Assembly (NCBI GenBank): GCA_038212275.1
Contig: JBBQUR010000001.1
Location: 160,001-224,000, forward strand
Source of the DNA: Planctomycetota bacterium
GTDB lineage: Bacteria; Planctomycetota; B15-G4
DNA: 64,000 bases
Direction: 5' to 3'
Position 1 is the stretch's first letter. Each line of letters opens with the position of its first letter. Made by a program: the position numbers and the translations under genes. Below, piece by piece: positions 1-64,000 of this stretch. The notes beneath the pieces were generated by a model. That model saw only the letters and a program-made list of their open reading frames with translations. It ran no database searches and was not told the origin of the DNA.

Positions 1-1006
1 TGTCGCGCCGCAGGACGACGTGCTCGACGCGGCCGCCGCCCGCGATGGCCAGGGCCGCCAGGGCGCGCTCGGGACGGTCGGTGCGGAATCCCGAGGCGTC
101 GTCGGCGATGCGGGCGACGAGCGTGCCGTCTACCCACAGCGACACCTGCCGGTCGACGTTGCGAGCCACGACGCGCGTGGACACGCCCGCCGCGAGCCCG
201 CCCTGCGCCGCGTCCGAGCCGCTGCCGTCAGTGGCGGGCCACAGCACGCGCGGCTCGGCGGAGTTTTTCGCCGGCTGGAAGACGATGTTCGCGCCGCGCC
301 CGTCACCCTTGCGTGGCAGGGTGAACACGGTATCGCCCTCGTCGGACGAGAGCGTGATGCGCAGGTCGCGCGCCGCCGCGTCGAGCGTCGCGTCGCAGGC
401 GAGTTCGAGGTCGGCCACGGCCTCGACTCCGTTGGGGCCCGGGGCGATGTTCCAGTCGGGGTCGTAGCCGTGCAGGTAGTCGGCGCGCACGCTGGAGCGC
501 ACGCGCAGTTCGCCGTCGGCGTCCGGCGCGAAAGACGCCTGTCCGCCGGTGACGCTGATGCCCGGCCCGGCCGTGAAGGCGCGGCCCACGTCGATGCCGC
601 CGTCGGTGAGCGGAAAGACGTTCTTCAGCACGGAGTCGTTCACGGAGTCGGGCTTGCGCGCGATCTTCCCGTCGATCCACACGTCACCGCCGTGGATCTC
701 GAGCGTCTCGCCGGGCAGTCCCACGATGCGCTTCACGTAGAGCCGCCGCTCGTCGAGCGGGAAGCGGAAGATCATCACCTCCCAGCGGTGCGGATCGCGG
801 ATCATCGTGCAGAGCTTGTCCGCGAGCACGCGGTCCTTGATGCCCGAGCGCTCGTCGCCGAGGATCGTCGGCTGCATGCTGCCCGTGGGGATCTGGTAGG
901 CCTCGATCACGAAGAACTTCAGCACGAGCGCCATCGCGATGGCGATGGCGATGGCTTCCACCTGATCCGCGATCCAGAGATCGAACGGCCTCCTCGCGTT
1001 GTCCAT
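1..1006 (-). CDS. lepB: Signal peptidase I (3' end runs off the window; absent from ORF track)
   Basis: Manual translation from ATG 1006: MDNARRPFDLWIADQVEAIAIAIAMALVLKFFVIEAYQIPTGSMQPTI...DRVLADK...YVKRIVGLPGET, containing the catalytic Ser (GSM) and Lys (VKR) boxes; directly downstream of lepA. Confidence 0.93.
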   Translation of the reverse strand, partial: MDNARRPFDLWIADQVEAIAIAIAMALVLKFFVIEAYQIPTGSMQPTILGDERSGIKDRVLADKLCTMIRDPHRWEVMIFRFPLDERRLYVKRIVGLPGETLEIHGGDVWIDGKIARKPDSVNDSVLKNVFPLTDGGIDVGRAFTAGPGISVTGGQASFAPDADGELRVRSSVRADYLHGYDPDWNIAPGPNGVEAVADLELACDATLDAAARDLRITLSSDEGDTVFTLPRKGDGRGANIVFQPAKNSAEPRVLWPATDGSGSDAAQGGLAAGVSTRVVARNVDRQVSLWVDGTLVARIADDASGFRTDRPERALAALAIAGGGRVEHVVLRRD

Positions 1007-1008
1007 CG

Positions 1009-2804
<1,796 letters not shown>

Positions 2805-2808
<4 letters not shown>

Positions 2809-3425
2809 GGAAGGCGGGCTCCTGCGGGCGCGCTGCGACGCGCGAGGCCTGCCGCGAGGGCCACCAGCGCCGCGCCGCGATGGCTGAGGCCGGCCTTCTC
2901 GGCGCGGGTCAGTTCCGCGAAGCTGCGCCCCGCGGCGGCGGGGTCGTCGGAGAGGAAAAGCGGGTCGTAGCCGAAACCGCCGCTGCCCGAGGGCGTCCGC
3001 GCGATCGTCCCGCTGCACTCGCCGGTCACTTGCAGGAACGGGACGCCGTCGCGCACGAGGCAGAGCGCGCAGACGAAGCGCGCGCGGCGATCGGCGACGC
3101 CGTCGAGCGCGGCCAGGAGCTTCGCGCGGTTGGCCGCGTCGTCGGCCTGCGGGCCGGCGTAGCGGGCCGAATGCACGCCCGGCGCGCCGCCCAGCGCAGC
3201 GACCTCGAGTCCCGAGTCGTCGGCCAGCGTGTCGAGGCCCGTCGCTCGTGCGTAGTGCAGCGCCTTGGAGCGTGCATTGGCCGCGAAGTCGGGTTCCTCT
3301 TCCGGCGCGACGGGCACTCCCGGAAAGGTGTCGAGCCCGACGACCTCCACGCCCTGCACGGCGAGCAGCGACGTCAGCTCCGCGAGCTTGCCGCCGTTGG
3401 TGGTTGCCACGAGCAGGCGACTCAC
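2805..3425 (-). CDS. rdgB: Non-canonical purine NTP pyrophosphatase (RdgB/HAM1)
   Basis: ATTNGGKLAE, ADDSGL, PGVHSARYAG, GFGYDPLF, EK..LSHRG; rph-rdgB synteny. Confidence 0.95.
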
Positions 3426-4144
3426 CGGGACAGCGCGGCTTCCTGCGCCTCGCCCACGCGCGCCAGCGCCGCGGTTCCCATCTCGATCATCGAGTGCAGC
3501 TGGTCCAGGCTGAACGAGCCGCGCTCGGCGCCGCCGGCGACCTCGATGACGCGGCCCGAGCCGGTCATCACCAGGTTCATGTCCACGTCGGCCTGGCTGT
3601 CCTCGTAGTAGCTGAGGTCCGCCAGGATGTCGTTGCCCAGCACGCCGATGGAGATGGCGCGCACGCTGTCGGCCAGGGGCCAGAAGCGCAGGCCGTTCCG
3701 CTCCTTGAGCTCCGTGAAGGCATCGTGCATCGCGACGTAGGCGCCGTTGATGGACGCGGTGCGCGTGCCGCCGTCGGCCGCAATGACATCGCAGTCCACC
3801 CAGACCGTACGGCCCGGGAAGGCCTTCCGGTTCACGATGGAGCGCAGTGCGCGACCGATGAGCCTCTGGATCTCCACCGAGCGGCCGTCGGTGCGTCCCG
3901 CACGGTCGCGCTGGTGGCGGTCGCCCGTGGAGGCGGGCAGCATGGAGTACTCGGCCGTCACCCAGCCCTGGTCGCTGTTCTGCAGGAAGGACGGCACGCC
4001 ATCCTCGATGAGCACGGTGCAGAGCACGCGCGTGCCGCCGAGGTCGACGAGCACCGAGCCGGGAACGGAGTCCATCCAGTGTCGCTGGAAGCTGAGTGGG
4101 CGGATCGCGGTGGCGTCCCGGCCGTCAAGGCGCTGGAAGGGCAT
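3422..4144 (-). CDS. rph: Ribonuclease PH
   Basis: GWVTAEYSMLP, GRSVEIQRLIGRALR, DCDVIAADGGTRTASING, DLSYYEDSQADVDMN; ATG at 4144. Confidence 0.96.
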   Translation of the reverse strand: MPFQRLDGRDATAIRPLSFQRHWMDSVPGSVLVDLGGTRVLCTVLIEDGVPSFLQNSDQGWVTAEYSMLPASTGDRHQRDRAGRTDGRSVEIQRLIGRALRSIVNRKAFPGRTVWVDCDVIAADGGTRTASINGAYVAMHDAFTELKERNGLRFWPLADSVRAISIGVLGNDILADLSYYEDSQADVDMNLVMTGSGRVIEVAGGAERGSFSLDQLHSMIEMGTAALARVGEAQEAALSR

Positions 4145-4282
4145 GGTCCGTCCGGGTGCGGGAAGTGTGTCGCGAGGCCTCCGCGAGGCGGGGGCACGAG
4201 CCGGGCAAGTATAGGGGCGGGCCACGGACGGGATCAACGCGGCGGGGCCGTGTCCGCGCGCAATTCGGGCCATCCTCCGGGC

Positions 4283-5047
4283 TCAGCGCTGCGCCACGGA
4301 GACAAGTTGTGCGGTGTCTCCGTTGATCACGCGGCCATCGGGCAGGACCAGGTCGCCGTCCGCCGTGACAGCCGCGATGGCCGTGTCGAAGACGTCCGCT
4401 CCGGCGCGCAGGCGGACGTGTCGGCCGGGCAGCCAGGCGCGGCGACAGTACTCGCGTCCCCGCATCGCGTCGTGCTCCGTGCCGAGCTGCGCCAGCGCGG
4501 CGTCGAGCTCCGCAAGCCAGGCAGCGAGGAGCGCCTCGCGCGCCTCAGCCGGAAGTCCGACGTCGCCGGCCACCTCCGCCAGCTCGGGCGGCAGGTCGCC
4601 GGGGCGGAGCTGCAGGTTGATCCCCAGCCCGAAGACCAGCAGGCGCCGGCCGGTCGGCGTGTCCGCGTGCTCGACCAGCATGCCGCCGCACTTGCGGCCG
4701 TCGCGCAGCAGATCGTTGGGCCACTTGATGGCGACGTCCGCCACGCCGAGGTGCTCCAGCGCCCGGCATGCCGCCACGGCGCCGAGCACTGTGACGCGCG
4801 TGAGTCGTGGCATCGGCGGGATCGCGAGCAGGAGGCTCACGGCAAGCGCGCGCCCCGGTGGCGTGATCCACGCGCGGCCGTGCGTGCCGTGACCGGCGCT
4901 CTGTCGATCCGCGACGATCACGGCGCCGGCGTCCAGCTCGCCGCGCGACACGCGGGCACGTGCCTCGTCGTTGGTGGATCGCGTCTCGCGCAGGTGCAGC
5001 AGCGAATGGCCTGCGAGCTGCGCGGGGAGAGTGGGGATGCTGTCCAC
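4283..5047 (-). CDS. birA: Biotin--[acetyl-CoA carboxylase] ligase (no N-terminal HTH)
   Basis: STNDEA, ADRQSAGHGTHGRAW, IKWPNDLLRDGRKCGGMLVE, GLGIN; probable GTG start 5047. Confidence 0.9.
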   Translation of the reverse strand: MDSIPTLPAQLAGHSLLHLRETRSTNDEARARVSRGELDAGAVIVADRQSAGHGTHGRAWITPPGRALAVSLLLAIPPMPRLTRVTVLGAVAACRALEHLGVADVAIKWPNDLLRDGRKCGGMLVEHADTPTGRRLLVFGLGINLQLRPGDLPPELAEVAGDVGLPAEAREALLAAWLAELDAALAQLGTEHDAMRGREYCRRAWLPGRHVRLRAGADVFDTAIAAVTADGDLVLPDGRVINGDTAQLVSVAQR

Positions 5048-5130
5048 GCGCGCCAGTGTAGCGGCCGCGCGCGGCGCGCGGCCGCTCCTGCCCGGACCGG
5101 AAGCCCGGGCAGGAGCGGCCGGGACGGCGC

Positions 5131-6099
5131 TCAGATCATGAGGTCCTGGCGGCTCTCTTCCAGATGCACCTTCAGCTTCTTCATCACGTTGCTGTGAATC
5201 TGGCACACGCGCGATTCGGTGAGCTGCAGCACCGTGCCGATCTGCTTCATGGTGAGACCGTCGCGGTAGTACATCAGGATGATCTGCTTCTCCTTGCGGT
5301 TGAGCGAGCGGATGATCGCCCGCATCACGTCTTCCTGGTTCAGGAGGTCCGCAGGATCGAAGGAGCGTTCGTCGCGGATGAAGTCGATCTTCTCCACGGC
5401 GGGGTCGCCTGAGCCATCGTCCCAGGACTCCGAGAGCGAGCGCACCGTGTGAGCCGACGCCTCCTCGGTCATCGAGGAGTAGTCGGCGAGACTGACGCTC
5501 AGCTCGGCCGCCATCTCGGCGTGGGTCGGCGAGCGGCCGTGGCGGGCCTCGAGCGAGGCCTGCGCGCGGGAGATCTGGTGGGCCTTGAGCCGCACGAGGC
5601 GGGGGACCCAGTCCTGGCTGCGCAACTCGTCGAGGATGGCGCCGCGGATGCGGTTGCTGCAGTAGGTCTTGAACTTGATGCCGCGGTCGATGTCGAAGCC
5701 GTCGATGGCATCCATGAGGCCGAAGGTGCCTGCGCTCTTGAGGTCCTCGACATCGATGCTGCGCGGCAGCGTGAGCAGCAGTCGCTCCGCGATGAAGTTC
5801 ACCACGGGGAGATACAGCTCCATGAGCGTGTTGCGCGTTTCCGGATCGCGCGTCTTCACGTACTGGCGCCACAGGTGCTCGTTCGGGCCGCCGAGCTCGC
5901 CCGAAGGCGTCAACTCGCGGGTGGCGCGCTCCTTGTCGGCGACTCTTGCCGGCGGGGGCGCCTTGACGGACGCCTTTCCGGTGGCACGCGCAGCGGACGG
6001 AAGGGACGCAGCGGCCCCCGTTCCTGTCGCGCGCTTCTTCCCCCCTGCATTCACCTTGGACTGCCTGGAAACAGACCGCTTCACATTCACAATGGACAT
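5131..6099 (-). CDS. fliA: FliA/WhiG family RNA polymerase sigma factor (sigma-28) with basic N-terminal extension
   Basis: DLKSAGTFGLMDAIDGFD, KFKTYCSNRIRGAILDELRSQDWVPR, LTMKQIGTVLQLTESRVCQIHS; ATG 6099. Confidence 0.92.
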   Translation of the reverse strand: MSIVNVKRSVSRQSKVNAGGKKRATGTGAAASLPSAARATGKASVKAPPPARVADKERATRELTPSGELGGPNEHLWRQYVKTRDPETRNTLMELYLPVVNFIAERLLLTLPRSIDVEDLKSAGTFGLMDAIDGFDIDRGIKFKTYCSNRIRGAILDELRSQDWVPRLVRLKAHQISRAQASLEARHGRSPTHAEMAAELSVSLADYSSMTEEASAHTVRSLSESWDDGSGDPAVEKIDFIRDERSFDPADLLNQEDVMRAIIRSLNRKEKQIILMYYRDGLTMKQIGTVLQLTESRVCQIHSNVMKKLKVHLEESRQDLMI

Positions 6100-6375
6100 A
6101 CGGGCACTCTCCTGGTCGTGCAACTGGCTGCCCTTGCCGCACATGCGGGGTCGGGCCCTCTAGCTTTGCGCCCCACCCTTCCGAGTGGTTTGCCCTGGCC
6201 TCCCCCCCGGCGCCCGGCCGGCGAGGAGGAAACGACTGACAAGACATCGGTGCTGACGTCGTGAACTGAAGCAACTCACCGGCGAAATTCTTCGGCCGGC
6301 AGAGCGACCCGGCCGATGGGCCGGAGCGCCCGGTTCCGGGCGAAGCGGGACACGTGCGACGGCACCAAGGCCCCG

Positions 6376-6403
6376 CTATCGGCGCCGTGCAGCGGCGACT
6401 TGA
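6376..6403 (-). promoter_or_regulatory. Putative sigma-28 promoter upstream of the sigma-28 gene
   Basis: Minus strand reads TCAA-N16-GCCGATAG, against the SigD/WhiG consensus TAAA-N15/16-GCCGATAA. Confidence 0.6.
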
Positions 6404-6467
6404 CGTCGCGAAGTCCCGGCAAAGTCCGTGCCAGAGCGCGTGACGGCCGGAGGCGGGCCGCAGGCGC

Positions 6468-7001
6468 TCAGGTCGAGATCGGGCTCGGCTTGCTGAACGA
6501 GTTCTCGCCGAAGTAGTGCTCGGCGAAGTCGAGGAACTGCGACTCGATGAAGCTCGCGAACTCCGGCTGGCTCTCGGGCGTCATCGTGCCGGCGTTGCTC
6601 TCGGTCTCGAGGTCGCGATTGCGAATGGTCTTCTTGCACTGCATCACGAAGCGCCCGTCGTCCGGGTGCGGATCGAGCAGGAAGAGCAGGCGCGAGAAGT
6701 ACCGGCCCTGTCGGCCCTCGCCGTTGAGCAGTTCCTCGTCGTGGCGGAGGGCAAGCATGTACTTGCCCTCGAAGAAGCCGCGCGTGAGCACGAATCCAGG
6801 CGCTTCGCTCTGGAAATTCTTGACGAAGTCCTCGATGACCGCCTCGATGCTCTCTCGGAACTCGAAGGCGTGAACCGTGCGCTGGCTGCGCACGAGGTCC
6901 TCGTCCGAGCGCAGGCGCAGGTGGATTTCGCTCCGCTTCGCGCTGGCGTCGCGGATCTTCTTGAGCTTGTCCTTGAAGGCGCTCGACATCGGGATGCTCA
7001 T
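6468..7001 (-). CDS. Hypothetical protein (~177 aa, soluble)
   Basis: Normal amino-acid composition (MSIPMSSAFKDKLKKIRDAS...), strong GC3 bias, same strand as neighbours; no family recognised. Confidence 0.75.
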   Translation of the reverse strand: MSIPMSSAFKDKLKKIRDASAKRSEIHLRLRSDEDLVRSQRTVHAFEFRESIEAVIEDFVKNFQSEAPGFVLTRGFFEGKYMLALRHDEELLNGEGRQGRYFSRLLFLLDPHPDDGRFVMQCKKTIRNRDLETESNAGTMTPESQPEFASFIESQFLDFAEHYFGENSFSKPSPIST

Positions 7002-7029
7002 CGGGGGGGCTCGTCTCGGGGTGTCTTCT

Positions 7030-7057
7030 ATATCGGCCGGGGGGGTGAATTCGATGA
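7030..7057 (-). promoter_or_regulatory. Putative sigma-28 promoter
   Basis: Minus strand TCAT-N16-GCCGATAT, about 30 nt upstream of ATG 7001; same spacing as the 6376-6403 site. Confidence 0.5.
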
Positions 7058-7238
7058 GGAAGAATACGTGCAGTAGCACGGGAGGCAAGGAGCGCCGTGG
7101 CCGGGAGTCCCTGCGGGTCTCAGGTGACGGCGGTTTCGTACGGATCTGCGGTGTTCTGCAGGGCGGCCGATCCGCGCGTCCGGGCCCGTTCCACGGGACC
7201 TGCGCGATGCGATGGGCGCACCCTGGCCGATGCGGCGC

Positions 7239-7757
7239 TCAGCTGTAGCGCAGGATGGCCCGGACATCCCGCCCGTGCAGCCGCTCCTTCCACGGAATGA
7301 AGTCCAGCGCGATCACGAAGGCCAGCGCCGAGACCCGAGCGCCCAGCGTCTCCACCAGCGTGCACGCGGCCGAGGCGGTGCCGCCCGTCGCGATGAGGTC
7401 ATCCACGATGAGCACGTTCATGCCCGGGTGCAGGGCATCGTGGTGCATCTCGATCGTGTCGGTGCCGTATTCCAGCGCGTACTGCTGGCGCACGACCTTG
7501 TAGGGCAGCTTTCCCGGCTTGCGCACGGGCACGAAACCCTTGTTCATGGCCAGCGCGAGCGCGGCGCCGAAGATGAATCCGCGCGACTCGATGCCGACGA
7601 TCGCATCGCAGGGCAGGCCCACGACGGAAGCGCGCAACTGGTCGATGCACGACTGGAAGGCTGCCGCGTCGGCGAGCAGCGGCGTGATGTCCTTGAAGAC
7701 GATGCCGGGCTTCGGGAAGTCAGGGATGTCGCGGATGTAGCGGGACAGGTCGTTCAT
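7239..7757 (-). CDS. apt: Adenine phosphoribosyltransferase
   Basis: IRDIPDFPKPGIVFKDITPLL, GIESRGFIFG, VRKPGKLP, YALEYG, VDDLIATGGT; ATG 7757. Confidence 0.97.
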   Translation of the reverse strand: MNDLSRYIRDIPDFPKPGIVFKDITPLLADAAAFQSCIDQLRASVVGLPCDAIVGIESRGFIFGAALALAMNKGFVPVRKPGKLPYKVVRQQYALEYGTDTIEMHHDALHPGMNVLIVDDLIATGGTASAACTLVETLGARVSALAFVIALDFIPWKERLHGRDVRAILRYS

Positions 7758-7791
7758 GCTTCCTCGGGGAAAACGGTGGGGGCGGCGCCGG

Positions 7792-9522
<1,731 letters not shown>

Positions 9523-9576
9523 GAGGCGGGGGATCGTAGCGATTGTGCGCCGGCGAAGAAGCGCGGTCAGGGGCGG

Positions 9577-11010
9577 TCAGCGAGCCGCGGGCAGCAGCGC
9601 CTGCAGCCCCAGTCCCGCGGCGCGCGGTTCGCCGTCGCGTCGCAGCAGGCCGAGCGTGTGCCCGCAGTCCGTCCAGCCCTGAAAGAAGATGGCGCCGACG
9701 TCGGGGCGACGGTTGGCGCGCTGCAGGCAGGCTTCGATGAAGAGTCGCTGCGCGCGTTCGCCGTACGCCAGCGGCGACAGCCCCGCCGCGAGCACCCAGA
9801 GTTCCGGCGGCGCCGCGACATCCGCACGCCATGCAGCCCACGCATCGAGTGCGCTCTCCGCTGCTTCGGGACCGCGCGCCGCGGCATTTCCAGGCTCCAG
9901 GCGCGGCCCCGCGATGGCGACGGGCGACGGCGCGGCCGCGAGCGCGAGAAACAGGTCGCGGCTGAGTTCGCCGGTGCCGAGCAGTCGTGCCGCGAGGCGC
10001 GTCTGCGGGGACACGGCCGCCACGCGCGCCGCCGCTTCCTCGTACAGCGCGCGCCACGCGTCCGGCGGCAGCCACCCGAAGACGAGCGTCGCGGCGCCGT
10101 CCGGCTCGGGGAAGGGCAGCAGAACCTCGGGCCGTTCCGCCACGGCGAGCCGCTCGGCGCCGTCCAGGAACGCGGCCTTGACGGCGGCTGCATCGGGCAC
10201 GCTCCACAGCCAGGCGTCGGGCGCGCGCAGTTCGAGCAGCAGCGGGCGGCCGTCGCGTCGCGGGAGCGGCGCCACGGCATCGGCCGGCACGACGCGCGCG
10301 TCCCATGAGCCGGGAGCGACGGCTTGCCGTGCGCGTGCCGCTTCGTCGGAGCCATCGAGGATGCCGGTCTGCAGGTCGGGCCGCAGCGCGGTCAGCGCCG
10401 GCTCGATCTCGAAGCGCATCACGATCTCCTCGGCGGTGTCGTGCATCACGAGGAGCAACGCGACGATGAAGCCCGCGAGCGAGGCCATGAACAGCTGCGC
10501 GAGAAATCCGAGGATGCTGCGTGGCGCGCCGCGTCGCACGAGCATCGGCAGGTGCCAGCTGATCGTGCTGACGTGCGCGAGCGGGCTGCCGAGCAGGTGC
10601 TGCAGGATGGAATGATCGTGCAGCAGCGCGGCCGCCCGGGGCGGGAGCTGTTCGCCCGCCACCGTCAGCGCGCCGAGCGACGTGGCCAGCAGCAGCCCGA
10701 CGTTGGCCAGCACGAAGGGCACGTCCGACAGCCGCGGGCCGCGCTTCACGATGGCGTGGGCGTTCTGCGCCAGGCCGAGCGCGAAGGCCAGCGGGAACAA
10801 CGGCGCCACCAGTCCCGACAGCAGCAGCGGCGTGCCGCCAGGAAGCGTCCGGTCCGCCACGAGCACCACGGTGAGCAGCAGCTGCAGCGGCAGAATCACG
10901 GCGCGTTCCCAGTTCCGTCCACCCTCGGGAGCGGGGGCCGAGGCCGCCACGTTCCACGCGAGGAGCAGGGCCAGATACGCGAGGAAGACGCCGTGCAGCG
11001 TCCCGATCAC
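9577..11010 (-). CDS. Membrane protein: several N-terminal TM helices plus a C-terminal glycoside-hydrolase-like (clan A) domain
   Basis: Hydrophobic segments in the first ~190 aa; C-terminal FPEPD, WVLAAG, FFQGWTD, GLLRRDGEPRAA; start overlaps the NUDIX stop. Confidence 0.6.
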   Translation of the reverse strand: MIGTLHGVFLAYLALLLAWNVAASAPAPEGGRNWERAVILPLQLLLTVVLVADRTLPGGTPLLLSGLVAPLFPLAFALGLAQNAHAIVKRGPRLSDVPFVLANVGLLLATSLGALTVAGEQLPPRAAALLHDHSILQHLLGSPLAHVSTISWHLPMLVRRGAPRSILGFLAQLFMASLAGFIVALLLVMHDTAEEIVMRFEIEPALTALRPDLQTGILDGSDEAARARQAVAPGSWDARVVPADAVAPLPRRDGRPLLLELRAPDAWLWSVPDAAAVKAAFLDGAERLAVAERPEVLLPFPEPDGAATLVFGWLPPDAWRALYEEAAARVAAVSPQTRLAARLLGTGELSRDLFLALAAAPSPVAIAGPRLEPGNAAARGPEAAESALDAWAAWRADVAAPPELWVLAAGLSPLAYGERAQRLFIEACLQRANRRPDVGAIFFQGWTDCGHTLGLLRRDGEPRAAGLGLQALLPAAR

Positions 11011-11477
11011 GCGCGCTCCAGCACGGCGAAGACCGCGCGGCCGAGGTCGCGCAACTGGCCGTAGGACAGGCGCCGGGCCACGTCGGCCTCATCGGCCCAG
11101 AGCAGGGCATCGTGTTCCTGCGAGAGCCGCGGCTCGACGGCCGGAGCCTGCGCGAGGAAGTACACGACGCGCTTGGCGTAGCTCGTGCCTCCGGGCACGC
11201 GCACCGTGTACTTCAGGACCTGACGGAAGTCCTGGTGCAGCGACAGGTCGTCGTAGCCGGTCTCTTCGCGGACTTCGCGCAGCGCCGTGGCGACCTCGTG
11301 CGCGTCGGCCCGGTCGCGGCGACCCTTGGCGAAGCCCCATTGCCCGTTCTGCGCGTTGCGCAGCAGCAGCAGCCGCACCGCGCCGCGTGCGCTTGCCTGC
11401 GGGCGCCCGGCGTCCGGGTCCTGCCCCGGAGTCTCGCCCCGACGGTAGAGGATGATGCCGCTGGCGAGGGTGGTCAT
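11007..11477 (-). CDS. NUDIX hydrolase (Ap4A hydrolase-like)
   Basis: SGIILYR, WGFAKG, Nudix box TALREVREETG, KRVVYFLA, LSQEHD..W; ATG 11477. Confidence 0.88.
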   Translation of the reverse strand: MTTLASGIILYRRGETPGQDPDAGRPQASARGAVRLLLLRNAQNGQWGFAKGRRDRADAHEVATALREVREETGYDDLSLHQDFRQVLKYTVRVPGGTSYAKRVVYFLAQAPAVEPRLSQEHDALLWADEADVARRLSYGQLRDLGRAVFAVLERA

Positions 11478-11572
11478 GGGTCGCGGTGCGATGTGGGGCC
11501 GGCGCGTGCTCGAGGTGATGCGACTGTTCCGGGCATGGCGCAGCGCGTCCGGATGATAGGATCCCGCGCCGC

Positions 11573-12442
11573 ATGAACGCCACCACGCCGCACACCACGC
11601 CCGCATCCCGACACGCCGCACGCATGGCGAGTCGTGTCGTCCGCGTGCTCAGGAACGAACGCGTGGAGGGCGGCTGCCATCGCGTGCTCGCCGAGGTCGA
11701 AGGCCAGTGGCCCGAGAGCGGGCCGGGGCAGTTCGCGATGCTCAGCATGGATCATCCGCGCTTCCCGATCCTTCCTCGCCCGTTCAGCCTGCTGGGCTGG
11801 CAGCGGGACGGTGCCCGCGACCTGCTGGAGTGGATGATCATGCCCGTCGGCATCGGCACGGGCCTGCTGTGCTCGATGCAGCCCGGCGAGAGCTTTCACG
11901 CGGTGGGGCCGCTCGGCCGGCGCATGGACGAGGATCTGCCTGCCGGTCCCATCCTCTGCGTTGCGGGCGGCTACGGCGTGGCGCCCTTCATCTTTCTTGC
12001 GGACCAGTGGCGCCGCAACGGTGATCGGCGCGCGGACGAACTCGCCGTGATCTTCGGCGCGCGCACGGCGGAGCGCCTTTCGCTGCACGGTCGGCTGTCG
12101 GCGTCGTGCCCGCGCGTGGAACTCTGCACGGACGACGGCACGGCAGGCTACCGCGGGCGCGTGGACGGTCGCCTCGCAGACATGCTCGCCGAGCAGCGGC
12201 CCGCGCTGGTGCTCACCTGCGGACCCGAGAAGATGATGGAGGCCGTCGGCAGAGCCTGCCGGCAGGCCGGCGTGCCGGCGCGCGCCTCGCTGGAGACCGT
12301 GATGGGTTGCGGCTACGCGGTGTGCAACGGTTGCGCCGTAGCTGTGGCGGACGGCCGCCAGCCCGACGGATTCACCTACGAACTGGCATGTCGCGAAGGC
12401 ACGGTGTTCGACGAAGCGCGGCTGCAGTGGCACCCGATCTGA
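11573..12442 (+). CDS. pyrK: Dihydroorotate dehydrogenase electron transfer subunit-like FAD/[2Fe-2S] protein
   Basis: PGQFAML, LPRPFSL, GPLG, VAGGYGVAP, CTDDGTAG, TCGPEKMM, SLETVMGCGYAVCNGC...ACREGTVF. Confidence 0.85.
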   Translation: MNATTPHTTPASRHAARMASRVVRVLRNERVEGGCHRVLAEVEGQWPESGPGQFAMLSMDHPRFPILPRPFSLLGWQRDGARDLLEWMIMPVGIGTGLLCSMQPGESFHAVGPLGRRMDEDLPAGPILCVAGGYGVAPFIFLADQWRRNGDRRADELAVIFGARTAERLSLHGRLSASCPRVELCTDDGTAGYRGRVDGRLADMLAEQRPALVLTCGPEKMMEAVGRACRQAGVPARASLETVMGCGYAVCNGCAVAVADGRQPDGFTYELACREGTVFDEARLQWHPI

Positions 12443-12972
12443 ATCGCGCCGAGCGGCTCTCGGCCTACGTGTCGGCCGTGCGCACCGCGGTGGACGGCGT
12501 GCCCGAGGACGTGCACGCAGCCTTCGTGAAGACGCTGCTCTCCTCGGGGCAGATCGTCGTCGCCGGTCGCGGGCGCTCGGGCATGATGGCTGCGGCCTTC
12601 GCGCGCCGGCTCGGCCAGATGGGCCTGCGTGCGTGGGGGCTCGACGACTCCACGGTGCCGCGCCTCGGTCACGGCGACACGCTCGTGGCGTGCAGCGGCA
12701 GCGGCACGACGCCCACCGTGCTCTCGCTCATGAGGACGGCGCGCAGCGGCGACGCGCGCGTGCTCGTCGTGACCCGCGCTCCGCCGCCGGCCGGGCTCGT
12801 CGCGGACGTGACGGTGGCGCTGCAGCTGCCGGTGGGCAGCACGATCTTTCCGCTGGGCACGCTGTTCGAGGCGTCGCTGCTGGCCTACCTTGACCAGGTC
12901 GTGGTGGACCTCATCGCGGCTCTCGGCGCGACGGAGTCCGAACTCGGCGCTCGCCACACGAACCTGGAGTGA
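12427..12972 (+). CDS. SIS-domain sugar-phosphate isomerase (6-phospho-3-hexuloisomerase/HxlB-like)
   Basis: VAGRGRSG..AAAFARRL, CSGSGTT, PLGTLFE, C-terminal RHTNLE; start uncertain (GTG 12427 or 12469). Confidence 0.82.
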   Translation: MAPDLNRAERLSAYVSAVRTAVDGVPEDVHAAFVKTLLSSGQIVVAGRGRSGMMAAAFARRLGQMGLRAWGLDDSTVPRLGHGDTLVACSGSGTTPTVLSLMRTARSGDARVLVVTRAPPPAGLVADVTVALQLPVGSTIFPLGTLFEASLLAYLDQVVVDLIAALGATESELGARHTNLE

Positions 12973-13910
12973 GCGTGTCCGACCTGCGCAGGCCACCGCG
13001 ACGGTTTTCCGGACCGATGATCGCGTGCTTCGACGCGCTGCGCTGGCTGACGAGCCGCGTGTGGCCCGGCCGGAAACTCTATGCGCGCAGCCTGGCGCAC
13101 GGCGGCCTGCGCCTCGAGCGCCTCGATGTCGACGTGCCCGGTCTGCCGGCGGCGCTGGACGGCCTGCGCCTCGTGCAACTCAGCGACCTGCACGCGGGCT
13201 GCTTCCTCGACGAGGCGAGCATGCAGCCGGTGATCTCTCTCGCGCGCGCCTGCACGCCGCACCTGCTGCTGCTCACCGGCGACTTCATCACGACCACGGC
13301 GGACGACGTGCGCCTGCTCGGCGTGTCGCTCGGTCGCATCGACGCGCCGCTGGGCAAGTTCGCCGTCTTCGGCAACCACGACTACCGCGGCCGGCGCGAG
13401 GGCGAGCTGGTCGCGGCCCTGCGACGCCAAGGCGTGACGGTGCTGCGCAACACGACTGTGCATGTCACGCACGAGGGCCAGCGGCTCGCGATCACGGGTC
13501 TCGAGGACATCGAGGAAAGCAAGGGCGCGGACCTGGACGCTGCGCTCACCGGGCAGTCCGGCGACGAGGTCGTGCGCGTGCTGCTCTGCCATCACCCCGA
13601 CGTCGTGGACGCGCTGCCGCCCGGTCGTTTTCATCTGGTGCTGTCCGGCCACACGCACGGCGGGCAGATCGTGCTGCCCGGCGTGTCCGCGCTGCTCTCG
13701 CGCTGGTTGCCGCGACGGGTGCGCGGAGATTTTCAGCTTCCCGGCGGAGGGTTGCTGCACGTGAACCGCGGCATCGGCGTGCTCATCGTGCCGTTCCGCG
13801 TGGGGGCGCGCGCCGAGGTGACCTGCCTCACGCTGCGTCGCGCAACACGCGATGACCGGTCCGGGGTTTCGCGCACGGTTCCCGCGGCGGCGGGCGGGCA
13901 CGGCACGTGA
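12969..13910 (+). CDS. Metallophosphoesterase (YkuE/YaeI-like)
   Basis: SDLH, TGD, FGNHDY, LCHHPD, LSGHTHGGQI, VNRGIG. Confidence 0.92.
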   Translation: MSVSDLRRPPRRFSGPMIACFDALRWLTSRVWPGRKLYARSLAHGGLRLERLDVDVPGLPAALDGLRLVQLSDLHAGCFLDEASMQPVISLARACTPHLLLLTGDFITTTADDVRLLGVSLGRIDAPLGKFAVFGNHDYRGRREGELVAALRRQGVTVLRNTTVHVTHEGQRLAITGLEDIEESKGADLDAALTGQSGDEVVRVLLCHHPDVVDALPPGRFHLVLSGHTHGGQIVLPGVSALLSRWLPRRVRGDFQLPGGGLLHVNRGIGVLIVPFRVGARAEVTCLTLRRATRDDRSGVSRTVPAAAGGHGT

Positions 13911-16360
13911 ACGGTCGCCGTCTCGCGCTTTTCGTGCTCGAGGCCGCGCTGCTGGCGCTCGCCGCGTGGGCTGCCTGGCCCGCGCCGGAGCGGCCCTGGC
14001 AGCCGTTCTCGGCGACCGGTGTCGTCGAGGTGCAGTTCCCGGGCGGCACCGGCGTCGCAGCGGATGTCTGGTCGTCGCAGGGACGTCTCGGCGCGCGGCG
14101 CGTCGCGCTGCTCGTGTTCAGGGAACTCCAGGAACCCGAGTCGCTGGAAGTCGAGGAGCCGAAGGGCCAGATGGAACTCCTGCTCGGCGCGCCGGACGGC
14201 AGTGACGGCAGCCTCAAGCTCGACGAACATGGCGCCGTCTTCGGCGTCGCAGGATCGGGGCAGCCCGACCGGCGTCTGGAGGTCGATCACGTCCGGCACG
14301 CGGAACTCGTCTGGGAGCAGGGCGCCTATCGCGCCCTGGTGGACGGTCAGCAGGTCGGCGAGCCGATCTCCGGGTCGGCGCCCGGCGGACCCGCGCACCT
14401 GCGGCTGTCGACCGGCGCCTCACTGGCAAGCGTGCTGTGCTCGACACGCGGCGGCGATGCCCGGCGCGCGCAGGGCGCTCCGGCCGCACCGGGCACGCAG
14501 CGCCTGATCTGGGCGCTGCTCGCGGGGCTGCTCGGCTTGTTCTGCCTCAACGACTGGGTGCCCATGGTGAACGGCGGCCGCGCCGTGAGCGCCGCAGGCC
14601 GCATCGCAGGCTGTCTCGCCGCGCTGGCGCTCGCCTGCGGCGTGGCGTGGTCCTTGCGCGAGCACAACCTCGAGCGACTCACGACCACTCCCGAGACCTG
14701 CGAACAGCAACCACTGTCGCTGCCCGGGGAGCAGGCGGTTTTTCCGGGGCATCCGCTGCCGCTGGGCGAGCGCCGCGACGGGGACTTCACGCTGAACGCC
14801 CGGGTCGTGCTGCAGGAGCGCAGCGCCGTGGACCTGCTGCTGCGCGCGGAGCTGCCGAGGATCGACCGGCAGATCCTGGTCACGCTCAGCTCCGATCCCG
14901 CGCTGCCCTCGGGCGTGTCGCGCAACCTCGGCACCTTCCTGAAGACCACTCCGGCAGCGCGCGGGCTGGAGCAACTCCCCGCGGGACAACCGCTCGCACT
15001 GGAAGTGCGCTGCCGCGACGAACGCACCGAAGTCTTCGTCGACGGCAAGGCTTTCGGCAGCGTGGCGGACCTGGACCTGCGCGCGGGACGCACGGCCTTT
15101 CACGCGCTGTCCGGCAGCGCCACCGTCTCCGCGCTGGAGCTGCAGCCCACCGGCCAGCCACGCGCTCTCGACAGCACCCTGCTCGCCTGGGAAGGGGGTG
15201 CCGCGGTCGCGGCGGCGGCTGCGCTGATCCTCCTGGTGCTGCGCAGCGGTCGCGGTCTCGGAGGGCTCCTGTGGTGCTGGCCGCTCGCGGCGGCTGTCGC
15301 GCCGTTTGCGCCCGATCCGCTGCTCCTCCCGCTGCTCGCACTCTCCGGCGTGCTGCTGTTGTTCACGCCTCGCGCGGGGCATCGGCTCATGGTCTGGGTC
15401 ACGGGCGCCGTCCTGATCGGCCTGACCTGGTGGGCGCACGAAGAGCGCGTGCCCGCACTGTCGCCGCTCATCCTGAACCAGCTGGCTCCCACGGACTTCA
15501 CCGGTCCGCCGATCGATGCGCGCTACATCTGGGCGCGCCATCCGCTCTGCCGCCGCTTCAACGGCTACATCAAGGACCAGACGCTGCGCGATGAGGCGGT
15601 CACGGCGGAAAAGGCGCCCGGCACTCTGCGCATCGTGACGCTCGGCAGTTCGTCCACGTTCGGCTACGGCGTCAGCGCACGCGACACGTGGTCGGCCCAG
15701 CTGGAAATGCTGCTCTCGTATCTGTGGCCCAAGCGCACGGTGCAGGTCGTCAATGCAGGCGTCCCCGGAGCCACCGCCGAGCGCCTGCTCTACTTCCTGC
15801 AGGGCGTGCTGCTGGACCTGCATCCCGACGCGGTGGTCATCGACCTCTCCTTCAACGACCACATCATGGGGGGCACGCACGACGAGCGCGCGCACTTCGC
15901 CGCGCTGACGAGCACGGGCATCGGGCCGCTCGAGGGGCTGCTGGCGGACTGGCGCGCCAGTCGCCAACGACGGGGCTGGCAGGCGCTCGTCTCGGCCGAG
16001 AAGGCCGGTCGTCCGCTGGATGCCGCGGACGTGAAGCGCTACTCCACCGAGCCCGCCGCGCGGTTCGGGGACAGCATCCGCGACATGGTGCGAGCCTGCC
16101 AGGCGGCGGGGGTGGCGGTGCTGCTCGTCCAGGAGCCGACGCGCCCCGGTGAGACGACTCCCTGGCTGGAGGCGTATCACGCCGAGCTGGCGGCGATCGG
16201 CCTCGAACTCGGCGTGCCTGTGGTCGGCCCGCAGCCCGAGCTGGATGCGGCCAAGGGCCCGCTCTACCTCGACGTGGTGCATCCGAATGGCGAGGGACAC
16301 CGCATCATCGCTCGGGTCGTCGGCGGCGGCATCGCGGGCCTGCTCGGTCCGGGGCGCTGA
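13907..16360 (+). CDS. Multi-pass membrane protein with beta-sandwich segments and C-terminal SGNH/GDSL hydrolase domain
   Basis: LGSSSTFGYG, VVNAGVPG, FND, DVVHPNGEGH; several TM clusters. Confidence 0.8.
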   Translation: MNGRRLALFVLEAALLALAAWAAWPAPERPWQPFSATGVVEVQFPGGTGVAADVWSSQGRLGARRVALLVFRELQEPESLEVEEPKGQMELLLGAPDGSDGSLKLDEHGAVFGVAGSGQPDRRLEVDHVRHAELVWEQGAYRALVDGQQVGEPISGSAPGGPAHLRLSTGASLASVLCSTRGGDARRAQGAPAAPGTQRLIWALLAGLLGLFCLNDWVPMVNGGRAVSAAGRIAGCLAALALACGVAWSLREHNLERLTTTPETCEQQPLSLPGEQAVFPGHPLPLGERRDGDFTLNARVVLQERSAVDLLLRAELPRIDRQILVTLSSDPALPSGVSRNLGTFLKTTPAARGLEQLPAGQPLALEVRCRDERTEVFVDGKAFGSVADLDLRAGRTAFHALSGSATVSALELQPTGQPRALDSTLLAWEGGAAVAAAAALILLVLRSGRGLGGLLWCWPLAAAVAPFAPDPLLLPLLALSGVLLLFTPRAGHRLMVWVTGAVLIGLTWWAHEERVPALSPLILNQLAPTDFTGPPIDARYIWARHPLCRRFNGYIKDQTLRDEAVTAEKAPGTLRIVTLGSSSTFGYGVSARDTWSAQLEMLLSYLWPKRTVQVVNAGVPGATAERLLYFLQGVLLDLHPDAVVIDLSFNDHIMGGTHDERAHFAALTSTGIGPLEGLLADWRASRQRRGWQALVSAEKAGRPLDAADVKRYSTEPAARFGDSIRDMVRACQAAGVAVLLVQEPTRPGETTPWLEAYHAELAAIGLELGVPVVGPQPELDAAKGPLYLDVVHPNGEGHRIIARVVGGGIAGLLGPGR

Positions 16361-16549
16361 TTTTCAGGTGCGCGCGGCGCGGGTGCGCGGTCGTGCGCCT
16401 TCCGCTGCACCGGGGCTTTCGATAAACTGAGCCTCCTTTCGGGTTCCCTCGCACGGTGGATAGCGACCGGACCCCGCTTTCCATGCCGACCCCGCCCGCC
16501 GGCCCGCTCCCCCGGGGCCGGCACAGACGCAAGAAGGTTCATTGCACCC

Positions 16550-17731
16550 ATGACCGACGTCGTCATCGCCAGCGCCTGCCGCACCCCGATCGGCAAGTTC
16601 CAAGGAGCCCTCGCGGGGATGACGGCTCCGCAGCTCGGTGCCCACGTGCTGCGCGAGGCGCTCACCCGCGCCGGCGTGCGCGCCGAAGACGTGAACGAGG
16701 TCATCATGGGTTGCGTGCTGACGGCGGGCATCGGCCAGGCTCCGGCGCGGCAGGCCTCGCGCGCGGCGGGCATTCCCGACCACACCTCGGCCCTCACCGT
16801 GAACAAGGTCTGCGGCTCGGGCCTGAAGGCCGTCGTGCTCGCGGCGCAGGCCATCAAGTGCGGCGACGCCGACGTGGTGCTCGCCGGCGGCATGGAGTCC
16901 ATGTCCAACGTGCCGTACTACCTGCCCGATGCGCGCAACGGGATGCGCCTCGGCCACAGCAAGGTGATCGACGGCCTGATCCACGACGGCCTCTGGGATC
17001 CCTACTACGACATGCACATGGGCCTCACCGCCGAGGCCGTCTGCAAGGAATACGGCGTCTCGCGTCAGGCGCAGGACGAGTGGGCGGTGGAGAGCCATCG
17101 CCGCGCGCTCGCCGCGCAGAAGTCCGGGGCCTTCAAGGCCGAGATCGCGCCCGTCGCGATGAAGCCGAAGAAGGGCGACCCGTGGTCCTTCGACACCGAC
17201 GAAGGGCCGCGCGCCGACGCCACGGTGGAGGGCCTCTCCAAGCTGCGCCCTGCCTTCGACAAGACCGGCATGGTGACCGCGGGCAACAGCAGCACGATCA
17301 ACGACGGCGCCGCGGCGCTGGTGATCACGTCCGCCGACAAGGCCAAGGCGCTGGGTCTCAAGCCGCTCGCACGCATCACCGGCTACGCCACCGGCGGCAC
17401 GGACCCCAAGTGGGTGATGATGGCGCCGGTCGAGGCCGTGAAGAATCTCGAGACGCGCACCGGCCGGAAGCTCTCCGGCTTCGACCTCATCGAGCTCAAC
17501 GAGGCCTTCGCGAGCCAGTGCGTGGCAGTGTCCACGCTGTGGAAGGCCGATGCGGCCCGCATCAACGTGAATGGCGGCGCCGTGGCGCTGGGGCATCCGA
17601 TCGGCGCGTCGGGCGCGCGCATATTGACCACGCTGATCCACGCGCTGCGGACGCGAGGCCTCAAGCAGGGCCTGGCGACGCTGTGCCTCGGCGGCGGCGG
17701 CGCGGTCGCCATGTCGGTCGAAACCCTTTGA
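16550..17731 (+). CDS. atoB: Acetyl-CoA C-acetyltransferase (thiolase)
   Basis: [52 protein letters not shown]. Confidence 0.95.
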
Positions 17732-17759
17732 TCGCCACGGTGGCCTGCGGAGTCCCGGC

Positions 17760-18611
17760 ATGATCGCCAGCGTCGCCGTCATCGGCTCGGGCACCATGGG
17801 CAACGGCATCGCGCAGGTGCTGGCCCAGAAGGGCAAGCGCGTCACGCTCGTGGACATCGAGGACGCGCGGCTCGACAAGGCCATGAAGGCCATCGAGGGC
17901 AGCCTGCAGCGCGTGGCGAAGAAGGGCGGGCTGCCGGAAGGCGAGATCCCGTCGGTGCTCGCCCGCATCGGCCGCAGCACGAGCGTGGCCGAGGCGGCGG
18001 CCGGCGTCGAGCTGGTCATCGAGGCCGTCTCCGAGAACCTCGAGCTCAAACAGCGCCTCTTCACGCAGCTGGACGCCGCGGCTCCCCCGGCGACGATCCT
18101 CGCGAGCAACACCTCGTCCATTTCGATCACGCTGCTCGCCGCGCGGACGAAGCGCGCGGACCGCGTCATCGGCATGCACTTCATGAATCCGGTGCCGGTC
18201 ATGAAGCTTGTCGAGATCATTCGCGGACTCGACACGAGCGACGAGACGACGGCCACCGTGAACGGGCTCGCCGAGGAACTGGGCAAGGTGGCCGTGCCCG
18301 CGAACGACTTTCCGGGCTTCGTGAGCAACCGCGTGCTCATGCCCATGATCAACGAGGCGATCTTCTGCGTGATGGAGGGCGTCGCTCAGCCCGCGGCCAT
18401 CGACGAGATCATGAAGCTGGGCATGGCCCACCCGATGGGGCCGCTCGCACTGGCCGACCTGATCGGCCTCGACACCTGCCTGTCCATCATGGAGGTGCTG
18501 CAGCGCGACCTCGGCGACAGCAAGTACCGGCCCTGCCCGCTGCTGAAGAAGATGGTGGCCGCGGGTCACCTCGGCCGCAAGACGGGCCGCGGATTTCATA
18601 CCTACACCTGA
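17760..18611 (+). CDS. hbd: 3-hydroxybutyryl-CoA dehydrogenase
   Basis: [57 protein letters not shown]. Confidence 0.95.
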
Positions 18612-18692
18612 CGAACTGACGACGGATCGAAGCGACGGATCGAGACGTCGGCACGCAACGACGGCGACGCACGCGCGCCACGGAGTATCAGC

Positions 18693-19823
18693 TTGGATTT
18701 CGAACTGGACGAACAGCTCCTGCTGATCCGCAAGACGGCACGCGAGTTCGCGGACGCCGAGGTGGCGCCGACGGCGGACCGCCGCGACCGCGAGCACAGC
18801 TTCCCGCGCGCCGAATTCGATGCGGCGGCTGAACTGGGTTTCGCCGGCATGCTCGTGCCGGAGGAGTTCGGCGGCAGCGGCCTGGGCACGATGTCGCTTG
18901 CGATCGTGATCGAGGAGATCTCGCGCGCCTGCGCCTCGACCGGCGTCACGCTGTCGGTGCACAACAGTCTGGCGTGCAGCCCGATCGTGCGGCACGGCAC
19001 GCCGGAGCAGAAGCGCGCCTGGCTGCCGCGGCTCGCCTCCGGCGAGTTGCTCGGCGCCTACGCGCTCTCCGAGGCGAACGCCGGCAGCGACGCTGCCGCG
19101 CTGCGCTGCAAGGCGCGGCGCGACGGAGACTCCTGGGTCCTGGATGGCACCAAGCTCTGGATCACCTCGGGCAACGAGGCCGATCTCATCATCGTGTTCG
19201 CGCGCTCCGACGCCGGCATCACGGCCTTCCTCGTGCCCACGGACAGCAAGGGTTTCTCGGTCGGGAAGGTCGAGGAGAAGCTCGGCATCCGCAGCAGCAG
19301 CACGGTGGAGGTCATCCTCGACAACGTGCGCCTGCCGGCGGACCACCTGCTCGGCGTGGAGGGCAAGGGTCTCAACATCGCCTTCGACACGCTGGACGGC
19401 GGGCGCATCGGCATCGCCGCGCAGGCGCTGGGCATCGCCCAGGCGAGCCTCGACGCGTCGCTGCTCTATGCGAGCCAGCGCGAACAGTTCGGCGTGGCCA
19501 TCGGCCGTTTCCAGGCAGTGCAGTTCAAGCTCGCGCAGGTGTCGGCCGACCTCGCCGCGGCGCGGTGGATGACGTGGCGCGCCGCGTGGCTGCGCGACCA
19601 CGGCCGCCCGCACACGCTCGAAGCCGCGCAGGGCAAGCTGCTCGCCAGCCAGGTGGCCAATCGCGCCGCCGACGAGGCCGTGCAGATCCACGGGGGCGCC
19701 GGCTACACGACGGAGTTCCCCGTCGCGCGCTACTTCCGCGACGCACGCATCACGGAGATCTACGAGGGCACCTCGGAGATCCAGCGACTCGTCATCGCAA
19801 GAAAGCTCATGGCCGGCTCATGA
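18693..19823 (+). CDS. Acyl-CoA dehydrogenase (short/branched-chain type)
   Basis: ALSEANAGSDA, GTKLWITSG, EEKLGIRSS, LDGGRIGIAAQALG, QIHGGAGY, IYEGTSEIQR; TTG start. Confidence 0.93.
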   Translation: MDFELDEQLLLIRKTAREFADAEVAPTADRRDREHSFPRAEFDAAAELGFAGMLVPEEFGGSGLGTMSLAIVIEEISRACASTGVTLSVHNSLACSPIVRHGTPEQKRAWLPRLASGELLGAYALSEANAGSDAAALRCKARRDGDSWVLDGTKLWITSGNEADLIIVFARSDAGITAFLVPTDSKGFSVGKVEEKLGIRSSSTVEVILDNVRLPADHLLGVEGKGLNIAFDTLDGGRIGIAAQALGIAQASLDASLLYASQREQFGVAIGRFQAVQFKLAQVSADLAAARWMTWRAAWLRDHGRPHTLEAAQGKLLASQVANRAADEAVQIHGGAGYTTEFPVARYFRDARITEIYEGTSEIQRLVIARKLMAGS

Positions 19824-20790
19824 CGGTGGCGGCCGGTGCGGATCTCCTCGGCAGGGTGCGCGCGGGCGAGGCGCTGGCCTGCGCGCGACTCATGAGCCTC
19901 GCGGAGCGCGGGGACAGCCGCTTCGTGGCCGAATACGCGCGCTTCCACCAGGAACTCGGCCGTGCGCGGCGCTACGGCATCACCGGGCCGCCGGGCGCGG
20001 GCAAGAGCACGCTCGTCGAGGGGCTCGCGCTGCACTGGCGCGCGCTGCAACGCAGCGTCGGCGTGGTAGCCGTGGACCCGACGAGTCCGTTCTCCGGCGG
20101 CGCGCTGCTGGGTGACCGCGTGCGCATGAGCCGGCTCGCGCTCGATCCGGGCGTGTTCATCCGCTCGATGGCGACGCGCGGCGTCTTCGGCGGCCTCGCG
20201 CGCGCCAGCGACGACGTCGTCGACGTGCTCGACATCTACGGGAGCGACACGATCCTCATTGAGACCGTCGGCGTCGGACAGAGCGAAGTGGACATCGCGC
20301 GCTCCGCCGACCTCACCGTCGTCGTGCTGCATCCTGGCGGCGGCGACACGATCCAGGCGATGAAGGCCGGACTCATGGAGGTCGCCGACATCTACCTGGT
20401 GAACAAGGCGGACATGCCCGGCCTCGACCGCCTCGTCGAGCAGCTCACGGACATCCTCGACCTGCGCGACATGCCGATGGCCGAGCGCCCGCCGATCCTC
20501 ACGGCCGTGGCCTCGACGGGCGAGGGAGTACCGGCGCTCGCCGACGAACTCGACCGCATGCACGCCGCGCGGCAGGCCAGCGGGGCTCTCGCGCGGCGAC
20601 GCGCGGACAACCTCGAGAAGCGCGTGCGCCGCCTCGTCGAAGGCCGCCTGCGGCATGATATCTGGGAGGCTCTCGGCCTGGCCGAGACGCTCAGCCAGCG
20701 CATCGCGCAGATCGGACCGCATTCGGCCTGGAGCCTGGCCGACGAAATCCTCGACAGCTATCGCCGACGTCGCCCACCGGAGACTCACGC

Positions 20791-20794
<4 letters not shown>
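19820..20794 (+). CDS. meaB: Acyl-CoA mutase-associated GTPase chaperone MeaB/ArgK
   Basis: GITGPPGAGKST, VDPTSPFSGGALLGDRVRM, FIRSMATRG, IETVGVGQSE, QAMKAGLME, VNKAD; ATG 19820. Confidence 0.95.
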
Positions 20795-22452
<1,658 letters not shown>

Positions 22453-22479
22453 TCGACCACAGGGAGCAAGGCACCTGAC

Positions 22480-22899
22480 ATGGACACACCGATACGCGTG
22501 CTCGTCGCGAAGCCCGGCCTCGATGGCCTCGACCGCGGCGCCAAGGTCGTCGCCGCCGCACTGCGCGACGCCGGCATGGAGGTCATCTACGGAGGGCTGC
22601 ACCAGACTCCGGAGGCCATCGCCGAGATGGCCATCCAGGAGGACGTGGACGCCGTCGGGCTGTCCGTGCTCTCGGGCGCGCACATGCACCTTTTTCCGCG
22701 CGTGGTGAACCTGCTGACGAAAGCCGGCGCCGGGCACATGCTCGTCACCGGCGGCGGCATCATTTCCGCCGAGGACATGACGGAACTCACGAAGCTGGGT
22801 GTCGGCCGGCTCTTCGGTCCCGGCGCGACGCTGAAGGAACTCGTCGAATACATCCGTGCGGAAGTCGGCCGCCGTCGTGCGGCCGCGAGGAGTGTCTGA
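22480..22899 (+). CDS. icmB: Cobalamin-binding small subunit of acyl-CoA mutase (DxHxxG motif reads DGLDRG)
   Basis: [51 protein letters not shown]. Confidence 0.85.
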
Positions 22900-22900
22900 C

Positions 22901-23299
22901 ATGGCTGGCCATCCCAGAAAGACCACGCCCAATCCGATGCCCGATCACGAGATCCTGAACATCGACGGAGCGGCCGCCTTCCTCGGCGTGAGCGTGAAGA
23001 CCTTCAGCAAGGTGCTGCGCGAGGGCGACGTTCCCGGCCGCAAGGTCGGGCGCGAGTGGAAGTTCTCGCGCCAGGCGCTGGTGGATTGGGTGGGGAGTCG
23101 CACCGCGCGCGATTTCCTCGACGGCAGCGACGACACGGGGGACGACGACGCGACGCCGTCGAGCCCGCGTGATGGCGCGCCGCAGCCCGGCCGCGGACGT
23201 CCGGGCGGCGGGAACGGCGCCGGTGGCACGACCGCGCGCGAGTCGGGCGGCTCGCGCCGCAAGAAGGTGAACGACGGCTTTTCGGTGGACGAGATCTGA
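22901..23299 (+). CDS. Helix-turn-helix DNA-binding protein (HTH_17/excisionase-like) with disordered tail
   Basis: EILNIDGAAAFLGVSVKTF...GDVPGRKVGREWKFSRQALVDW. Confidence 0.85.
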   Translation: MAGHPRKTTPNPMPDHEILNIDGAAAFLGVSVKTFSKVLREGDVPGRKVGREWKFSRQALVDWVGSRTARDFLDGSDDTGDDDATPSSPRDGAPQPGRGRPGGGNGAGGTTARESGGSRRKKVNDGFSVDEI

Positions 23300-24462
23300 T
23301 GCCCGCGATCCTGGACCTTCCCGTCAGCGAGGAGCAGGAGATGCTCCGCGCCACGGTGCGCGAGTTCGCGCGCGCGGAGCTCCTTCCTCAAGCGATCGAG
23401 ATCGATCGGGACGCGCGCTTCCCGGTGGACACGTTCCGCAAGCTGGCGGAGCTCGGCATCCTCGGTCTGCCCATCCCCGAGGAGTACGAGGGCGCCGGCG
23501 TGGACAGCCAGACCACCGTCATGGTCGTCGAGGAACTTGCCAGGGTGTGCGGTTCCACGGCGCTGGGCGTCGCGGCGCACACCTCGCTCTGCCTGTGGCC
23601 GATCTACGCGTTCGGCACCGAGGAGCAGCGCCGCCGCTACGTGCCGGACCTCGCGTCCGGTCGCAAGCTGGGCGCCTTCGGCCTGACCGAGCCCAATGCC
23701 GGCAGCGACTCGGGCGGCACCCGGACGATGGCCGTGCGCGACGGCGACAGCTACGTCCTCAACGGCAGCAAGATCTTCATCACCAACGCCAACTACGCGG
23801 GGACCTTCGTGGTCACCGCGGTGACCGATCGGACGCGCGGCACGCGCGGCGGCATCAGCTCGTTCATCCTCGAGCGCGGCATGCCGGGCTTCGTCATCAA
23901 CAAGGGCGACGAAAAGCTCGGCATGCGCGGCAGCGACTGGGGCGAACTCTCGTTCCAGGACTGTCGCGTCAGCGCGGCCAACCGGCTCGGCGGCGAAGGC
24001 CAGGGTTTCGCCAACTTCATGAAGACGCTCGACGGCGGCCGCATCGGGATCGGCGCGCTGGCGCTGGGCCTCGCGGAGGGCGCCTGCGAGCGCAGCGTGA
24101 AGTTCGCGCAGGAGCGCGTGGCCTTCGGCAAGCCCATCGCGGAACAGCAGTCGCTGGCCTTCAAGCTCGCCGACATGGCCGTCGGCATCGAAGCCGGCCG
24201 GCTGCTCGTGCGCAACGCCGCGCAGCTCCGCGACGCGGGCAAGGCCTACTCGCGAGAGGCGGCCATCGCAAAACTCTTCTGTTCGGAGATGGCCATGAAG
24301 GTCACCTTCGATGCGATCCAGGTGCATGGTGGTTGTGGATTCACCACCGAGTACCACGTGGAGCGCATGTACCGTGATGCCAAGCTTTGCACCATCGGCG
24401 AGGGGACGAGCGAGATCCAGCGCATCGTCATCAGCCGCGACATTCTGAAGGACGGAACGTGA
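23299..24462 (+). CDS. Acyl-CoA dehydrogenase
   Basis: FGLTEPNAGSDSGG, NGSKIFITNA, KLGMRGS, LDGGRIGIG, QVHGGCGF, IGEGTSEIQR. Confidence 0.93.
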   Translation: MPAILDLPVSEEQEMLRATVREFARAELLPQAIEIDRDARFPVDTFRKLAELGILGLPIPEEYEGAGVDSQTTVMVVEELARVCGSTALGVAAHTSLCLWPIYAFGTEEQRRRYVPDLASGRKLGAFGLTEPNAGSDSGGTRTMAVRDGDSYVLNGSKIFITNANYAGTFVVTAVTDRTRGTRGGISSFILERGMPGFVINKGDEKLGMRGSDWGELSFQDCRVSAANRLGGEGQGFANFMKTLDGGRIGIGALALGLAEGACERSVKFAQERVAFGKPIAEQQSLAFKLADMAVGIEAGRLLVRNAAQLRDAGKAYSREAAIAKLFCSEMAMKVTFDAIQVHGGCGFTTEYHVERMYRDAKLCTIGEGTSEIQRIVISRDILKDGT

Positions 24463-26642
24463 GCACAACCAGCGGACTCCTGCGCCCGGAACACACTCTC
24501 TCGGAGGTTGCCTCCGGTGGAAGCCTCGCCGATCTCGAAGCCGCGTGGCTCGAGGCACTCGTGCAGCCGGCGCCCGCGGAGCGCTTCCTCGATGCGCTGG
24601 CCGCCGTGCCTGACGGCCTGCGCGGCAACACCGCCGTCTCGCTGCTGCTGCTGCTGCTCGAGGCCTGCGAGAAGCACGACGCGCACCGCGACACGGTGGA
24701 AGTCGTGCGCGCCCTGCACCCGTACCGCCAGCAGAAGGTGGACCTGCGCCTCCCGCTGCAGAAGGCGCTGGACGGCCTGCACGGCACGGAGCCGTGGTAC
24801 GAGCTGTTCGCCGAGCTCTCGGAGCTGAGGGAGTCGCGAGGCGACATGCTCGATGCTCTCGATCGCTTCCAGCGCCTCGCGCGCCTTGCGCCGGGCTGCG
24901 TCGTCTATCACCGCAGCGGCTGGGGCGAAGGCCTCATCGTCGCGCACGATCTGGCCTCGCGCAGCTTCTCCGTGAGGTTCCGCGAGGACGGGAACACGCG
25001 CAGCATGCCCTTCGCCACGGGCCTCGACGTCCTGCAGCCGCTCGACCGCACGGACCTGCGCGCGCGCCTGCTCACCGACCTCGCCGGCCTGCAGCGCGAG
25101 GCCGAGGACACGCCCGAGCGCCTGCTCCAGGCCGTCGCCCGCCTGCACAAGGGGCGCGCCGCGGTGAAGGAGATCAAGCAGTGGTTGTGCGGCACGGTGA
25201 TCGAGGAGAAGTCCTGGAACAACTGGTGGAAGAAGGCCAAGGTCGCGGCGGCGCGTGATCCCTTCCTGGCCGTCGAGAACCCGGCCCGGCCGGTGTTCGT
25301 GCTGCGCCAGCGTGCGCTGACGCCGCTGGAGGAGATGCGCTCCGCGATGAAGCGGGCGACGAAGCTCTCCGAGCTGCTGTCGGTCGTGCTCGGGCCGCTC
25401 TCGCTGGATCCCGACACCGAGGTGCGCGCGCTCATGCTCGACGAGCTGGCCGCACGCGTGGAGGTCGCGCCGGACGGGCCCGGCAAGGTCGAAGGCGCCC
25501 TGCTGCTCGTGCGCCACGGCGTCAAGCCGGCGGAGTTCGCCGCCCGGATCGTCGACAACACGGTGGGCACGGGCCCCAACCTGGCGGCGCTCATGGACTC
25601 CCTGAGCGATGCCACCCTGCGACGTGAGGCGCTCGATGCCTTCATCAGCGCACGCCCGCTGCTCTGGAGCGATGCGTTGCTGCCCGAACTTTCGGGCCTG
25701 TCGCCGCAGCTTCTGGACACGGCGGCGGACCGGCTGCTCGCCGCCGGGCGCGGGGATGCGCTCGCCAACCGCTTCCACATCTTCCTGCTGTCTCCAAGCA
25801 GGCATCCCGCGGCCGTGATGCGGCTTGCGAAGCGCTTCGCGGCGGGGATGTTCGACGGCGTGAACGGCGCGCCGTCGCTGACGGAGGTCTTCATGGGGGC
25901 ACTGCACCTCGGCGAGACCCAGGCGCCGAAGGCGGAGCGCGGTGACAAGCCCGCCAAGGAAATCATGCGCACGCTGGTGGAGGTGCTGCTTGCGCGCAAG
26001 GGCGGGCTCGTCGCGCCCTTCGCCAAGGCCGGCACGCGCAGCGACCTCGCCGCCGCCATGGGCGTGCTGGTGCGCTGCCGCCGCATGCCGGACGACATCG
26101 TCGCCGGCCTGCGCCACGCGGTCGAGGCACGCTTCCCGGATCTCGCCCCGAAGGAGGAGATCCCGTTCTGGCAGACCACCGGCATCTTCTCCACGCGCGA
26201 TGGCATCCAGCGTCGGCAGGAGGAGTACCGCGTGCTCACCCAGGAGAAGATCCCGGCCAACAGCACCGACATCGGACGCGCCGCGAGCTACGGCGACCTC
26301 TCCGAGAACTTCGAGTGGACCGCAGCCATCGAGCAGCAGCGTCAGCTCACCGAGAAGGCCGTCGCGATGGAGGCCGAACTGCGCCTCGCGCAGCCCATCG
26401 AGGACCAGACGCTGGAGCCGGGCGTCGTGTCGCCGGGCACGCGCGTCACGTTCAAGCAGGACGGCACCGAATCCACGATGCTGATCCTCGGGCCCTGGGA
26501 CATCGGGGACGGCATCGTGAGCTACCGCGCGCCGCTGGCGGCAGGAATGCTCGGCGCGCGCGCCGGTGAGACGGTCTCCGTGGACCTGCCCTCGGGCCAG
26601 GCCTCCGTCGAAGTGAAGCGAGTCGAGCCCGCGTTCGGGTGA
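24459..26642 (+). CDS. greA: Long-form GreA/GreB family transcription elongation factor (~727 aa)
   Basis: C-terminal Gre domain IPANSTDIGRAASYGDLSENFEW, ILGPWD, VSYRAPLA, GETV; GTG 24459 overlaps the upstream stop. Confidence 0.88.
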   Translation: MSTTSGLLRPEHTLSEVASGGSLADLEAAWLEALVQPAPAERFLDALAAVPDGLRGNTAVSLLLLLLEACEKHDAHRDTVEVVRALHPYRQQKVDLRLPLQKALDGLHGTEPWYELFAELSELRESRGDMLDALDRFQRLARLAPGCVVYHRSGWGEGLIVAHDLASRSFSVRFREDGNTRSMPFATGLDVLQPLDRTDLRARLLTDLAGLQREAEDTPERLLQAVARLHKGRAAVKEIKQWLCGTVIEEKSWNNWWKKAKVAAARDPFLAVENPARPVFVLRQRALTPLEEMRSAMKRATKLSELLSVVLGPLSLDPDTEVRALMLDELAARVEVAPDGPGKVEGALLLVRHGVKPAEFAARIVDNTVGTGPNLAALMDSLSDATLRREALDAFISARPLLWSDALLPELSGLSPQLLDTAADRLLAAGRGDALANRFHIFLLSPSRHPAAVMRLAKRFAAGMFDGVNGAPSLTEVFMGALHLGETQAPKAERGDKPAKEIMRTLVEVLLARKGGLVAPFAKAGTRSDLAAAMGVLVRCRRMPDDIVAGLRHAVEARFPDLAPKEEIPFWQTTGIFSTRDGIQRRQEEYRVLTQEKIPANSTDIGRAASYGDLSENFEWTAAIEQQRQLTEKAVAMEAELRLAQPIEDQTLEPGVVSPGTRVTFKQDGTESTMLILGPWDIGDGIVSYRAPLAAGMLGARAGETVSVDLPSGQASVEVKRVEPAFG

Positions 26643-26658
26643 TGACGCGGAGTCACCG

Positions 26659-28191
26659 GTGAGCGAGGGCGGCGAATCCGGCGAACCCGAAGCGCAGAAG
26701 ACGGGCGGGCCGTCGCCCGCGGAGGTCCGTGCGGCGGCGGAGATCGCCGGCAGTCATCGCGTGAGCAGGCCGGGTCCCGAGCCCGACCTGCCGCCCGCGG
26801 GCAGCGATCACGGCAGGATGGCGCAGCGCCCGTCGCAGGATTTCTGGCGCGCTCTCTACGAGCGCCGCACGACCCGCCGCTTCGACCCGACCCGGCCGGT
26901 GCCGCGCGAGATCGTGCTCGAACTCCTCGACGCGGCGCTCATTGCGCCCACCTCGTGCAACCTGCAGATGTGGGACTTCGTGGTCGTGGACGATCCGGAC
27001 CAGCGCGAGAAACTAGGCCGGCTCTCGCTGCAGGTGCTCTCGACGCCGGTGTCGATCTTCGTCGCGTACGGCAAGGAGTACAGCGAGGAGGGGCACGCCA
27101 ACGTGCAGAGCGCGGCGGCCGCACTGATGAACATGTCGCTCGCGGCGCACGTGCTCGGCATGGGCACCTTCTGGATCAACCAGCTGGGACCGCGGGACGA
27201 GGTGGGCCGCATTCTGGGGCTGCCGCCGGACCGTGAGGTCGTGGCCGCGCTTGCCGTGGGCTGGCCGAAGACGTATCCGGGCGTCGCGCCGAAGCGCCGG
27301 CGCTTCGAGCACGTCGTGCACTGGAACCACTTCGGCGGGCGGCCGATCCCGAGTTCGCCGAGGCCGCGTGACTGGGGCCTCGACCTCATCCGCGACTACC
27401 AGCACGCGCGCGTGCTCAACGGCAATCGCTACAACAAGAGCCGTCCGTGGGAGCTGGACGCGGCGCTCGCCGCCGCCGACCGCCTGGCGCCGCGCAACGA
27501 AACCGCCGTGCCTGGCGACGACGCCCCGACCTGGCTCGACGTGCTGCCCGTGCACGGTGCCTTCACCGGCGCGATGGCGCGCGCGCATCGCGACCATCGC
27601 TGGACGGTGCTCGAGCTGTCGCGCGACGTGGCGCAGTTCGCCGCGAAACGCTGCCCCGGGCAGGTGCAGTGCGCGGCCCTCGTCTACGAGAGTACCGACG
27701 TGGAGGCGCTGCCCGAGTCGGCCTTCGATCGCATCACGCTGCTGAACAGGCTCGAGGCGCTGCCGCCGCCGGAGCGCCAGCTGCTGCTGGCCTGCCTGCA
27801 GCGGATGCTCAAGCCCGACGGCCGCATGGTGCTGCAGTACGTGAGTCGCCGCAGCTTTCACGGGCTTGCCGACTGGTTGCACGAGCGCCGCGGCGGCCCC
27901 GGCGGCGTGGAGTACGTGCTGGCGCCCGATCCCAACCTCGGTCCCTTTCAGGCGCTTTCACCGGGCGAGGTGGCGCTGCTCGTCCAGCGCTCGGGTTTCC
28001 GCGTCGTGGAGAGCACCGCGGCCGATGCCGTGCCGGCGCGCACCGAAGTCGAATTCCGCACGCGCAACATGCGCGGCGTCCGGCGCCTCATGGTGCGGGG
28101 CGTGGTCGGAGTCTGCCGGCTGCTGGCCGCGATACCGGGCGTTACCGCGCTCCTCGGCCGCACGCGCACGCTGGTGCTGCAGCGCGCCTGA
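26659..28191 (+). CDS. Nitroreductase-family domain fused to a class I SAM-methyltransferase-like domain
   Basis: ERRTTRRF, APTSCNLQMWDFVVV, MNMSLAAHVLGMGTFW, AVGWP; C-half WLDVLPVHG, VLELS, FDRITL, RMLKPDGRMVL; the start could instead be ATG 26818. Confidence 0.75.
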   Translation: MSEGGESGEPEAQKTGGPSPAEVRAAAEIAGSHRVSRPGPEPDLPPAGSDHGRMAQRPSQDFWRALYERRTTRRFDPTRPVPREIVLELLDAALIAPTSCNLQMWDFVVVDDPDQREKLGRLSLQVLSTPVSIFVAYGKEYSEEGHANVQSAAAALMNMSLAAHVLGMGTFWINQLGPRDEVGRILGLPPDREVVAALAVGWPKTYPGVAPKRRRFEHVVHWNHFGGRPIPSSPRPRDWGLDLIRDYQHARVLNGNRYNKSRPWELDAALAAADRLAPRNETAVPGDDAPTWLDVLPVHGAFTGAMARAHRDHRWTVLELSRDVAQFAAKRCPGQVQCAALVYESTDVEALPESAFDRITLLNRLEALPPPERQLLLACLQRMLKPDGRMVLQYVSRRSFHGLADWLHERRGGPGGVEYVLAPDPNLGPFQALSPGEVALLVQRSGFRVVESTAADAVPARTEVEFRTRNMRGVRRLMVRGVVGVCRLLAAIPGVTALLGRTRTLVLQRA

Positions 28192-28200
28192 GGCGGCCCG

Positions 28201-30780
28201 TCAGCGCGCCGCCTCGACGTAGCCCAGCTCGATGAGCTGATTGCGCAACTCGTCGCTCAGCTCGATCGACTGGCGCTCGGTGTTGCCCATGCGCATCGAG
28301 TCCTCCATGGCGGCCAGTCGCCGGCGCAGGCTGTCGAGATCGCTGACCCGGTCCGCGGCGAGATTGTGCGTCTCATCGGGGTCCTGCTTCAGGTCGAAGA
28401 GTTCCCACTCGATGCTGGCCGGCTCGTCGCGCGCATCGGTGGTGTCGCTGTGCACGATCTTCAGCTGCCCTTCGCGCAGGCCGGTGCGCCCATGCAGGTA
28501 GCGGTCGATGTGGGAGAAGAGCGGAGTGGGCGGCGCCGCGGGGCGGCCGCCGCGCACGTAATCCGCCAGCGAGCGGCCGTCGAGGCCTTCGGGCACCGGC
28601 TGGCCGAGCAGGTCGAGCAGCGTGGGGAGGATGTCCACCTGGCTGACCGGCTCGTCGATGCGCAGGCCGGCCGGGGCGCCCGGCATGCGGATGATCAGCG
28701 GGATGTGGATCAGGTCCTGGTAGAGCGTGCCGCGGTGACGGAAATGGCCGTGTTCGAAGAACTCCTCGCCGTGGTCGGCGGTGACGACCACGATCGTGTT
28801 GTCGAGCAGGCCCTTCTCGTCCAGCCTGCCGATGAATTCGCCGAGGCGCGCGTCGGTGTGGTGGATCGTCGCGTCGTAAAGGTCGATGAGCCGTTCGCGC
28901 GCGGCTTCGCTGGGCGGGTTCGTTTCCGCATCGCTCGTGTTGAGGCAACGCTGCGCGTCGAAGTCCGCGGGCAGGTCGTGCGGCCGCGCGAAGAGCTGCT
29001 CATCCGCGAAGGGCGGGTCGTATTCGTGCACCGCGAAGGTGTGGAGGAACACCATCCACTTGCGCCGTCCCTGGGCCGAGATCCAGCGCGCGATGTCGTC
29101 GAGCCCTCCGCCGGAGCGCGCCTGGGCGATGAGCTGCTTGTCCGGGTACACGCCGGCCGCGCTCGGCGCGAGAATCTTCGGCACGACGACCGGGTCGATG
29201 GTGGTGTAGCGGTCGAAGCCCGAGGCGAAGCCGTAGTCTACGGACACGAAACCGCCGCCCGTGAAACCGGCCGTGTGGAAGCCGGCCTCGGAGAGGATGC
29301 GCCCGAGCGTCGGCGTGCGCTGGGCATCGACGCGATCGAGCGTGTCGACGGCCAGGTGATGGGGCGGGAAGAGTCCCGTGAAGATCGAGGCGTGCGTGGG
29401 CAGCGTGTACGACGCGGCGGCGACGAGGTCCGAGAAGACCGTCGACTGGCCGGCGAGCTTGTCGAGAAAGGGCGAAGTCGGGCGGTCGTAGCCTTGGAAG
29501 CCGAGATGGTCGGCGCGCAGCGTGTCGATCGAGATGAGCAGCAGCGACGGCGCGTCGGGTCGCTCGGGGCCGCGCACCTTGGGCTGACCGAAGACCATCG
29601 CGGCGTCGCCGGCCACGGAGAACTCCACGGTCACGGGGCCCTGGATGTCCGGCGGCCACGGAATGAAGCGGTCCGTGAACTGCGGCGCCATGCCCGCCTC
29701 TCCCGTGTGCTCGATGATGTTCGCGAGCATGTGGTCGCCCGGCTGCAGCACGATGCTCCAGCTGGTGGCCGTGCCGGGCGCGAGCGCCGGGTTCGGGTCG
29801 GGACACGTGCCCACGGCGAGGTCCACGGCGCCCTCGGGGACGTTGATCGGGATGGAAAGCGTCTTGCCGGGAGGCACCAGGGCCGAGATGCGGTACTGGC
29901 CGGAGATCTTCAGCCCCGAGATGGACACCTTGCCGTCGCTGGTCGGCACCTCGGTGCTCGGGTCGTAGCCGTGGCGCAGCGTCGGTGTCGAGGCGAGCGA
30001 CACGTTGTCGATGATCAGCGGGCTGTCCCACGTGGCGATCACCACGAGGAAGCCGCGCGTCTCGCCCGCGGGCACACTCATGTCGGTGTAAGTGCGCGCT
30101 TCGGAGAGGCCGGTGCCGGCGTCGGTGCGCCACTGCGCCCTGGGTGTTGCCGCGAGCACCTGCACCAGCCCTGCGAGGTTGCGGGCGGCCTCCGGATTTG
30201 CCGCGCCGCGGGCCGTGAAGGTCTGTTCCTTGAGCTTGAATGCCGGCGCCAGGTAGAGGTTGGGACAGGTACTCTCGGCCTTGGCCGGTGCGCCCCAGAG
30301 CAGCGAGGTCAGCGTGTAGCGCGCCGTCTTCGCCACCGCCTCGTAGCGCACGAGCGCACAGCCCGGCGAAAGAACGACGTGGCCCGCCTGCTGGATGATG
30401 CCCGGTGCACCCTTCGCGGGCACCAGCGACTGCTCGAGTTCGGGAGAACAGCTGAGCAGCCACCAGCCGTCCAGCGCATCGAGACCGTCTTCGAAGACGA
30501 CCCTTCCGTCGAAGGGAAGTGCGTCGCCGGTCTGGAGCTGCCGCACGGGAAACTGCGGGACGGGCCGGGCCTCGGTCGTGCCGGATTCATCGCCCTGCCC
30601 GCATGCCAGCACCAGTCCGAGTGCGGCGCCAAGCGCGAGTCGGATCGTCAGCCTCCGGCCCGGAAGGCCTCCGATCGCGCCCGTGAGGTGAACTGACTGC
30701 GACCGGTTCTGCAACGAATGGCCTGCTCGATGGAAGTTCCGGGCGAGCCCGAGACGTTTGTGGGGCGCGTCCGGGCCCAT
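28201..30780 (-). CDS. Exported sulfatase-like hydrolase/transferase (probable lipoprotein), T-x-P-x-H motif, LxxLGY tail
   Basis: LVLAC lipobox; LLISIDTLRADHLG, SYTLPTHASIFTG, HEYDPP, VTADHGEEFFEHG, VSQVDILPTLL, ELFDL..DPDE; ends QLIELGYVEAAR; start uncertain. Confidence 0.88.
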   Translation of the reverse strand: MGPDAPHKRLGLARNFHRAGHSLQNRSQSVHLTGAIGGLPGRRLTIRLALGAALGLVLACGQGDESGTTEARPVPQFPVRQLQTGDALPFDGRVVFEDGLDALDGWWLLSCSPELEQSLVPAKGAPGIIQQAGHVVLSPGCALVRYEAVAKTARYTLTSLLWGAPAKAESTCPNLYLAPAFKLKEQTFTARGAANPEAARNLAGLVQVLAATPRAQWRTDAGTGLSEARTYTDMSVPAGETRGFLVVIATWDSPLIIDNVSLASTPTLRHGYDPSTEVPTSDGKVSISGLKISGQYRISALVPPGKTLSIPINVPEGAVDLAVGTCPDPNPALAPGTATSWSIVLQPGDHMLANIIEHTGEAGMAPQFTDRFIPWPPDIQGPVTVEFSVAGDAAMVFGQPKVRGPERPDAPSLLLISIDTLRADHLGFQGYDRPTSPFLDKLAGQSTVFSDLVAAASYTLPTHASIFTGLFPPHHLAVDTLDRVDAQRTPTLGRILSEAGFHTAGFTGGGFVSVDYGFASGFDRYTTIDPVVVPKILAPSAAGVYPDKQLIAQARSGGGLDDIARWISAQGRRKWMVFLHTFAVHEYDPPFADEQLFARPHDLPADFDAQRCLNTSDAETNPPSEAARERLIDLYDATIHHTDARLGEFIGRLDEKGLLDNTIVVVTADHGEEFFEHGHFRHRGTLYQDLIHIPLIIRMPGAPAGLRIDEPVSQVDILPTLLDLLGQPVPEGLDGRSLADYVRGGRPAAPPTPLFSHIDRYLHGRTGLREGQLKIVHSDTTDARDEPASIEWELFDLKQDPDETHNLAADRVSDLDSLRRRLAAMEDSMRMGNTERQSIELSDELRNQLIELGYVEAAR

Positions 30781-30878
30781 TGAACCACGGATCGGGACCC
30801 TTGTTGCAGCTCGGACGACGCCCACATCGCTGCCGGGAATGATGTTTCCACCGCCGCACGCACTGCAGGCAGCCGTCG

Positions 30879-33395
30879 TCAGCGCGCCGCCTCGACGTAG
30901 CCGAGTTCGATGAGCTGATCGCGCAGTTCGTCGCTCAGGTCGGCCGGCGACCGCCGCGTGTTGCCGGCGCGCAGGCTCTCCTCGACGGCGTCCAGCCGCT
31001 GGCGCATGGCGTCGAACTCCGCGGGACGCTCTCCTGCGAGATTGCGCGTCTCGTCGGGGTCATGCTGCAGGTCGAAGACTTCCCACTCCACGGAGGCCGG
31101 TTCCGCGCGCACATCGCTGGTGTCGCTGTGCACGATTTTCAGGGGCCCGTCGCGGAGGGACGTGCGCGCATGGAGGACTCTCTCGATGTGCGAGAACAGC
31201 GGCGTCGGCGCAGTGGCCGGATGTCCGCCGCGCACGAAGTCCGCCAGCGAGCGGCCGTCGAGGCCTTCGGGCACCGGCTGGCCGAGCAGCTCGAGCAGCG
31301 TCGGCAGGATGTCCACCTGACTGACCGGCTCGTCGATGCGCAGGCCTCGTGCGGCGTCGGGCATGCGGATCAGCAGCGGCACGTGCACGAGGTCCTGGTA
31401 GAGCGTGCCATGGTGACGGAAGTGGCCGTGCTCGAAGAACTCCTCGCCATGGTCGGCGGTCACGACCACGATGGTGTGCTCGAGCAATCCCTTCGCGTCG
31501 AGCCGGGTGATGAAGTCGCCGAGGCATCGGTCCACGGCGTGAATCGTCGCGTCGTACAGGTCGACGAGGCGCGCGCGCTCGGCTTCGCCGGGAGGGCTGG
31601 TCAGCGCATCGCTCCTGGCGAGGCACTCGTGCGCATCGAAGTCCTCCGGCAGGTCGTGAGGTCTCGCGAAGAGCAGCTCGTCCTCCCGGGGCGGATCGTA
31701 CTCGTGCACTCCGAAGGTGTGGATGAAGGCCATCCAGGAGCGACTGCCCTGGAGCGTGATCCAGCGCTCGGCATCGCCGAGTCCTTCGGCTGAAAAGGGG
31801 CGTCCCGCGAAGCGCTTCCCGGCAGGGAACTCGCCCGTCTCCGGCGTCACGCGCCTGAGCCCGACGACGGGGTCGATGCTGATGAACCGGTCGAAGCCCG
31901 CGGCGAAGCCGTAACCGACGGACATGAAGCCGCCGCCCGTGAAGCCGGCCGTGTGGAAACCCGCATCCGACAGCAGGCGCGAGATCGTCGGCGTGCGCTC
32001 CGCGTCGACGCGATCGACCGAGTCGATGGCCAGGTGGTGCGGCGGGAACAGTCCCGTGAAGAGCGAGGCGTGCGTCGGCAGGGTGTAGGACGCGGTGGCT
32101 ACCGTGTCGGTGAAGACGGTGGACTGGCTGGCAAGCTGGTCCAGGAAGGGCGACGTCGGGCGATCGTAGCCAAGGAAGCCGAGATGATCCGCGCGCAGCG
32201 TGTCGATCGAGATGAGCAGCAGCGACGGCGCGTCGGGGTGCTCGGGACCTCGGACCTTGGGTTGCCCGAACACCATCGCGGCGTCGCCGGTCACGGAGAA
32301 CTCCACGGTGACGGGGCCGTCGATGCCCTCGGGCCACGGAAGCAGCCGATCCGTGAACCGCGGCGCCTGTCCTGCGGCGCACGTCCGCTCGCTGAACTGC
32401 GCGATGAGATGGTTGCCAGGCTGCAGCACGATGCTCCACTCGGTCGGTGCGTCGGGCTTCACCGAAGGGCTCGGGTCGGGGCAGGTGCCCACCGCGATGT
32501 CGACGGCGCCGTCCGGAACATCGAGCGGAATCGCGAGCGTCTGCCCGGGCGGGACACGGGCCGAGATGCGGTACTGGCCGGAGATGGTGAGGCCGGCGAT
32601 GGCCACCGTCGCGTCGTCGGTCGGCAACTCCGAACGCGCGTCGTAGCCGAGCCGCAGCGAGGGAATGGCCGACAGCGAAACGCTGTCGATGAGCAGCGGG
32701 GCGTCCAGCGTCGTGAGCATCACCAGGAAGCTCTCGGTCCTTCCGTCGGCGACCTCGACGTCCGCGAAGGTGCGGGCTTCGGCAAAGCCTGAGTCCGCGT
32801 CGACGCGCCACTCGGCCTTCGGATGGAGCGTGGCCTGCAGCAGCAGACCTGCCATCGCGGTGGCCGCTCCTGCTTCGGAGAATCGTCCCTCGGCGAGATC
32901 CCGGTTCTTGAGGTTGTGCGTCCACGCCAGGCTCAGGTGAGGGCAGGGTCTGCCGGCCTTCGAGGGTGAGCCTTGCAGGAACGCCGACAGCGTGTAACGC
33001 GCGCTCATCGACACGGGAACCTGGCGCACGAGAGCGCAGTCGGGAGGCAGGACGACCTCGCCGGGCCGCGCGCCGAGGCCCGGCACGTCCCCTGCCGGCA
33101 CCAGCGAGACATGGCCCTTCCCGGCCGTCCTCAGCAACCACCAATCGTCCAGCGTGTCGAGATCGTCGTCGAGGATGATCTGGCCATCGAAGGGGCGGGT
33201 CTCTCCCGTCTCGAGCTGGCGCAGCGGGAAGCGCGACGCCGCCGGTGCGATGTCGGGGCTCCGGTCGAAGGCGGTCGACAGGCCGAGCAGCGTGCAGAGC
33301 GCGAGCCGCGCCAGGAGGCGTCCGCAGCCCGTGACGTGGCGCGTGAGCGGGTCGGCCTGTGAGCAGATCTGCAACGGATGGCCTGCGTGGAGCAT
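30879..33395 (-). CDS. Exported sulfatase-like hydrolase/transferase, tandem paralog of 28201-30780
   Basis: Same motifs (SYTLPTHASLFTG, VTADHGEEFFEHG), hydrophobic N-terminal signal, identical final residues QLIELGYVEAAR. Confidence 0.88.
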   Translation of the reverse strand: MLHAGHPLQICSQADPLTRHVTGCGRLLARLALCTLLGLSTAFDRSPDIAPAASRFPLRQLETGETRPFDGQIILDDDLDTLDDWWLLRTAGKGHVSLVPAGDVPGLGARPGEVVLPPDCALVRQVPVSMSARYTLSAFLQGSPSKAGRPCPHLSLAWTHNLKNRDLAEGRFSEAGAATAMAGLLLQATLHPKAEWRVDADSGFAEARTFADVEVADGRTESFLVMLTTLDAPLLIDSVSLSAIPSLRLGYDARSELPTDDATVAIAGLTISGQYRISARVPPGQTLAIPLDVPDGAVDIAVGTCPDPSPSVKPDAPTEWSIVLQPGNHLIAQFSERTCAAGQAPRFTDRLLPWPEGIDGPVTVEFSVTGDAAMVFGQPKVRGPEHPDAPSLLLISIDTLRADHLGFLGYDRPTSPFLDQLASQSTVFTDTVATASYTLPTHASLFTGLFPPHHLAIDSVDRVDAERTPTISRLLSDAGFHTAGFTGGGFMSVGYGFAAGFDRFISIDPVVGLRRVTPETGEFPAGKRFAGRPFSAEGLGDAERWITLQGSRSWMAFIHTFGVHEYDPPREDELLFARPHDLPEDFDAHECLARSDALTSPPGEAERARLVDLYDATIHAVDRCLGDFITRLDAKGLLEHTIVVVTADHGEEFFEHGHFRHHGTLYQDLVHVPLLIRMPDAARGLRIDEPVSQVDILPTLLELLGQPVPEGLDGRSLADFVRGGHPATAPTPLFSHIERVLHARTSLRDGPLKIVHSDTSDVRAEPASVEWEVFDLQHDPDETRNLAGERPAEFDAMRQRLDAVEESLRAGNTRRSPADLSDELRDQLIELGYVEAAR

Positions 33396-33553
33396 GGCCC
33401 GGCGACTGACGCAACCTGCGCGCCAGCACGGTGTCGCGCCGGGCCTTCATGAACCGCTGGAAGCGATGATAGTGGCTCTCCGCCGACGGCGGTACTTTCC
33501 AGCCGATGCCGGGGATCGGGCCGTCGCGTGTCGCGTCCAGGCCGGCAGCCGGC

Positions 33554-35365
33554 TCAGGTCGTCGGGCTGCCCAGGAAGCGCAGGCAGGTCTCCAGAAGCC
33601 GCGCGCGGTCGACGGGCTTGGACACGTAGTCGTCGCAGCCGAAAGACAGGCACAGATCGCGGTCCGACACCATGCTGTTGGCGGTGAGCGCGACGATCGG
33701 CGCGGTGTAGCCGGCCGTGCGGAGCATGCGCGTCGCTTCGTTGCCGTCGAGCACGGGCATCTGCATGTCCATGAGAATCAGGTCGAAAGGACGCCCCTCG
33801 GACAGTGCCGCAAGTGCGAGGTCATGCGCCAGCCGGCCGTTCTCCGCAAGCACCACGTCGGTGCCGAGTCTGCGCAGCATGTGACTGATGAGGACCTGGT
33901 TGTCGCGCGTGTCCTCGGCCAGGAGCACGCGGCCGCGCAGGCGCACGGACGGTACGGGCTCCGCAGGCGGCTCGCGCGGACTCGTGGCGGCAGGCGCCGG
34001 GGAGCCGCATGCTTCTGACGGCGCGTCGAAGCTCGGCCGGATGAGCGGGACGTCGTCGAGCGCGCCGACATCCACGCACAGCGTGAAGCAGCTGCCGCGC
34101 CCCGGTTCGCTCTGCAGCAGGATGTCGCCGCCGAGCAGGCGTGCCAGTCGCCGCGAGATGGCCAGCCCGAGTCCCGTGCCTCCGAAGCGGCGTGTCGTCG
34201 AGGAGTCGGCCTGCGTGAATGGCTGGAACAGGGACGAGGCTTCCTCGCTCGTCAGGCCGATCCCGGTGTCCGTGACCAGGAAGTGCAGCTGCGGAGGACG
34301 GCCCGGCGACGCGAGGTTCCTGTCCGGCAGGCTGACACTCAGCGTCACGCCGCCCGTCGCGGTGAACTTGATCGCGTTGCCCGCGAGGTTGATCAGGATC
34401 TGGCGCAGGCGCGTCGGGTCGGTGCGGATCGTGGCGGGAATCGGCGTGCCCGCCGACAGGCTGAACGACAGGCCCTTTTCACCGGCACGCGCCTTCATGA
34501 GCGCCTCGACGTCGTGCATGAGCGCTGCGGGAGAGCACTCGGTGCACTCGACCGTCATCTTGCCGGCCTCGATCTTGGACAGGTCCAGGATGTCGTTGAT
34601 CACGGCAAGCAGGTGGTCGCCGTTGCGGCGGATGACCTGCGCGTGCATGCCGACGTCGCTGCGATGGATGTCGGGATCGGACAGCAGGTCCGCGAAACCG
34701 AGGATGGCGGTGAGCGGCGTGCGGATCTCGTGGCTCATGTTCGCCAGGAATTCCGACTTCGTCCGCGTCGCGGCCTGCGCCTCGAGCGTTGCGGCCTGCA
34801 GCAGGCGCGTGCGCTCCTCGACCATGGATTCCAGGTCGTCGGTGCGCATGCGCGCCTTGCCGAGCAGGTTGCGCTTCTCGGTGAGGGCAAGCGCGAGCTG
34901 GCACACCTCCACGGTGTCGAAGGGCTTCTTCAGGATGAGCAGCTGGTCATTCAGGCCGACGCGAGCGCGGATCTGCTCCAGCGAGTGGTCGCTGTAGGCG
35001 CTGCAGATGACCACCTGCAGGTCCGGGTCGATCTGCCAGAGGCGCGCGATGGTCTCGAGACCATCGATGCCGGGGGGCATGCGCATGTCCACGAACGCGA
35101 GCTGGTACGGCGTGCCGCACGCCATCGCCGTGCGCACGAGAACCAGTCCGGCCTCGCCCTGGCTGGCCGCATCCAGTTCGTACTCGTCGGAGCAGACAGT
35201 CGACACCGTTGCGGGCTCGTCGCCGAAGAGGCCGCTGCGCGCGGCGGCGAGTTCCTGGCGGACCGGGCTGGTCTCGGGCCGCAGGATCTTCCGGAAGTCG
35301 GCCAGGATCGACTCGTTGTCGTCGATCACGAGGATTCGTCTGCGGGTCGGGATGGGCGTGCTCAT
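33554..35365 (-). CDS. Hybrid sensor kinase/response regulator (REC-HisKA-HATPase-REC)
   Basis: ILVIDD...FVDMRMPPGIDG; FLANMSHEIRTPL; NLAGNAIKFT; DTGIG; GGTGLGL; C-terminal LMDMQMPVLDG...KP. Confidence 0.94.
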   Translation of the reverse strand: MSTPIPTRRRILVIDDNESILADFRKILRPETSPVRQELAAARSGLFGDEPATVSTVCSDEYELDAASQGEAGLVLVRTAMACGTPYQLAFVDMRMPPGIDGLETIARLWQIDPDLQVVICSAYSDHSLEQIRARVGLNDQLLILKKPFDTVEVCQLALALTEKRNLLGKARMRTDDLESMVEERTRLLQAATLEAQAATRTKSEFLANMSHEIRTPLTAILGFADLLSDPDIHRSDVGMHAQVIRRNGDHLLAVINDILDLSKIEAGKMTVECTECSPAALMHDVEALMKARAGEKGLSFSLSAGTPIPATIRTDPTRLRQILINLAGNAIKFTATGGVTLSVSLPDRNLASPGRPPQLHFLVTDTGIGLTSEEASSLFQPFTQADSSTTRRFGGTGLGLAISRRLARLLGGDILLQSEPGRGSCFTLCVDVGALDDVPLIRPSFDAPSEACGSPAPAATSPREPPAEPVPSVRLRGRVLLAEDTRDNQVLISHMLRRLGTDVVLAENGRLAHDLALAALSEGRPFDLILMDMQMPVLDGNEATRMLRTAGYTAPIVALTANSMVSDRDLCLSFGCDDYVSKPVDRARLLETCLRFLGSPTT

Positions 35366-35368
35366 CGT

Positions 35369-37267
35369 TCAGGCCACCTTGCGCGCGAGTTGCAGGGGCA
35401 GGTCGAGACGGAAGCTGGCGCCGGTGCCGGGGCCGTCGCTGTGCGCGGAGAGCTCGCCGCCGAGTTCGCGCGCCGCATTGGCCGCGGAATGCAGGCCGAA
35501 GCCGTGGCCGTCCTGGCGCGTGGTGAACCCCTGGCGGAACAGTCCCTTCAGGTGCTCGCTGGAGATGCCCGGACCGTTGTCGGTCAACGTGATCCGCACG
35601 CGGTCTCCCGGCATGCGTGCCACGGTGATGGTCATGCGCGGGTCGGGAGTGTCCGCATCGCGCAGGGCCTGGTGCGCGTTCTTCACCAGGTTGACCAGGA
35701 TCTCGAGCAGCTTGTGCCGCCGCAGCAGCAGCCTGGGCAGCGGCTCGAAGCTGCGCACGATGGCCACCGGCGCCGCGCCCGGCAGCACGGGCGAGAGCCG
35801 CAGGGCAGCCTCGATCTGCTGGACCAGATCCAGCGGCTCGGGCTCGGCCTTCGCGCCCACGTTTTCCTGCTGTTCGTCCACGAGGGCGCGGATGTGCTCC
35901 ACGCCGCTCTCGAGCGAATGCAGTTCGGTGAGCATGCGCTCGCGCTCGTCCACGAGGCTTCTGGAGAAGGCTGCGAGAAAGGCCGGCAGGTGCCGGCCGC
36001 GGCTGTCCTCGGTGATGAAGCGTGCGAGGTCCTGCTCGTGCGTTGCGAGCGTCGTGGCGAGACGCGGGGCATCGGAGAGGCTTCCGGCGTTCACCTGTGC
36101 ATGCAGCGCGCCGGTGGACACGTTGACGCTGTTGAGCACGTTGCCCACGTTGTGCAGCACGGCGACGGCGACCTCCGCCTTGCCGTCGCGGTGCGCGCGT
36201 TCCAGCAGCTCCTCGTGGCTCCGCGCGAGTCGCTCGACCATGTCGTCGAAGGCTCGCGAGAGCAGGCCGAACTCGTCGCGGCGCTTGCTGTTCATGCGCT
36301 GCGCGAGGTCGCCGTTGCTGCCGACGGCGAAGACGTGACTGGAAAGCTCTCCCAGGGGCTTGAGGATGGCCTGACGCAGCAGGAAGAACAGGACCGCGAA
36401 CAGAAGCAGCGCCGCGACGAGCATCGACCCGAGCACGAAGGTGACGGCCTGGCGGCCCCGGGCCATCACGGCGCGAGGCAGGTCGGCGCGCACCAGCAGC
36501 GAGGGCCTTCCATCCACGGCCGGCAGCAACGTGAAGGCCAGCATCAGGTCGTCGTCCTGCGGCTGCAGGATGTCGTGCTCGCCCGAGAGCAGCGCCCCCA
36601 GCGCCTGCTGTTCCACGGGCTTCAGCGCCGTCGTCGCGAGCGTGATCGGGTCGATCGCCACCCTGGTCTGCGCGCACAGCTGCTGCACGCGTTCCGGCGT
36701 GAGCAGAACACCCATGATCAGCCAGCCGCGCATCGCTTCCTGCTTGAGGCTGTCCACGATGGGGCGGCTGGACACGAGCATGGTCCCGAGCTCGGTCGAG
36801 ACCAGTCCCTTGACACCCACCTCCGGGTCGGTGCTTGCGAGCAGCGGATGGTTCGTCGGCCAGGCCGTCGAGCCGAAGGCGCTCAGTTGCTGCGCCTCGT
36901 GATCATGGTCCGGGTGGCGGAAGCTGCAGAAGGGCACCTGGCCGTCCAGCGACTGGATGCGCACCACGTCGAAGTTGCCGTTCTCGTAGGCGGAGACCTG
37001 CAGGTTCGCGCGCACGTAATCGTCGTCGTGGTCGGCGACGAAGTGAAACGTGTCATCCCAGGACGCCCAGTCGTGGCAGAAGGAATCGAGCGTGTCGATG
37101 TCCTTCTCGAGCGCTTCGATGGCGCGCGCGAGATTCCGGTGCGACTGCTCGGCTTCCAGCTCCTGGAAACTGGGCAGCAGGATCATGCGCTGGATGCCGT
37201 ACACGCACGCGCCGAACAGCACGACCACGAAGAGCAGGCTGAGCAGAAGGTGCGTACGGATGGACAT
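35369..37267 (-). CDS. CHASE4-HAMP sensor histidine kinase
   Basis: TM, then DWASWDDT (CHASE4 signature), second TM, HAMP DEFGLL..FD.M, H-box VLHNVGNVLN, NLVKNA, DNGPGI, GHGFGLH; ATG 37267. Confidence 0.9.
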   Translation of the reverse strand: MSIRTHLLLSLLFVVVLFGACVYGIQRMILLPSFQELEAEQSHRNLARAIEALEKDIDTLDSFCHDWASWDDTFHFVADHDDDYVRANLQVSAYENGNFDVVRIQSLDGQVPFCSFRHPDHDHEAQQLSAFGSTAWPTNHPLLASTDPEVGVKGLVSTELGTMLVSSRPIVDSLKQEAMRGWLIMGVLLTPERVQQLCAQTRVAIDPITLATTALKPVEQQALGALLSGEHDILQPQDDDLMLAFTLLPAVDGRPSLLVRADLPRAVMARGRQAVTFVLGSMLVAALLLFAVLFFLLRQAILKPLGELSSHVFAVGSNGDLAQRMNSKRRDEFGLLSRAFDDMVERLARSHEELLERAHRDGKAEVAVAVLHNVGNVLNSVNVSTGALHAQVNAGSLSDAPRLATTLATHEQDLARFITEDSRGRHLPAFLAAFSRSLVDERERMLTELHSLESGVEHIRALVDEQQENVGAKAEPEPLDLVQQIEAALRLSPVLPGAAPVAIVRSFEPLPRLLLRRHKLLEILVNLVKNAHQALRDADTPDPRMTITVARMPGDRVRITLTDNGPGISSEHLKGLFRQGFTTRQDGHGFGLHSAANAARELGGELSAHSDGPGTGASFRLDLPLQLARKVA

Positions 37268-37419
37268 GCCTGCAGCCCGAGGGAAAAGACTGTCCGTCCC
37301 TTCGACCGATTGTCGCGGCAAGCTTGACCGGTGCTGCGCGTAGGCATTGCGCCGCTCCCGCCGGCGTGCCCAGGGTGCGTGTTGGGCCCGATGCGCGCGG
37401 TGCACGATCCACCAGTGAC

Positions 37420-37916
37420 CTAGCAGTCGGCGCAGCCCTGGGCTCCCTGTTCGTCGGACGAACGGAGCGAGGCCAGCTCCGTCGGAGGTTCGACTCCCAG
37501 TACGCCGCGTTCGAGCGGCACCCACGCTGCAAGCACGTGGGACAGCGACGCGAGGTAGTTGCCGGCGAGCGCGGCTTCCGAGCCATCGGCCTTGCAGTAC
37601 ACGGCGGATGCGAAGGCGGGCACGGTGGCATCGCGGAGCCGGGCATCCCATGGCGCAGCGTGCCCAGCAGATCGTCGTCGCTGGGGTTGGCATTGTCGGT
37701 GGAGACGATGCGGAAGGTGCCGCTCACGAAGTTGCGCGGCTTGGGACTGAGCAGGTAGGCGGCCGGGCCGTCGCCGCGGCCGGCCTCGCCGTGGCACGTG
37801 GCGCAGTGGCGCGCGTAGAGCGTCGCACCGCTCGCCAGCACGCTGTCGTCCTAGCTGACGGACTGGCCCCGCGCCGGAGCCAGCAGCGTGGTCGTCAGGA
37901 TGATGGTCAGTCGCAT
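37420..37916 (-). pseudogene. Cytochrome c pseudogene
   Basis: Signal peptide from ATG 37916, in-frame TAG at 37851-37853, then GATLYARHCATCHGEAGRGDGPAA...PRNF...GMPGSAMPP; recognisable similarity ends near 37623. Confidence 0.72.
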
Positions 37917-38040
37917 GCACCCGCGCATGCTCGGCGCATGCATCCGGAACCATGACCTGCGCCATGTCCGCATCGCGTTCTCCCGAACCAAGAGGCCATC
38001 TGCACAGGCCCCCTTGTCGCGCCGCGCCAAGCCCGCTTCC

Positions 38041-38054
38041 TTGACCGATGTCAA
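38041..38054. promoter_or_regulatory. FNR/FixK-like (CRP family) binding site
   Basis: Perfect dyad TTGAC-CGAT-GTCAA against consensus TTGAT-N4-ATCAA, about 125 nt upstream of the cytochrome c start. Confidence 0.55.
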
Positions 38055-38267
38055 TGTGCAGCGACACCGCCAGAGCGGCCGCGGATCGTCGGCATCGCGG
38101 GCCGTCCCGCTCGCGGCCGGCGGACGTGAGGCGTGCCAGCTGCTTGTGCGGGATGGGCCTGACGACGAAACTCGTCTGCGGAGTCGCAGCGTCGCGACGG
38201 GCGTTCGCCGTGCGAGCGTGGTCAGCTTGCGGGCGACCGCGAGTGGCAGCCCCGGGAGGATGAGTCA

Positions 38268-38864
38268 GTGAAGAGCGCGGTGTTCGTGTCCGGCCTGTGC
38301 GGCGTCGTCGCGGGTCTGCTGTTCGGGATGCTCGTGTGGGGTGGGGCGGGCGAGCCGGGCGCGCTGCCGTCCGCCGGCGTCAAGGCGGACGCCGAACTGC
38401 TCGCCACGCTGCGCGACCTGCGCGCGGCCGTCGACCGGCTGGCCGCGCGCGACGCGCTGCCGACCGGGCCCGCATCGGCCACCGCATCCGGCGCCGCCGC
38501 GCCCGCGCCGGTGCAGCCGCTGACCGCCGCGCCCTCGGCCGACGACTACCGCGTCGTGCTCGACCAGGCCGTCGCCGCGCTGCGCGAGGCGGCCAACGCG
38601 GGCAGCACCGGCTTCGCGGATCAGCCGGTGAGCCCCGATGCGGGCGACCGGTTGAAGCGGGCGTTCGCTTCCGACAAGGCGGTCTATCTCGAAATCTTCG
38701 GGTGTTCGCCGCGCGGCGTTTTCGCGAAGCTCGGCCGACCCTCATGGGTGGTACCCAACGATGGGCAAGTCGTCTGGCACTACACCGATGACGCCACGCG
38801 ACAAGACTTCGAGGTGAGGTTCATGGATGGGTATGTCTCGTCCTACTGGCTCAGGCAGCAGTGA
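38268..38864 (+). CDS. Hypothetical membrane-anchored protein, possible SmpA/OmlA-like C-terminal domain
   Basis: N-terminal TM, Ala/Pro linker, KLGRPSW...WHY...EVRFMDGYV; GGAGG upstream. Confidence 0.65.
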   Translation: MKSAVFVSGLCGVVAGLLFGMLVWGGAGEPGALPSAGVKADAELLATLRDLRAAVDRLAARDALPTGPASATASGAAAPAPVQPLTAAPSADDYRVVLDQAVAALREAANAGSTGFADQPVSPDAGDRLKRAFASDKAVYLEIFGCSPRGVFAKLGRPSWVVPNDGQVVWHYTDDATRQDFEVRFMDGYVSSYWLRQQ

Positions 38865-38984
38865 GCGTTCCGGGTCGCGCTCGATCGAGACCATGCGCAT
38901 GGCTGGATGCCCCTCTCCTGCCGGTTCCGGAGCCTCAGCTTCACCGTCGCGCTCTGAAAGCGGAGGGCGGCGTGCCGCGAAGGG

Positions 38985-39815
38985 TCACAGCGTGACGCCG
39001 AACAGTCCCTTGAGCGCGAGGCCGGCAACGATGGAAAGCACGAAGAAGGCGGCGAGGATGCCGCCCTCGCCACCGGGGAACCAGCCGAGATCCCTCTCGG
39101 GGTACTTCCAGCGGATCGTTTCCACGGGTGAGTCGCTCGGCAGGCCCTCTTCGCCCGGATAGAGGAAGCCTTCCCAGCTCTTGGTGCGCATGACCGGCAC
39201 GCGGCGGTTCTCGCCGCCCACGGCGATGCTCTTGGTCACCGCGCTGTCGCCGACGTGCACGGTGACGACGAGGTCGCCCGGCGCCTCGGTCCGCAGGCGC
39301 CACGCGATCTCGCCCCGGGCGGTGCGCACGGGTGGCGCGTCCTGCACCAGCCCCGGCGGAAGCTCCAGCGTCACGGCGGTGATCGGCACCGACAGATGCG
39401 CCGGATCGAGCTGGACCTCCAGGATTTCCACCGTGCCGACCGGAACCGGTGCGAAGGCGTATGTGGCCTCGAGCTGGAAGAGGATGGTCATCATCGGCAC
39501 GAACATGACCACCATCGGCAGCAGGTTGTGGCCGATGTACAGCGCGTTCTTCCACAGGATCTTCAGCGTTGCGGTGAAGACTCCGAGGATGTCCTCGTTG
39601 TAGAGGCGGATCTCGAGCAGGTGCACCTTGATGTCGTTCTTCGCCGCTGCGATGCCCTTCTGGTTGCTCGCGTGCTTGTAGACGATCAGCGCGACGATGC
39701 CGCCGAGAACGGACCAGAAGATGATGTCGGCCCACGGCGACCACGCGCGCTGCACGCCGAACGGGGCGAGCAGCACGCCGAAGATGGCCGAGGTGATGGC
39801 GTTGAACGTGTTCAT
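38985..39815 (-). CDS. Membrane protein resembling DUF106/EMC3/TMCO1 (Oxa1 superfamily) with an extracytoplasmic insert
   Basis: TM1, helical segment SNQKGIAAAKNDIK..., TM2 LLPMVVMFVPMMTIL, beta-rich loop, TM3 FFVLSIVAGLALK; last gene of the sat operon; family call made by eye. Confidence 0.6.
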   Translation of the reverse strand: MNTFNAITSAIFGVLLAPFGVQRAWSPWADIIFWSVLGGIVALIVYKHASNQKGIAAAKNDIKVHLLEIRLYNEDILGVFTATLKILWKNALYIGHNLLPMVVMFVPMMTILFQLEATYAFAPVPVGTVEILEVQLDPAHLSVPITAVTLELPPGLVQDAPPVRTARGEIAWRLRTEAPGDLVVTVHVGDSAVTKSIAVGGENRRVPVMRTKSWEGFLYPGEEGLPSDSPVETIRWKYPERDLGWFPGGEGGILAAFFVLSIVAGLALKGLFGVTL

Positions 39816-39828
39816 GGCATGCGGCTGC

Positions 39829-40023
39829 TCAGGAGATGTAGCCGAGTCCGCGCAGCTTGTTCTTGATGTCCTCGTCGCTCTCGGCGTCCTCGAACTGCTG
39901 CAGTTCCTTCTCGAGGATGTGCGTGATGAACTCCTCGACGGTGGCGTAACCGGCCGTGTCGGAGACCTTCTTCAGGCGCGCGATGAGGTCCTTGTCGAGC
40001 TTGACTTTGCCGCCACCGAACAT
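39829..40023 (-). CDS. Small ribbon-helix-helix-like protein with LxxLGY tail (64 aa)
   Basis: KVKLDKDLIARLKKVSDTAGYATVEEFITHILEK, ends DEDIKNKLRGLGYIS; GGAG RBS. Confidence 0.85.
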   Translation of the reverse strand: MFGGGKVKLDKDLIARLKKVSDTAGYATVEEFITHILEKELQQFEDAESDEDIKNKLRGLGYIS

Positions 40024-40105
40024 GGTTGTCTCCCGTGAGTTGAGTTGCCGTCCGCCACCCGAGTGCGGCGGAGCGTCGTGCGTGACTTGCCTGGCTTGAA
40101 GTGTG

Positions 40106-42283
40106 TCAGCGATCGAGGATGGAGTGGCCCACCATGCCCTCGCCCGCGGGCAGCCCGAAGTGCTGCAGGAGCGTGACGGTGAGGTCGGGGAGCGCGTGGC
40201 CCGCGCGGGGCAGCTTCCGATTCACGAGCAGGATACCGGGGACGACCTCGGGAGCCATGAGGTGGCTGCCGGACCACAGGTCGTCGTTGTCCGAGAGCAC
40301 GTCCGTGCCGACGTGGCCCAGCGTCGAGGCGTCGGAGCAGTCATAGCCGGCGTTGTAGCCGACGATGACGTCCGGGGCCTCGGCGCGACGCGGTGCCGAA
40401 TAGATGTCGCGGCTGCGGTCCACGCGCAGGACGACCTGGCCGCCGTCCTTGTCGTCGCGCCATGCGAGCAGGTCGGCCGAGAGCTTCGCCATGAGCGCGT
40501 CGGCATCGGCGGGATCCACGCTGCCGCGCGCTTCGCGTCCCTTGAGGTTCAGATACAGGCCGTTGAAGCCGAGGCCGTAGACCGTCGTGCGCGTCCAGTC
40601 GATGTCGCTCGCGTCGATGTCGGGCACGCCGGAGACCACCACCTTGACCGTGCTCCCGTCGTCGAGCACGCGCTCCTCGACCTTGTCGGGCGAGGGAATG
40701 TCGCCCTCGGTCTTGTCCCCCTTGAGGAACAGGTAGCCATGCTCGCGCAACCAGCTGTTGGTGTGCGCCTGCCGCGTGTAGGGCTGGAAGCCGTGGTCCG
40801 ACATGACGATGAGCAGCGTGCCCTCGGGCAGCGCCGTGCGCACCTTGCCGAGCAGCCTGTCGCAGTTGCGGTAATGATTCTCGATGTCGAGCGAGTGCCG
40901 GGCCGCGCTGTCCTTCTCCCACGCGGGGTGGTGGGGCACGCCGGGCGTCTTCGGGTCGCCGTGGCGCCACTCCATGTGGCACTGCAGGTCGATGTCCGAG
41001 AGATACATGAAGCTGCACTTGCCGGGACCGAAGCGCTCCAGCGCGAGGTCGAGCATGCGCTCGCCGTCGGCGTGCACGAGCCCGACCTGCAGCTCGTAGT
41101 CGTCATCGTCGAAGAGGCCGTCCTTGAGGGCGTTGATCTCCTCGGGGAAGCCCTGCGTCCAGTACGGGCCGAGCGCGGCGGCGAGCGCTTCGGCGGCGCC
41201 GTCCGGCGTGGCGATCGGCTGCGCGGGCGCGGCCGGATCGATGTTCACGGGCGAAGCGTAGAGCTTGAAGCCGGGGCGCACTTCCTTGGCGTAGAAGCGC
41301 ACGATGCCGTGCAGCGACAGCATGCCCATCGGCAGCGCATCGAAACTCACGTTCAACCACTCGCTGAACTCGCCCTCGCGCACGATCGTCTCGGAGCCTC
41401 CGACCCGGATCCACAGCACATCCTCCTCGGGATCGACGTGCACGGTGAGGTCGGTGACGAGGTAGTCGTTCTTGCCCGGCAGCTGGCCCGGCTCGAGGTG
41501 GAAGATGTCCGGCGGACCGCGCAGTTTCGTGTGCACGGTGTCGGGGGTGCCGTCGAGGTCCTCGTCGTCCACGGTGACGAACTCGAGGTCGGCCTTGTGG
41601 TCCTTCAGCTTGGTGAAGGCGTCATCGGTGTACCAGGTGTACTTGCCGTACTCGCCGCGCATGTCCACCGTGCCCATGCCGGAGAGCGTCAGGGCTTCGC
41701 TGGCAGGCACCGGATAGTTGCCGGGAATGCGATAGACCTGCGTGTCCACGCCGATCTCGTGCAGGTAATCCCAGTAGGGCTTGCCGCTGCGGTTGTTGCC
41801 GACGGTCTCGCCGCCGAGCGGCAGCACGTAGCCGAAGAGATGCACCGAGCCGGGCACGTCGACGGACGGCGGCGGCGTCGCCGACGCGATTGGCCGATAC
41901 GTCGCCGGGTCGCGGTGCACGAAGTCGAAGATGCCGTGGCCGCCGGGATCCATGCCCGTCGCGAAGGTGGACCACGCGACCGGGCTCTGCGGCGGATTCA
42001 CCGTGGCGAGCGACTGGAAGGTGCCTTCCGCGGCGAGCCGCGTGAACTCGGGCATCTTGCCTTCGTCCATGAGGCGCTGAAGGATCACCGGGTCCATGCC
42101 GTCGATGCCGAGCACGAAGGCTCCGGGCTTGACGGGCGCATCGGCATCGCTCGCGCCGCGCGCCGCGGGAATCAGAGCCGACAGCAGGCCCAGAGCGGCC
42201 AGCGCGCACGCGGCGGTCGGGAGGCGCGCGCCTGCACGACGGCGCGTCCGCAGTGCTTCGAATCTGGAGCCGCGAGGCCTCAT
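40106..42283 (-). CDS. Exported alkaline-phosphatase-superfamily (nucleotide pyrophosphatase-like) protein, ~725 aa
   Basis: Signal peptide, GIDGMDP, NPPQSPVAWSTF, DLQCH, VMSDHGF, WSGSH; ATG 42283 overlaps the upstream stop (ATGA). Confidence 0.88.
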   Translation of the reverse strand: MRPRGSRFEALRTRRRAGARLPTAACALAALGLLSALIPAARGASDADAPVKPGAFVLGIDGMDPVILQRLMDEGKMPEFTRLAAEGTFQSLATVNPPQSPVAWSTFATGMDPGGHGIFDFVHRDPATYRPIASATPPPSVDVPGSVHLFGYVLPLGGETVGNNRSGKPYWDYLHEIGVDTQVYRIPGNYPVPASEALTLSGMGTVDMRGEYGKYTWYTDDAFTKLKDHKADLEFVTVDDEDLDGTPDTVHTKLRGPPDIFHLEPGQLPGKNDYLVTDLTVHVDPEEDVLWIRVGGSETIVREGEFSEWLNVSFDALPMGMLSLHGIVRFYAKEVRPGFKLYASPVNIDPAAPAQPIATPDGAAEALAAALGPYWTQGFPEEINALKDGLFDDDDYELQVGLVHADGERMLDLALERFGPGKCSFMYLSDIDLQCHMEWRHGDPKTPGVPHHPAWEKDSAARHSLDIENHYRNCDRLLGKVRTALPEGTLLIVMSDHGFQPYTRQAHTNSWLREHGYLFLKGDKTEGDIPSPDKVEERVLDDGSTVKVVVSGVPDIDASDIDWTRTTVYGLGFNGLYLNLKGREARGSVDPADADALMAKLSADLLAWRDDKDGGQVVLRVDRSRDIYSAPRRAEAPDVIVGYNAGYDCSDASTLGHVGTDVLSDNDDLWSGSHLMAPEVVPGILLVNRKLPRAGHALPDLTVTLLQHFGLPAGEGMVGHSILDR

Positions 42284-44598
42284 CGCCGCTCCCGATCGCG
42301 CAGCGGTGCGCGCGCAGGTGTTCCGGATGGCGGCGCAGCGGCGGCATTCGAGGCGTCCCCGGATACGGATGCGGTCGATGCGTGAGCAGGCGGGGAGGTG
42401 CCCTCGGGGAAGATGCGTGCGCCCGGAGCCGAGCCGGACTGCGAGAGCGTGTGCGGGTCGAGCGGGCCGCGCACGGCGGCCGCGTCGCCCTCGGCCGCGA
42501 AGACCGGCTTGCCCTGCATGTACTTCGGCGCCACCTGGCCGAAGAGGGCCATGACCGACGGTGCGAGGTCCAGGATGTTCGGCGTGTCGGTGTTGATGGG
42601 CAGGTTGCTGAAGAAGACGCCGGGCACGATGCGCGGATCCACGCAGTGGTCGCCGCTCCAGCTCTTCGTGTTGTCGGTGAAGACTTCCTTCGGCACCGCG
42701 CCGGTCGCGCAGTCCCAGGAATTCCGGTAGCCGCCGTCGTAGCCGACGATGAGGTCCGGGGCATCGAGGCGGTAGGGGCCGTCGAAGAAATCCGCGGCCG
42801 CGAAGACGTCGAGGATCGCGTGCTTGCCGGTCTGCGGATCGATCAGTTCCTTCAGCCTGGCGATGAGCTCCGCCTTCAGCGCGTCGTACTCCGCGCCCTC
42901 GGTCACGATGCCGCTGGCCTCGCGGCCCTTGCGATTGATGAACATGCCGGTGAGACCGAGGCTGAAGGCCTTCGTGCGGCTCCAGTCCACGCTTTCGAAC
43001 CAGTCGCCGCTCGTCTCCTTGCCGTCCTTGAGGAACAGGTAGCCGTTTTCCTTGAGCCACGCATTGAGGTTCACGCCGCGGCGGAAATTCGTGAAGCCGT
43101 GATCGGACATCACGACGAAGGCAGTGTCGGGGTTCTCGACGACGTCCTTCCAGATGCGGCCGAGCAGGTCGTCCATGCGCTTGTAGACGTCGGCGATGGT
43201 GTTCTTGTGCTTCTCGACATCCTTGCCGTGGTTGGCCGGGTGGGTCGGGTCGAGGTAGCGGTAGAACATGTGCTGCACGCGGTCGGTCGTGTCGAAGACC
43301 GTCGTGACGAGGCCCTTCTTCGTCTTGCTCAGCGCGTCGAGGAACATCCTCTCGCGCTCCTCGGCGATGATCAGGCACTGCTCGTAGAAGGCCTGCTCGT
43401 CGATGACCCGCTCGTTGAGCGCCCAGGTGTCCTCGGCGAGGCCCAGCGTCGCGAACGGCCCGAGCTTCTTGGCGAGGTAGATCGAGTACACGCTCGGGTG
43501 GCTGATCGGCATCGCCGGGTTTTCCGGGTCGATGTGGATCGGCGTCATGTAGACGTTCACGTCCGGCTCGATCGCCATGATGTAGAAGCGCGCGATGCCC
43601 TTCACCTTGATGCCGAGGCCCGCCTTGAAGGTGAGCTGGATCCACGGCGAGTATTCGCGCAGGTTCAGGTGGAAGGGTTCGCAGTCCTCGATCTCGAAGC
43701 GCGCGCCACGCTGATCCGCGTCCACGATGAGCGTGAAGGGCACCGTCATCGACGGGTCGCCCCTCACCATGCTGTTGGTGGGGCCCAGGATGCGCGAGCG
43801 GATCTGTCCCTGCTTGTTGCGGCGCAGCACCGTCTGCTCGCCGCCCGTGAACGCCGCGTGACCCTCATGCTGCGCCGTGCTGAAGAAGCCGAAGGTGCCC
43901 TGGCTGCCGCGCAGGTCCGGCACGCACATGCCCGAGAGCAGCAGGCCGTTGAACTTCACCGGCGGGAAGGTGATGGGCACGCGCTGGATGATCGAGAAGA
44001 TGTGCTTCTCGCCGAGCAGCTTCCAGAAGGCCTGGCTTTTCTGGAGCAGCTTGATGCGCGGCTTTTCCATCGGAATCATGTACTTCCCGATGTTCAGCAC
44101 CTTCTTGGCGTTGCCGATGTCCGTGGACGACAGCATCGGCATGTAGGTGCACGGGTCGCGCGTGAGGAAGTCGTAGATGTCGTGGCGCGACGGGTCCACG
44201 CCCGTCGTGAACGACGACCACGCCACCGGCGACATCGACGGGTAGCTGGTGGCCAGCGGGCGGAAGACGCCCTTGTCCGCGAGCCTCTGGAAGTTGGGCA
44301 GCTTGCCCTCGCGCATGAGGCGCGTGGCGATGCCGGGATCCATGCCGTCGAGCCCGAGCACCACGACGCGCTTCACGCGCGCGTGCTTGAACGGGTTGCC
44401 CACGCTGACCATGCGCCAGACGAGCCGGATCGGCCAGATGAGCATCGTGCCGAAGGCGATGAAGAAGGTCAGGATGAGCGCGAAGGCCGAGCCCGCAAAG
44501 GCGAAGCCGGCACCCGGTCCGATGTACGCGTGTGCCTGCTCCCCGCCGAAGAGCACCCAGACGGCGACGAGCGCGGCGATACGCAGCAGCGGCAGCAT
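42280..44598 (-). CDS. Membrane-anchored alkaline-phosphatase-superfamily protein with N-terminal YIGPG motif, ~772 aa
   Basis: Signal ...QAHA|YIGPGAG, TM helix, basic stretch, then GLDGMDP, YPSMSPVAWSSF, DRVQH, VMSDHGF, WSGDH; ATG 44598 with GAGG RBS. Confidence 0.9.
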   Translation of the reverse strand: MLPLLRIAALVAVWVLFGGEQAHAYIGPGAGFAFAGSAFALILTFFIAFGTMLIWPIRLVWRMVSVGNPFKHARVKRVVVLGLDGMDPGIATRLMREGKLPNFQRLADKGVFRPLATSYPSMSPVAWSSFTTGVDPSRHDIYDFLTRDPCTYMPMLSSTDIGNAKKVLNIGKYMIPMEKPRIKLLQKSQAFWKLLGEKHIFSIIQRVPITFPPVKFNGLLLSGMCVPDLRGSQGTFGFFSTAQHEGHAAFTGGEQTVLRRNKQGQIRSRILGPTNSMVRGDPSMTVPFTLIVDADQRGARFEIEDCEPFHLNLREYSPWIQLTFKAGLGIKVKGIARFYIMAIEPDVNVYMTPIHIDPENPAMPISHPSVYSIYLAKKLGPFATLGLAEDTWALNERVIDEQAFYEQCLIIAEERERMFLDALSKTKKGLVTTVFDTTDRVQHMFYRYLDPTHPANHGKDVEKHKNTIADVYKRMDDLLGRIWKDVVENPDTAFVVMSDHGFTNFRRGVNLNAWLKENGYLFLKDGKETSGDWFESVDWSRTKAFSLGLTGMFINRKGREASGIVTEGAEYDALKAELIARLKELIDPQTGKHAILDVFAAADFFDGPYRLDAPDLIVGYDGGYRNSWDCATGAVPKEVFTDNTKSWSGDHCVDPRIVPGVFFSNLPINTDTPNILDLAPSVMALFGQVAPKYMQGKPVFAAEGDAAAVRGPLDPHTLSQSGSAPGARIFPEGTSPPAHASTASVSGDASNAAAAPPSGTPARAPLRDRERR

Positions 44599-44650
44599 GG
44601 TGATCCTCGGGAGGCATGCCGGGCTGCGCGTCGCGCTCCCGGCGGTCAGG

Positions 44651-45259
44651 TCAGTCGATGAAATGCAGTGTCCGCAGCTTTTCGCGGATGGCAAGTTCCT
44701 CGGCCTCGGGGATGTCCTCGCCGGGCGCGGCGGGGATCAGACCCTTGAGCTCGAGGTAGCGCACGATCGCGTCGGTCGATTCCTCGATGGACTCCTTGCC
44801 GGAGTCGATCTTGATTTCGGCGTGCTCGGGCGCCTCGTAAGGATCGTCCACGCCGGTGAAACCCTTGATCTCGCCTGCGCGGGCCTTCTTGTAGAGGCCC
44901 TTCACGTCGCGGGCTTCCAGCTCGTCCAGCGTGGCGTGGGTGTAGACCTCCACGAAGCTGCCGTGCAGGGCGCGGATCTCGTCGCGCACCGCCTTGTAGG
45001 GCGAGATGGCCGCGGCGATGCACACGGTGTTGTTGCGCGCCAGGAGGCCCGCCACGAAGCCGATGCGGCGGATGTTCGTGTCACGGTCTTCCTTGGAGAA
45101 ACCGAGGCCCTTGGAGAGGTTCGTGCGCACGACATCGCCGTCGAGCAGTTCCACGTTCATGCCGCGCGCGAGGATGACGCGCTGAACGCGCTTGGCGAGC
45201 GTGGTCTTGCCCGCGCCCGAGAGTCCGGTGAACCAGAGAGTGAAGCCGGTGTTGGCCAT
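44651..45259 (-). CDS. cysC: Adenylyl-sulfate kinase with C-terminal extension
   Basis: WFTGLSGAGKTT, LLDGDVVR, LGFSKEDRDTNIRRIG, ISPY, RDVKGLYKKARAGEIKGFTGVDDPYEAP. Confidence 0.96.
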   Translation of the reverse strand: MANTGFTLWFTGLSGAGKTTLAKRVQRVILARGMNVELLDGDVVRTNLSKGLGFSKEDRDTNIRRIGFVAGLLARNNTVCIAAAISPYKAVRDEIRALHGSFVEVYTHATLDELEARDVKGLYKKARAGEIKGFTGVDDPYEAPEHAEIKIDSGKESIEESTDAIVRYLELKGLIPAAPGEDIPEAEELAIREKLRTLHFID

Positions 45260-45352
45260 GAGTAGTCCGGGGGAAAGGTAGGGGATGCAGGACGGGATCG
45301 GAAATGAAACGTTGGAATCGATCCGGCCACGCGAGGGCGGATCGGGCGTGCT

Positions 45353-46336
45353 TCAGCGCACCTTGGCCTCGAGGAACGGAACCTCGAAGACCTTCTCGTG
45401 CATGATCGGGCCGTGCCCGAAGTAGCCGTGCTCGCCGAAGAGCTCGCCGTGGTCCGCCGTGACCGTGATGAAGGTGTTCTTCGGCACGATGTCGTACAGC
45501 TTCGGGAAGACCACCCGGTCCAGGTACTTGACCGTGTTGATCTGGCGCTGGCGCAGCTCGTCCAGTTTTTCCTGGTTGAAGAACTGCGGCACCTTGTCGT
45601 CCTTGATCAGCTTGCCGCCGACGACCTGGCTGTCCAGGTGCTTGAAGACGCCGTGGATGCCCGAGATGCGCGGCCAGTCCTTCGGGTCCTCGTCTGGCAG
45701 CGCGAAGGGGTAGTGCGTCTCGCCGACGTTCAGCATGTAGAAGCTGGGGCGCTCGTCGCTGAACTTCAGCGTGTCGAGCATCTTCAGCATGTCGTTGTGC
45801 TTGTCCATCAGCTGGAAGGTGTCGAAGGCGCGGTTCACGCCGGTCTTGTTGTTGAGCACCGGCAGCGAGACGCGCGCGCCCGTGATGTATCCCATCTCGC
45901 TGCGCAGGAACTCCGGCATCCACAGCGACGGCACGAGCTTCCCGAACTCCATGCCCTCGGTGCCGAAGCGCGTGTTGTAGTTGAGGAAGTCGTCCTTGTA
46001 GTACTCGGACGCGAACACGTTCTCGGGGCTGTGATGCGGCAGCAGGCCCATGAGCAGGTTGTAGTGCGACGGGCCTGTCCAGCTCGCGTAGCTCCAGCGC
46101 CGCTCGATCTTTCCACCACTGATCTTCGCGATGTTCTTCGGCTCCGCCGCCATGAACGAGTCGTAGCGGCAGGAGTCGAGCGTGATCACGATGTAGTTGT
46201 TTTTGCCCTTCGGATCCGGGCGCGACGACAGTCCGCCGGGCATCGGGCGCGGGCCGGGTCGGCCCGCGCCGGCCGCGGGGCCCCTTCCCGGTGCGGGAGC
46301 GGGCTTGCCGCCGAAGAGCTTGTCGATCAGTCCCAT
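45353..46336 (-). CDS. Cytoplasmic sulfatase-like/metalloenzyme-superfamily protein (T-x-P-x-H motif)
   Basis: ITLDSCRYD, ASWTGPSH, ETHYPF, VTADHGELFGEHGYFGHG, EVPF; no signal peptide. Confidence 0.85.
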   Translation of the reverse strand: MGLIDKLFGGKPAPAPGRGPAAGAGRPGPRPMPGGLSSRPDPKGKNNYIVITLDSCRYDSFMAAEPKNIAKISGGKIERRWSYASWTGPSHYNLLMGLLPHHSPENVFASEYYKDDFLNYNTRFGTEGMEFGKLVPSLWMPEFLRSEMGYITGARVSLPVLNNKTGVNRAFDTFQLMDKHNDMLKMLDTLKFSDERPSFYMLNVGETHYPFALPDEDPKDWPRISGIHGVFKHLDSQVVGGKLIKDDKVPQFFNQEKLDELRQRQINTVKYLDRVVFPKLYDIVPKNTFITVTADHGELFGEHGYFGHGPIMHEKVFEVPFLEAKVR

Positions 46337-46433
46337 CGGGAATCTCTCCTCGTGAGCGCGCCGCGGGTCGTCCGTCGGCGCGGGTGCAGTGGGGGTGTGG
46401 CGGCCGGACCGCCTGCGTTGACTTCGCCGTCGT

Positions 46434-47597
46434 TCAGGCCGGTGAGCCGGCCGATGCGGACAGCGCCGCGATCAGGATGTCGGCCACCTCCGGTCGCGTG
46501 AACTCCACGGGCGGACGCGTGCCGCTGCGCAGCATCTCGCGCACCTTCGTGCCGGAGAGCATCACCATGTCCTCGGGCAGCGTCGCCGCCGAGGTCTTGT
46601 TGGTGGCCATCGCGCCGGCCTTGCGGTCCCAGAAGGCGTTCTCGAACATCAGCGGCGTGATGCCGATCTCCTCCGCCGTGAAGCTGCGGATGAAGCTCTG
46701 CGCATCGAAGCTTCCGTAGAAGCTGCCCACGCCCGCGTGATCGCGGCCGACGATGAAGTGCGTGAATCCGTAGTTCTTGCGGATCAGCGCGTGGAAGACC
46801 GCTTCGCGCGGTCCCGCATACCGCATCGCCTGCGGATACACGGCCAGTGCGACGCGGTCCTTCGGGTAGTACTTCGCGAGCAGTGCCTTGTAGCAGTCCA
46901 TGCGCACGCGCGCCGGGACGTCGTCGCTCTTGGTCTCGCCGACGAGCGGGTGGATCACCAGGCCGTCCACGCCCTCGAGCGCGCACTTGGTGAGGTATTC
47001 GTGCGCACGGTGCACCGGGTTGCGCGTCTGGAAGGCCACGATGGTCTTCCAGCCCTTGGCCTTGAAGAGCACGCGCGTCTCGCGCGGCGAGAGGCGGAAC
47101 TCGTTCGCGAAGTCGTACTTCGGCAGGTCGAGCACCCACACCGGACCGGCAAGGTAGTCCGGGCCGATGGAGTCCAGGTACTGCACGCCGGGGTGGCTCT
47201 TGTCGGTGGTGCCGAGGCAACCCCGAGCCTCCTCGTTCTTGTCGAAGCTGTAGCGCTCTTCCAGCGTCATGATGCCGAGCAGGTTGCCGGCTTCGTCCTG
47301 CAGCGCGAGGTCGCTGCCGATGGCGTACTTCGCGTCGCCCTTGGCGGAGAGCGTGACGGGCAGCGGCCACACCACGCCGTTGGCGAGGCGGCACGTCGTC
47401 GCGACGGAGTGCAGGTCGTTGCGTCCCATGAAACCCTCGAGCGGGCTCATGGCGCCGGTGCCGAGCATCTCCAGGTCGCTGGTCTCGCGCGCGTTCAACG
47501 TCACGCGGGGGGCCTTGCGAGCTGCGGCCAGCAGCGCGTCGCGCTGTGCACCGGAGGCGATGCGGTTGATCAGGCGTCCACCATGAGCTGCGATCAT
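46434..47597 (-). CDS. sat: Sulfate adenylyltransferase (Sat-type ATP sulfurylase)
   Basis: HGGRL, SPLEGFM, AFQTRNPVHRAHEYL, MRYAGPREAVFHALIRKNYGFTHFIVGRDHAGVG, LSGTKVREML, EFTRPEV. Confidence 0.97.
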   Translation of the reverse strand: MIAAHGGRLINRIASGAQRDALLAAARKAPRVTLNARETSDLEMLGTGAMSPLEGFMGRNDLHSVATTCRLANGVVWPLPVTLSAKGDAKYAIGSDLALQDEAGNLLGIMTLEERYSFDKNEEARGCLGTTDKSHPGVQYLDSIGPDYLAGPVWVLDLPKYDFANEFRLSPRETRVLFKAKGWKTIVAFQTRNPVHRAHEYLTKCALEGVDGLVIHPLVGETKSDDVPARVRMDCYKALLAKYYPKDRVALAVYPQAMRYAGPREAVFHALIRKNYGFTHFIVGRDHAGVGSFYGSFDAQSFIRSFTAEEIGITPLMFENAFWDRKAGAMATNKTSAATLPEDMVMLSGTKVREMLRSGTRPPVEFTRPEVADILIAALSASAGSPA

Positions 47598-47609
47598 CGA
47601 AAGGGTCTC

Positions 47610-47852
47610 CTACAGGTATCCGAGGTTCTGGAGTTTGCGACGGATCTCGGCGATGTCTTCCTTGGAGAAGGCGTTCGTCGTGCCGTCCGGGGGGTGAGTT
47701 GATGTCTTCTGCAGCGCGCTGTCGCCGACGAGGTCGCGCAGCACGAACACGATGAAGTCCGTCGGGGACGAAAAGCCCGACTCCGCGATCACCTGCTGGA
47801 TCCGCTCGTAGAGCGGCCGCGGGATCTTGACGGTGACCTTGGGTTCGCGCAT
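47610..47852 (-). CDS. Small CopG/ribbon-helix-helix protein with LxxLGY tail (80 aa), first gene of the sat operon
   Basis: MREPKVTVKIPRPLYERIQQVIAESGFSSPTDFIVFVLRDL, ends EDIAEIRRKLQNLGYL; ATG 47852. Confidence 0.85.
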   Translation of the reverse strand: MREPKVTVKIPRPLYERIQQVIAESGFSSPTDFIVFVLRDLVGDSALQKTSTHPPDGTTNAFSKEDIAEIRRKLQNLGYL

Positions 47853-48026
47853 GGACGGTGGGGCCTTCGTGCGGCGTGGGGGCGTGGAGAAAGGCGTGCG
47901 AAGCGGGGTGCCCGGCTGAGCAGGGATCGGCGGGCCGGCGGAGTGTGGAGGAGGCTGGTTCTCGGTCGGGAGTCGCGGCGAGAGCTTGGATCCGGGTTGC
48001 TCAGGGACCCGATCCGGGTCACTTCG

Positions 48027-48084
48027 CACTCCAATCACACTCCAAAAGGAGTGCGGACTATACCCGCCAGATGCGACGGCGCAA
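48027..48084 (-). promoter_or_regulatory. Putative sigma-70 promoter of the sat operon with overlapping CACTCC/GGAGTG operator boxes
   Basis: Minus strand TTGCGC(48084-48079)-N16-TATAGT(48062-48057); CACTCC at 48027 and 48038, inverted GGAGTG at 48048. Confidence 0.45.
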
Positions 48085-48215
48085 GCACATCCCGGGCCTG
48101 CGGGACGGTGCCTTGAGGCAAAGCGACGAGGTCCGGCCTCGCATCTCCGCGCAGGCCCCGTATTCTGCGCCATTCGGGTTTCATTCCTCCCCCTTCGGCC
48201 CCTGGAGCCATTCCG

Positions 48216-48722
48216 ATGACCATTCGCATGGCACTCGCCGGCAGCCTGCTCGTGCTGCTCGCGGCGTGCGGCACCAAGTCTCCCCAGGCATTGGTGGACG
48301 CCATCCAGGCCGACCTCAACAGCGGCAACTTTCAGGCAGCCAGCATCGGGGCGCAGTCCGCGCTTGGCCTGGAGACCATCAAGGCCGACAAGGCGCTCAC
48401 CTGGCGCGTCGAGAAGATGCAGCTGGACGCGCTGGCAGGAAGCAAGCAGAGCGCCGACATCCTTGCGAACCTCACGCGACTGCGCGCGAGCAATCCTGCG
48501 CAGGTGGATGCGGCCCTCTACGCCTCGCTTGCAGGCAAACTGAGCCAGCAGCACGAGTACCTCGGCGCGATCGACATCGTCCACGCCGGCATCGAGCAGT
48601 TCCCCGAGCAGAAGGCGCGCTTCGAGGGCGAACTCAAGAACCTCACGCTCTCCGCGAAGGCTGCCAGCGAAACCGGCGACAACGCCGCGCTCGACAAGCT
48701 CCGCAGCCTCGGATACCTGTGA
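48216..48722 (+). CDS. Helical lipoprotein with LxxLGY tail
   Basis: Lipobox LLAAC; ends DNAALDKLRSLGYL. Confidence 0.85.
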   Translation: MTIRMALAGSLLVLLAACGTKSPQALVDAIQADLNSGNFQAASIGAQSALGLETIKADKALTWRVEKMQLDALAGSKQSADILANLTRLRASNPAQVDAALYASLAGKLSQQHEYLGAIDIVHAGIEQFPEQKARFEGELKNLTLSAKAASETGDNAALDKLRSLGYL

Positions 48723-49237
48723 ACCGCCGCGCGGCGTCCGTGCTTGCGCTTGCGGCCATGCTGGCCGGATGCGCGGAGCCTTCCGCACAGGAGCGTGCCG
48801 ACGCCGCTCAGGCTGCGCTCAACGGCGGCAAGTTCGCAGCGGCCCGCGCCGACGCGGAAGCCGGCCTCGCCCGCGACGGGACCACGGCGGACAAGGCGCT
48901 CACCTGGCGCCTCGAGAAGCTGCGCCTCGACGCGATGGCCGGAAGCGGAGACGGCGAGGAAGTGCTCGCGAGCCTGACTCGACTCGCGGCGACTCACCCG
49001 GACAAGGTCGATGCGTCTCTGTACGTCGCGCTCACCGACAAGCTTGCACAGGAGGGCAAGTTCGTCGGCGCCATCGACGTCGCGCATGCCGGTCAGCAGA
49101 AGTTCCCCGACAGGGCGGAGTACTTCGACGAAGAGATGACCCGCCTCATGGATGCGGCGAAACGGGCCGCTGAGGGCGGCGACAACACGGCGCTCGACCA
49201 TCTCGCCGGGCTCGGCTACCTGAGCAAGCCGAAGTAG
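48719..49237 (+). CDS. Helical lipoprotein with LxxLGY tail, paralog of 48216-48722
   Basis: GTG 48719 overlapping the upstream stop; lipobox LAGC; shares DKALTWR.EK, VDA.LY, GAID..HAG, GDN.ALD.L..LGYL. Confidence 0.85.
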   Translation: MNRRAASVLALAAMLAGCAEPSAQERADAAQAALNGGKFAAARADAEAGLARDGTTADKALTWRLEKLRLDAMAGSGDGEEVLASLTRLAATHPDKVDASLYVALTDKLAQEGKFVGAIDVAHAGQQKFPDRAEYFDEEMTRLMDAAKRAAEGGDNTALDHLAGLGYLSKPK

Positions 49238-49264
49238 CAGCACCCGGAAAGTTGAAAGGCCCGG

Positions 49265-50407
49265 CTAGGCCAGCGCAGATGCCGCAAGCCATGCGGCCAG
49301 CGCGAGCGCCGCTGCGACCACCAGCGCCGCGACGATCCGACGCCGACGCTTCGAGGCCGAGTGGACGTCGCGGGCCGTCTCAGGCGCGTGCGCCTCGGTC
49401 AGCAGCTCGACCCACGCGCCCGGTGACAGCCAGCCGCTGCTCACGAGGAATTCCCCGAGGCGTACGCCTCCGGCGGCCAGCGCCGCTTCTGCCTGGCGGA
49501 CCTGCGCTGCGGTGAGGCGCTGATCGCGCTGCGCGAGTTGAAGTGCTCGCACGTCGAGCGCGCGTTGCGCGTCCGCCGGAACCGTCGTGTCGTCGCACAC
49601 GAAAAGCAGGTCCGCGGCGCCCGCGATGAGGTGCGCGCCGTCGGCGACCGGCTCGGCGTCGACCACGCGGCGCAAGCCGAGTCGCGTCGGGTTCGTCGCC
49701 GACAGGTCGGTCAGCATCCAGCGCCCGTCCGCGTACGAAAGGCGCGCCTGCAGCGCCGACACGGACGGATCGTCGATGCGCACGTCGCAGCCGGCGCCGC
49801 GCCCGAGGACGGCGCTGCTGCCTGGGATCGGAACGACCGTGGCGTGGCTGCCGATGACGACGACCATGCGCGGCCGTCCCGCCGGCGCGAGGCCTGTGCG
49901 GACGCCGCCTCGATCGGGAGCGCCGCCGCGGGGCGCGCCGGCATCGGGAGCAGCGGATGCGTGCGACGCCGGCGCGGCCGGCCGTGCCGGCGCGACGGTG
50001 GTGCCGTACGAGCCGGCCGCCTGCTGCGCCGCTGCGCCTTCCGTCGTGTCGCCGTCGTCGTCCGTCGCAGCGTCGCCGAGGCGCAGGTCCAGCACCGTGT
50101 TGCCCAGCAGCAGCTGGGTGTCTTCGCGCAGCAGCACGCTCTCGCCCTTGCGCAGAACGGCGCCGCCCGCCACTGTCGTGCCGTTCGTGCTGCCCAGATC
50201 CGTGTAGCGCCAGCGCGCGCCGCCCGAGGCGGCGTCGTCGAGCGGCTGCAGCCGGCCGTGGTGCCCCGAGACCTGGGTGTCGTCCAGCACGAGGTCGTTG
50301 TCGGGTGAGCGGCCGATGGCCAGCGTCGCCTCGAGCGTGCGCTCGGTGACGACCACGTGGTCGTGGATGACACGCAGCGTCGCGGGAACGAAGTGCTGAG
50401 GGCGCAT
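49265..50407 (-). CDS. Tandem FHA-domain protein with MshEN-like motif and C-terminal TM helix
   Basis: FHA1 [11 protein letters not shown]...VSGHHG...[11 protein letters not shown]2 LGRGAGCDV...VSALQA...[21 protein letters not shown]; terminal TM. Confidence 0.85.
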
Positions 50408-50590
50408 GAGCGTGAGCCGGGGACGTCGGCCGGTCGTGGCCGCGAGGCTCGCGGCCATCCGCGCCGGACGCTAGCCCCGCAGACGGCGCGGATCAAGGCG
50501 CGCGCGCGGTCTTCCCCGCAGCGTCGCGCGCGAACGGCCTCGCGAACGGCGCGGTTGACCGTGACCGCGCGCTCGCGCGACGATGGCGCG

Positions 50591-51025
50591 ATGCCCAGCA
50601 CACCCAGCCGCACGCTCGAGACCTTCGCCAACCCGCGCCCCGGGCGCGACTACGAGATCCGTTTCGATTGCCCCGAGTTCACCTGCCTTTGTCCGAAGAC
50701 GGGCCAGCCGGACTTCGCGACGATCCGCATCCGCTACGTGCCCGGCAAGCTGTGCGTGGAGCTGAAGTCGCTGAAGCTCTACCTGTGGTCCTTCCGCGCC
50801 GAAGGCCACTTCCACGAGGACGTGACCAACCGCATCCTCGACGACCTCGTGGCCGCCACCGCGCCGCGCCGCATGACGGTCGAGGGCGACTTCCTGGTGC
50901 GCGGCGGCATCCACACCGTCGTGGTTGTCGAGCATGACGGCGGCTCGCGTTCCGGCGTCGGAGGCTCGCGTCAGGCCGATGGGAAGCGCGCACGGAGCGC
51001 GGCGCGGCGCAAGTCGGCCCCGTGA
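50591..51025 (+). CDS. queF: NADPH-dependent preQ0 reductase (QueF type I)
   Basis: [40 protein letters not shown] 50591. Confidence 0.96.
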
Positions 51026-51474
51026 TCGCCGAGTCGCGAAGGGGGGCCTTCGCGATCACCACCGACCCGGCGCGCCTCGACATCGACGCGATCCACGCCT
51101 ACCTCACGCGGTCCTACTGGGCGGAAGGCATCGCGCGCGAACTGGTGCTGCGCTCGATCGAGAACTCGCTCTGCTTCGGACTGTTCGACGGCTCGCGGCA
51201 GATCGGCTTCGCCCGGGTCATCACCGATCACGCCACCTTCGCGTACCTGTGCGACGTCTACGTGCTGGAGGAACAGCGCGGCGCCGGCTTCGGCAAGTGG
51301 CTGATGGAGACCGTGATGTCTCACCCCGACGTGCAGGGCCTGCGCCGCTGGCTGCTCATGACCCGGGATGCGCACGGCCTGTACGCGCAGCACGGTTTTT
51401 CTCCGCTGGCGAAGCCCGGATCCGCCATGGAGATCGCGAGGCCGGGACTCTACCGCGCTCAGCGCGGCTCGTAG
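51022..51474 (+). CDS. GNAT family N-acetyltransferase
   Basis: [47 protein letters not shown]. Confidence 0.92.
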
Positions 51475-51935
51475 CTCAGGGCGGAGAGGAGCAGGCCGCC
51501 GCTGCGGTCCAGCAGGATGTTCACGGCGCGCCGCGGCACCTTGGCCACCTGGCTGCTGCGCTCGAGGCGGTAGGTCAGCGAGGTGCCGTCGGAGAGTCTG
51601 GCCGTGCCGGCGAAGCCCTGCAGCGGCGCGGCCTGCTGGCTGTAGTCCGCGATCGCGTCCGCGCTGAGGAGCAGGCGTTGAAAGTCCGCGCGCAGCGCCT
51701 CCAGATTCGGTTCCGCGACGGACAGGTGAAGGTCAAGCACCCGGTATGGGGGCCACTGGATCGAGTCATCGGCGCCCTCGAGCCAGAGCGCCTCGACGCG
51801 CGTGTCGGCGATGAGCAAGGCCGACAGGCGCCGCACGAAACCGGTGGGGAGGTGGTCCGCGCCGGGAAGCGCGCGCCGCCCTCCCGGCGTGCCTGGCCTG
51901 CCGTGCGCGTCGGAGTTTCCATGCGTCGTGGACAT
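51459..51935 (-). CDS. Hypothetical protein, possibly a degenerate nucleotidyltransferase-fold domain
   Basis: ADTRVEALWLEG...YRVLDLHLSV, ILLDRSG; coding-like codon bias. Confidence 0.55.
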   Translation of the reverse strand: MSTTHGNSDAHGRPGTPGGRRALPGADHLPTGFVRRLSALLIADTRVEALWLEGADDSIQWPPYRVLDLHLSVAEPNLEALRADFQRLLLSADAIADYSQQAAPLQGFAGTARLSDGTSLTYRLERSSQVAKVPRRAVNILLDRSGGLLLSALSYEPR

Positions 51936-51980
51936 GTCGGCGCATGTTAGGAGCGGCGGTGCGCGCCCGGCAAGCGTCCT

Positions 51981-52075
51981 GCGCCTGCGCCTGCGCCAGC
52001 GCCAGCGCCAGCGCCAGCGCCAGCACCAGCGCCTGCACCTGCGCGTCGCCAGCGCCTGCGCGTGCGCGTGCGCGA
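51981..52075. repeat. Degenerate hexamer tandem repeat (GCGCCW-like, ~15 units)
   Basis: gcgcct x2, gcgcca x5, gcacca, gcgcct, gcacct, gcgcgt... in the gap between divergent genes. Confidence 0.85.
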
Positions 52076-52108
52076 ACCGCCGCCCGCCGTGTGTTAGAAC
52101 GTCCCGCC

Positions 52109-53236
52109 ATGCAGATCCTGGTCGTGGGCGGCGGCATCATCGGGCTCTCGGTCGCGGCGCAGCTCGCGCGCGAGGGGCATGACGTGCAATTGCTCGAGCG
52201 CGAGCTTCCGGGGCAGCGCGCCAGCTGGGTCGCGGCGGGGCTGCTCACGCCGAGCAGTCCGTGGAAATACCCGCAGTCGCTCATCGACCTGTGCTTCGCC
52301 TCGGAAGCGCTGTATCCGGATTTCGTCGCCGACCTGCTGGAGCACACCGGCATCGACTCCGAGTTCGATGTGTCCGGCATGCTCTATCCGGAAGGCGCCA
52401 CGCTTTCGGCCGCGCAGGTGGCCGACGAGTCGCGTCGCCGCGCCTCGATGGGCTTCGACATGCAGCACCTGCAGCGCCCGGTGCTCGACGTGATCGCGCC
52501 TGGCCTCGCACCGGAAATCACCGGCGCCGGCTGGCAGGCCGCTTCGGCACGCGTGCGCCCGCCGCGCCTGCTGGCTGCGCTGCGGCGTCGCGCCGCGGGC
52601 CTCGGCGTCGTGATCACGTCGCATTGCGAAGTGACCGAACTGCTCGGCGGCCCGGGCGGCGTACGCGGCGTGCGCACCTCGACCGGCCAGCTGCTCGTTG
52701 CGGAGTGCGTGGTGCTCGCCGCCGGATCGTGGTCGGGCGCTCTTGCGGCCACGCTGGGCCTGGCGGTGGACGTGCGCCCGGTGCGGGGCCAGATCCTGCT
52801 GCTGCGCGGGCAACCCGGCGTGCTCGGGCCCACGCTCAACAACGGCGACAGCTATCTCGTGCCGCGCCGCGACGGCCGCATCCTCGTCGGCAGCACGATG
52901 GAAGACGTCGGCTTCGCGGCGGTCACCACGCCGGAGGCCATCGCGCGTCTGCGCGTCGTCGCCCGCGCGCTGCTGCCCGCCACCGAGGGCATGGTGGGAG
53001 AAATGGCCTGGGCGGGCCTGCGCCCAGGCACGCCCGATCGCCTGCCCTACGTCGGCACGGTGCCCGAGGTGCCGGGTCTGGTCCTCGCGACGGGGCATTT
53101 CCGCAATGGCATCCTGCTCGCGCCGATCACGGCGCTGCTCGTCGGCGACCTCGTCGCCGGGCGCACTCCGCGCATGGATCTCGGCCCGTACGCACCGCGC
53201 CCGGTCGATCCGCAGGCCGTGCTGCTCCCCGCATGA
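52109..53236 (+). CDS. thiO: Glycine oxidase ThiO / DAO-family FAD oxidoreductase
   Basis: VVGGGIIGLS, ASWVAAGLL, AAGSWS, PVRGQ, YLVPRRDGRILVGST, WAGLRP, ATGHFRNGILLAP; ATG 52109. Confidence 0.88.
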   Translation: MQILVVGGGIIGLSVAAQLAREGHDVQLLERELPGQRASWVAAGLLTPSSPWKYPQSLIDLCFASEALYPDFVADLLEHTGIDSEFDVSGMLYPEGATLSAAQVADESRRRASMGFDMQHLQRPVLDVIAPGLAPEITGAGWQAASARVRPPRLLAALRRRAAGLGVVITSHCEVTELLGGPGGVRGVRTSTGQLLVAECVVLAAGSWSGALAATLGLAVDVRPVRGQILLLRGQPGVLGPTLNNGDSYLVPRRDGRILVGSTMEDVGFAAVTTPEAIARLRVVARALLPATEGMVGEMAWAGLRPGTPDRLPYVGTVPEVPGLVLATGHFRNGILLAPITALLVGDLVAGRTPRMDLGPYAPRPVDPQAVLLPA

Positions 53237-53271
53237 GCTCGCGGCCGCGAGCGCCGCGCGCTGAGCAGCGC

Positions 53272-53313
53272 GCGATGAGCAACGTGCGATGAGCAACGTG
53301 CGATGAGCAACGT
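53272..53313. repeat. 14-bp tandem repeat x3 (GCGATGAGCAACGT) spanning a start codon
   Basis: Exact copies at 53272, 53286 and 53300; degenerate copy at 53258. Confidence 0.92.
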
Positions 53314-53815
53314 GTCCCGCATGCCGGCGTCGGTGGCGCTCATGGCACTCATGGCGCTGACGGCAGTGCTCGGCGTGGGGGCGGGCGCCGCACCGACGAC
53401 CCGCCTCGGCGAAGAGCGCCTGGACCTTTCGGCGGCGACCTTCACGCGCAACGGCGTGGCCTCCGACGATCTTGCACGCGGTGCGCCCGGCACGCCCGAC
53501 GCCGGCAGCGTCGCCCTGCCGCTCAGCGAGCGCGGCGTGCGCTGGGCCATGCAATGGTCCACGCCCGAGGCCTTCAGTGCGCGCCTCGCGCTGGACTGGA
53601 ATCCCGGGCCGGACGGCGCGCTGTTCGAAGTCGTGCTCGACGGCCAGCGCCTGTCTCCCGTGCGTGACGCATGGCGGCCGTCGTCGCGCGAACTCCGCTC
53701 GGATCTCGGGGCCGCGTGGCTGGGCGCCGGCACGCACCTGCTGGAGTTCGTGGCGCGCGAACAATCGGCCGCCGCGGAGCTGCACCTGCGCGCGCTCGTG
53801 ATGGAACGCCTCTGA
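53303..53815 (+). CDS. Hypothetical secreted protein (beta-sandwich-like)
   Basis: Signal-like VALMALMALTAVLG; FEVVLDG, WLGAGTHLLEFV. Confidence 0.6.
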   Translation: MSNVSRMPASVALMALMALTAVLGVGAGAAPTTRLGEERLDLSAATFTRNGVASDDLARGAPGTPDAGSVALPLSERGVRWAMQWSTPEAFSARLALDWNPGPDGALFEVVLDGQRLSPVRDAWRPSSRELRSDLGAAWLGAGTHLLEFVAREQSAAAELHLRALVMERL

Positions 53816-53819
53816 ACGG

Positions 53820-53852
53820 CGTCGCTCAGAACGACGTCGCTCAGAACGACGT
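53820..53852. repeat. 15-bp tandem duplication (CGTCGCTCAGAACGA) of the fabI stop region
   Basis: Exact copies at 53820 and 53835 plus partial flanks. Confidence 0.88.
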
Positions 53853-54605
53853 GATGTGGAAGCCGCCGTCCACGTAGAGCACCTCGCCCGTGATGCCGCG
53901 CGCGAGGTCGCTCACGAGGAAGAGCGTGGCGTCGGCGACCTCCGCCACGTCCACGTTGCGGCCCAGCGGCGAGCGCGTGCGCGCCAGCTCGAGCACCGAG
54001 GAGAAGTCGCTGATGCCGCTGGAGGCAAGCGTGCGGATCGGCCCGGCCGAGATGGCGTTCACCCGGATGTTCCGGGCGCCCAGCTCGGCGGCCAGGTAGC
54101 GCACCGAGGCCTGCAGCGACGCCTTGGCGAGACCCATCACGTTGTAGTGCGGCACGGCGCGCTCGGCGCCGAGGTAAGTCATCGTGACCAGCGATCCGCC
54201 GCGGGTCATGAGCGGCACGACCCGCTGCGCGAGCGCCGTGAGCGAGTAGCTGGAAATCTCGTGCGCCAGCGCGAAACCCTGCCGCGTGGTGCCGAGGAAT
54301 TCGCCCTCGAGTTCCTCGCGGGGCGCGAAGGCGATCGAGTGCACGGCGAAGTCCACCGTCGGCATGTGCTCGCGGATGGCGCCGAAGGCCGTGTCGAGCG
54401 CGGCGTCGCTGCCGACGTCGCAGGGCAGCGCAATGGCGCCGCCTGGAAGGCCGGCCGCGAGCTGCTTGCAGCCATCCGCAAGCCTGTCGCCCTGGTAGGT
54501 GAGGATGAGCCGTGCCCCTTGCGCCGCGGCCGCCTGTGCGCAGGCGAACGCGATACTGCGCTTGTTGGCGACGCCGAAGATGATCCCGTTGCGGCCCTGC
54601 AGCAT
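53841..54605 (-). CDS. fabI: Enoyl-ACP reductase
   Basis: GVANKRSIA, VHSIAFAP, ISSYSL, TYLG...YNVMGLAKASL, RVNAISAGPIRTLA, ITGEVLYVDGG; ATG 54605. Confidence 0.96.
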   Translation of the reverse strand: MLQGRNGIIFGVANKRSIAFACAQAAAAQGARLILTYQGDRLADGCKQLAAGLPGGAIALPCDVGSDAALDTAFGAIREHMPTVDFAVHSIAFAPREELEGEFLGTTRQGFALAHEISSYSLTALAQRVVPLMTRGGSLVTMTYLGAERAVPHYNVMGLAKASLQASVRYLAAELGARNIRVNAISAGPIRTLASSGISDFSSVLELARTRSPLGRNVDVAEVADATLFLVSDLARGITGEVLYVDGGFHITSF

Positions 54606-54688
54606 GCATCTCTCCCGGCGTGCGTTGTCGGCCGGACGGCAGACACAGCCCGCGGCGCGGCCCATTCTTCGGGAGCCGTGGGCGCGAT

Positions 54689-55702
54689 TCAATGCGCGTG
54701 CAGCTCGGCGACCTCCAGTGGCAGCTCGTCGGCGCGCACGACGCTTTCCGGCTTCCAGAAGGCGCGGCGCAGGAATGCCAGGGCCAGCGTGTGCTGCGTC
54801 AGCGGGTCGAAGGCCGAGGCCGTGAGCTGTCCGGCCTCCTGAGCGGCGCGCTCGCCGGTGCCCAGGAGCAGCGTGCCCGACGCCAGCGCATGGCGCCCCG
54901 CGGCGGAGAGTCGCACCAGCTTGCGCGCCACCTGCCCGAGATTCGTGATGCGTGCGACGACTTCCTGTCCGGGATAGCAACCCTTGGTGACGGAGACGTC
55001 GGCGTCGAAGCCGGCCTCGAGCGGAATGACGCCTCCGGCCAGCTCGCTGGCGAACCACGGGACGCCGTTCGCGAGGCGTTCGACCTGCAATGCCGCCATG
55101 CCGATCGCGCGTGCGCCGCCGTCGACGAGCTGCCCGAGCAGCGCATCGACACAGTCGGCCTGCAGCACCACGTCGACGCCCGGTGCACCGCAGAGTCGCG
55201 AGCGCACGGCGGCAAGCACCCGGTCGTCGTGCAGCAGCTCGTCCTCGCGCGGGCAGGGCAGCCCCGCGCCGGCGAGCAGCGCGTCGGCGTGCGGACCGAG
55301 CACGGACACGAAGCGGTGGCTGGCGCCCAGATCCGTCAGCACGACCTTGTCGCGCAGGATGAACATGTCCAGCAGGCGCAGCAGGCCTGCGTGCTGGCTG
55401 GCGGGAATGTCGAGCAGCAGACGCGCTTCCTCGCCGGGCCCGGCCGGCACGTGCAGCACGCGCAGGTCCGCGCGCAGCTTGCCCTTGCCGTCCATCAGCG
55501 TGGTGCCTACGGCGCGGCCCGGCTCCAGCGTCGCGACGGGCATGCTGCTGATGCGGTCGAGCCACGCAACATGGTCCGGCCCCGACACCGCGATGAGCGA
55601 GCGCACGCCGGGGCTGCAGACTGCCACGTGCGTACGCAGGGCGGTCAGGTCGTCGCGCAACGAGGCTTCGTCGGCTGAGATGGTCTGGCCGGCGTCGGTC
55701 AT
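54689..55702 (-). CDS. ygfZ: Folate-binding Fe-S assembly factor YgfZ (GcvT family)
   Basis: VSGPD..WL, KGCYPGQEVVAR signature, IPLEA; ATG 55702. Confidence 0.88.
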   Translation of the reverse strand: MTDAGQTISADEASLRDDLTALRTHVAVCSPGVRSLIAVSGPDHVAWLDRISSMPVATLEPGRAVGTTLMDGKGKLRADLRVLHVPAGPGEEARLLLDIPASQHAGLLRLLDMFILRDKVVLTDLGASHRFVSVLGPHADALLAGAGLPCPREDELLHDDRVLAAVRSRLCGAPGVDVVLQADCVDALLGQLVDGGARAIGMAALQVERLANGVPWFASELAGGVIPLEAGFDADVSVTKGCYPGQEVVARITNLGQVARKLVRLSAAGRHALASGTLLLGTGERAAQEAGQLTASAFDPLTQHTLALAFLRRAFWKPESVVRADELPLEVAELHAH

Positions 55703-56823
55703 GCGTCGTGCTCCGTGGATCTGCGTGCGGCGAGCAGTTCGGGGGCCGCCGCGGCGAGGATGCGGCGGCTGGCCGTGGTGAGCGGCGTGTCCGGCGCGCA
55801 AGGCTCCATCCATAGCAGCGGTGCGCGCACGCGGCCTGTCAGTGCTTGCGATCGGAACGGCTGCACGCGGATGCGGTGATGCGTGATGCAGTGGCGCAAC
55901 GCGGGCAGCGCCTCGCCGGTCACGACGTGCAGGCCGTGGCGCTGGTAAATTTCGGCCACCAGCAGCGCAGCCAGCGAGTCCTGCTCTCCCGCTCCGTCGA
56001 TCCAGGCGGCATCAGCCGGCGCCTCGACCGCCGGCAGCTCGAGGAAGCCTGCATTCGGCGGCGCGCTGCGACGGTGCAGCAGCACGCGGCCGCCGCGTAC
56101 CGCGAGAAGCGCTGCGTGCAGCACGGCGACGGAGGCCCTGCGCGGCCGCAGCTCGGGATATCGCGCCGGGTTGCCCTCCGCGCGCGCCGCGCAGTGGACG
56201 CGCAACGGGCAGGCCGGGCAGGCAGGAGCCACGGGCCGGCACACGGTCGCGCCCAGTTCCATGAGCGCCTGGTTCCAGTCTCCGGGGCGCCGGGAGTCGA
56301 GCAGAGTCGCGGCGCGCTCGCGCAGCACCGTGCCCGTGGCTGCGGAGCGCGGGTCGCCGCGCAACGCAAGCAAGCGGCACAGCACGCGCTCCACGTTGCC
56401 GTCGATGGCGGCCACCGGCTCGCCGTATGCGATCGACGCGACGGCCGCGGCGGTGTAGCGGCCGACGCCGGGCAGCTCCAGCAGCGCGGCGTGAGTGCCG
56501 GGCAGTGCGCCGCCGGCCTCGGCCACGCGACAGGCCGCCTGGTGAAGGAAATCGGCGCGCCGGTAGTAACCCAGACCTGCCCATTCCGCGAGCAGCTCCT
56601 GACGGCTCGCGCGCGCGAGGTCAGCGGGCGCAGGCCAGCGAGCCAGGAATCGCTCCCAGTAGGGGATCGCGGCAGCGACCGTGGTCTGCTGCAGCATGAC
56701 CTCGCTCACGAGGATGGCCCAGGGATCGCGCGTGGCGCGCCACGGCAGGTCGCGGTGGCCGGCGTCCCAGTGCTCGAGCACCGCGCGCCTCACCGCATCG
56801 ATGTCGAGGGCCGGAATCGCCAT
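55699..56823 (-). CDS. mutY: A/G-specific adenine glycosylase
   Basis: RDLPWR, VSEVMLQQT, WAGLGYYRRA, LPGVGRYTA, DGNVERV, NQALMELGATVC...C..CP...C; ATG 56823. Confidence 0.96.
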   Translation of the reverse strand: MAIPALDIDAVRRAVLEHWDAGHRDLPWRATRDPWAILVSEVMLQQTTVAAAIPYWERFLARWPAPADLARASRQELLAEWAGLGYYRRADFLHQAACRVAEAGGALPGTHAALLELPGVGRYTAAAVASIAYGEPVAAIDGNVERVLCRLLALRGDPRSAATGTVLRERAATLLDSRRPGDWNQALMELGATVCRPVAPACPACPLRVHCAARAEGNPARYPELRPRRASVAVLHAALLAVRGGRVLLHRRSAPPNAGFLELPAVEAPADAAWIDGAGEQDSLAALLVAEIYQRHGLHVVTGEALPALRHCITHHRIRVQPFRSQALTGRVRAPLLWMEPCAPDTPLTTASRRILAAAAPELLAARRSTEHDA

Positions 56824-57096
56824 GTCACAGAGCCTAGCAACCACCGCCGTCGGTGCCGCGACGCACATCGTCCCGTGCCAGGCGTGCGAGCGAGCCGGCG
56901 TCGCGCTCGGCGGGCGCGATCCGTGGGGCGTCGCCCCGGGGCGCAGCGGGTGACGGCGGCAAGCCGACGACGGTCTGGAACGTGGAGCCGCGCTAGCATG
57001 CGGCCGCTGCCTCTCCGGAGTCGCGCCGTGAACCGAATCGCTGCCACGCCGTCCCTCGCCGCGCGGCCCGCTTGCGACGCGAAATCCGCACAGGTC

Positions 57097-58362
57097 ATGC
57101 TGCCTGCACTGGCCCTGAGCGTCCTGTTCGTCCTGCTCGTCCTGCTCGTCCTGCCGGCACCTCTGCGCGCCGGCGACGAGGACTACTACATCTCGCTGCC
57201 GGCGCTGGGCGCGATTTACCGGCTGGACGCAGTCACCGGCGCGCTCACGCCGTTCTCCACGGGTTACGGCATCCCGTTCTACGGCGCGTGGTCGGTCACG
57301 GATGGCGCGCTCTACATGCCCGACCGTGACCTCGGCGTCGTGTTCAAGATCACGCCCAGCGGGCAGCGCAGCGTCTTCGCGTACGGAGGCTACCTCGCCT
57401 CGCCGGTGTCGATCGTGCAGGCGCCCGACGGCGGACTCATCGTCGCGGACATCTTCGAGCGGACGGTCGTCCGCCTGTCCTCGACGGGCGCGCAGACGCT
57501 GATTTTCGACGAAGCCGGTTCGGGCGGGCTGATCGACACGCCGGGCGGCATCGCATACGGCCCCGATGGCACGCTCTATGTCGCGAACAACTCCAGCGGC
57601 ACGATCGTCGCCATCGACGAGGCGGCGCACGCGATCTCCGTCGTGTGCTCCAGCCCGCTGCTCGCCGGGCCCGGCGGCCTGGCCGTCGACGGTTCGGGCA
57701 ATCTCTTCGTTGCGAACTACGACACGAGCGCGATCGTGCGCGTGCGCCTCGACACCGGAGCGGCCGACGTCTTCTGCGCCGACGCGTTCATGCACAATCC
57801 CAACGACGTGCGCCTCTCGCACGCCGGCGGGCTGCTCGTCACGCTGAGGAATGCCGCGCTCGTGCGCATCGACGCGCTGGGCCAGCTGAGCATCATCAAG
57901 CACGCGCGGGAACTGGGCGAGTTCGACGGCGTGGCGTCGCCCGCGGACTCTCCGCCCTGCGACGGCGCCTTCCTGCCCTACGGCGCGGGGACCGCCGGCA
58001 GTCTCGGCATCGTCCCCGAGCTGCGCGGCCTGTTCTCGCCCTGCGCCGGCGCCGCGGTGGGGCTGGAGTTCACCGGCTTTCCGGGCAATGGCTTCGGCGT
58101 GCTGGCCTGGGGTGTCGGCGCTGCCGATCTGCCGCTGAAGGGCGCACGCCTGCTGGTCGACATCGTCTCGCCCGGAGGGCTCATCGGCCTGAACTTCCCG
58201 GGCGCCGGTCCCGGCGGCGGCTCCTTGCGGCTGCCGTTCACGCTGCCCGACCTGCCGGCGATCGCGGGGCTGGACTTCTATCTGCAGGGTCTCGCGGCTG
58301 ACCCGGGCGTGCCCGGCGGAGTCTCCGCCAGCAACGGCCTGCACGAGCACGTCGGCGGCTGA
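57097..58362 (+). CDS. Secreted NHL/SMP-30-like beta-propeller protein with a C-terminal beta domain
   Basis: Signal peptide; repeats TPGGIAYGPDGTLYVAN, GPGGLAVDGSGNLFVAN; start ATG 57097 or 56998. Confidence 0.8.
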   Translation: MLPALALSVLFVLLVLLVLPAPLRAGDEDYYISLPALGAIYRLDAVTGALTPFSTGYGIPFYGAWSVTDGALYMPDRDLGVVFKITPSGQRSVFAYGGYLASPVSIVQAPDGGLIVADIFERTVVRLSSTGAQTLIFDEAGSGGLIDTPGGIAYGPDGTLYVANNSSGTIVAIDEAAHAISVVCSSPLLAGPGGLAVDGSGNLFVANYDTSAIVRVRLDTGAADVFCADAFMHNPNDVRLSHAGGLLVTLRNAALVRIDALGQLSIIKHARELGEFDGVASPADSPPCDGAFLPYGAGTAGSLGIVPELRGLFSPCAGAAVGLEFTGFPGNGFGVLAWGVGAADLPLKGARLLVDIVSPGGLIGLNFPGAGPGGGSLRLPFTLPDLPAIAGLDFYLQGLAADPGVPGGVSASNGLHEHVGG

Positions 58363-58478
58363 ACGTTGCAGGGCGGGCGCCGCGCGCGTTGAATAGGCGC
58401 CGGCAGTCGCGGTCGCGCGACTGGCTTCCGGCGTGCGCGTCGCGCTGCGCCGGCTCCCCCCGACGAGAGAGAGCCTTC

Positions 58479-59036
58479 ATGTCCCCGTTCGAGATCCTGA
58501 CCCTTGCTGCACTCCTGATCGGCCTCGTGGCGCTGCTGCGCAGCGGATCGGGCGGTGCCAGAGTTGCTGCGCTGCAGACCCAGGTCGATGAGCTTAAGCG
58601 CACCGTGTCCACCCGCGAGGCGGACAACGGCGAACTCAAGGAGTCGCTGGACGGACTGCGCAAGCTGGTCGCGCTGCAGGTCGGCGGCAAGCCGGTGGAC
58701 GCGGAGATGGTCAAGGAGAATCGGCTCTTCCGCAACGCGAAGGTCGCCGAGCTGCAGGCTGCGATCGCCGCGGGCACGCCGCCGTGCGTGCTGGATGTCC
58801 GCACGCCGCAGGAGTTCGCAGGCGGCCACATCGAGGGCGCCATGCACATTCCCGTGGACGACATTTCCAAGCGCCTCAACGAAGTGCCGCGGGATGGTCG
58901 CAAGCTCTACGTGATCTGCGCGGGTGGCGGGCGCAGCGCGGCCGCAGCGACCTTCCTCAGCAACCGCGGCTACCTCAACATCCACAACGTCGAGGGCGGC
59001 ATGAGCAGCTGGCGCGACAAGGTGGTCAAGGCCTGA
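58479..59036 (+). CDS. Membrane-anchored rhodanese-domain protein
   Basis: N-terminal TM and coiled coil; LDVRTPQEFAGGHIEGA, CAGGGRS, VEGGMSSW. Confidence 0.9.
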   Translation: MSPFEILTLAALLIGLVALLRSGSGGARVAALQTQVDELKRTVSTREADNGELKESLDGLRKLVALQVGGKPVDAEMVKENRLFRNAKVAELQAAIAAGTPPCVLDVRTPQEFAGGHIEGAMHIPVDDISKRLNEVPRDGRKLYVICAGGGRSAAAATFLSNRGYLNIHNVEGGMSSWRDKVVKA

Positions 59037-59041
59037 GCGCC

Positions 59042-59917
59042 TTGCAGTCCGGCTCCGCACCGATCGCCGACGTGCGTGCGCTGCTCGCCGGGATCGGTGC
59101 GCGCCTGCCGCCCGAGCCGCTGCCCGGGCAGTCAGGCGGAGGCCATCGTCAACCGGAGAAAGTCGCCGCGGCGCCTCGAGCTCTGGCCGCGAGCGTGGAT
59201 CTCACGCTGCTGCGGCCGGAGGCTACCGCGCAGCAGATTCGCGCACTGTGCGATGCGGCGGCGGCACACGGGTGCTTCTCGGTGTGCGTGAATCCGATGT
59301 GGGTCGAACTCGCCGTCAGTTGCGCGGCCGGCCGGACGGCAGTGTGCAGCGTCGCCAGCTTTCCGCTGGGTGCGACGACGACGGCCGCCAAGCTCGCCGA
59401 GGCCTCGCTGGCAATCTCCGCCGGCGCTGCCGAGGTGGACATGGTGTCGGCCGTCGGCTGGCTCGTCGAGGGCCTGCCACGGGACGGCGGGCCGCCCGTC
59501 CCGGCGAGGCTGCTGGACTTCCAGGAGCAGGTCGCCAGGGTGATGCAGGCCGTGCGCGCGGCTGATGGCCCGGTTCCGGCGGAGCAGCGCGCGCTCAAGG
59601 TCATCCTCGAGACCTGCCTGCTCGACGATCGCCAGAAGGTCGCCGGTGCGCTGCTCGTGGCTGGCGCGCGTGCAAATTTCGTGAAGACATCGACGGGTTT
59701 TTCCACGGGCGGCGCCAGCGTGGCGGACGTGGCCTTGCTGCACGCGGCGCTCGGGGGATCCGCGCATGCGCACGGGTCCGCCAGCTCCGCGAGCAGCGCC
59801 CGCACCGCGATCAAGGCGTCGGGCGGCATCCGCGATGCTGCCGCTGCCCGGGCACTGCTCGAGGCGGGCGCGACGCGGCTCGGCTGCTCGTCGATCGCGG
59901 TGTTCGCGGCGCACTGA
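59042..59917 (+). CDS. deoC: Deoxyribose-phosphate aldolase
   Basis: DLTLLRP, SVCVNP, SFPLGA, EVDMV, LKVILETCLL, FVKTSTGF, IKASGGIR, RLGCS; start uncertain (TTG 59042 or GTG 59072). Confidence 0.9.
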   Translation: MQSGSAPIADVRALLAGIGARLPPEPLPGQSGGGHRQPEKVAAAPRALAASVDLTLLRPEATAQQIRALCDAAAAHGCFSVCVNPMWVELAVSCAAGRTAVCSVASFPLGATTTAAKLAEASLAISAGAAEVDMVSAVGWLVEGLPRDGGPPVPARLLDFQEQVARVMQAVRAADGPVPAEQRALKVILETCLLDDRQKVAGALLVAGARANFVKTSTGFSTGGASVADVALLHAALGGSAHAHGSASSASSARTAIKASGGIRDAAAARALLEAGATRLGCSSIAVFAAH

Positions 59918-60197
59918 TCCCGGTCGGACGATTGCAATTTCCTGATCGGGTTAGAACTTCGTCGCTTCGTCGTCCTCACGGTGACGGTAGTCTCCACCTC
60001 ATTCCGGGCAGGATGGTGCGGGCTCCAGGCAGCTTCGGCGCGTCAAGCGTTTGCAGGAGGCGGGTGCATGCGGGGTGCGGTGTTGTCGGGCCGGTCGGCC
60101 GATTTCGGGACAATGAGCGCACATTCGTACGGTGCGGGCGGCAGGGGCAGCATGCGCTCCTGCGCGCCGCATCACCCGGGCCTGCGGGGCGCCTGAG

Positions 60198-61361
60198 ATG
60201 GTGCCCGTCCACGGGAGGCTGAGCGAGCAGCAGCTTTACAGCGTGCTCGCGAATGCGCCGCATCCGGTCTGGGTGAAGGACCTGGAGGGCCGTTACACCC
60301 TCGTGAACCGCGCCTTCGAGCTGGCCTTCGGGGTGCGCGAACCCGATGTGCTCGGGCGTACGGCGGACGAGATCCTGCCGGTGTCGATGGCGTCGCGAGC
60401 GCGCGACCAGGACGCGGCCGTACTGGCCACCTGTTCGAGCACTGTGTCCGAGGAGAGTACCGAGCTGGACGGCGTCGGCATCGAGGCCGTCATCGTGCGC
60501 TTTCCGATCTTCGACGAGCAGGGCGCCGTCGTCGCAGTGGGCGGGATCGCCACCGACGTCACGCGGCAGGCGCGCGCGCATCGCCAGCTCCACGAAATGC
60601 ACAGCCAGCTGCAGCAGAACCAGCGCCTGCAGTCCCTGGGTGCTCTGGCCAACGGCATCGTGCACGACTTCAACAACATCCTGCTGGCGATCTCGGGCTA
60701 CACGGAGCTGGCTCGCCGGAGCCTGCCCGCGGATCACGATGCGCAGGCGATGCTCGCGGAGGCGCTCGGAGCCGCCGGCCGCGCTCGCGAGTTGATCACG
60801 CGGCTGGCAGACTTCGGCCGGCAGGATCAGCCGCAGCGCGTTCCCCTGCCGCTGCATGACATCGTCGACGAGGCGCTGCGTCTGCTGTCGGTCACAGCCT
60901 CATCGCACGTGGCCATCCGCGGGCCGCGCCGGGTGTCGTCGTTGCAGGCCGTGCCCGCGGTGCTCGGCGACTCGACGCAACTGCTGCAGGTCGTCATGAA
61001 CCTCTGCGTGAACGCCCTGCACGCGATGCCCGACGGCGGCACGCTCGACGTGCGGATCGACGAGCGCGATGCGCCGGCCGATCATGGCATGACGCTGCAG
61101 GCCTCGTCCTGCGTGGTGCTGACGGTCTCGGACACGGGGGTCGGCATGGACGAGCGCGTGCTGGCGCATATCTTCGATCCGCACTTCACGACGAAGCCGC
61201 GCGGACAGGGCAGCGGACTCGGTCTCGCCGTCGTGCGCGGCATTGTCGAGGCCCACGCCGGCGAGATCCGCGTCGAGAGCACTCCGGGACGCGGCACGCG
61301 TTTCGAGGTGTGGCTTCCGGCGGAACCCGTCTATTCCGCCGCGAGCGACGGCGTGCACTGA
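60198..61361 (+). CDS. Cytoplasmic PAS sensor histidine kinase
   Basis: WVKDLEGRY..VN, ATDVT, GIVHDFNNIL, NLCVNA, SDTGVGM, FDPHFTTK, GSGLGL. Confidence 0.92.
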   Translation: MVPVHGRLSEQQLYSVLANAPHPVWVKDLEGRYTLVNRAFELAFGVREPDVLGRTADEILPVSMASRARDQDAAVLATCSSTVSEESTELDGVGIEAVIVRFPIFDEQGAVVAVGGIATDVTRQARAHRQLHEMHSQLQQNQRLQSLGALANGIVHDFNNILLAISGYTELARRSLPADHDAQAMLAEALGAAGRARELITRLADFGRQDQPQRVPLPLHDIVDEALRLLSVTASSHVAIRGPRRVSSLQAVPAVLGDSTQLLQVVMNLCVNALHAMPDGGTLDVRIDERDAPADHGMTLQASSCVVLTVSDTGVGMDERVLAHIFDPHFTTKPRGQGSGLGLAVVRGIVEAHAGEIRVESTPGRGTRFEVWLPAEPVYSAASDGVH

Positions 61362-61389
61362 GCCGGAGTTCGGCGCGCGGCGCCGCGGT

Positions 61390-63312
61390 TCACTCCACGA
61401 CGAAGCCCAGCAGCGACGTCAGGTCGCAGCGATTGCCCTGCGGTACGCCGATGGTCTGCATGTAGATCGTGAGGCCGAGCACCCCGGGCAGCGCGCCCGG
61501 CGCCGGCATGGGGAGGTTCAACACCATCTCGCCGTTGCTCGCGAACGCGGCCGGGAACAGGTCGATCTGGTCGATGAGCCACCACGGCCCGAACTTGGTG
61601 TCCAGCGGCTGCTGCGGCGCGAAGGGCGGCTGGCCAATGGCGAACGGCGTTGCGAAGGTGAGATTCGCGACTCCCGGAGTGCCGTGGGATCGCAGCTTGA
61701 GCATGCCGCCTTCCGCCACCGGTCCCAGCGCCTGGATGAAGTGGCATCCGCCGTAGAGGACGACGGTCTCGCCCGCTTCGGCGCCCGCCGTCGGGTCGCC
61801 GCCCGGAGCGCCGATGAGCATGTCCGCGAAGCCGTCGTTGTTGAGGTCGCCGGCAAAGGCCACCGCGTAGCCAGCCGTGTCCGAACTGGTCGCGCCGTAC
61901 AGGACCGTGCCACGTGCGTTGATGGCAGACAGCGCAAACGGAGTGGGCAGCGAAGGGCCTCCCTCGATCAGGTAGACCTCGCCGGAGGCGTTGAGGCCGT
62001 TGGCGTCGCCGTTCGACGCGCCGATGAGCAGGTCTGCGTAGCCGTCGCCGTTCATGTCGCCGCCGGCGGCGACCGCAGTGCCCGAGCGGTCTCCGGGCGG
62101 GCCATTGGTGGCGTCGCCGTCGATGCCCGTGAACAGCACGCCCGCGACGCTGGTGCCGACGTTTGCCGCCTCGATCGTGCCCGGAAAGCTGGTGCTGCCG
62201 TAGATCAGGTAGGAGCGGCCCGCATTGACACCCGTCCCCACGGCCGGGTCGCCCAGCGGGGCGCCTACGAGGATGTCGTCGAGGTCGTCGCCATTCACGT
62301 CGCCGGCTCCTTCGAGCTTCGCGCCGAAGGTGTCACCGCCGCTCTGGCCGTTGATGGTCACGCCTGCCGCGCCCAGCGAGGCGAGCGCAATCGTTGCCGG
62401 CAGCGTGGTGCTGCCGTAGACGATCCAGGCTCGTCCGGCGTCCGTCTTGCCGGGCAGGTCGGAGACCGGGGCGCCGATGAGCAGGTCGGGAATGAGGTCG
62501 CCGTTCACGTCGCCCGCCGCGCCCACCGCATCGCCTGACATCTCGCTCGTCGCGGTGCCGCGGATGATCACGCCGCCGGCGCCGAGAGCTGACAGTTCGA
62601 TGGTGGCCGGCAGCGACGCGCCTCCGTAGATCAGGTACGTCGCGCCCGCGAAGTTCATCGCGCCGTTCTCCGCGCCCCGCGCGCCGATGAGCATGTCGTC
62701 GAAGCCGTCGTCATTGATGTCGCCGGGCGAGGCCAGCGAGGTGCCTGCCTGGTCGGACGAATTTGCGCCGTTGATCACGACGCCGCCGGTGAACGTGGAG
62801 AGGTTGTAGGTGCCGGTCAGCGAGGCGCTGCCATAGACGAGGTAGACGCGACCGGAGCCGGTGTTGCCATTGGTCTTCGCGTTCGGCGCACCGATGAGGA
62901 AGTCGTCGAAGCCGTCGTTGTTGACGTCGCCCGCCGCGGAGACCGCGAAGCCCGTCTGCCAGCCGACGAGGCCGATGTCTTCTCCCACGAAGGTCGCGCC
63001 GCCGGAGGACAGGTTGTGCACGCCCGTGGTTCCGAGCCCGCCGTAGACGAGGTAGACGCGGCCCACGCTGTCGGCGTTCACCGTGTCCCACTCGAAGGCG
63101 CCGACCAGAAAGTCGTCGAATCCGTCGTTGTTCACGTCACCTGCGCGAGCGACGGCGGAACCGCTGCGGCTGTTGACCGCCTCGCCGCCCCAGGTCGCGC
63201 CGGAGAGGCGCAGCCACGCGAGCTCCAGGGGCTTGTTCTGCGTGGATGCCGGCTGGGCGATGAAGCCGAGCGCTGCGAGGCTGAAGGACACGATGAAGAG
63301 GCGCGGGCGCAT
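61390..63312 (-). CDS. Secreted FG-GAP (integrin-alpha-like) repeat protein
   Basis: Signal peptide; seven G..V..AGD(V/I/M/L)N.DG..D.LIGA repeats followed by GR.YL.YG. Confidence 0.93.
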   Translation of the reverse strand: MRPRLFIVSFSLAALGFIAQPASTQNKPLELAWLRLSGATWGGEAVNSRSGSAVARAGDVNNDGFDDFLVGAFEWDTVNADSVGRVYLVYGGLGTTGVHNLSSGGATFVGEDIGLVGWQTGFAVSAAGDVNNDGFDDFLIGAPNAKTNGNTGSGRVYLVYGSASLTGTYNLSTFTGGVVINGANSSDQAGTSLASPGDINDDGFDDMLIGARGAENGAMNFAGATYLIYGGASLPATIELSALGAGGVIIRGTATSEMSGDAVGAAGDVNGDLIPDLLIGAPVSDLPGKTDAGRAWIVYGSTTLPATIALASLGAAGVTINGQSGGDTFGAKLEGAGDVNGDDLDDILVGAPLGDPAVGTGVNAGRSYLIYGSTSFPGTIEAANVGTSVAGVLFTGIDGDATNGPPGDRSGTAVAAGGDMNGDGYADLLIGASNGDANGLNASGEVYLIEGGPSLPTPFALSAINARGTVLYGATSSDTAGYAVAFAGDLNNDGFADMLIGAPGGDPTAGAEAGETVVLYGGCHFIQALGPVAEGGMLKLRSHGTPGVANLTFATPFAIGQPPFAPQQPLDTKFGPWWLIDQIDLFPAAFASNGEMVLNLPMPAPGALPGVLGLTIYMQTIGVPQGNRCDLTSLLGFVVE

Positions 63313-63523
63313 TCAAATCTCCTGCAAGTCGGGACAGTTGGCGGCGGAAGGGACATTCCCCGGCCGCGATGAGCTGCGGTCGCGCCGGCGATGCCCATCG
63401 AGGGGGCTGCACGTCAGCCTCTTCCCCCGTGCAACGGTCAGCTCTGCCGAACCCTCGCGGCCCTGCCGTGCCTGGCAGCCGTCGGGTGCACAAGCTGCGC
63501 TGCGCGCGGGCTCGATTCAATTG

Positions 63524-63555
63524 CTGTCCACAGCTTGTTCACAGATTGTGGAAAC
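63524..63555. promoter_or_regulatory. Cluster of three DnaA-box-like nonamers
   Basis: CTGTCCACA 63524, TTGTTCACA 63535, inverted TGTGGAAAC 63547, in a relatively AT-rich divergent intergenic region. Confidence 0.55.
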
Positions 63556-63798
63556 ATCCCGATGGGCCGATATGACTTCGTCGGAGCCAATGAATCGACG
63601 TTGCAGGGGACTGGCCGCGCCATGTTTGCACACGTGAGCAGGAGCAACGACGGCCGGGCCGGCGGCGAGTGCGCGCCCGTCCACGGCGCATCAGAAATTG
63701 GGCCGGCCGCAGGCCAGCCCGCGCGTGAAGCGGACCGTGCTGTCTCCTAACATGCGGCGCGCGGTGCGTTCGTCGCCGCCACAGTGGCGGAGGTGACG

Positions 63799-64000
63799 AT
63801 GCGGCATGGCGTCCTGCGTGTATCAGCCGGGCTTCTGCTCGGGTGTTGTCTGGCGGCCTGCGCCAGCGAGGAACTGGCGCCGAAGCGGACGGTGCAGCCG
63901 ATGGTGCCCGCCGGCATCGATGGCCTGCCAAAGGCCGTCCTCGTAGGCGATGACGTGGTGCTCGCCGACCAGCCCAGCCCCGCCCAGCTCTCGAACCTGA
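63799..64000 (+). CDS. Lipoprotein, partial (runs off the window; absent from ORF track)
   Basis: GGAGGTG RBS, then MRHGVLRVSAGLLLGCCLAAC...DDVVLADQPSPAQLSNL; LAAC lipobox. Confidence 0.65.
   Translation, partial: MRHGVLRVSAGLLLGCCLAACASEELAPKRTVQPMVPAGIDGLPKAVLVGDDVVLADQPSPAQLSNL

Follow-up and report, generated by a model that had tools for sequence, protein, structure and literature searches.

A C-terminal Leu-Gly-Tyr helix shared by sulfatase-like enzymes, ribbon-helix-helix-like proteins and lipoproteins of a planctomycete: a candidate docking element

Introduction

In AP-superfamily sulfatases and phosphonate monoester hydrolases (PMH), such as choline sulfatase and PMH, C-terminal arms serve oligomerisation, and in ribbon-helix-helix (RHH) proteins of the antitoxin or Mnt type the C-terminal tail mediates tetramer formation or folds onto a partner. 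Terminal peptides such as EEVD and PTS1 are read by TPR proteins, the repeat having the consensus W4-L7-G8-Y11, and the C-terminal Tyr of DltX is an acyl shuttle. Here we describe a short helix ending in Leu-Gly-Tyr that is common to sulfatase-like enzymes, two RHH-type proteins and two lipoproteins encoded in a 64,000-nucleotide stretch of a Planctomycetota genome (GenBank assembly GCA_038212275.1, contig JBBQUR010000001.1, positions 160,001 to 224,000; hereafter the window). A literature search found no description of this tail.

Like the sulfatase/PMH arms, the LGY helix is a C-terminal extension past the AP catalytic fold, but it is short, sequence-invariant, located behind a variable linker and also present on non-AP proteins. 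The proteins RHH64 and RHH80 resemble the antitoxin- and Mnt-type proteins in that an RHH-like core (weak NikR-type matches) is joined through a flexible linker to a short, conserved helix at the C-terminus; unlike the antitoxins, they have no toxin gene beside them and their tail is common to enzymes and lipoproteins. The L-x-x-L-G of the tail resembles the W4/L7/G8 spacing of TPR helix A, and the model of a lipoprotein places the tail behind the final long helix of a TPR-like solenoid. In contrast to TPRs and TPR-read peptides, the tail Tyr adjoins the Gly, no Pfam TPR model matches the tail itself and the distance to the C-terminus is not fixed. A conserved Tyr near the C-terminus is shared with DltX, whereas DltX is a small membrane peptide and the LGY carriers are large soluble or exported proteins; moreover, the window encodes no MBOAT partner and CysC has Phe for Tyr.

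Results and discussion

The genes of the locus are listed in Table 1. An initial annotation had placed LxxLGY tails on six proteins of the window and a variant, LRTLHF, on CysC, and all seven stretches were found to translate as described, each with an acidic stretch in front and 1-5 residues left before the stop codon. The common pattern is an acidic start followed by an L-x-x-L-G-Y-hydrophobic end. The tail was carried by 6 of the 54 proteins wholly contained in the window and was absent from the other 48, which belong to housekeeping families, in agreement with the earlier statement that housekeeping proteins lack it.

Table 1. Genes of the locus, with positions in the window; tails are given up to the stop codon
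Feature	Position	Strand	Tail	Motif	Remarks
Sulfatase-like AP-superfamily lipoprotein	28201..30780	-	LSDELRNQLIELGYVEAAR	LIELGY, 28219-28236	~400 aa unknown N-terminal domain, then PF00884
Paralogue of the preceding gene	30879..33395	-	same tail	LIELGY, 30897-30914	
Membrane protein	38985..39815	-	none		276 aa, 4 hydrophobic segments; module core (80/80 loci)
RHH64	39829..40023	-	IKNKLRGLGYIS	LRGLGY, 39838-39855	64 aa, RHH-like; acidic linker
AP-B	40106..42283	-	none		725 aa, NPP/Phosphodiest-type AP-superfamily; N-terminal signal
AP-A	42280..44598	-	none		772 aa, NPP/Phosphodiest-type AP-superfamily
CysC (APS kinase)	44651..45259	-	LAIREKLRTLHFID	LRTLHF, 44660-44677	Phe variant of the tail helix; PF01583, E 8.8e-62, residues 4-151
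STM4013-like protein	45353..46336	-	none		327 aa, cytoplasmic AP-superfamily; weak PF00884
ATP sulfurylase (Sat)	46434..47597	-	none		
RHH80	47610..47852	-	IAEIRRKLQNLGYL	LQNLGY, 47616-47633	80 aa, RHH64 paralogue; variable linker
Lipoprotein A	48216..48722	+	GDNAALDKLRSLGYL	LRSLGY, 48699-48716	lipobox LLAAC; all-helical TPR-like model
Lipoprotein B	48719..49237	+	DNTALDHLAGLGYLSKPK	LAGLGY, 49202-49219	lipobox MLAGC; tandem paralogue

The occurrence of the motif was counted in our own codon-usage gene call on the whole assembly (3,545 proteins). The tail is enriched at C-termini beyond chance: 17 of the 74 LxxLGY copies lay within 7 residues of the C-terminus, while about 1.5 were expected for uniform positions, and 200 rounds of shuffling the last 40 residues of each protein yielded 0.46 copies on average and never more than 2. 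No copy was found at an N-terminus in the 3,545 proteins, and neither the reversed motif nor any of 13 look-alike motifs showed C-terminal enrichment in this set. The suggested tie of the tail to the locus did not hold, as 11 of the 17 C-terminal copies lay elsewhere, every one on an AP-superfamily protein, and most carriers are sulfatase-like enzymes scattered over the genome; when near-terminal copies were included in the scan, 20 of 20 carriers outside the locus belonged to this superfamily. All non-AP carriers of the genome were encoded between 39.8 and 49.2 kb of the window, namely the two paralogous RHH proteins, the two tandem TPR-like lipoproteins and CysC with its Phe variant. The carriers, earlier described as unrelated, represent four independent families when paralogues are merged; the sulfatase-like, RHH and lipoprotein pairs each consist of paralogues.

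The main home of the tail is a very large clade of sulfatase-like AP proteins with a Thr nucleophile. The tailed sulfatase-like protein matched PF00884 (E 1.9e-47), and the nucleophile position of the first enzyme in Table 1 is Thr in the motif YTLPTH; the tailed clade has YTLPTH or WTxPS (Thr) where type I sulfatases have C/S-x-P-x-R. The Thr motif and the PF00884 match together identify these proteins as AP-superfamily members other than formylglycine sulfatases, and a type I identity was rejected because the C/S-x-P-x-R nucleophile motif is absent from the tailed clade. Roughly picked ORFs with the Cys-type motif in two other genomes carried the LGY tail in 0 of 15 cases. The tail was present on 31 of the 51 sulfatase-like AP proteins of the genome and on 108 of 120 homologues elsewhere. 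Among paralogues of about 30% identity, in an alignment whose rows were picked for carrying the tail, L465, L468, G469 and Y470 were invariant, as were the catalytic D60, T100, D288 and H289.

The tail is an add-on and not part of known folds. Among solved structures, sulfatases and PMH (e.g. 4upl, 2vqr and 6fny) are closest to the tailed sulfatase-like protein, and they do not align to the LGY helix, as PDB sequence alignments end at residue 453 and 44 of 50 structural matches to the model stop at residue 453 or earlier. The model predicted the tail helix at residues 459-468 with a pLDDT of ~78 behind a linker with a pLDDT of 66-70, giving no indication of where or whether the helix is docked. 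Within the phylum, the clade was found in 22 of 24 genomes with RHH64 versus 49 of 177 without it, in a count uncorrected for kinship that scored 8 candidates per genome with a threshold set post hoc. In genome G199, where RHH64 was not found, a direct check detected GY tails at 6 of 9 loci. The presence of the tailed clade in the 49 genomes without a detected RHH64, G199 among them, indicates that the tail is independent of the cluster.

The distance from LGY to the stop codon ranged from 0 to 12 residues and more in the sulfatase-like proteins, the following residues being mostly polar, and it was constant in three groups only, namely RHH64 (-IS), RHH80 (-L) and most lipoproteins (-L). Some carriers have a low-complexity extension after the tail, and internal copies exist. 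A free-C-terminus ligand of the PDZ, HbYX or TPR carboxylate-clamp type was rejected on the basis of this variable distance to the carboxylate and the internal copies. A role as a C-terminal signal for sorting, secretion or degradation would agree with the position of the tail at or near the end of most carriers, many of them exported; a rough rule assigned a lipobox-like N-terminus to 18 of the 31 tailed sulfatase-like proteins (counts from a printed table). Such a signal is, however, very unlikely, as the tail also occurs on RHH64, RHH80 and CysC, all without a signal peptide, varies in its C-terminal distance, and is followed by no hydrophobic or basic anchor. Those carriers that are exported have their signal at the N-terminus already, and none of the NCBIfam sorting-domain models gave a match. 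Known C-terminal sorting domains (PEP-CTERM, LPXTG, MYXO-CTERM and similar) were likewise rejected on the polar ends and the non-exported carriers.

Lipoproteins A and B share 48% identity, and L162, G166, Y167 and L168 were invariant in 16 lipoprotein sequences of 29-48% identity. In the AF2 model, the tail helix (residues 157-164 and GYL) was placed directly after the last long helix of the TPR-like solenoid with a pLDDT of 94-95, so that the tail appears, in the model, to be a cis example of an LGY helix packing on a helical repeat. Burial in the protein's own fold, which the initial annotation had itself named as evidence against its reading, is what the model predicts for the lipoprotein, where the tail thus need not be a free tag. 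The best fold matches of the model were TPR proteins (Z 11.4, under the caution line for helical repeats), and Pfam TPR_14 matched lipoprotein B with a sub-cut-off E of 0.0016. The tail alone matched no Pfam model, TPR models included.

RHH64 homologues share 60-98% identity across phyla with an invariant tail; L57, G59, L60, G61, Y62, I63 and S64 did not vary in 38 sequences from several phyla. Across 80 related loci the Leu, Gly and Ser codons of the tail differed synonymously, which indicates that selection acts on the protein. In 12 RHH80 sequences K73, L74, L77, G78, Y79 and L80 were invariant, and the preceding linker differed in length and sequence. The two proteins are homologous (hhalign probability 97.5%), and their relation to RHH proteins is based on weak matches, with an E of 9.5e-4 to the NikR N-terminal model, far below the cut-off, and of 0.075 between RHH80 and NikR 2bj1; neither has a Pfam match. 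The helix is portable, selection maintains it at the level of the protein, and it is the most conserved part of the four unrelated families.

The kinase domain of CysC stops near residue 175 and is followed by a 27-aa add-on composed of a Pro/Gly linker, an acidic stretch and a helix, and 0 of 24 solved APS kinases aligned past residue 185 of the 202-aa protein. Acidobacterial CysC homologues of the same cluster end with RERLQALGYL, so LRTLHF is a true variant of the LGY tail, as the annotation had it.

The similarity of these ends might be explained by a structural end-cap, which arose or was kept separately in each family and stabilises its own fold with no shared partner or function. LxxLG-aromatic is a common helix end (a Gly C-cap and a hydrophobic staple), ordinary internal helices end likewise in the 57 of 74 LxxLGY copies of the genome that are not C-terminal, and APS kinases show a similar end on their final native helix (...LHLEKLGYIGA for fused Sat-CysC, ...LELKGLI for the CysC of the window); the lipoprotein tail within its own fold also fits. 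We nevertheless regard this explanation as unlikely. It does not account for a helix behind the long variable Pro/Gly- or acid-rich linkers of RHH80, CysC and the sulfatases, for the two LGY helix copies that a YfbK-like vWA protein has within its disordered periplasmic linker, or for the confinement of all non-AP carriers to 10 kb at one conserved cluster, and L, G and Y stay unchanged at 30% overall identity, which is more conservation than is usual for caps. In one protein of genome G000 (L131) the LGY helix leads into a TPR/BTAD region, the Pfam BTAD/TPR match beginning at the helix, and a Pfam TPR match after an internal LGY helix was found in 0 of 7 sulfatase homologues.

The ratio of Tyr to Phe in the tail was 101:0 in sulfatase homologues and 95:1 in lipoprotein relatives, and RHH64 had Tyr in 80 of 80 cases. 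Since Tyr is almost never replaced by Phe outside CysC, the hydroxyl group seems to matter, and the preference exceeds the need of a purely hydrophobic contact. The annotation had gone further, proposing that the Tyr carries sulfate or phosphate between enzymes. In such a scheme the tail would enter the metal site of Thr/Ser-nucleophile AP enzymes as a tethered acceptor or pseudo-substrate and transient sulfo- or phospho-carrier. The cluster would then be a group-transfer relay based on protein tails, with AP-A on the inner face of the membrane, AP-B and the sulfatase-like enzymes on the outer face, and the Phe variant of CysC as a non-accepting docking version. Besides the retention of Tyr, it can be said in favour of this that every carrier is an AP-superfamily protein or is encoded beside AP enzymes and PAPS synthesis genes, and that Thr-nucleophile AP enzymes modifying proteins exist (EptC and PptA). 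The CysC of the window and 12 of its 14 tailed homologues, however, have Phe at the aromatic position, with the Gly replaced too by Asn, Lys, Gln, Ser or His; no sulfotransferase or MBOAT Pfam domain was found in the 54 window proteins, the single Sulfotransfer_3/_1 gene of the genome lying on another contig (C2); none of the residues adjoining the Tyr is acidic, all being basic or neutral; and the lipoprotein tail was modelled as packed in its own fold. Chemical use of the hydroxyl is thus very unlikely. A DltX-like or Tyr-O-sulfate relay is not supported, CysC having Phe in place of the Tyr and the window encoding no dedicated transferase among its 54 proteins.

The tail-bearing RHH64 belongs to a conserved cluster whose core, consisting of two NPP-like enzymes, RHH64 and the membrane protein, was present in 80 of 80 related loci from several phyla. 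AP-A begins with an invariant membrane anchor, AYIGPGAGF, followed by basic residues, from which its catalytic domain is presumed to be cytoplasmic; AP-B, whose homologues frequently have a lipobox, is probably exported, judging from its N-terminus. The 276-aa membrane protein matched no Pfam or NCBIfam model. The 112 motif-ending ORFs of the 80 loci were 80 RHH64, 13 RHH80, 12 lipoproteins, 2 CysC, 3 fused Sat-CysC and 2 sulfatase-like proteins. No candidate reader, TPR or other, was found conserved beside the module in these loci, which would agree with a homotypic assembly tag, in which LGY helices bind tail to tail to build higher oligomers (RHH dimers to tetramers, or sulfatase dimers or tetramers) or mixed assemblies of carriers within one compartment, without a receptor. 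Such a tag would function in both compartments without a common reader, and all carriers belong to oligomeric families (RHH, APS kinase and sulfatases). A helix of 8-10 residues is, on the other hand, short for a stable bundle, and in the lipoprotein model the tail is packed against the rest of the same protein, so that we consider this quite improbable.

The presence of the tail on proteins with and without export signals speaks against an export signal, as had been suspected, and leaves the docking tag of the initial annotation as the best reading. We tentatively favour, at slightly less than an even chance, a helix that docks or packs non-covalently and does so on either side of the membrane. 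The tail is a self-contained helix of ~12-15 residues joined to the protein body by a variable linker, with an S/T/D-x-E acidic N-cap, an amphipathic turn and a Leu-x-x-Leu-Gly-Tyr-hydrophobic C-cap. Its ancestral home would be the Thr-nucleophile sulfatase-like or NPP-like AP-superfamily enzymes of the envelope, and the same helix would have been added to accessory proteins of a cluster linked to activated sulfate (PAPS), comprising Sat, CysC and RHH80; AP-A, AP-B, RHH64 and the membrane protein; and the TPR-like lipoproteins. The Leu/Leu/Tyr/hydrophobic face would pack against a helical surface, in cis in the TPR-like lipoprotein and in trans in the other carriers, where a partner subunit, an AP-type enzyme or a helical-repeat scaffold might be the target. 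RHH64, RHH80 and CysC may thereby assemble with membrane-tethered AP-A in the cytoplasm, and the lipoproteins and sulfatase-like enzymes with AP-B in the periplasm.

In Planctomycetota, Acidobacteriota, Myxococcota and further phyla, thousands of uncharacterised proteins annotated as 'sulfatase' represent the Thr-nucleophile clade, of which the LGY helix is the most conserved non-catalytic feature. The partner of the helix, once known, would inform on the organisation of these envelope enzymes and open a way into a cluster that is widespread but unstudied, combining a membrane protein and an extremely conserved RHH protein with two NPP-like enzymes that presumably lie on opposite sides of the membrane. 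If the tag of the enzymes is also that of the transcription-factor-like RHH proteins, gene expression could be coupled to enzyme occupancy. The motif also provides a simple searchable annotation marker for the system. PAPS synthesis is dedicated to the cluster in part of the loci, and the STM4013-like protein was found in 17 of the 80.

Occurrence of the C-terminal LGY tail in the genome

All seven C-terminal tails of the initial annotation were recovered on translation, namely LIELGY (twice), LRGLGY, LQNLGY, LRSLGY, LAGLGY and the variant LRTLHF on CysC, each preceded by an acidic stretch and followed by a stop codon after 1-5 residues. The tail was carried by six of the 54 proteins encoded wholly inside the window and was absent from the housekeeping families, as had been claimed. 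Because the window DNA is rich in G+C (approximately 70%) and contains many spurious ORFs, genes of the whole assembly were called by codon usage (4.65 Mb, 40 contigs, 3,545 proteins, 89% coding). As the C-terminus is set by the stop codon alone, wrong start codons leave the tail counts unchanged. LxxLGY occurred 74 times in the predicted proteome, and 17 of these were located within 7 residues of the C-terminus, compared to approximately 1.5 expected from uniform placement. When the C-terminal 40 residues of each protein were shuffled 200 times, the mean number of C-terminal motifs was 0.46 and the maximum was 2, excluding a chance origin of the motif. The N-terminal windows of these proteins contained no LxxLGY, the reversed motif was absent from their C-termini, and none of 13 look-alike motifs (LxxLGF, LxxLAY, LxxLGL and others) was enriched there.

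Leu, Gly and Ser codons in the tail of the 64-aa ribbon-helix-helix-like protein (RHH64) differed synonymously over 80 related loci, Ser being encoded by TCC, AGC, TCA, TCG, AGT or TCT. This indicated selection on the peptide rather than on a nucleic-acid element, which ruled out a stop-codon motif acting as DNA or RNA. A search of six tail peptides against Pfam with E-values up to 10 gave just chance-level matches to LEM (0.063) and DUF5610 (0.11), and NCBIfam contained nothing relevant on the tail.

The tail in sulfatase-like proteins

All 11 strict matches outside the window, as well as all 9 further near-terminal ones, belonged to the alkaline phosphatase (AP) superfamily, with PF00884 as the best family in 19 and PF01663 in one. 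The carriers outside this superfamily were RHH64, the 80-aa ribbon-helix-helix-like protein RHH80 and two lipoproteins, all encoded within one section of the window (Table). An HMM built from nine extra-window carriers detected 51 sulfatase-like proteins in the genome; the pattern hydrophobic-x-x-hydrophobic-G-Y was present in the last 70 residues of 31 of them, and of 29 among the 32 best-scoring. Where formylglycine sulfatases have Cys/Ser-x-P-x-R, the nucleophile residue of the tailed proteins was Thr (WTxPS, YTLPTH). Among 18 aligned paralogues sharing approximately 30% identity, which were picked for carrying the tail, L465, L468, G469 and Y470 were as invariant as the catalytic D60, T100, D288 and H289. 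Three paralogues of approximately 820-860 aa, two of which are encoded in the window, had a common N-terminal region of approximately 400 aa without Pfam match before the Thr-type PF00884 domain.

The AF2 model of the sulfatase-like paralogue L095 was built from the 18-row alignment and showed a mean pLDDT of 84, with predicted helices at 449-456 and 459-468 (tail block, pLDDT approximately 78; linker, 66-70). Among 50 structural matches, 44 stopped at residue 453 or before, and the sequence alignments with PDB entries also ended at 453, indicating that the tail helix lies outside the known sulfatase fold. A search with L095 retrieved 1,643 proteins at E <= 1e-20. Among the best 120 of these 1,643, strict LxxLGY was located at most 12 residues from the end in 71 and a loose form in 80, and the loose motif was found anywhere past residue 250 in 108. 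The aromatic residue in these homologues was Tyr in 101 cases and Phe, Trp or His in none.

In a sample of 201 genomes of the phylum, RHH64 was detected in 24 and the sulfatase-like clade in 71, the latter at a cut-off (E <= 1e-75) picked post hoc with 8 candidates scored per genome. The clade was present in 22 of the 24 genomes with RHH64 versus 49 of the 177 without it, which is an association only, uncorrected for kinship. One genome of the same order (91% complete), in which RHH64 was not detected, nevertheless had GY tails in 6 of 9 fetched loci, whereas two genomes with Cys-type sulfatases had them in none of 15 roughly picked ORFs. The tail is therefore a property of the Thr-type clade, independent of the module formed by AP-A, AP-B, RHH64 and a membrane protein. 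The module, in turn, was found almost only where the sulfatase-like clade exists.

The tail in ribbon-helix-helix-like proteins, lipoproteins and CysC

The search with RHH64 gave 400 homologues, of which the 120 listed shared 70-100% identity and came from Planctomycetota, Acidobacteriota, Actinomycetota and other records. The tail GLGYIS was invariant in 38 aligned sequences, and Tyr was present in all 80 related loci. RHH80 was paralogous to RHH64 with the tails aligned (hhalign probability 97.5%, E 6e-12), and its 13 homologues all ended in R/K-K-L-x-N/G-LGYL behind a linker varying in both length and sequence. Neither protein significantly matched a solved structure by sequence.

The first homologue search for the lipoprotein had found 3 proteins, while a profile search gave 572 cluster representatives at E <= 1e-3. 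Among the 137 relatives of at most 260 aa in the matches listed, 92 had a lipobox-like N-terminus; the motif end was present with Tyr in 95 and with Phe in one. The 41 listed relatives without it included fragments, longer low-complexity ends after LGY, and four with P-Y-L.

CysC adjoined the module in 19 related loci. LRTLHF was rightly regarded as a variant tail. A variant end with Phe, such as RLKSLNFID, was present in 12 of these 19 enzymes, which in the Planctomycetota proteins (window and L001-L015) follows an E-rich stretch as I-x-x-[KR]-L-K-x-L-[NKQSH]-F-[IV]-[DS]. Among the others, two acidobacterial enzymes ended in RERLQALGYL, three Sat-CysC fusions ended in LHLEKLGYIGA, which is the native kinase helix, and two (L055 and L076) had no tail. 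None of 24 solved APS kinases aligned past residue 185 of the 202-residue CysC of the window, indicating that the tail is an appended piece of 27 residues following a Pro/Gly linker.

Organization of the gene cluster

The RHH64 search of public genomes retrieved 80 loci from several phyla, and the module was present in all of them in identical order. Sat, the 327-aa AP protein and CysC were found in 17-19 of these loci, RHH80 in 13 and a lipoprotein homologue in 13-16. ORFs of at least 45 aa with the motif end numbered 112, comprising 80 RHH64, 13 RHH80, 12 lipoproteins, 2 CysC, 3 Sat-CysC and 2 sulfatase-like proteins, and no other family had it. In the window, the two lipoprotein genes are located upstream of the operon in divergent orientation, and the two sulfatase-like genes downstream past two histidine kinases.

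Table. Positions of the features in the window and, where a contig (C) is named, elsewhere in the assembly
Feature	Position	Strand	Remarks
727-aa protein	24459-26642	+	GreA/GreB domain in the last 150 residues; ~570 residues before it without Pfam match
Nitroreductase-methyltransferase fusion	26659-28191	+	510 aa; adjoins the module in 6 related loci too
Two sulfatase-like paralogues	28201-33395	-	
Hybrid histidine kinase (two receiver stretches); CHASE4-HAMP histidine kinase	33554-37267	-	Between sulfatase-like genes and module; the pair also follows the module in related locus L004
Operon: RHH80, ATP sulfurylase, 327-aa AP protein, CysC, AP-A, AP-B, RHH64, membrane protein		-	Pfam, NCBIfam
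Module: AP-A, AP-B, RHH64, membrane protein	38985-44598	-	Also in L001-L080
Membrane protein	38985-39815	-	276 aa
Non-AP tail carriers	39.8-49.2 kb		RHH64, RHH80, two lipoproteins
CysC	44651-45259	-	
327-aa AP protein	45353-46336	-	Between Sat and CysC
Third sulfatase-like paralogue	C5:137515-139974		
L131, sulfatase-like	C1:47654-49531		
L134, YfbK-like	C16:86571-89183		
Sulfotransferase match	C2:241616-242416	+	

AP-A (772 aa) and AP-B (725 aa) are both large Phosphodiest-type AP proteins. AP-A starts with an invariant hydrophobic anchor, AYIGPGAGF, followed by basic residues, and its catalytic domain is predicted to be cytoplasmic. Homologues of AP-B have signal peptides, often with a lipobox, by which AP-B is probably exported. 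The core thus looks like one AP-type enzyme per membrane face. The 276-aa membrane protein had no match in Pfam or NCBIfam, and its nearest Atlas clusters were unnamed; the sole lead was a weak Atlas neighbour (score 0.86), 17% of whose cluster members carry EMC3_TMCO1 (Oxa1-type insertase). The 327-aa protein, a cytoplasmic AP-superfamily member resembling STM4013/SEN3800 (E 3.5e-17), was 70-88% identical in 17 related loci, four of which had no Sat or CysC nearby.

Clustering the 5,371 ORFs of the 80 loci all against all, with Pfam searches of 10 cluster examples, revealed no conserved reader gene beside the module. The clustered neighbours were lineage-specific (thioesterase, PQQ propeller, AMP-binding), without a TPR protein or other common candidate.

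Structural context and possible function of the tail

The AF2 model of lipoprotein A (16 rows, mean pLDDT 90.8) was an all-helical repeat, in which a long helix (130-151) and a five-residue turn were followed by the tail helix (157-164), the last blocks having pLDDT of 94-95. The best folds were TPR proteins, including LapB (7t6d), BamD (3qky) and Sti1 TPR2AB, with Z of approximately 11.4, a value under the limit below which the tool advises caution with helical repeats. Several alignments reached residue 168, while those with seven-helix TPR domains ended near 154. In our reading, the modelled tail would stack on the solenoid end as an additional half-repeat. TPR helix A has the signature W4/L7/G8, with which the L-x-x-L-G spacing of the tail may be compared.

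Internal copies of the helix were also found. In L131, the helix at residue 413 was followed by TPR repeats at 448-519, and a Pfam BTAD match started at residue 411, at the helix itself. A role as a general lead-in to TPR was rejected, as this arrangement was seen in only one of four proteins of the genome with an internal copy (L131) and in none of seven homologues. The lipoprotein showed no homology to the TPR region behind LGY in L131 (hhalign probability 2.8%). L134 (870 aa) combines vWF_A, VWA and YfbK_C domains with a transmembrane segment at approximately 125-144; its two LGY helices (approximately 176-188 and 247-259) are both located in a disordered low-complexity periplasmic linker.

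The tail had been proposed to be a docking tag whose Tyr carries sulfate (or phosphate) between enzymes. The docking part of this proposal was retained, while a covalent shuttle was considered highly improbable. Tyr is hardly ever replaced by Phe in the sulfatase-like proteins, RHH64 and the lipoproteins, a strictness that plain hydrophobic contact does not demand and that leaves the shuttle a low residual probability. However, the CysC of the window has Phe at this position, as do 12 of its 14 tailed homologues, no sulfotransferase or MBOAT domain was detected among the 54 window proteins, and the AF2 model packs the lipoprotein tail into the fold of the protein itself.

We give nearly even chances to the tail being a non-covalent docking or packing helix, because the helix is invariant while the linkers vary, because it is appended to otherwise complete domains, because two copies sit in the disordered periplasmic linker of the YfbK-like vWA protein, and because all non-AP carriers cluster around two AP-type enzymes. 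The predicted lipoprotein structure shows an in-cis example of what the helix can pack on. By such docking, RHH64, RHH80 and CysC would be brought together with the putatively cytoplasmic AP-A domain on the inner side, and the lipoproteins and sulfatase-like enzymes with AP-B on the outer side. The tails of antitoxin-like regulators fold on their partner, and RHH64 and RHH80 have a comparable build; speculatively, the tag might couple DNA binding by these proteins to enzyme occupancy. A MinD-like membrane-targeting amphipathic helix was ruled out, as the sulfatase tails are acidic or neutral. A full-text literature search, judged from its result listings, found no description of a C-terminal LGY motif, and as far as these listings go, the tail would be a widespread, hitherto undescribed form of a known type of element, the terminal docking or assembly helix.

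The single Sulfotransfer_3/Sulfotransfer_1 match of the whole assembly, a possible PAPS consumer, was located on a contig other than that of the window.
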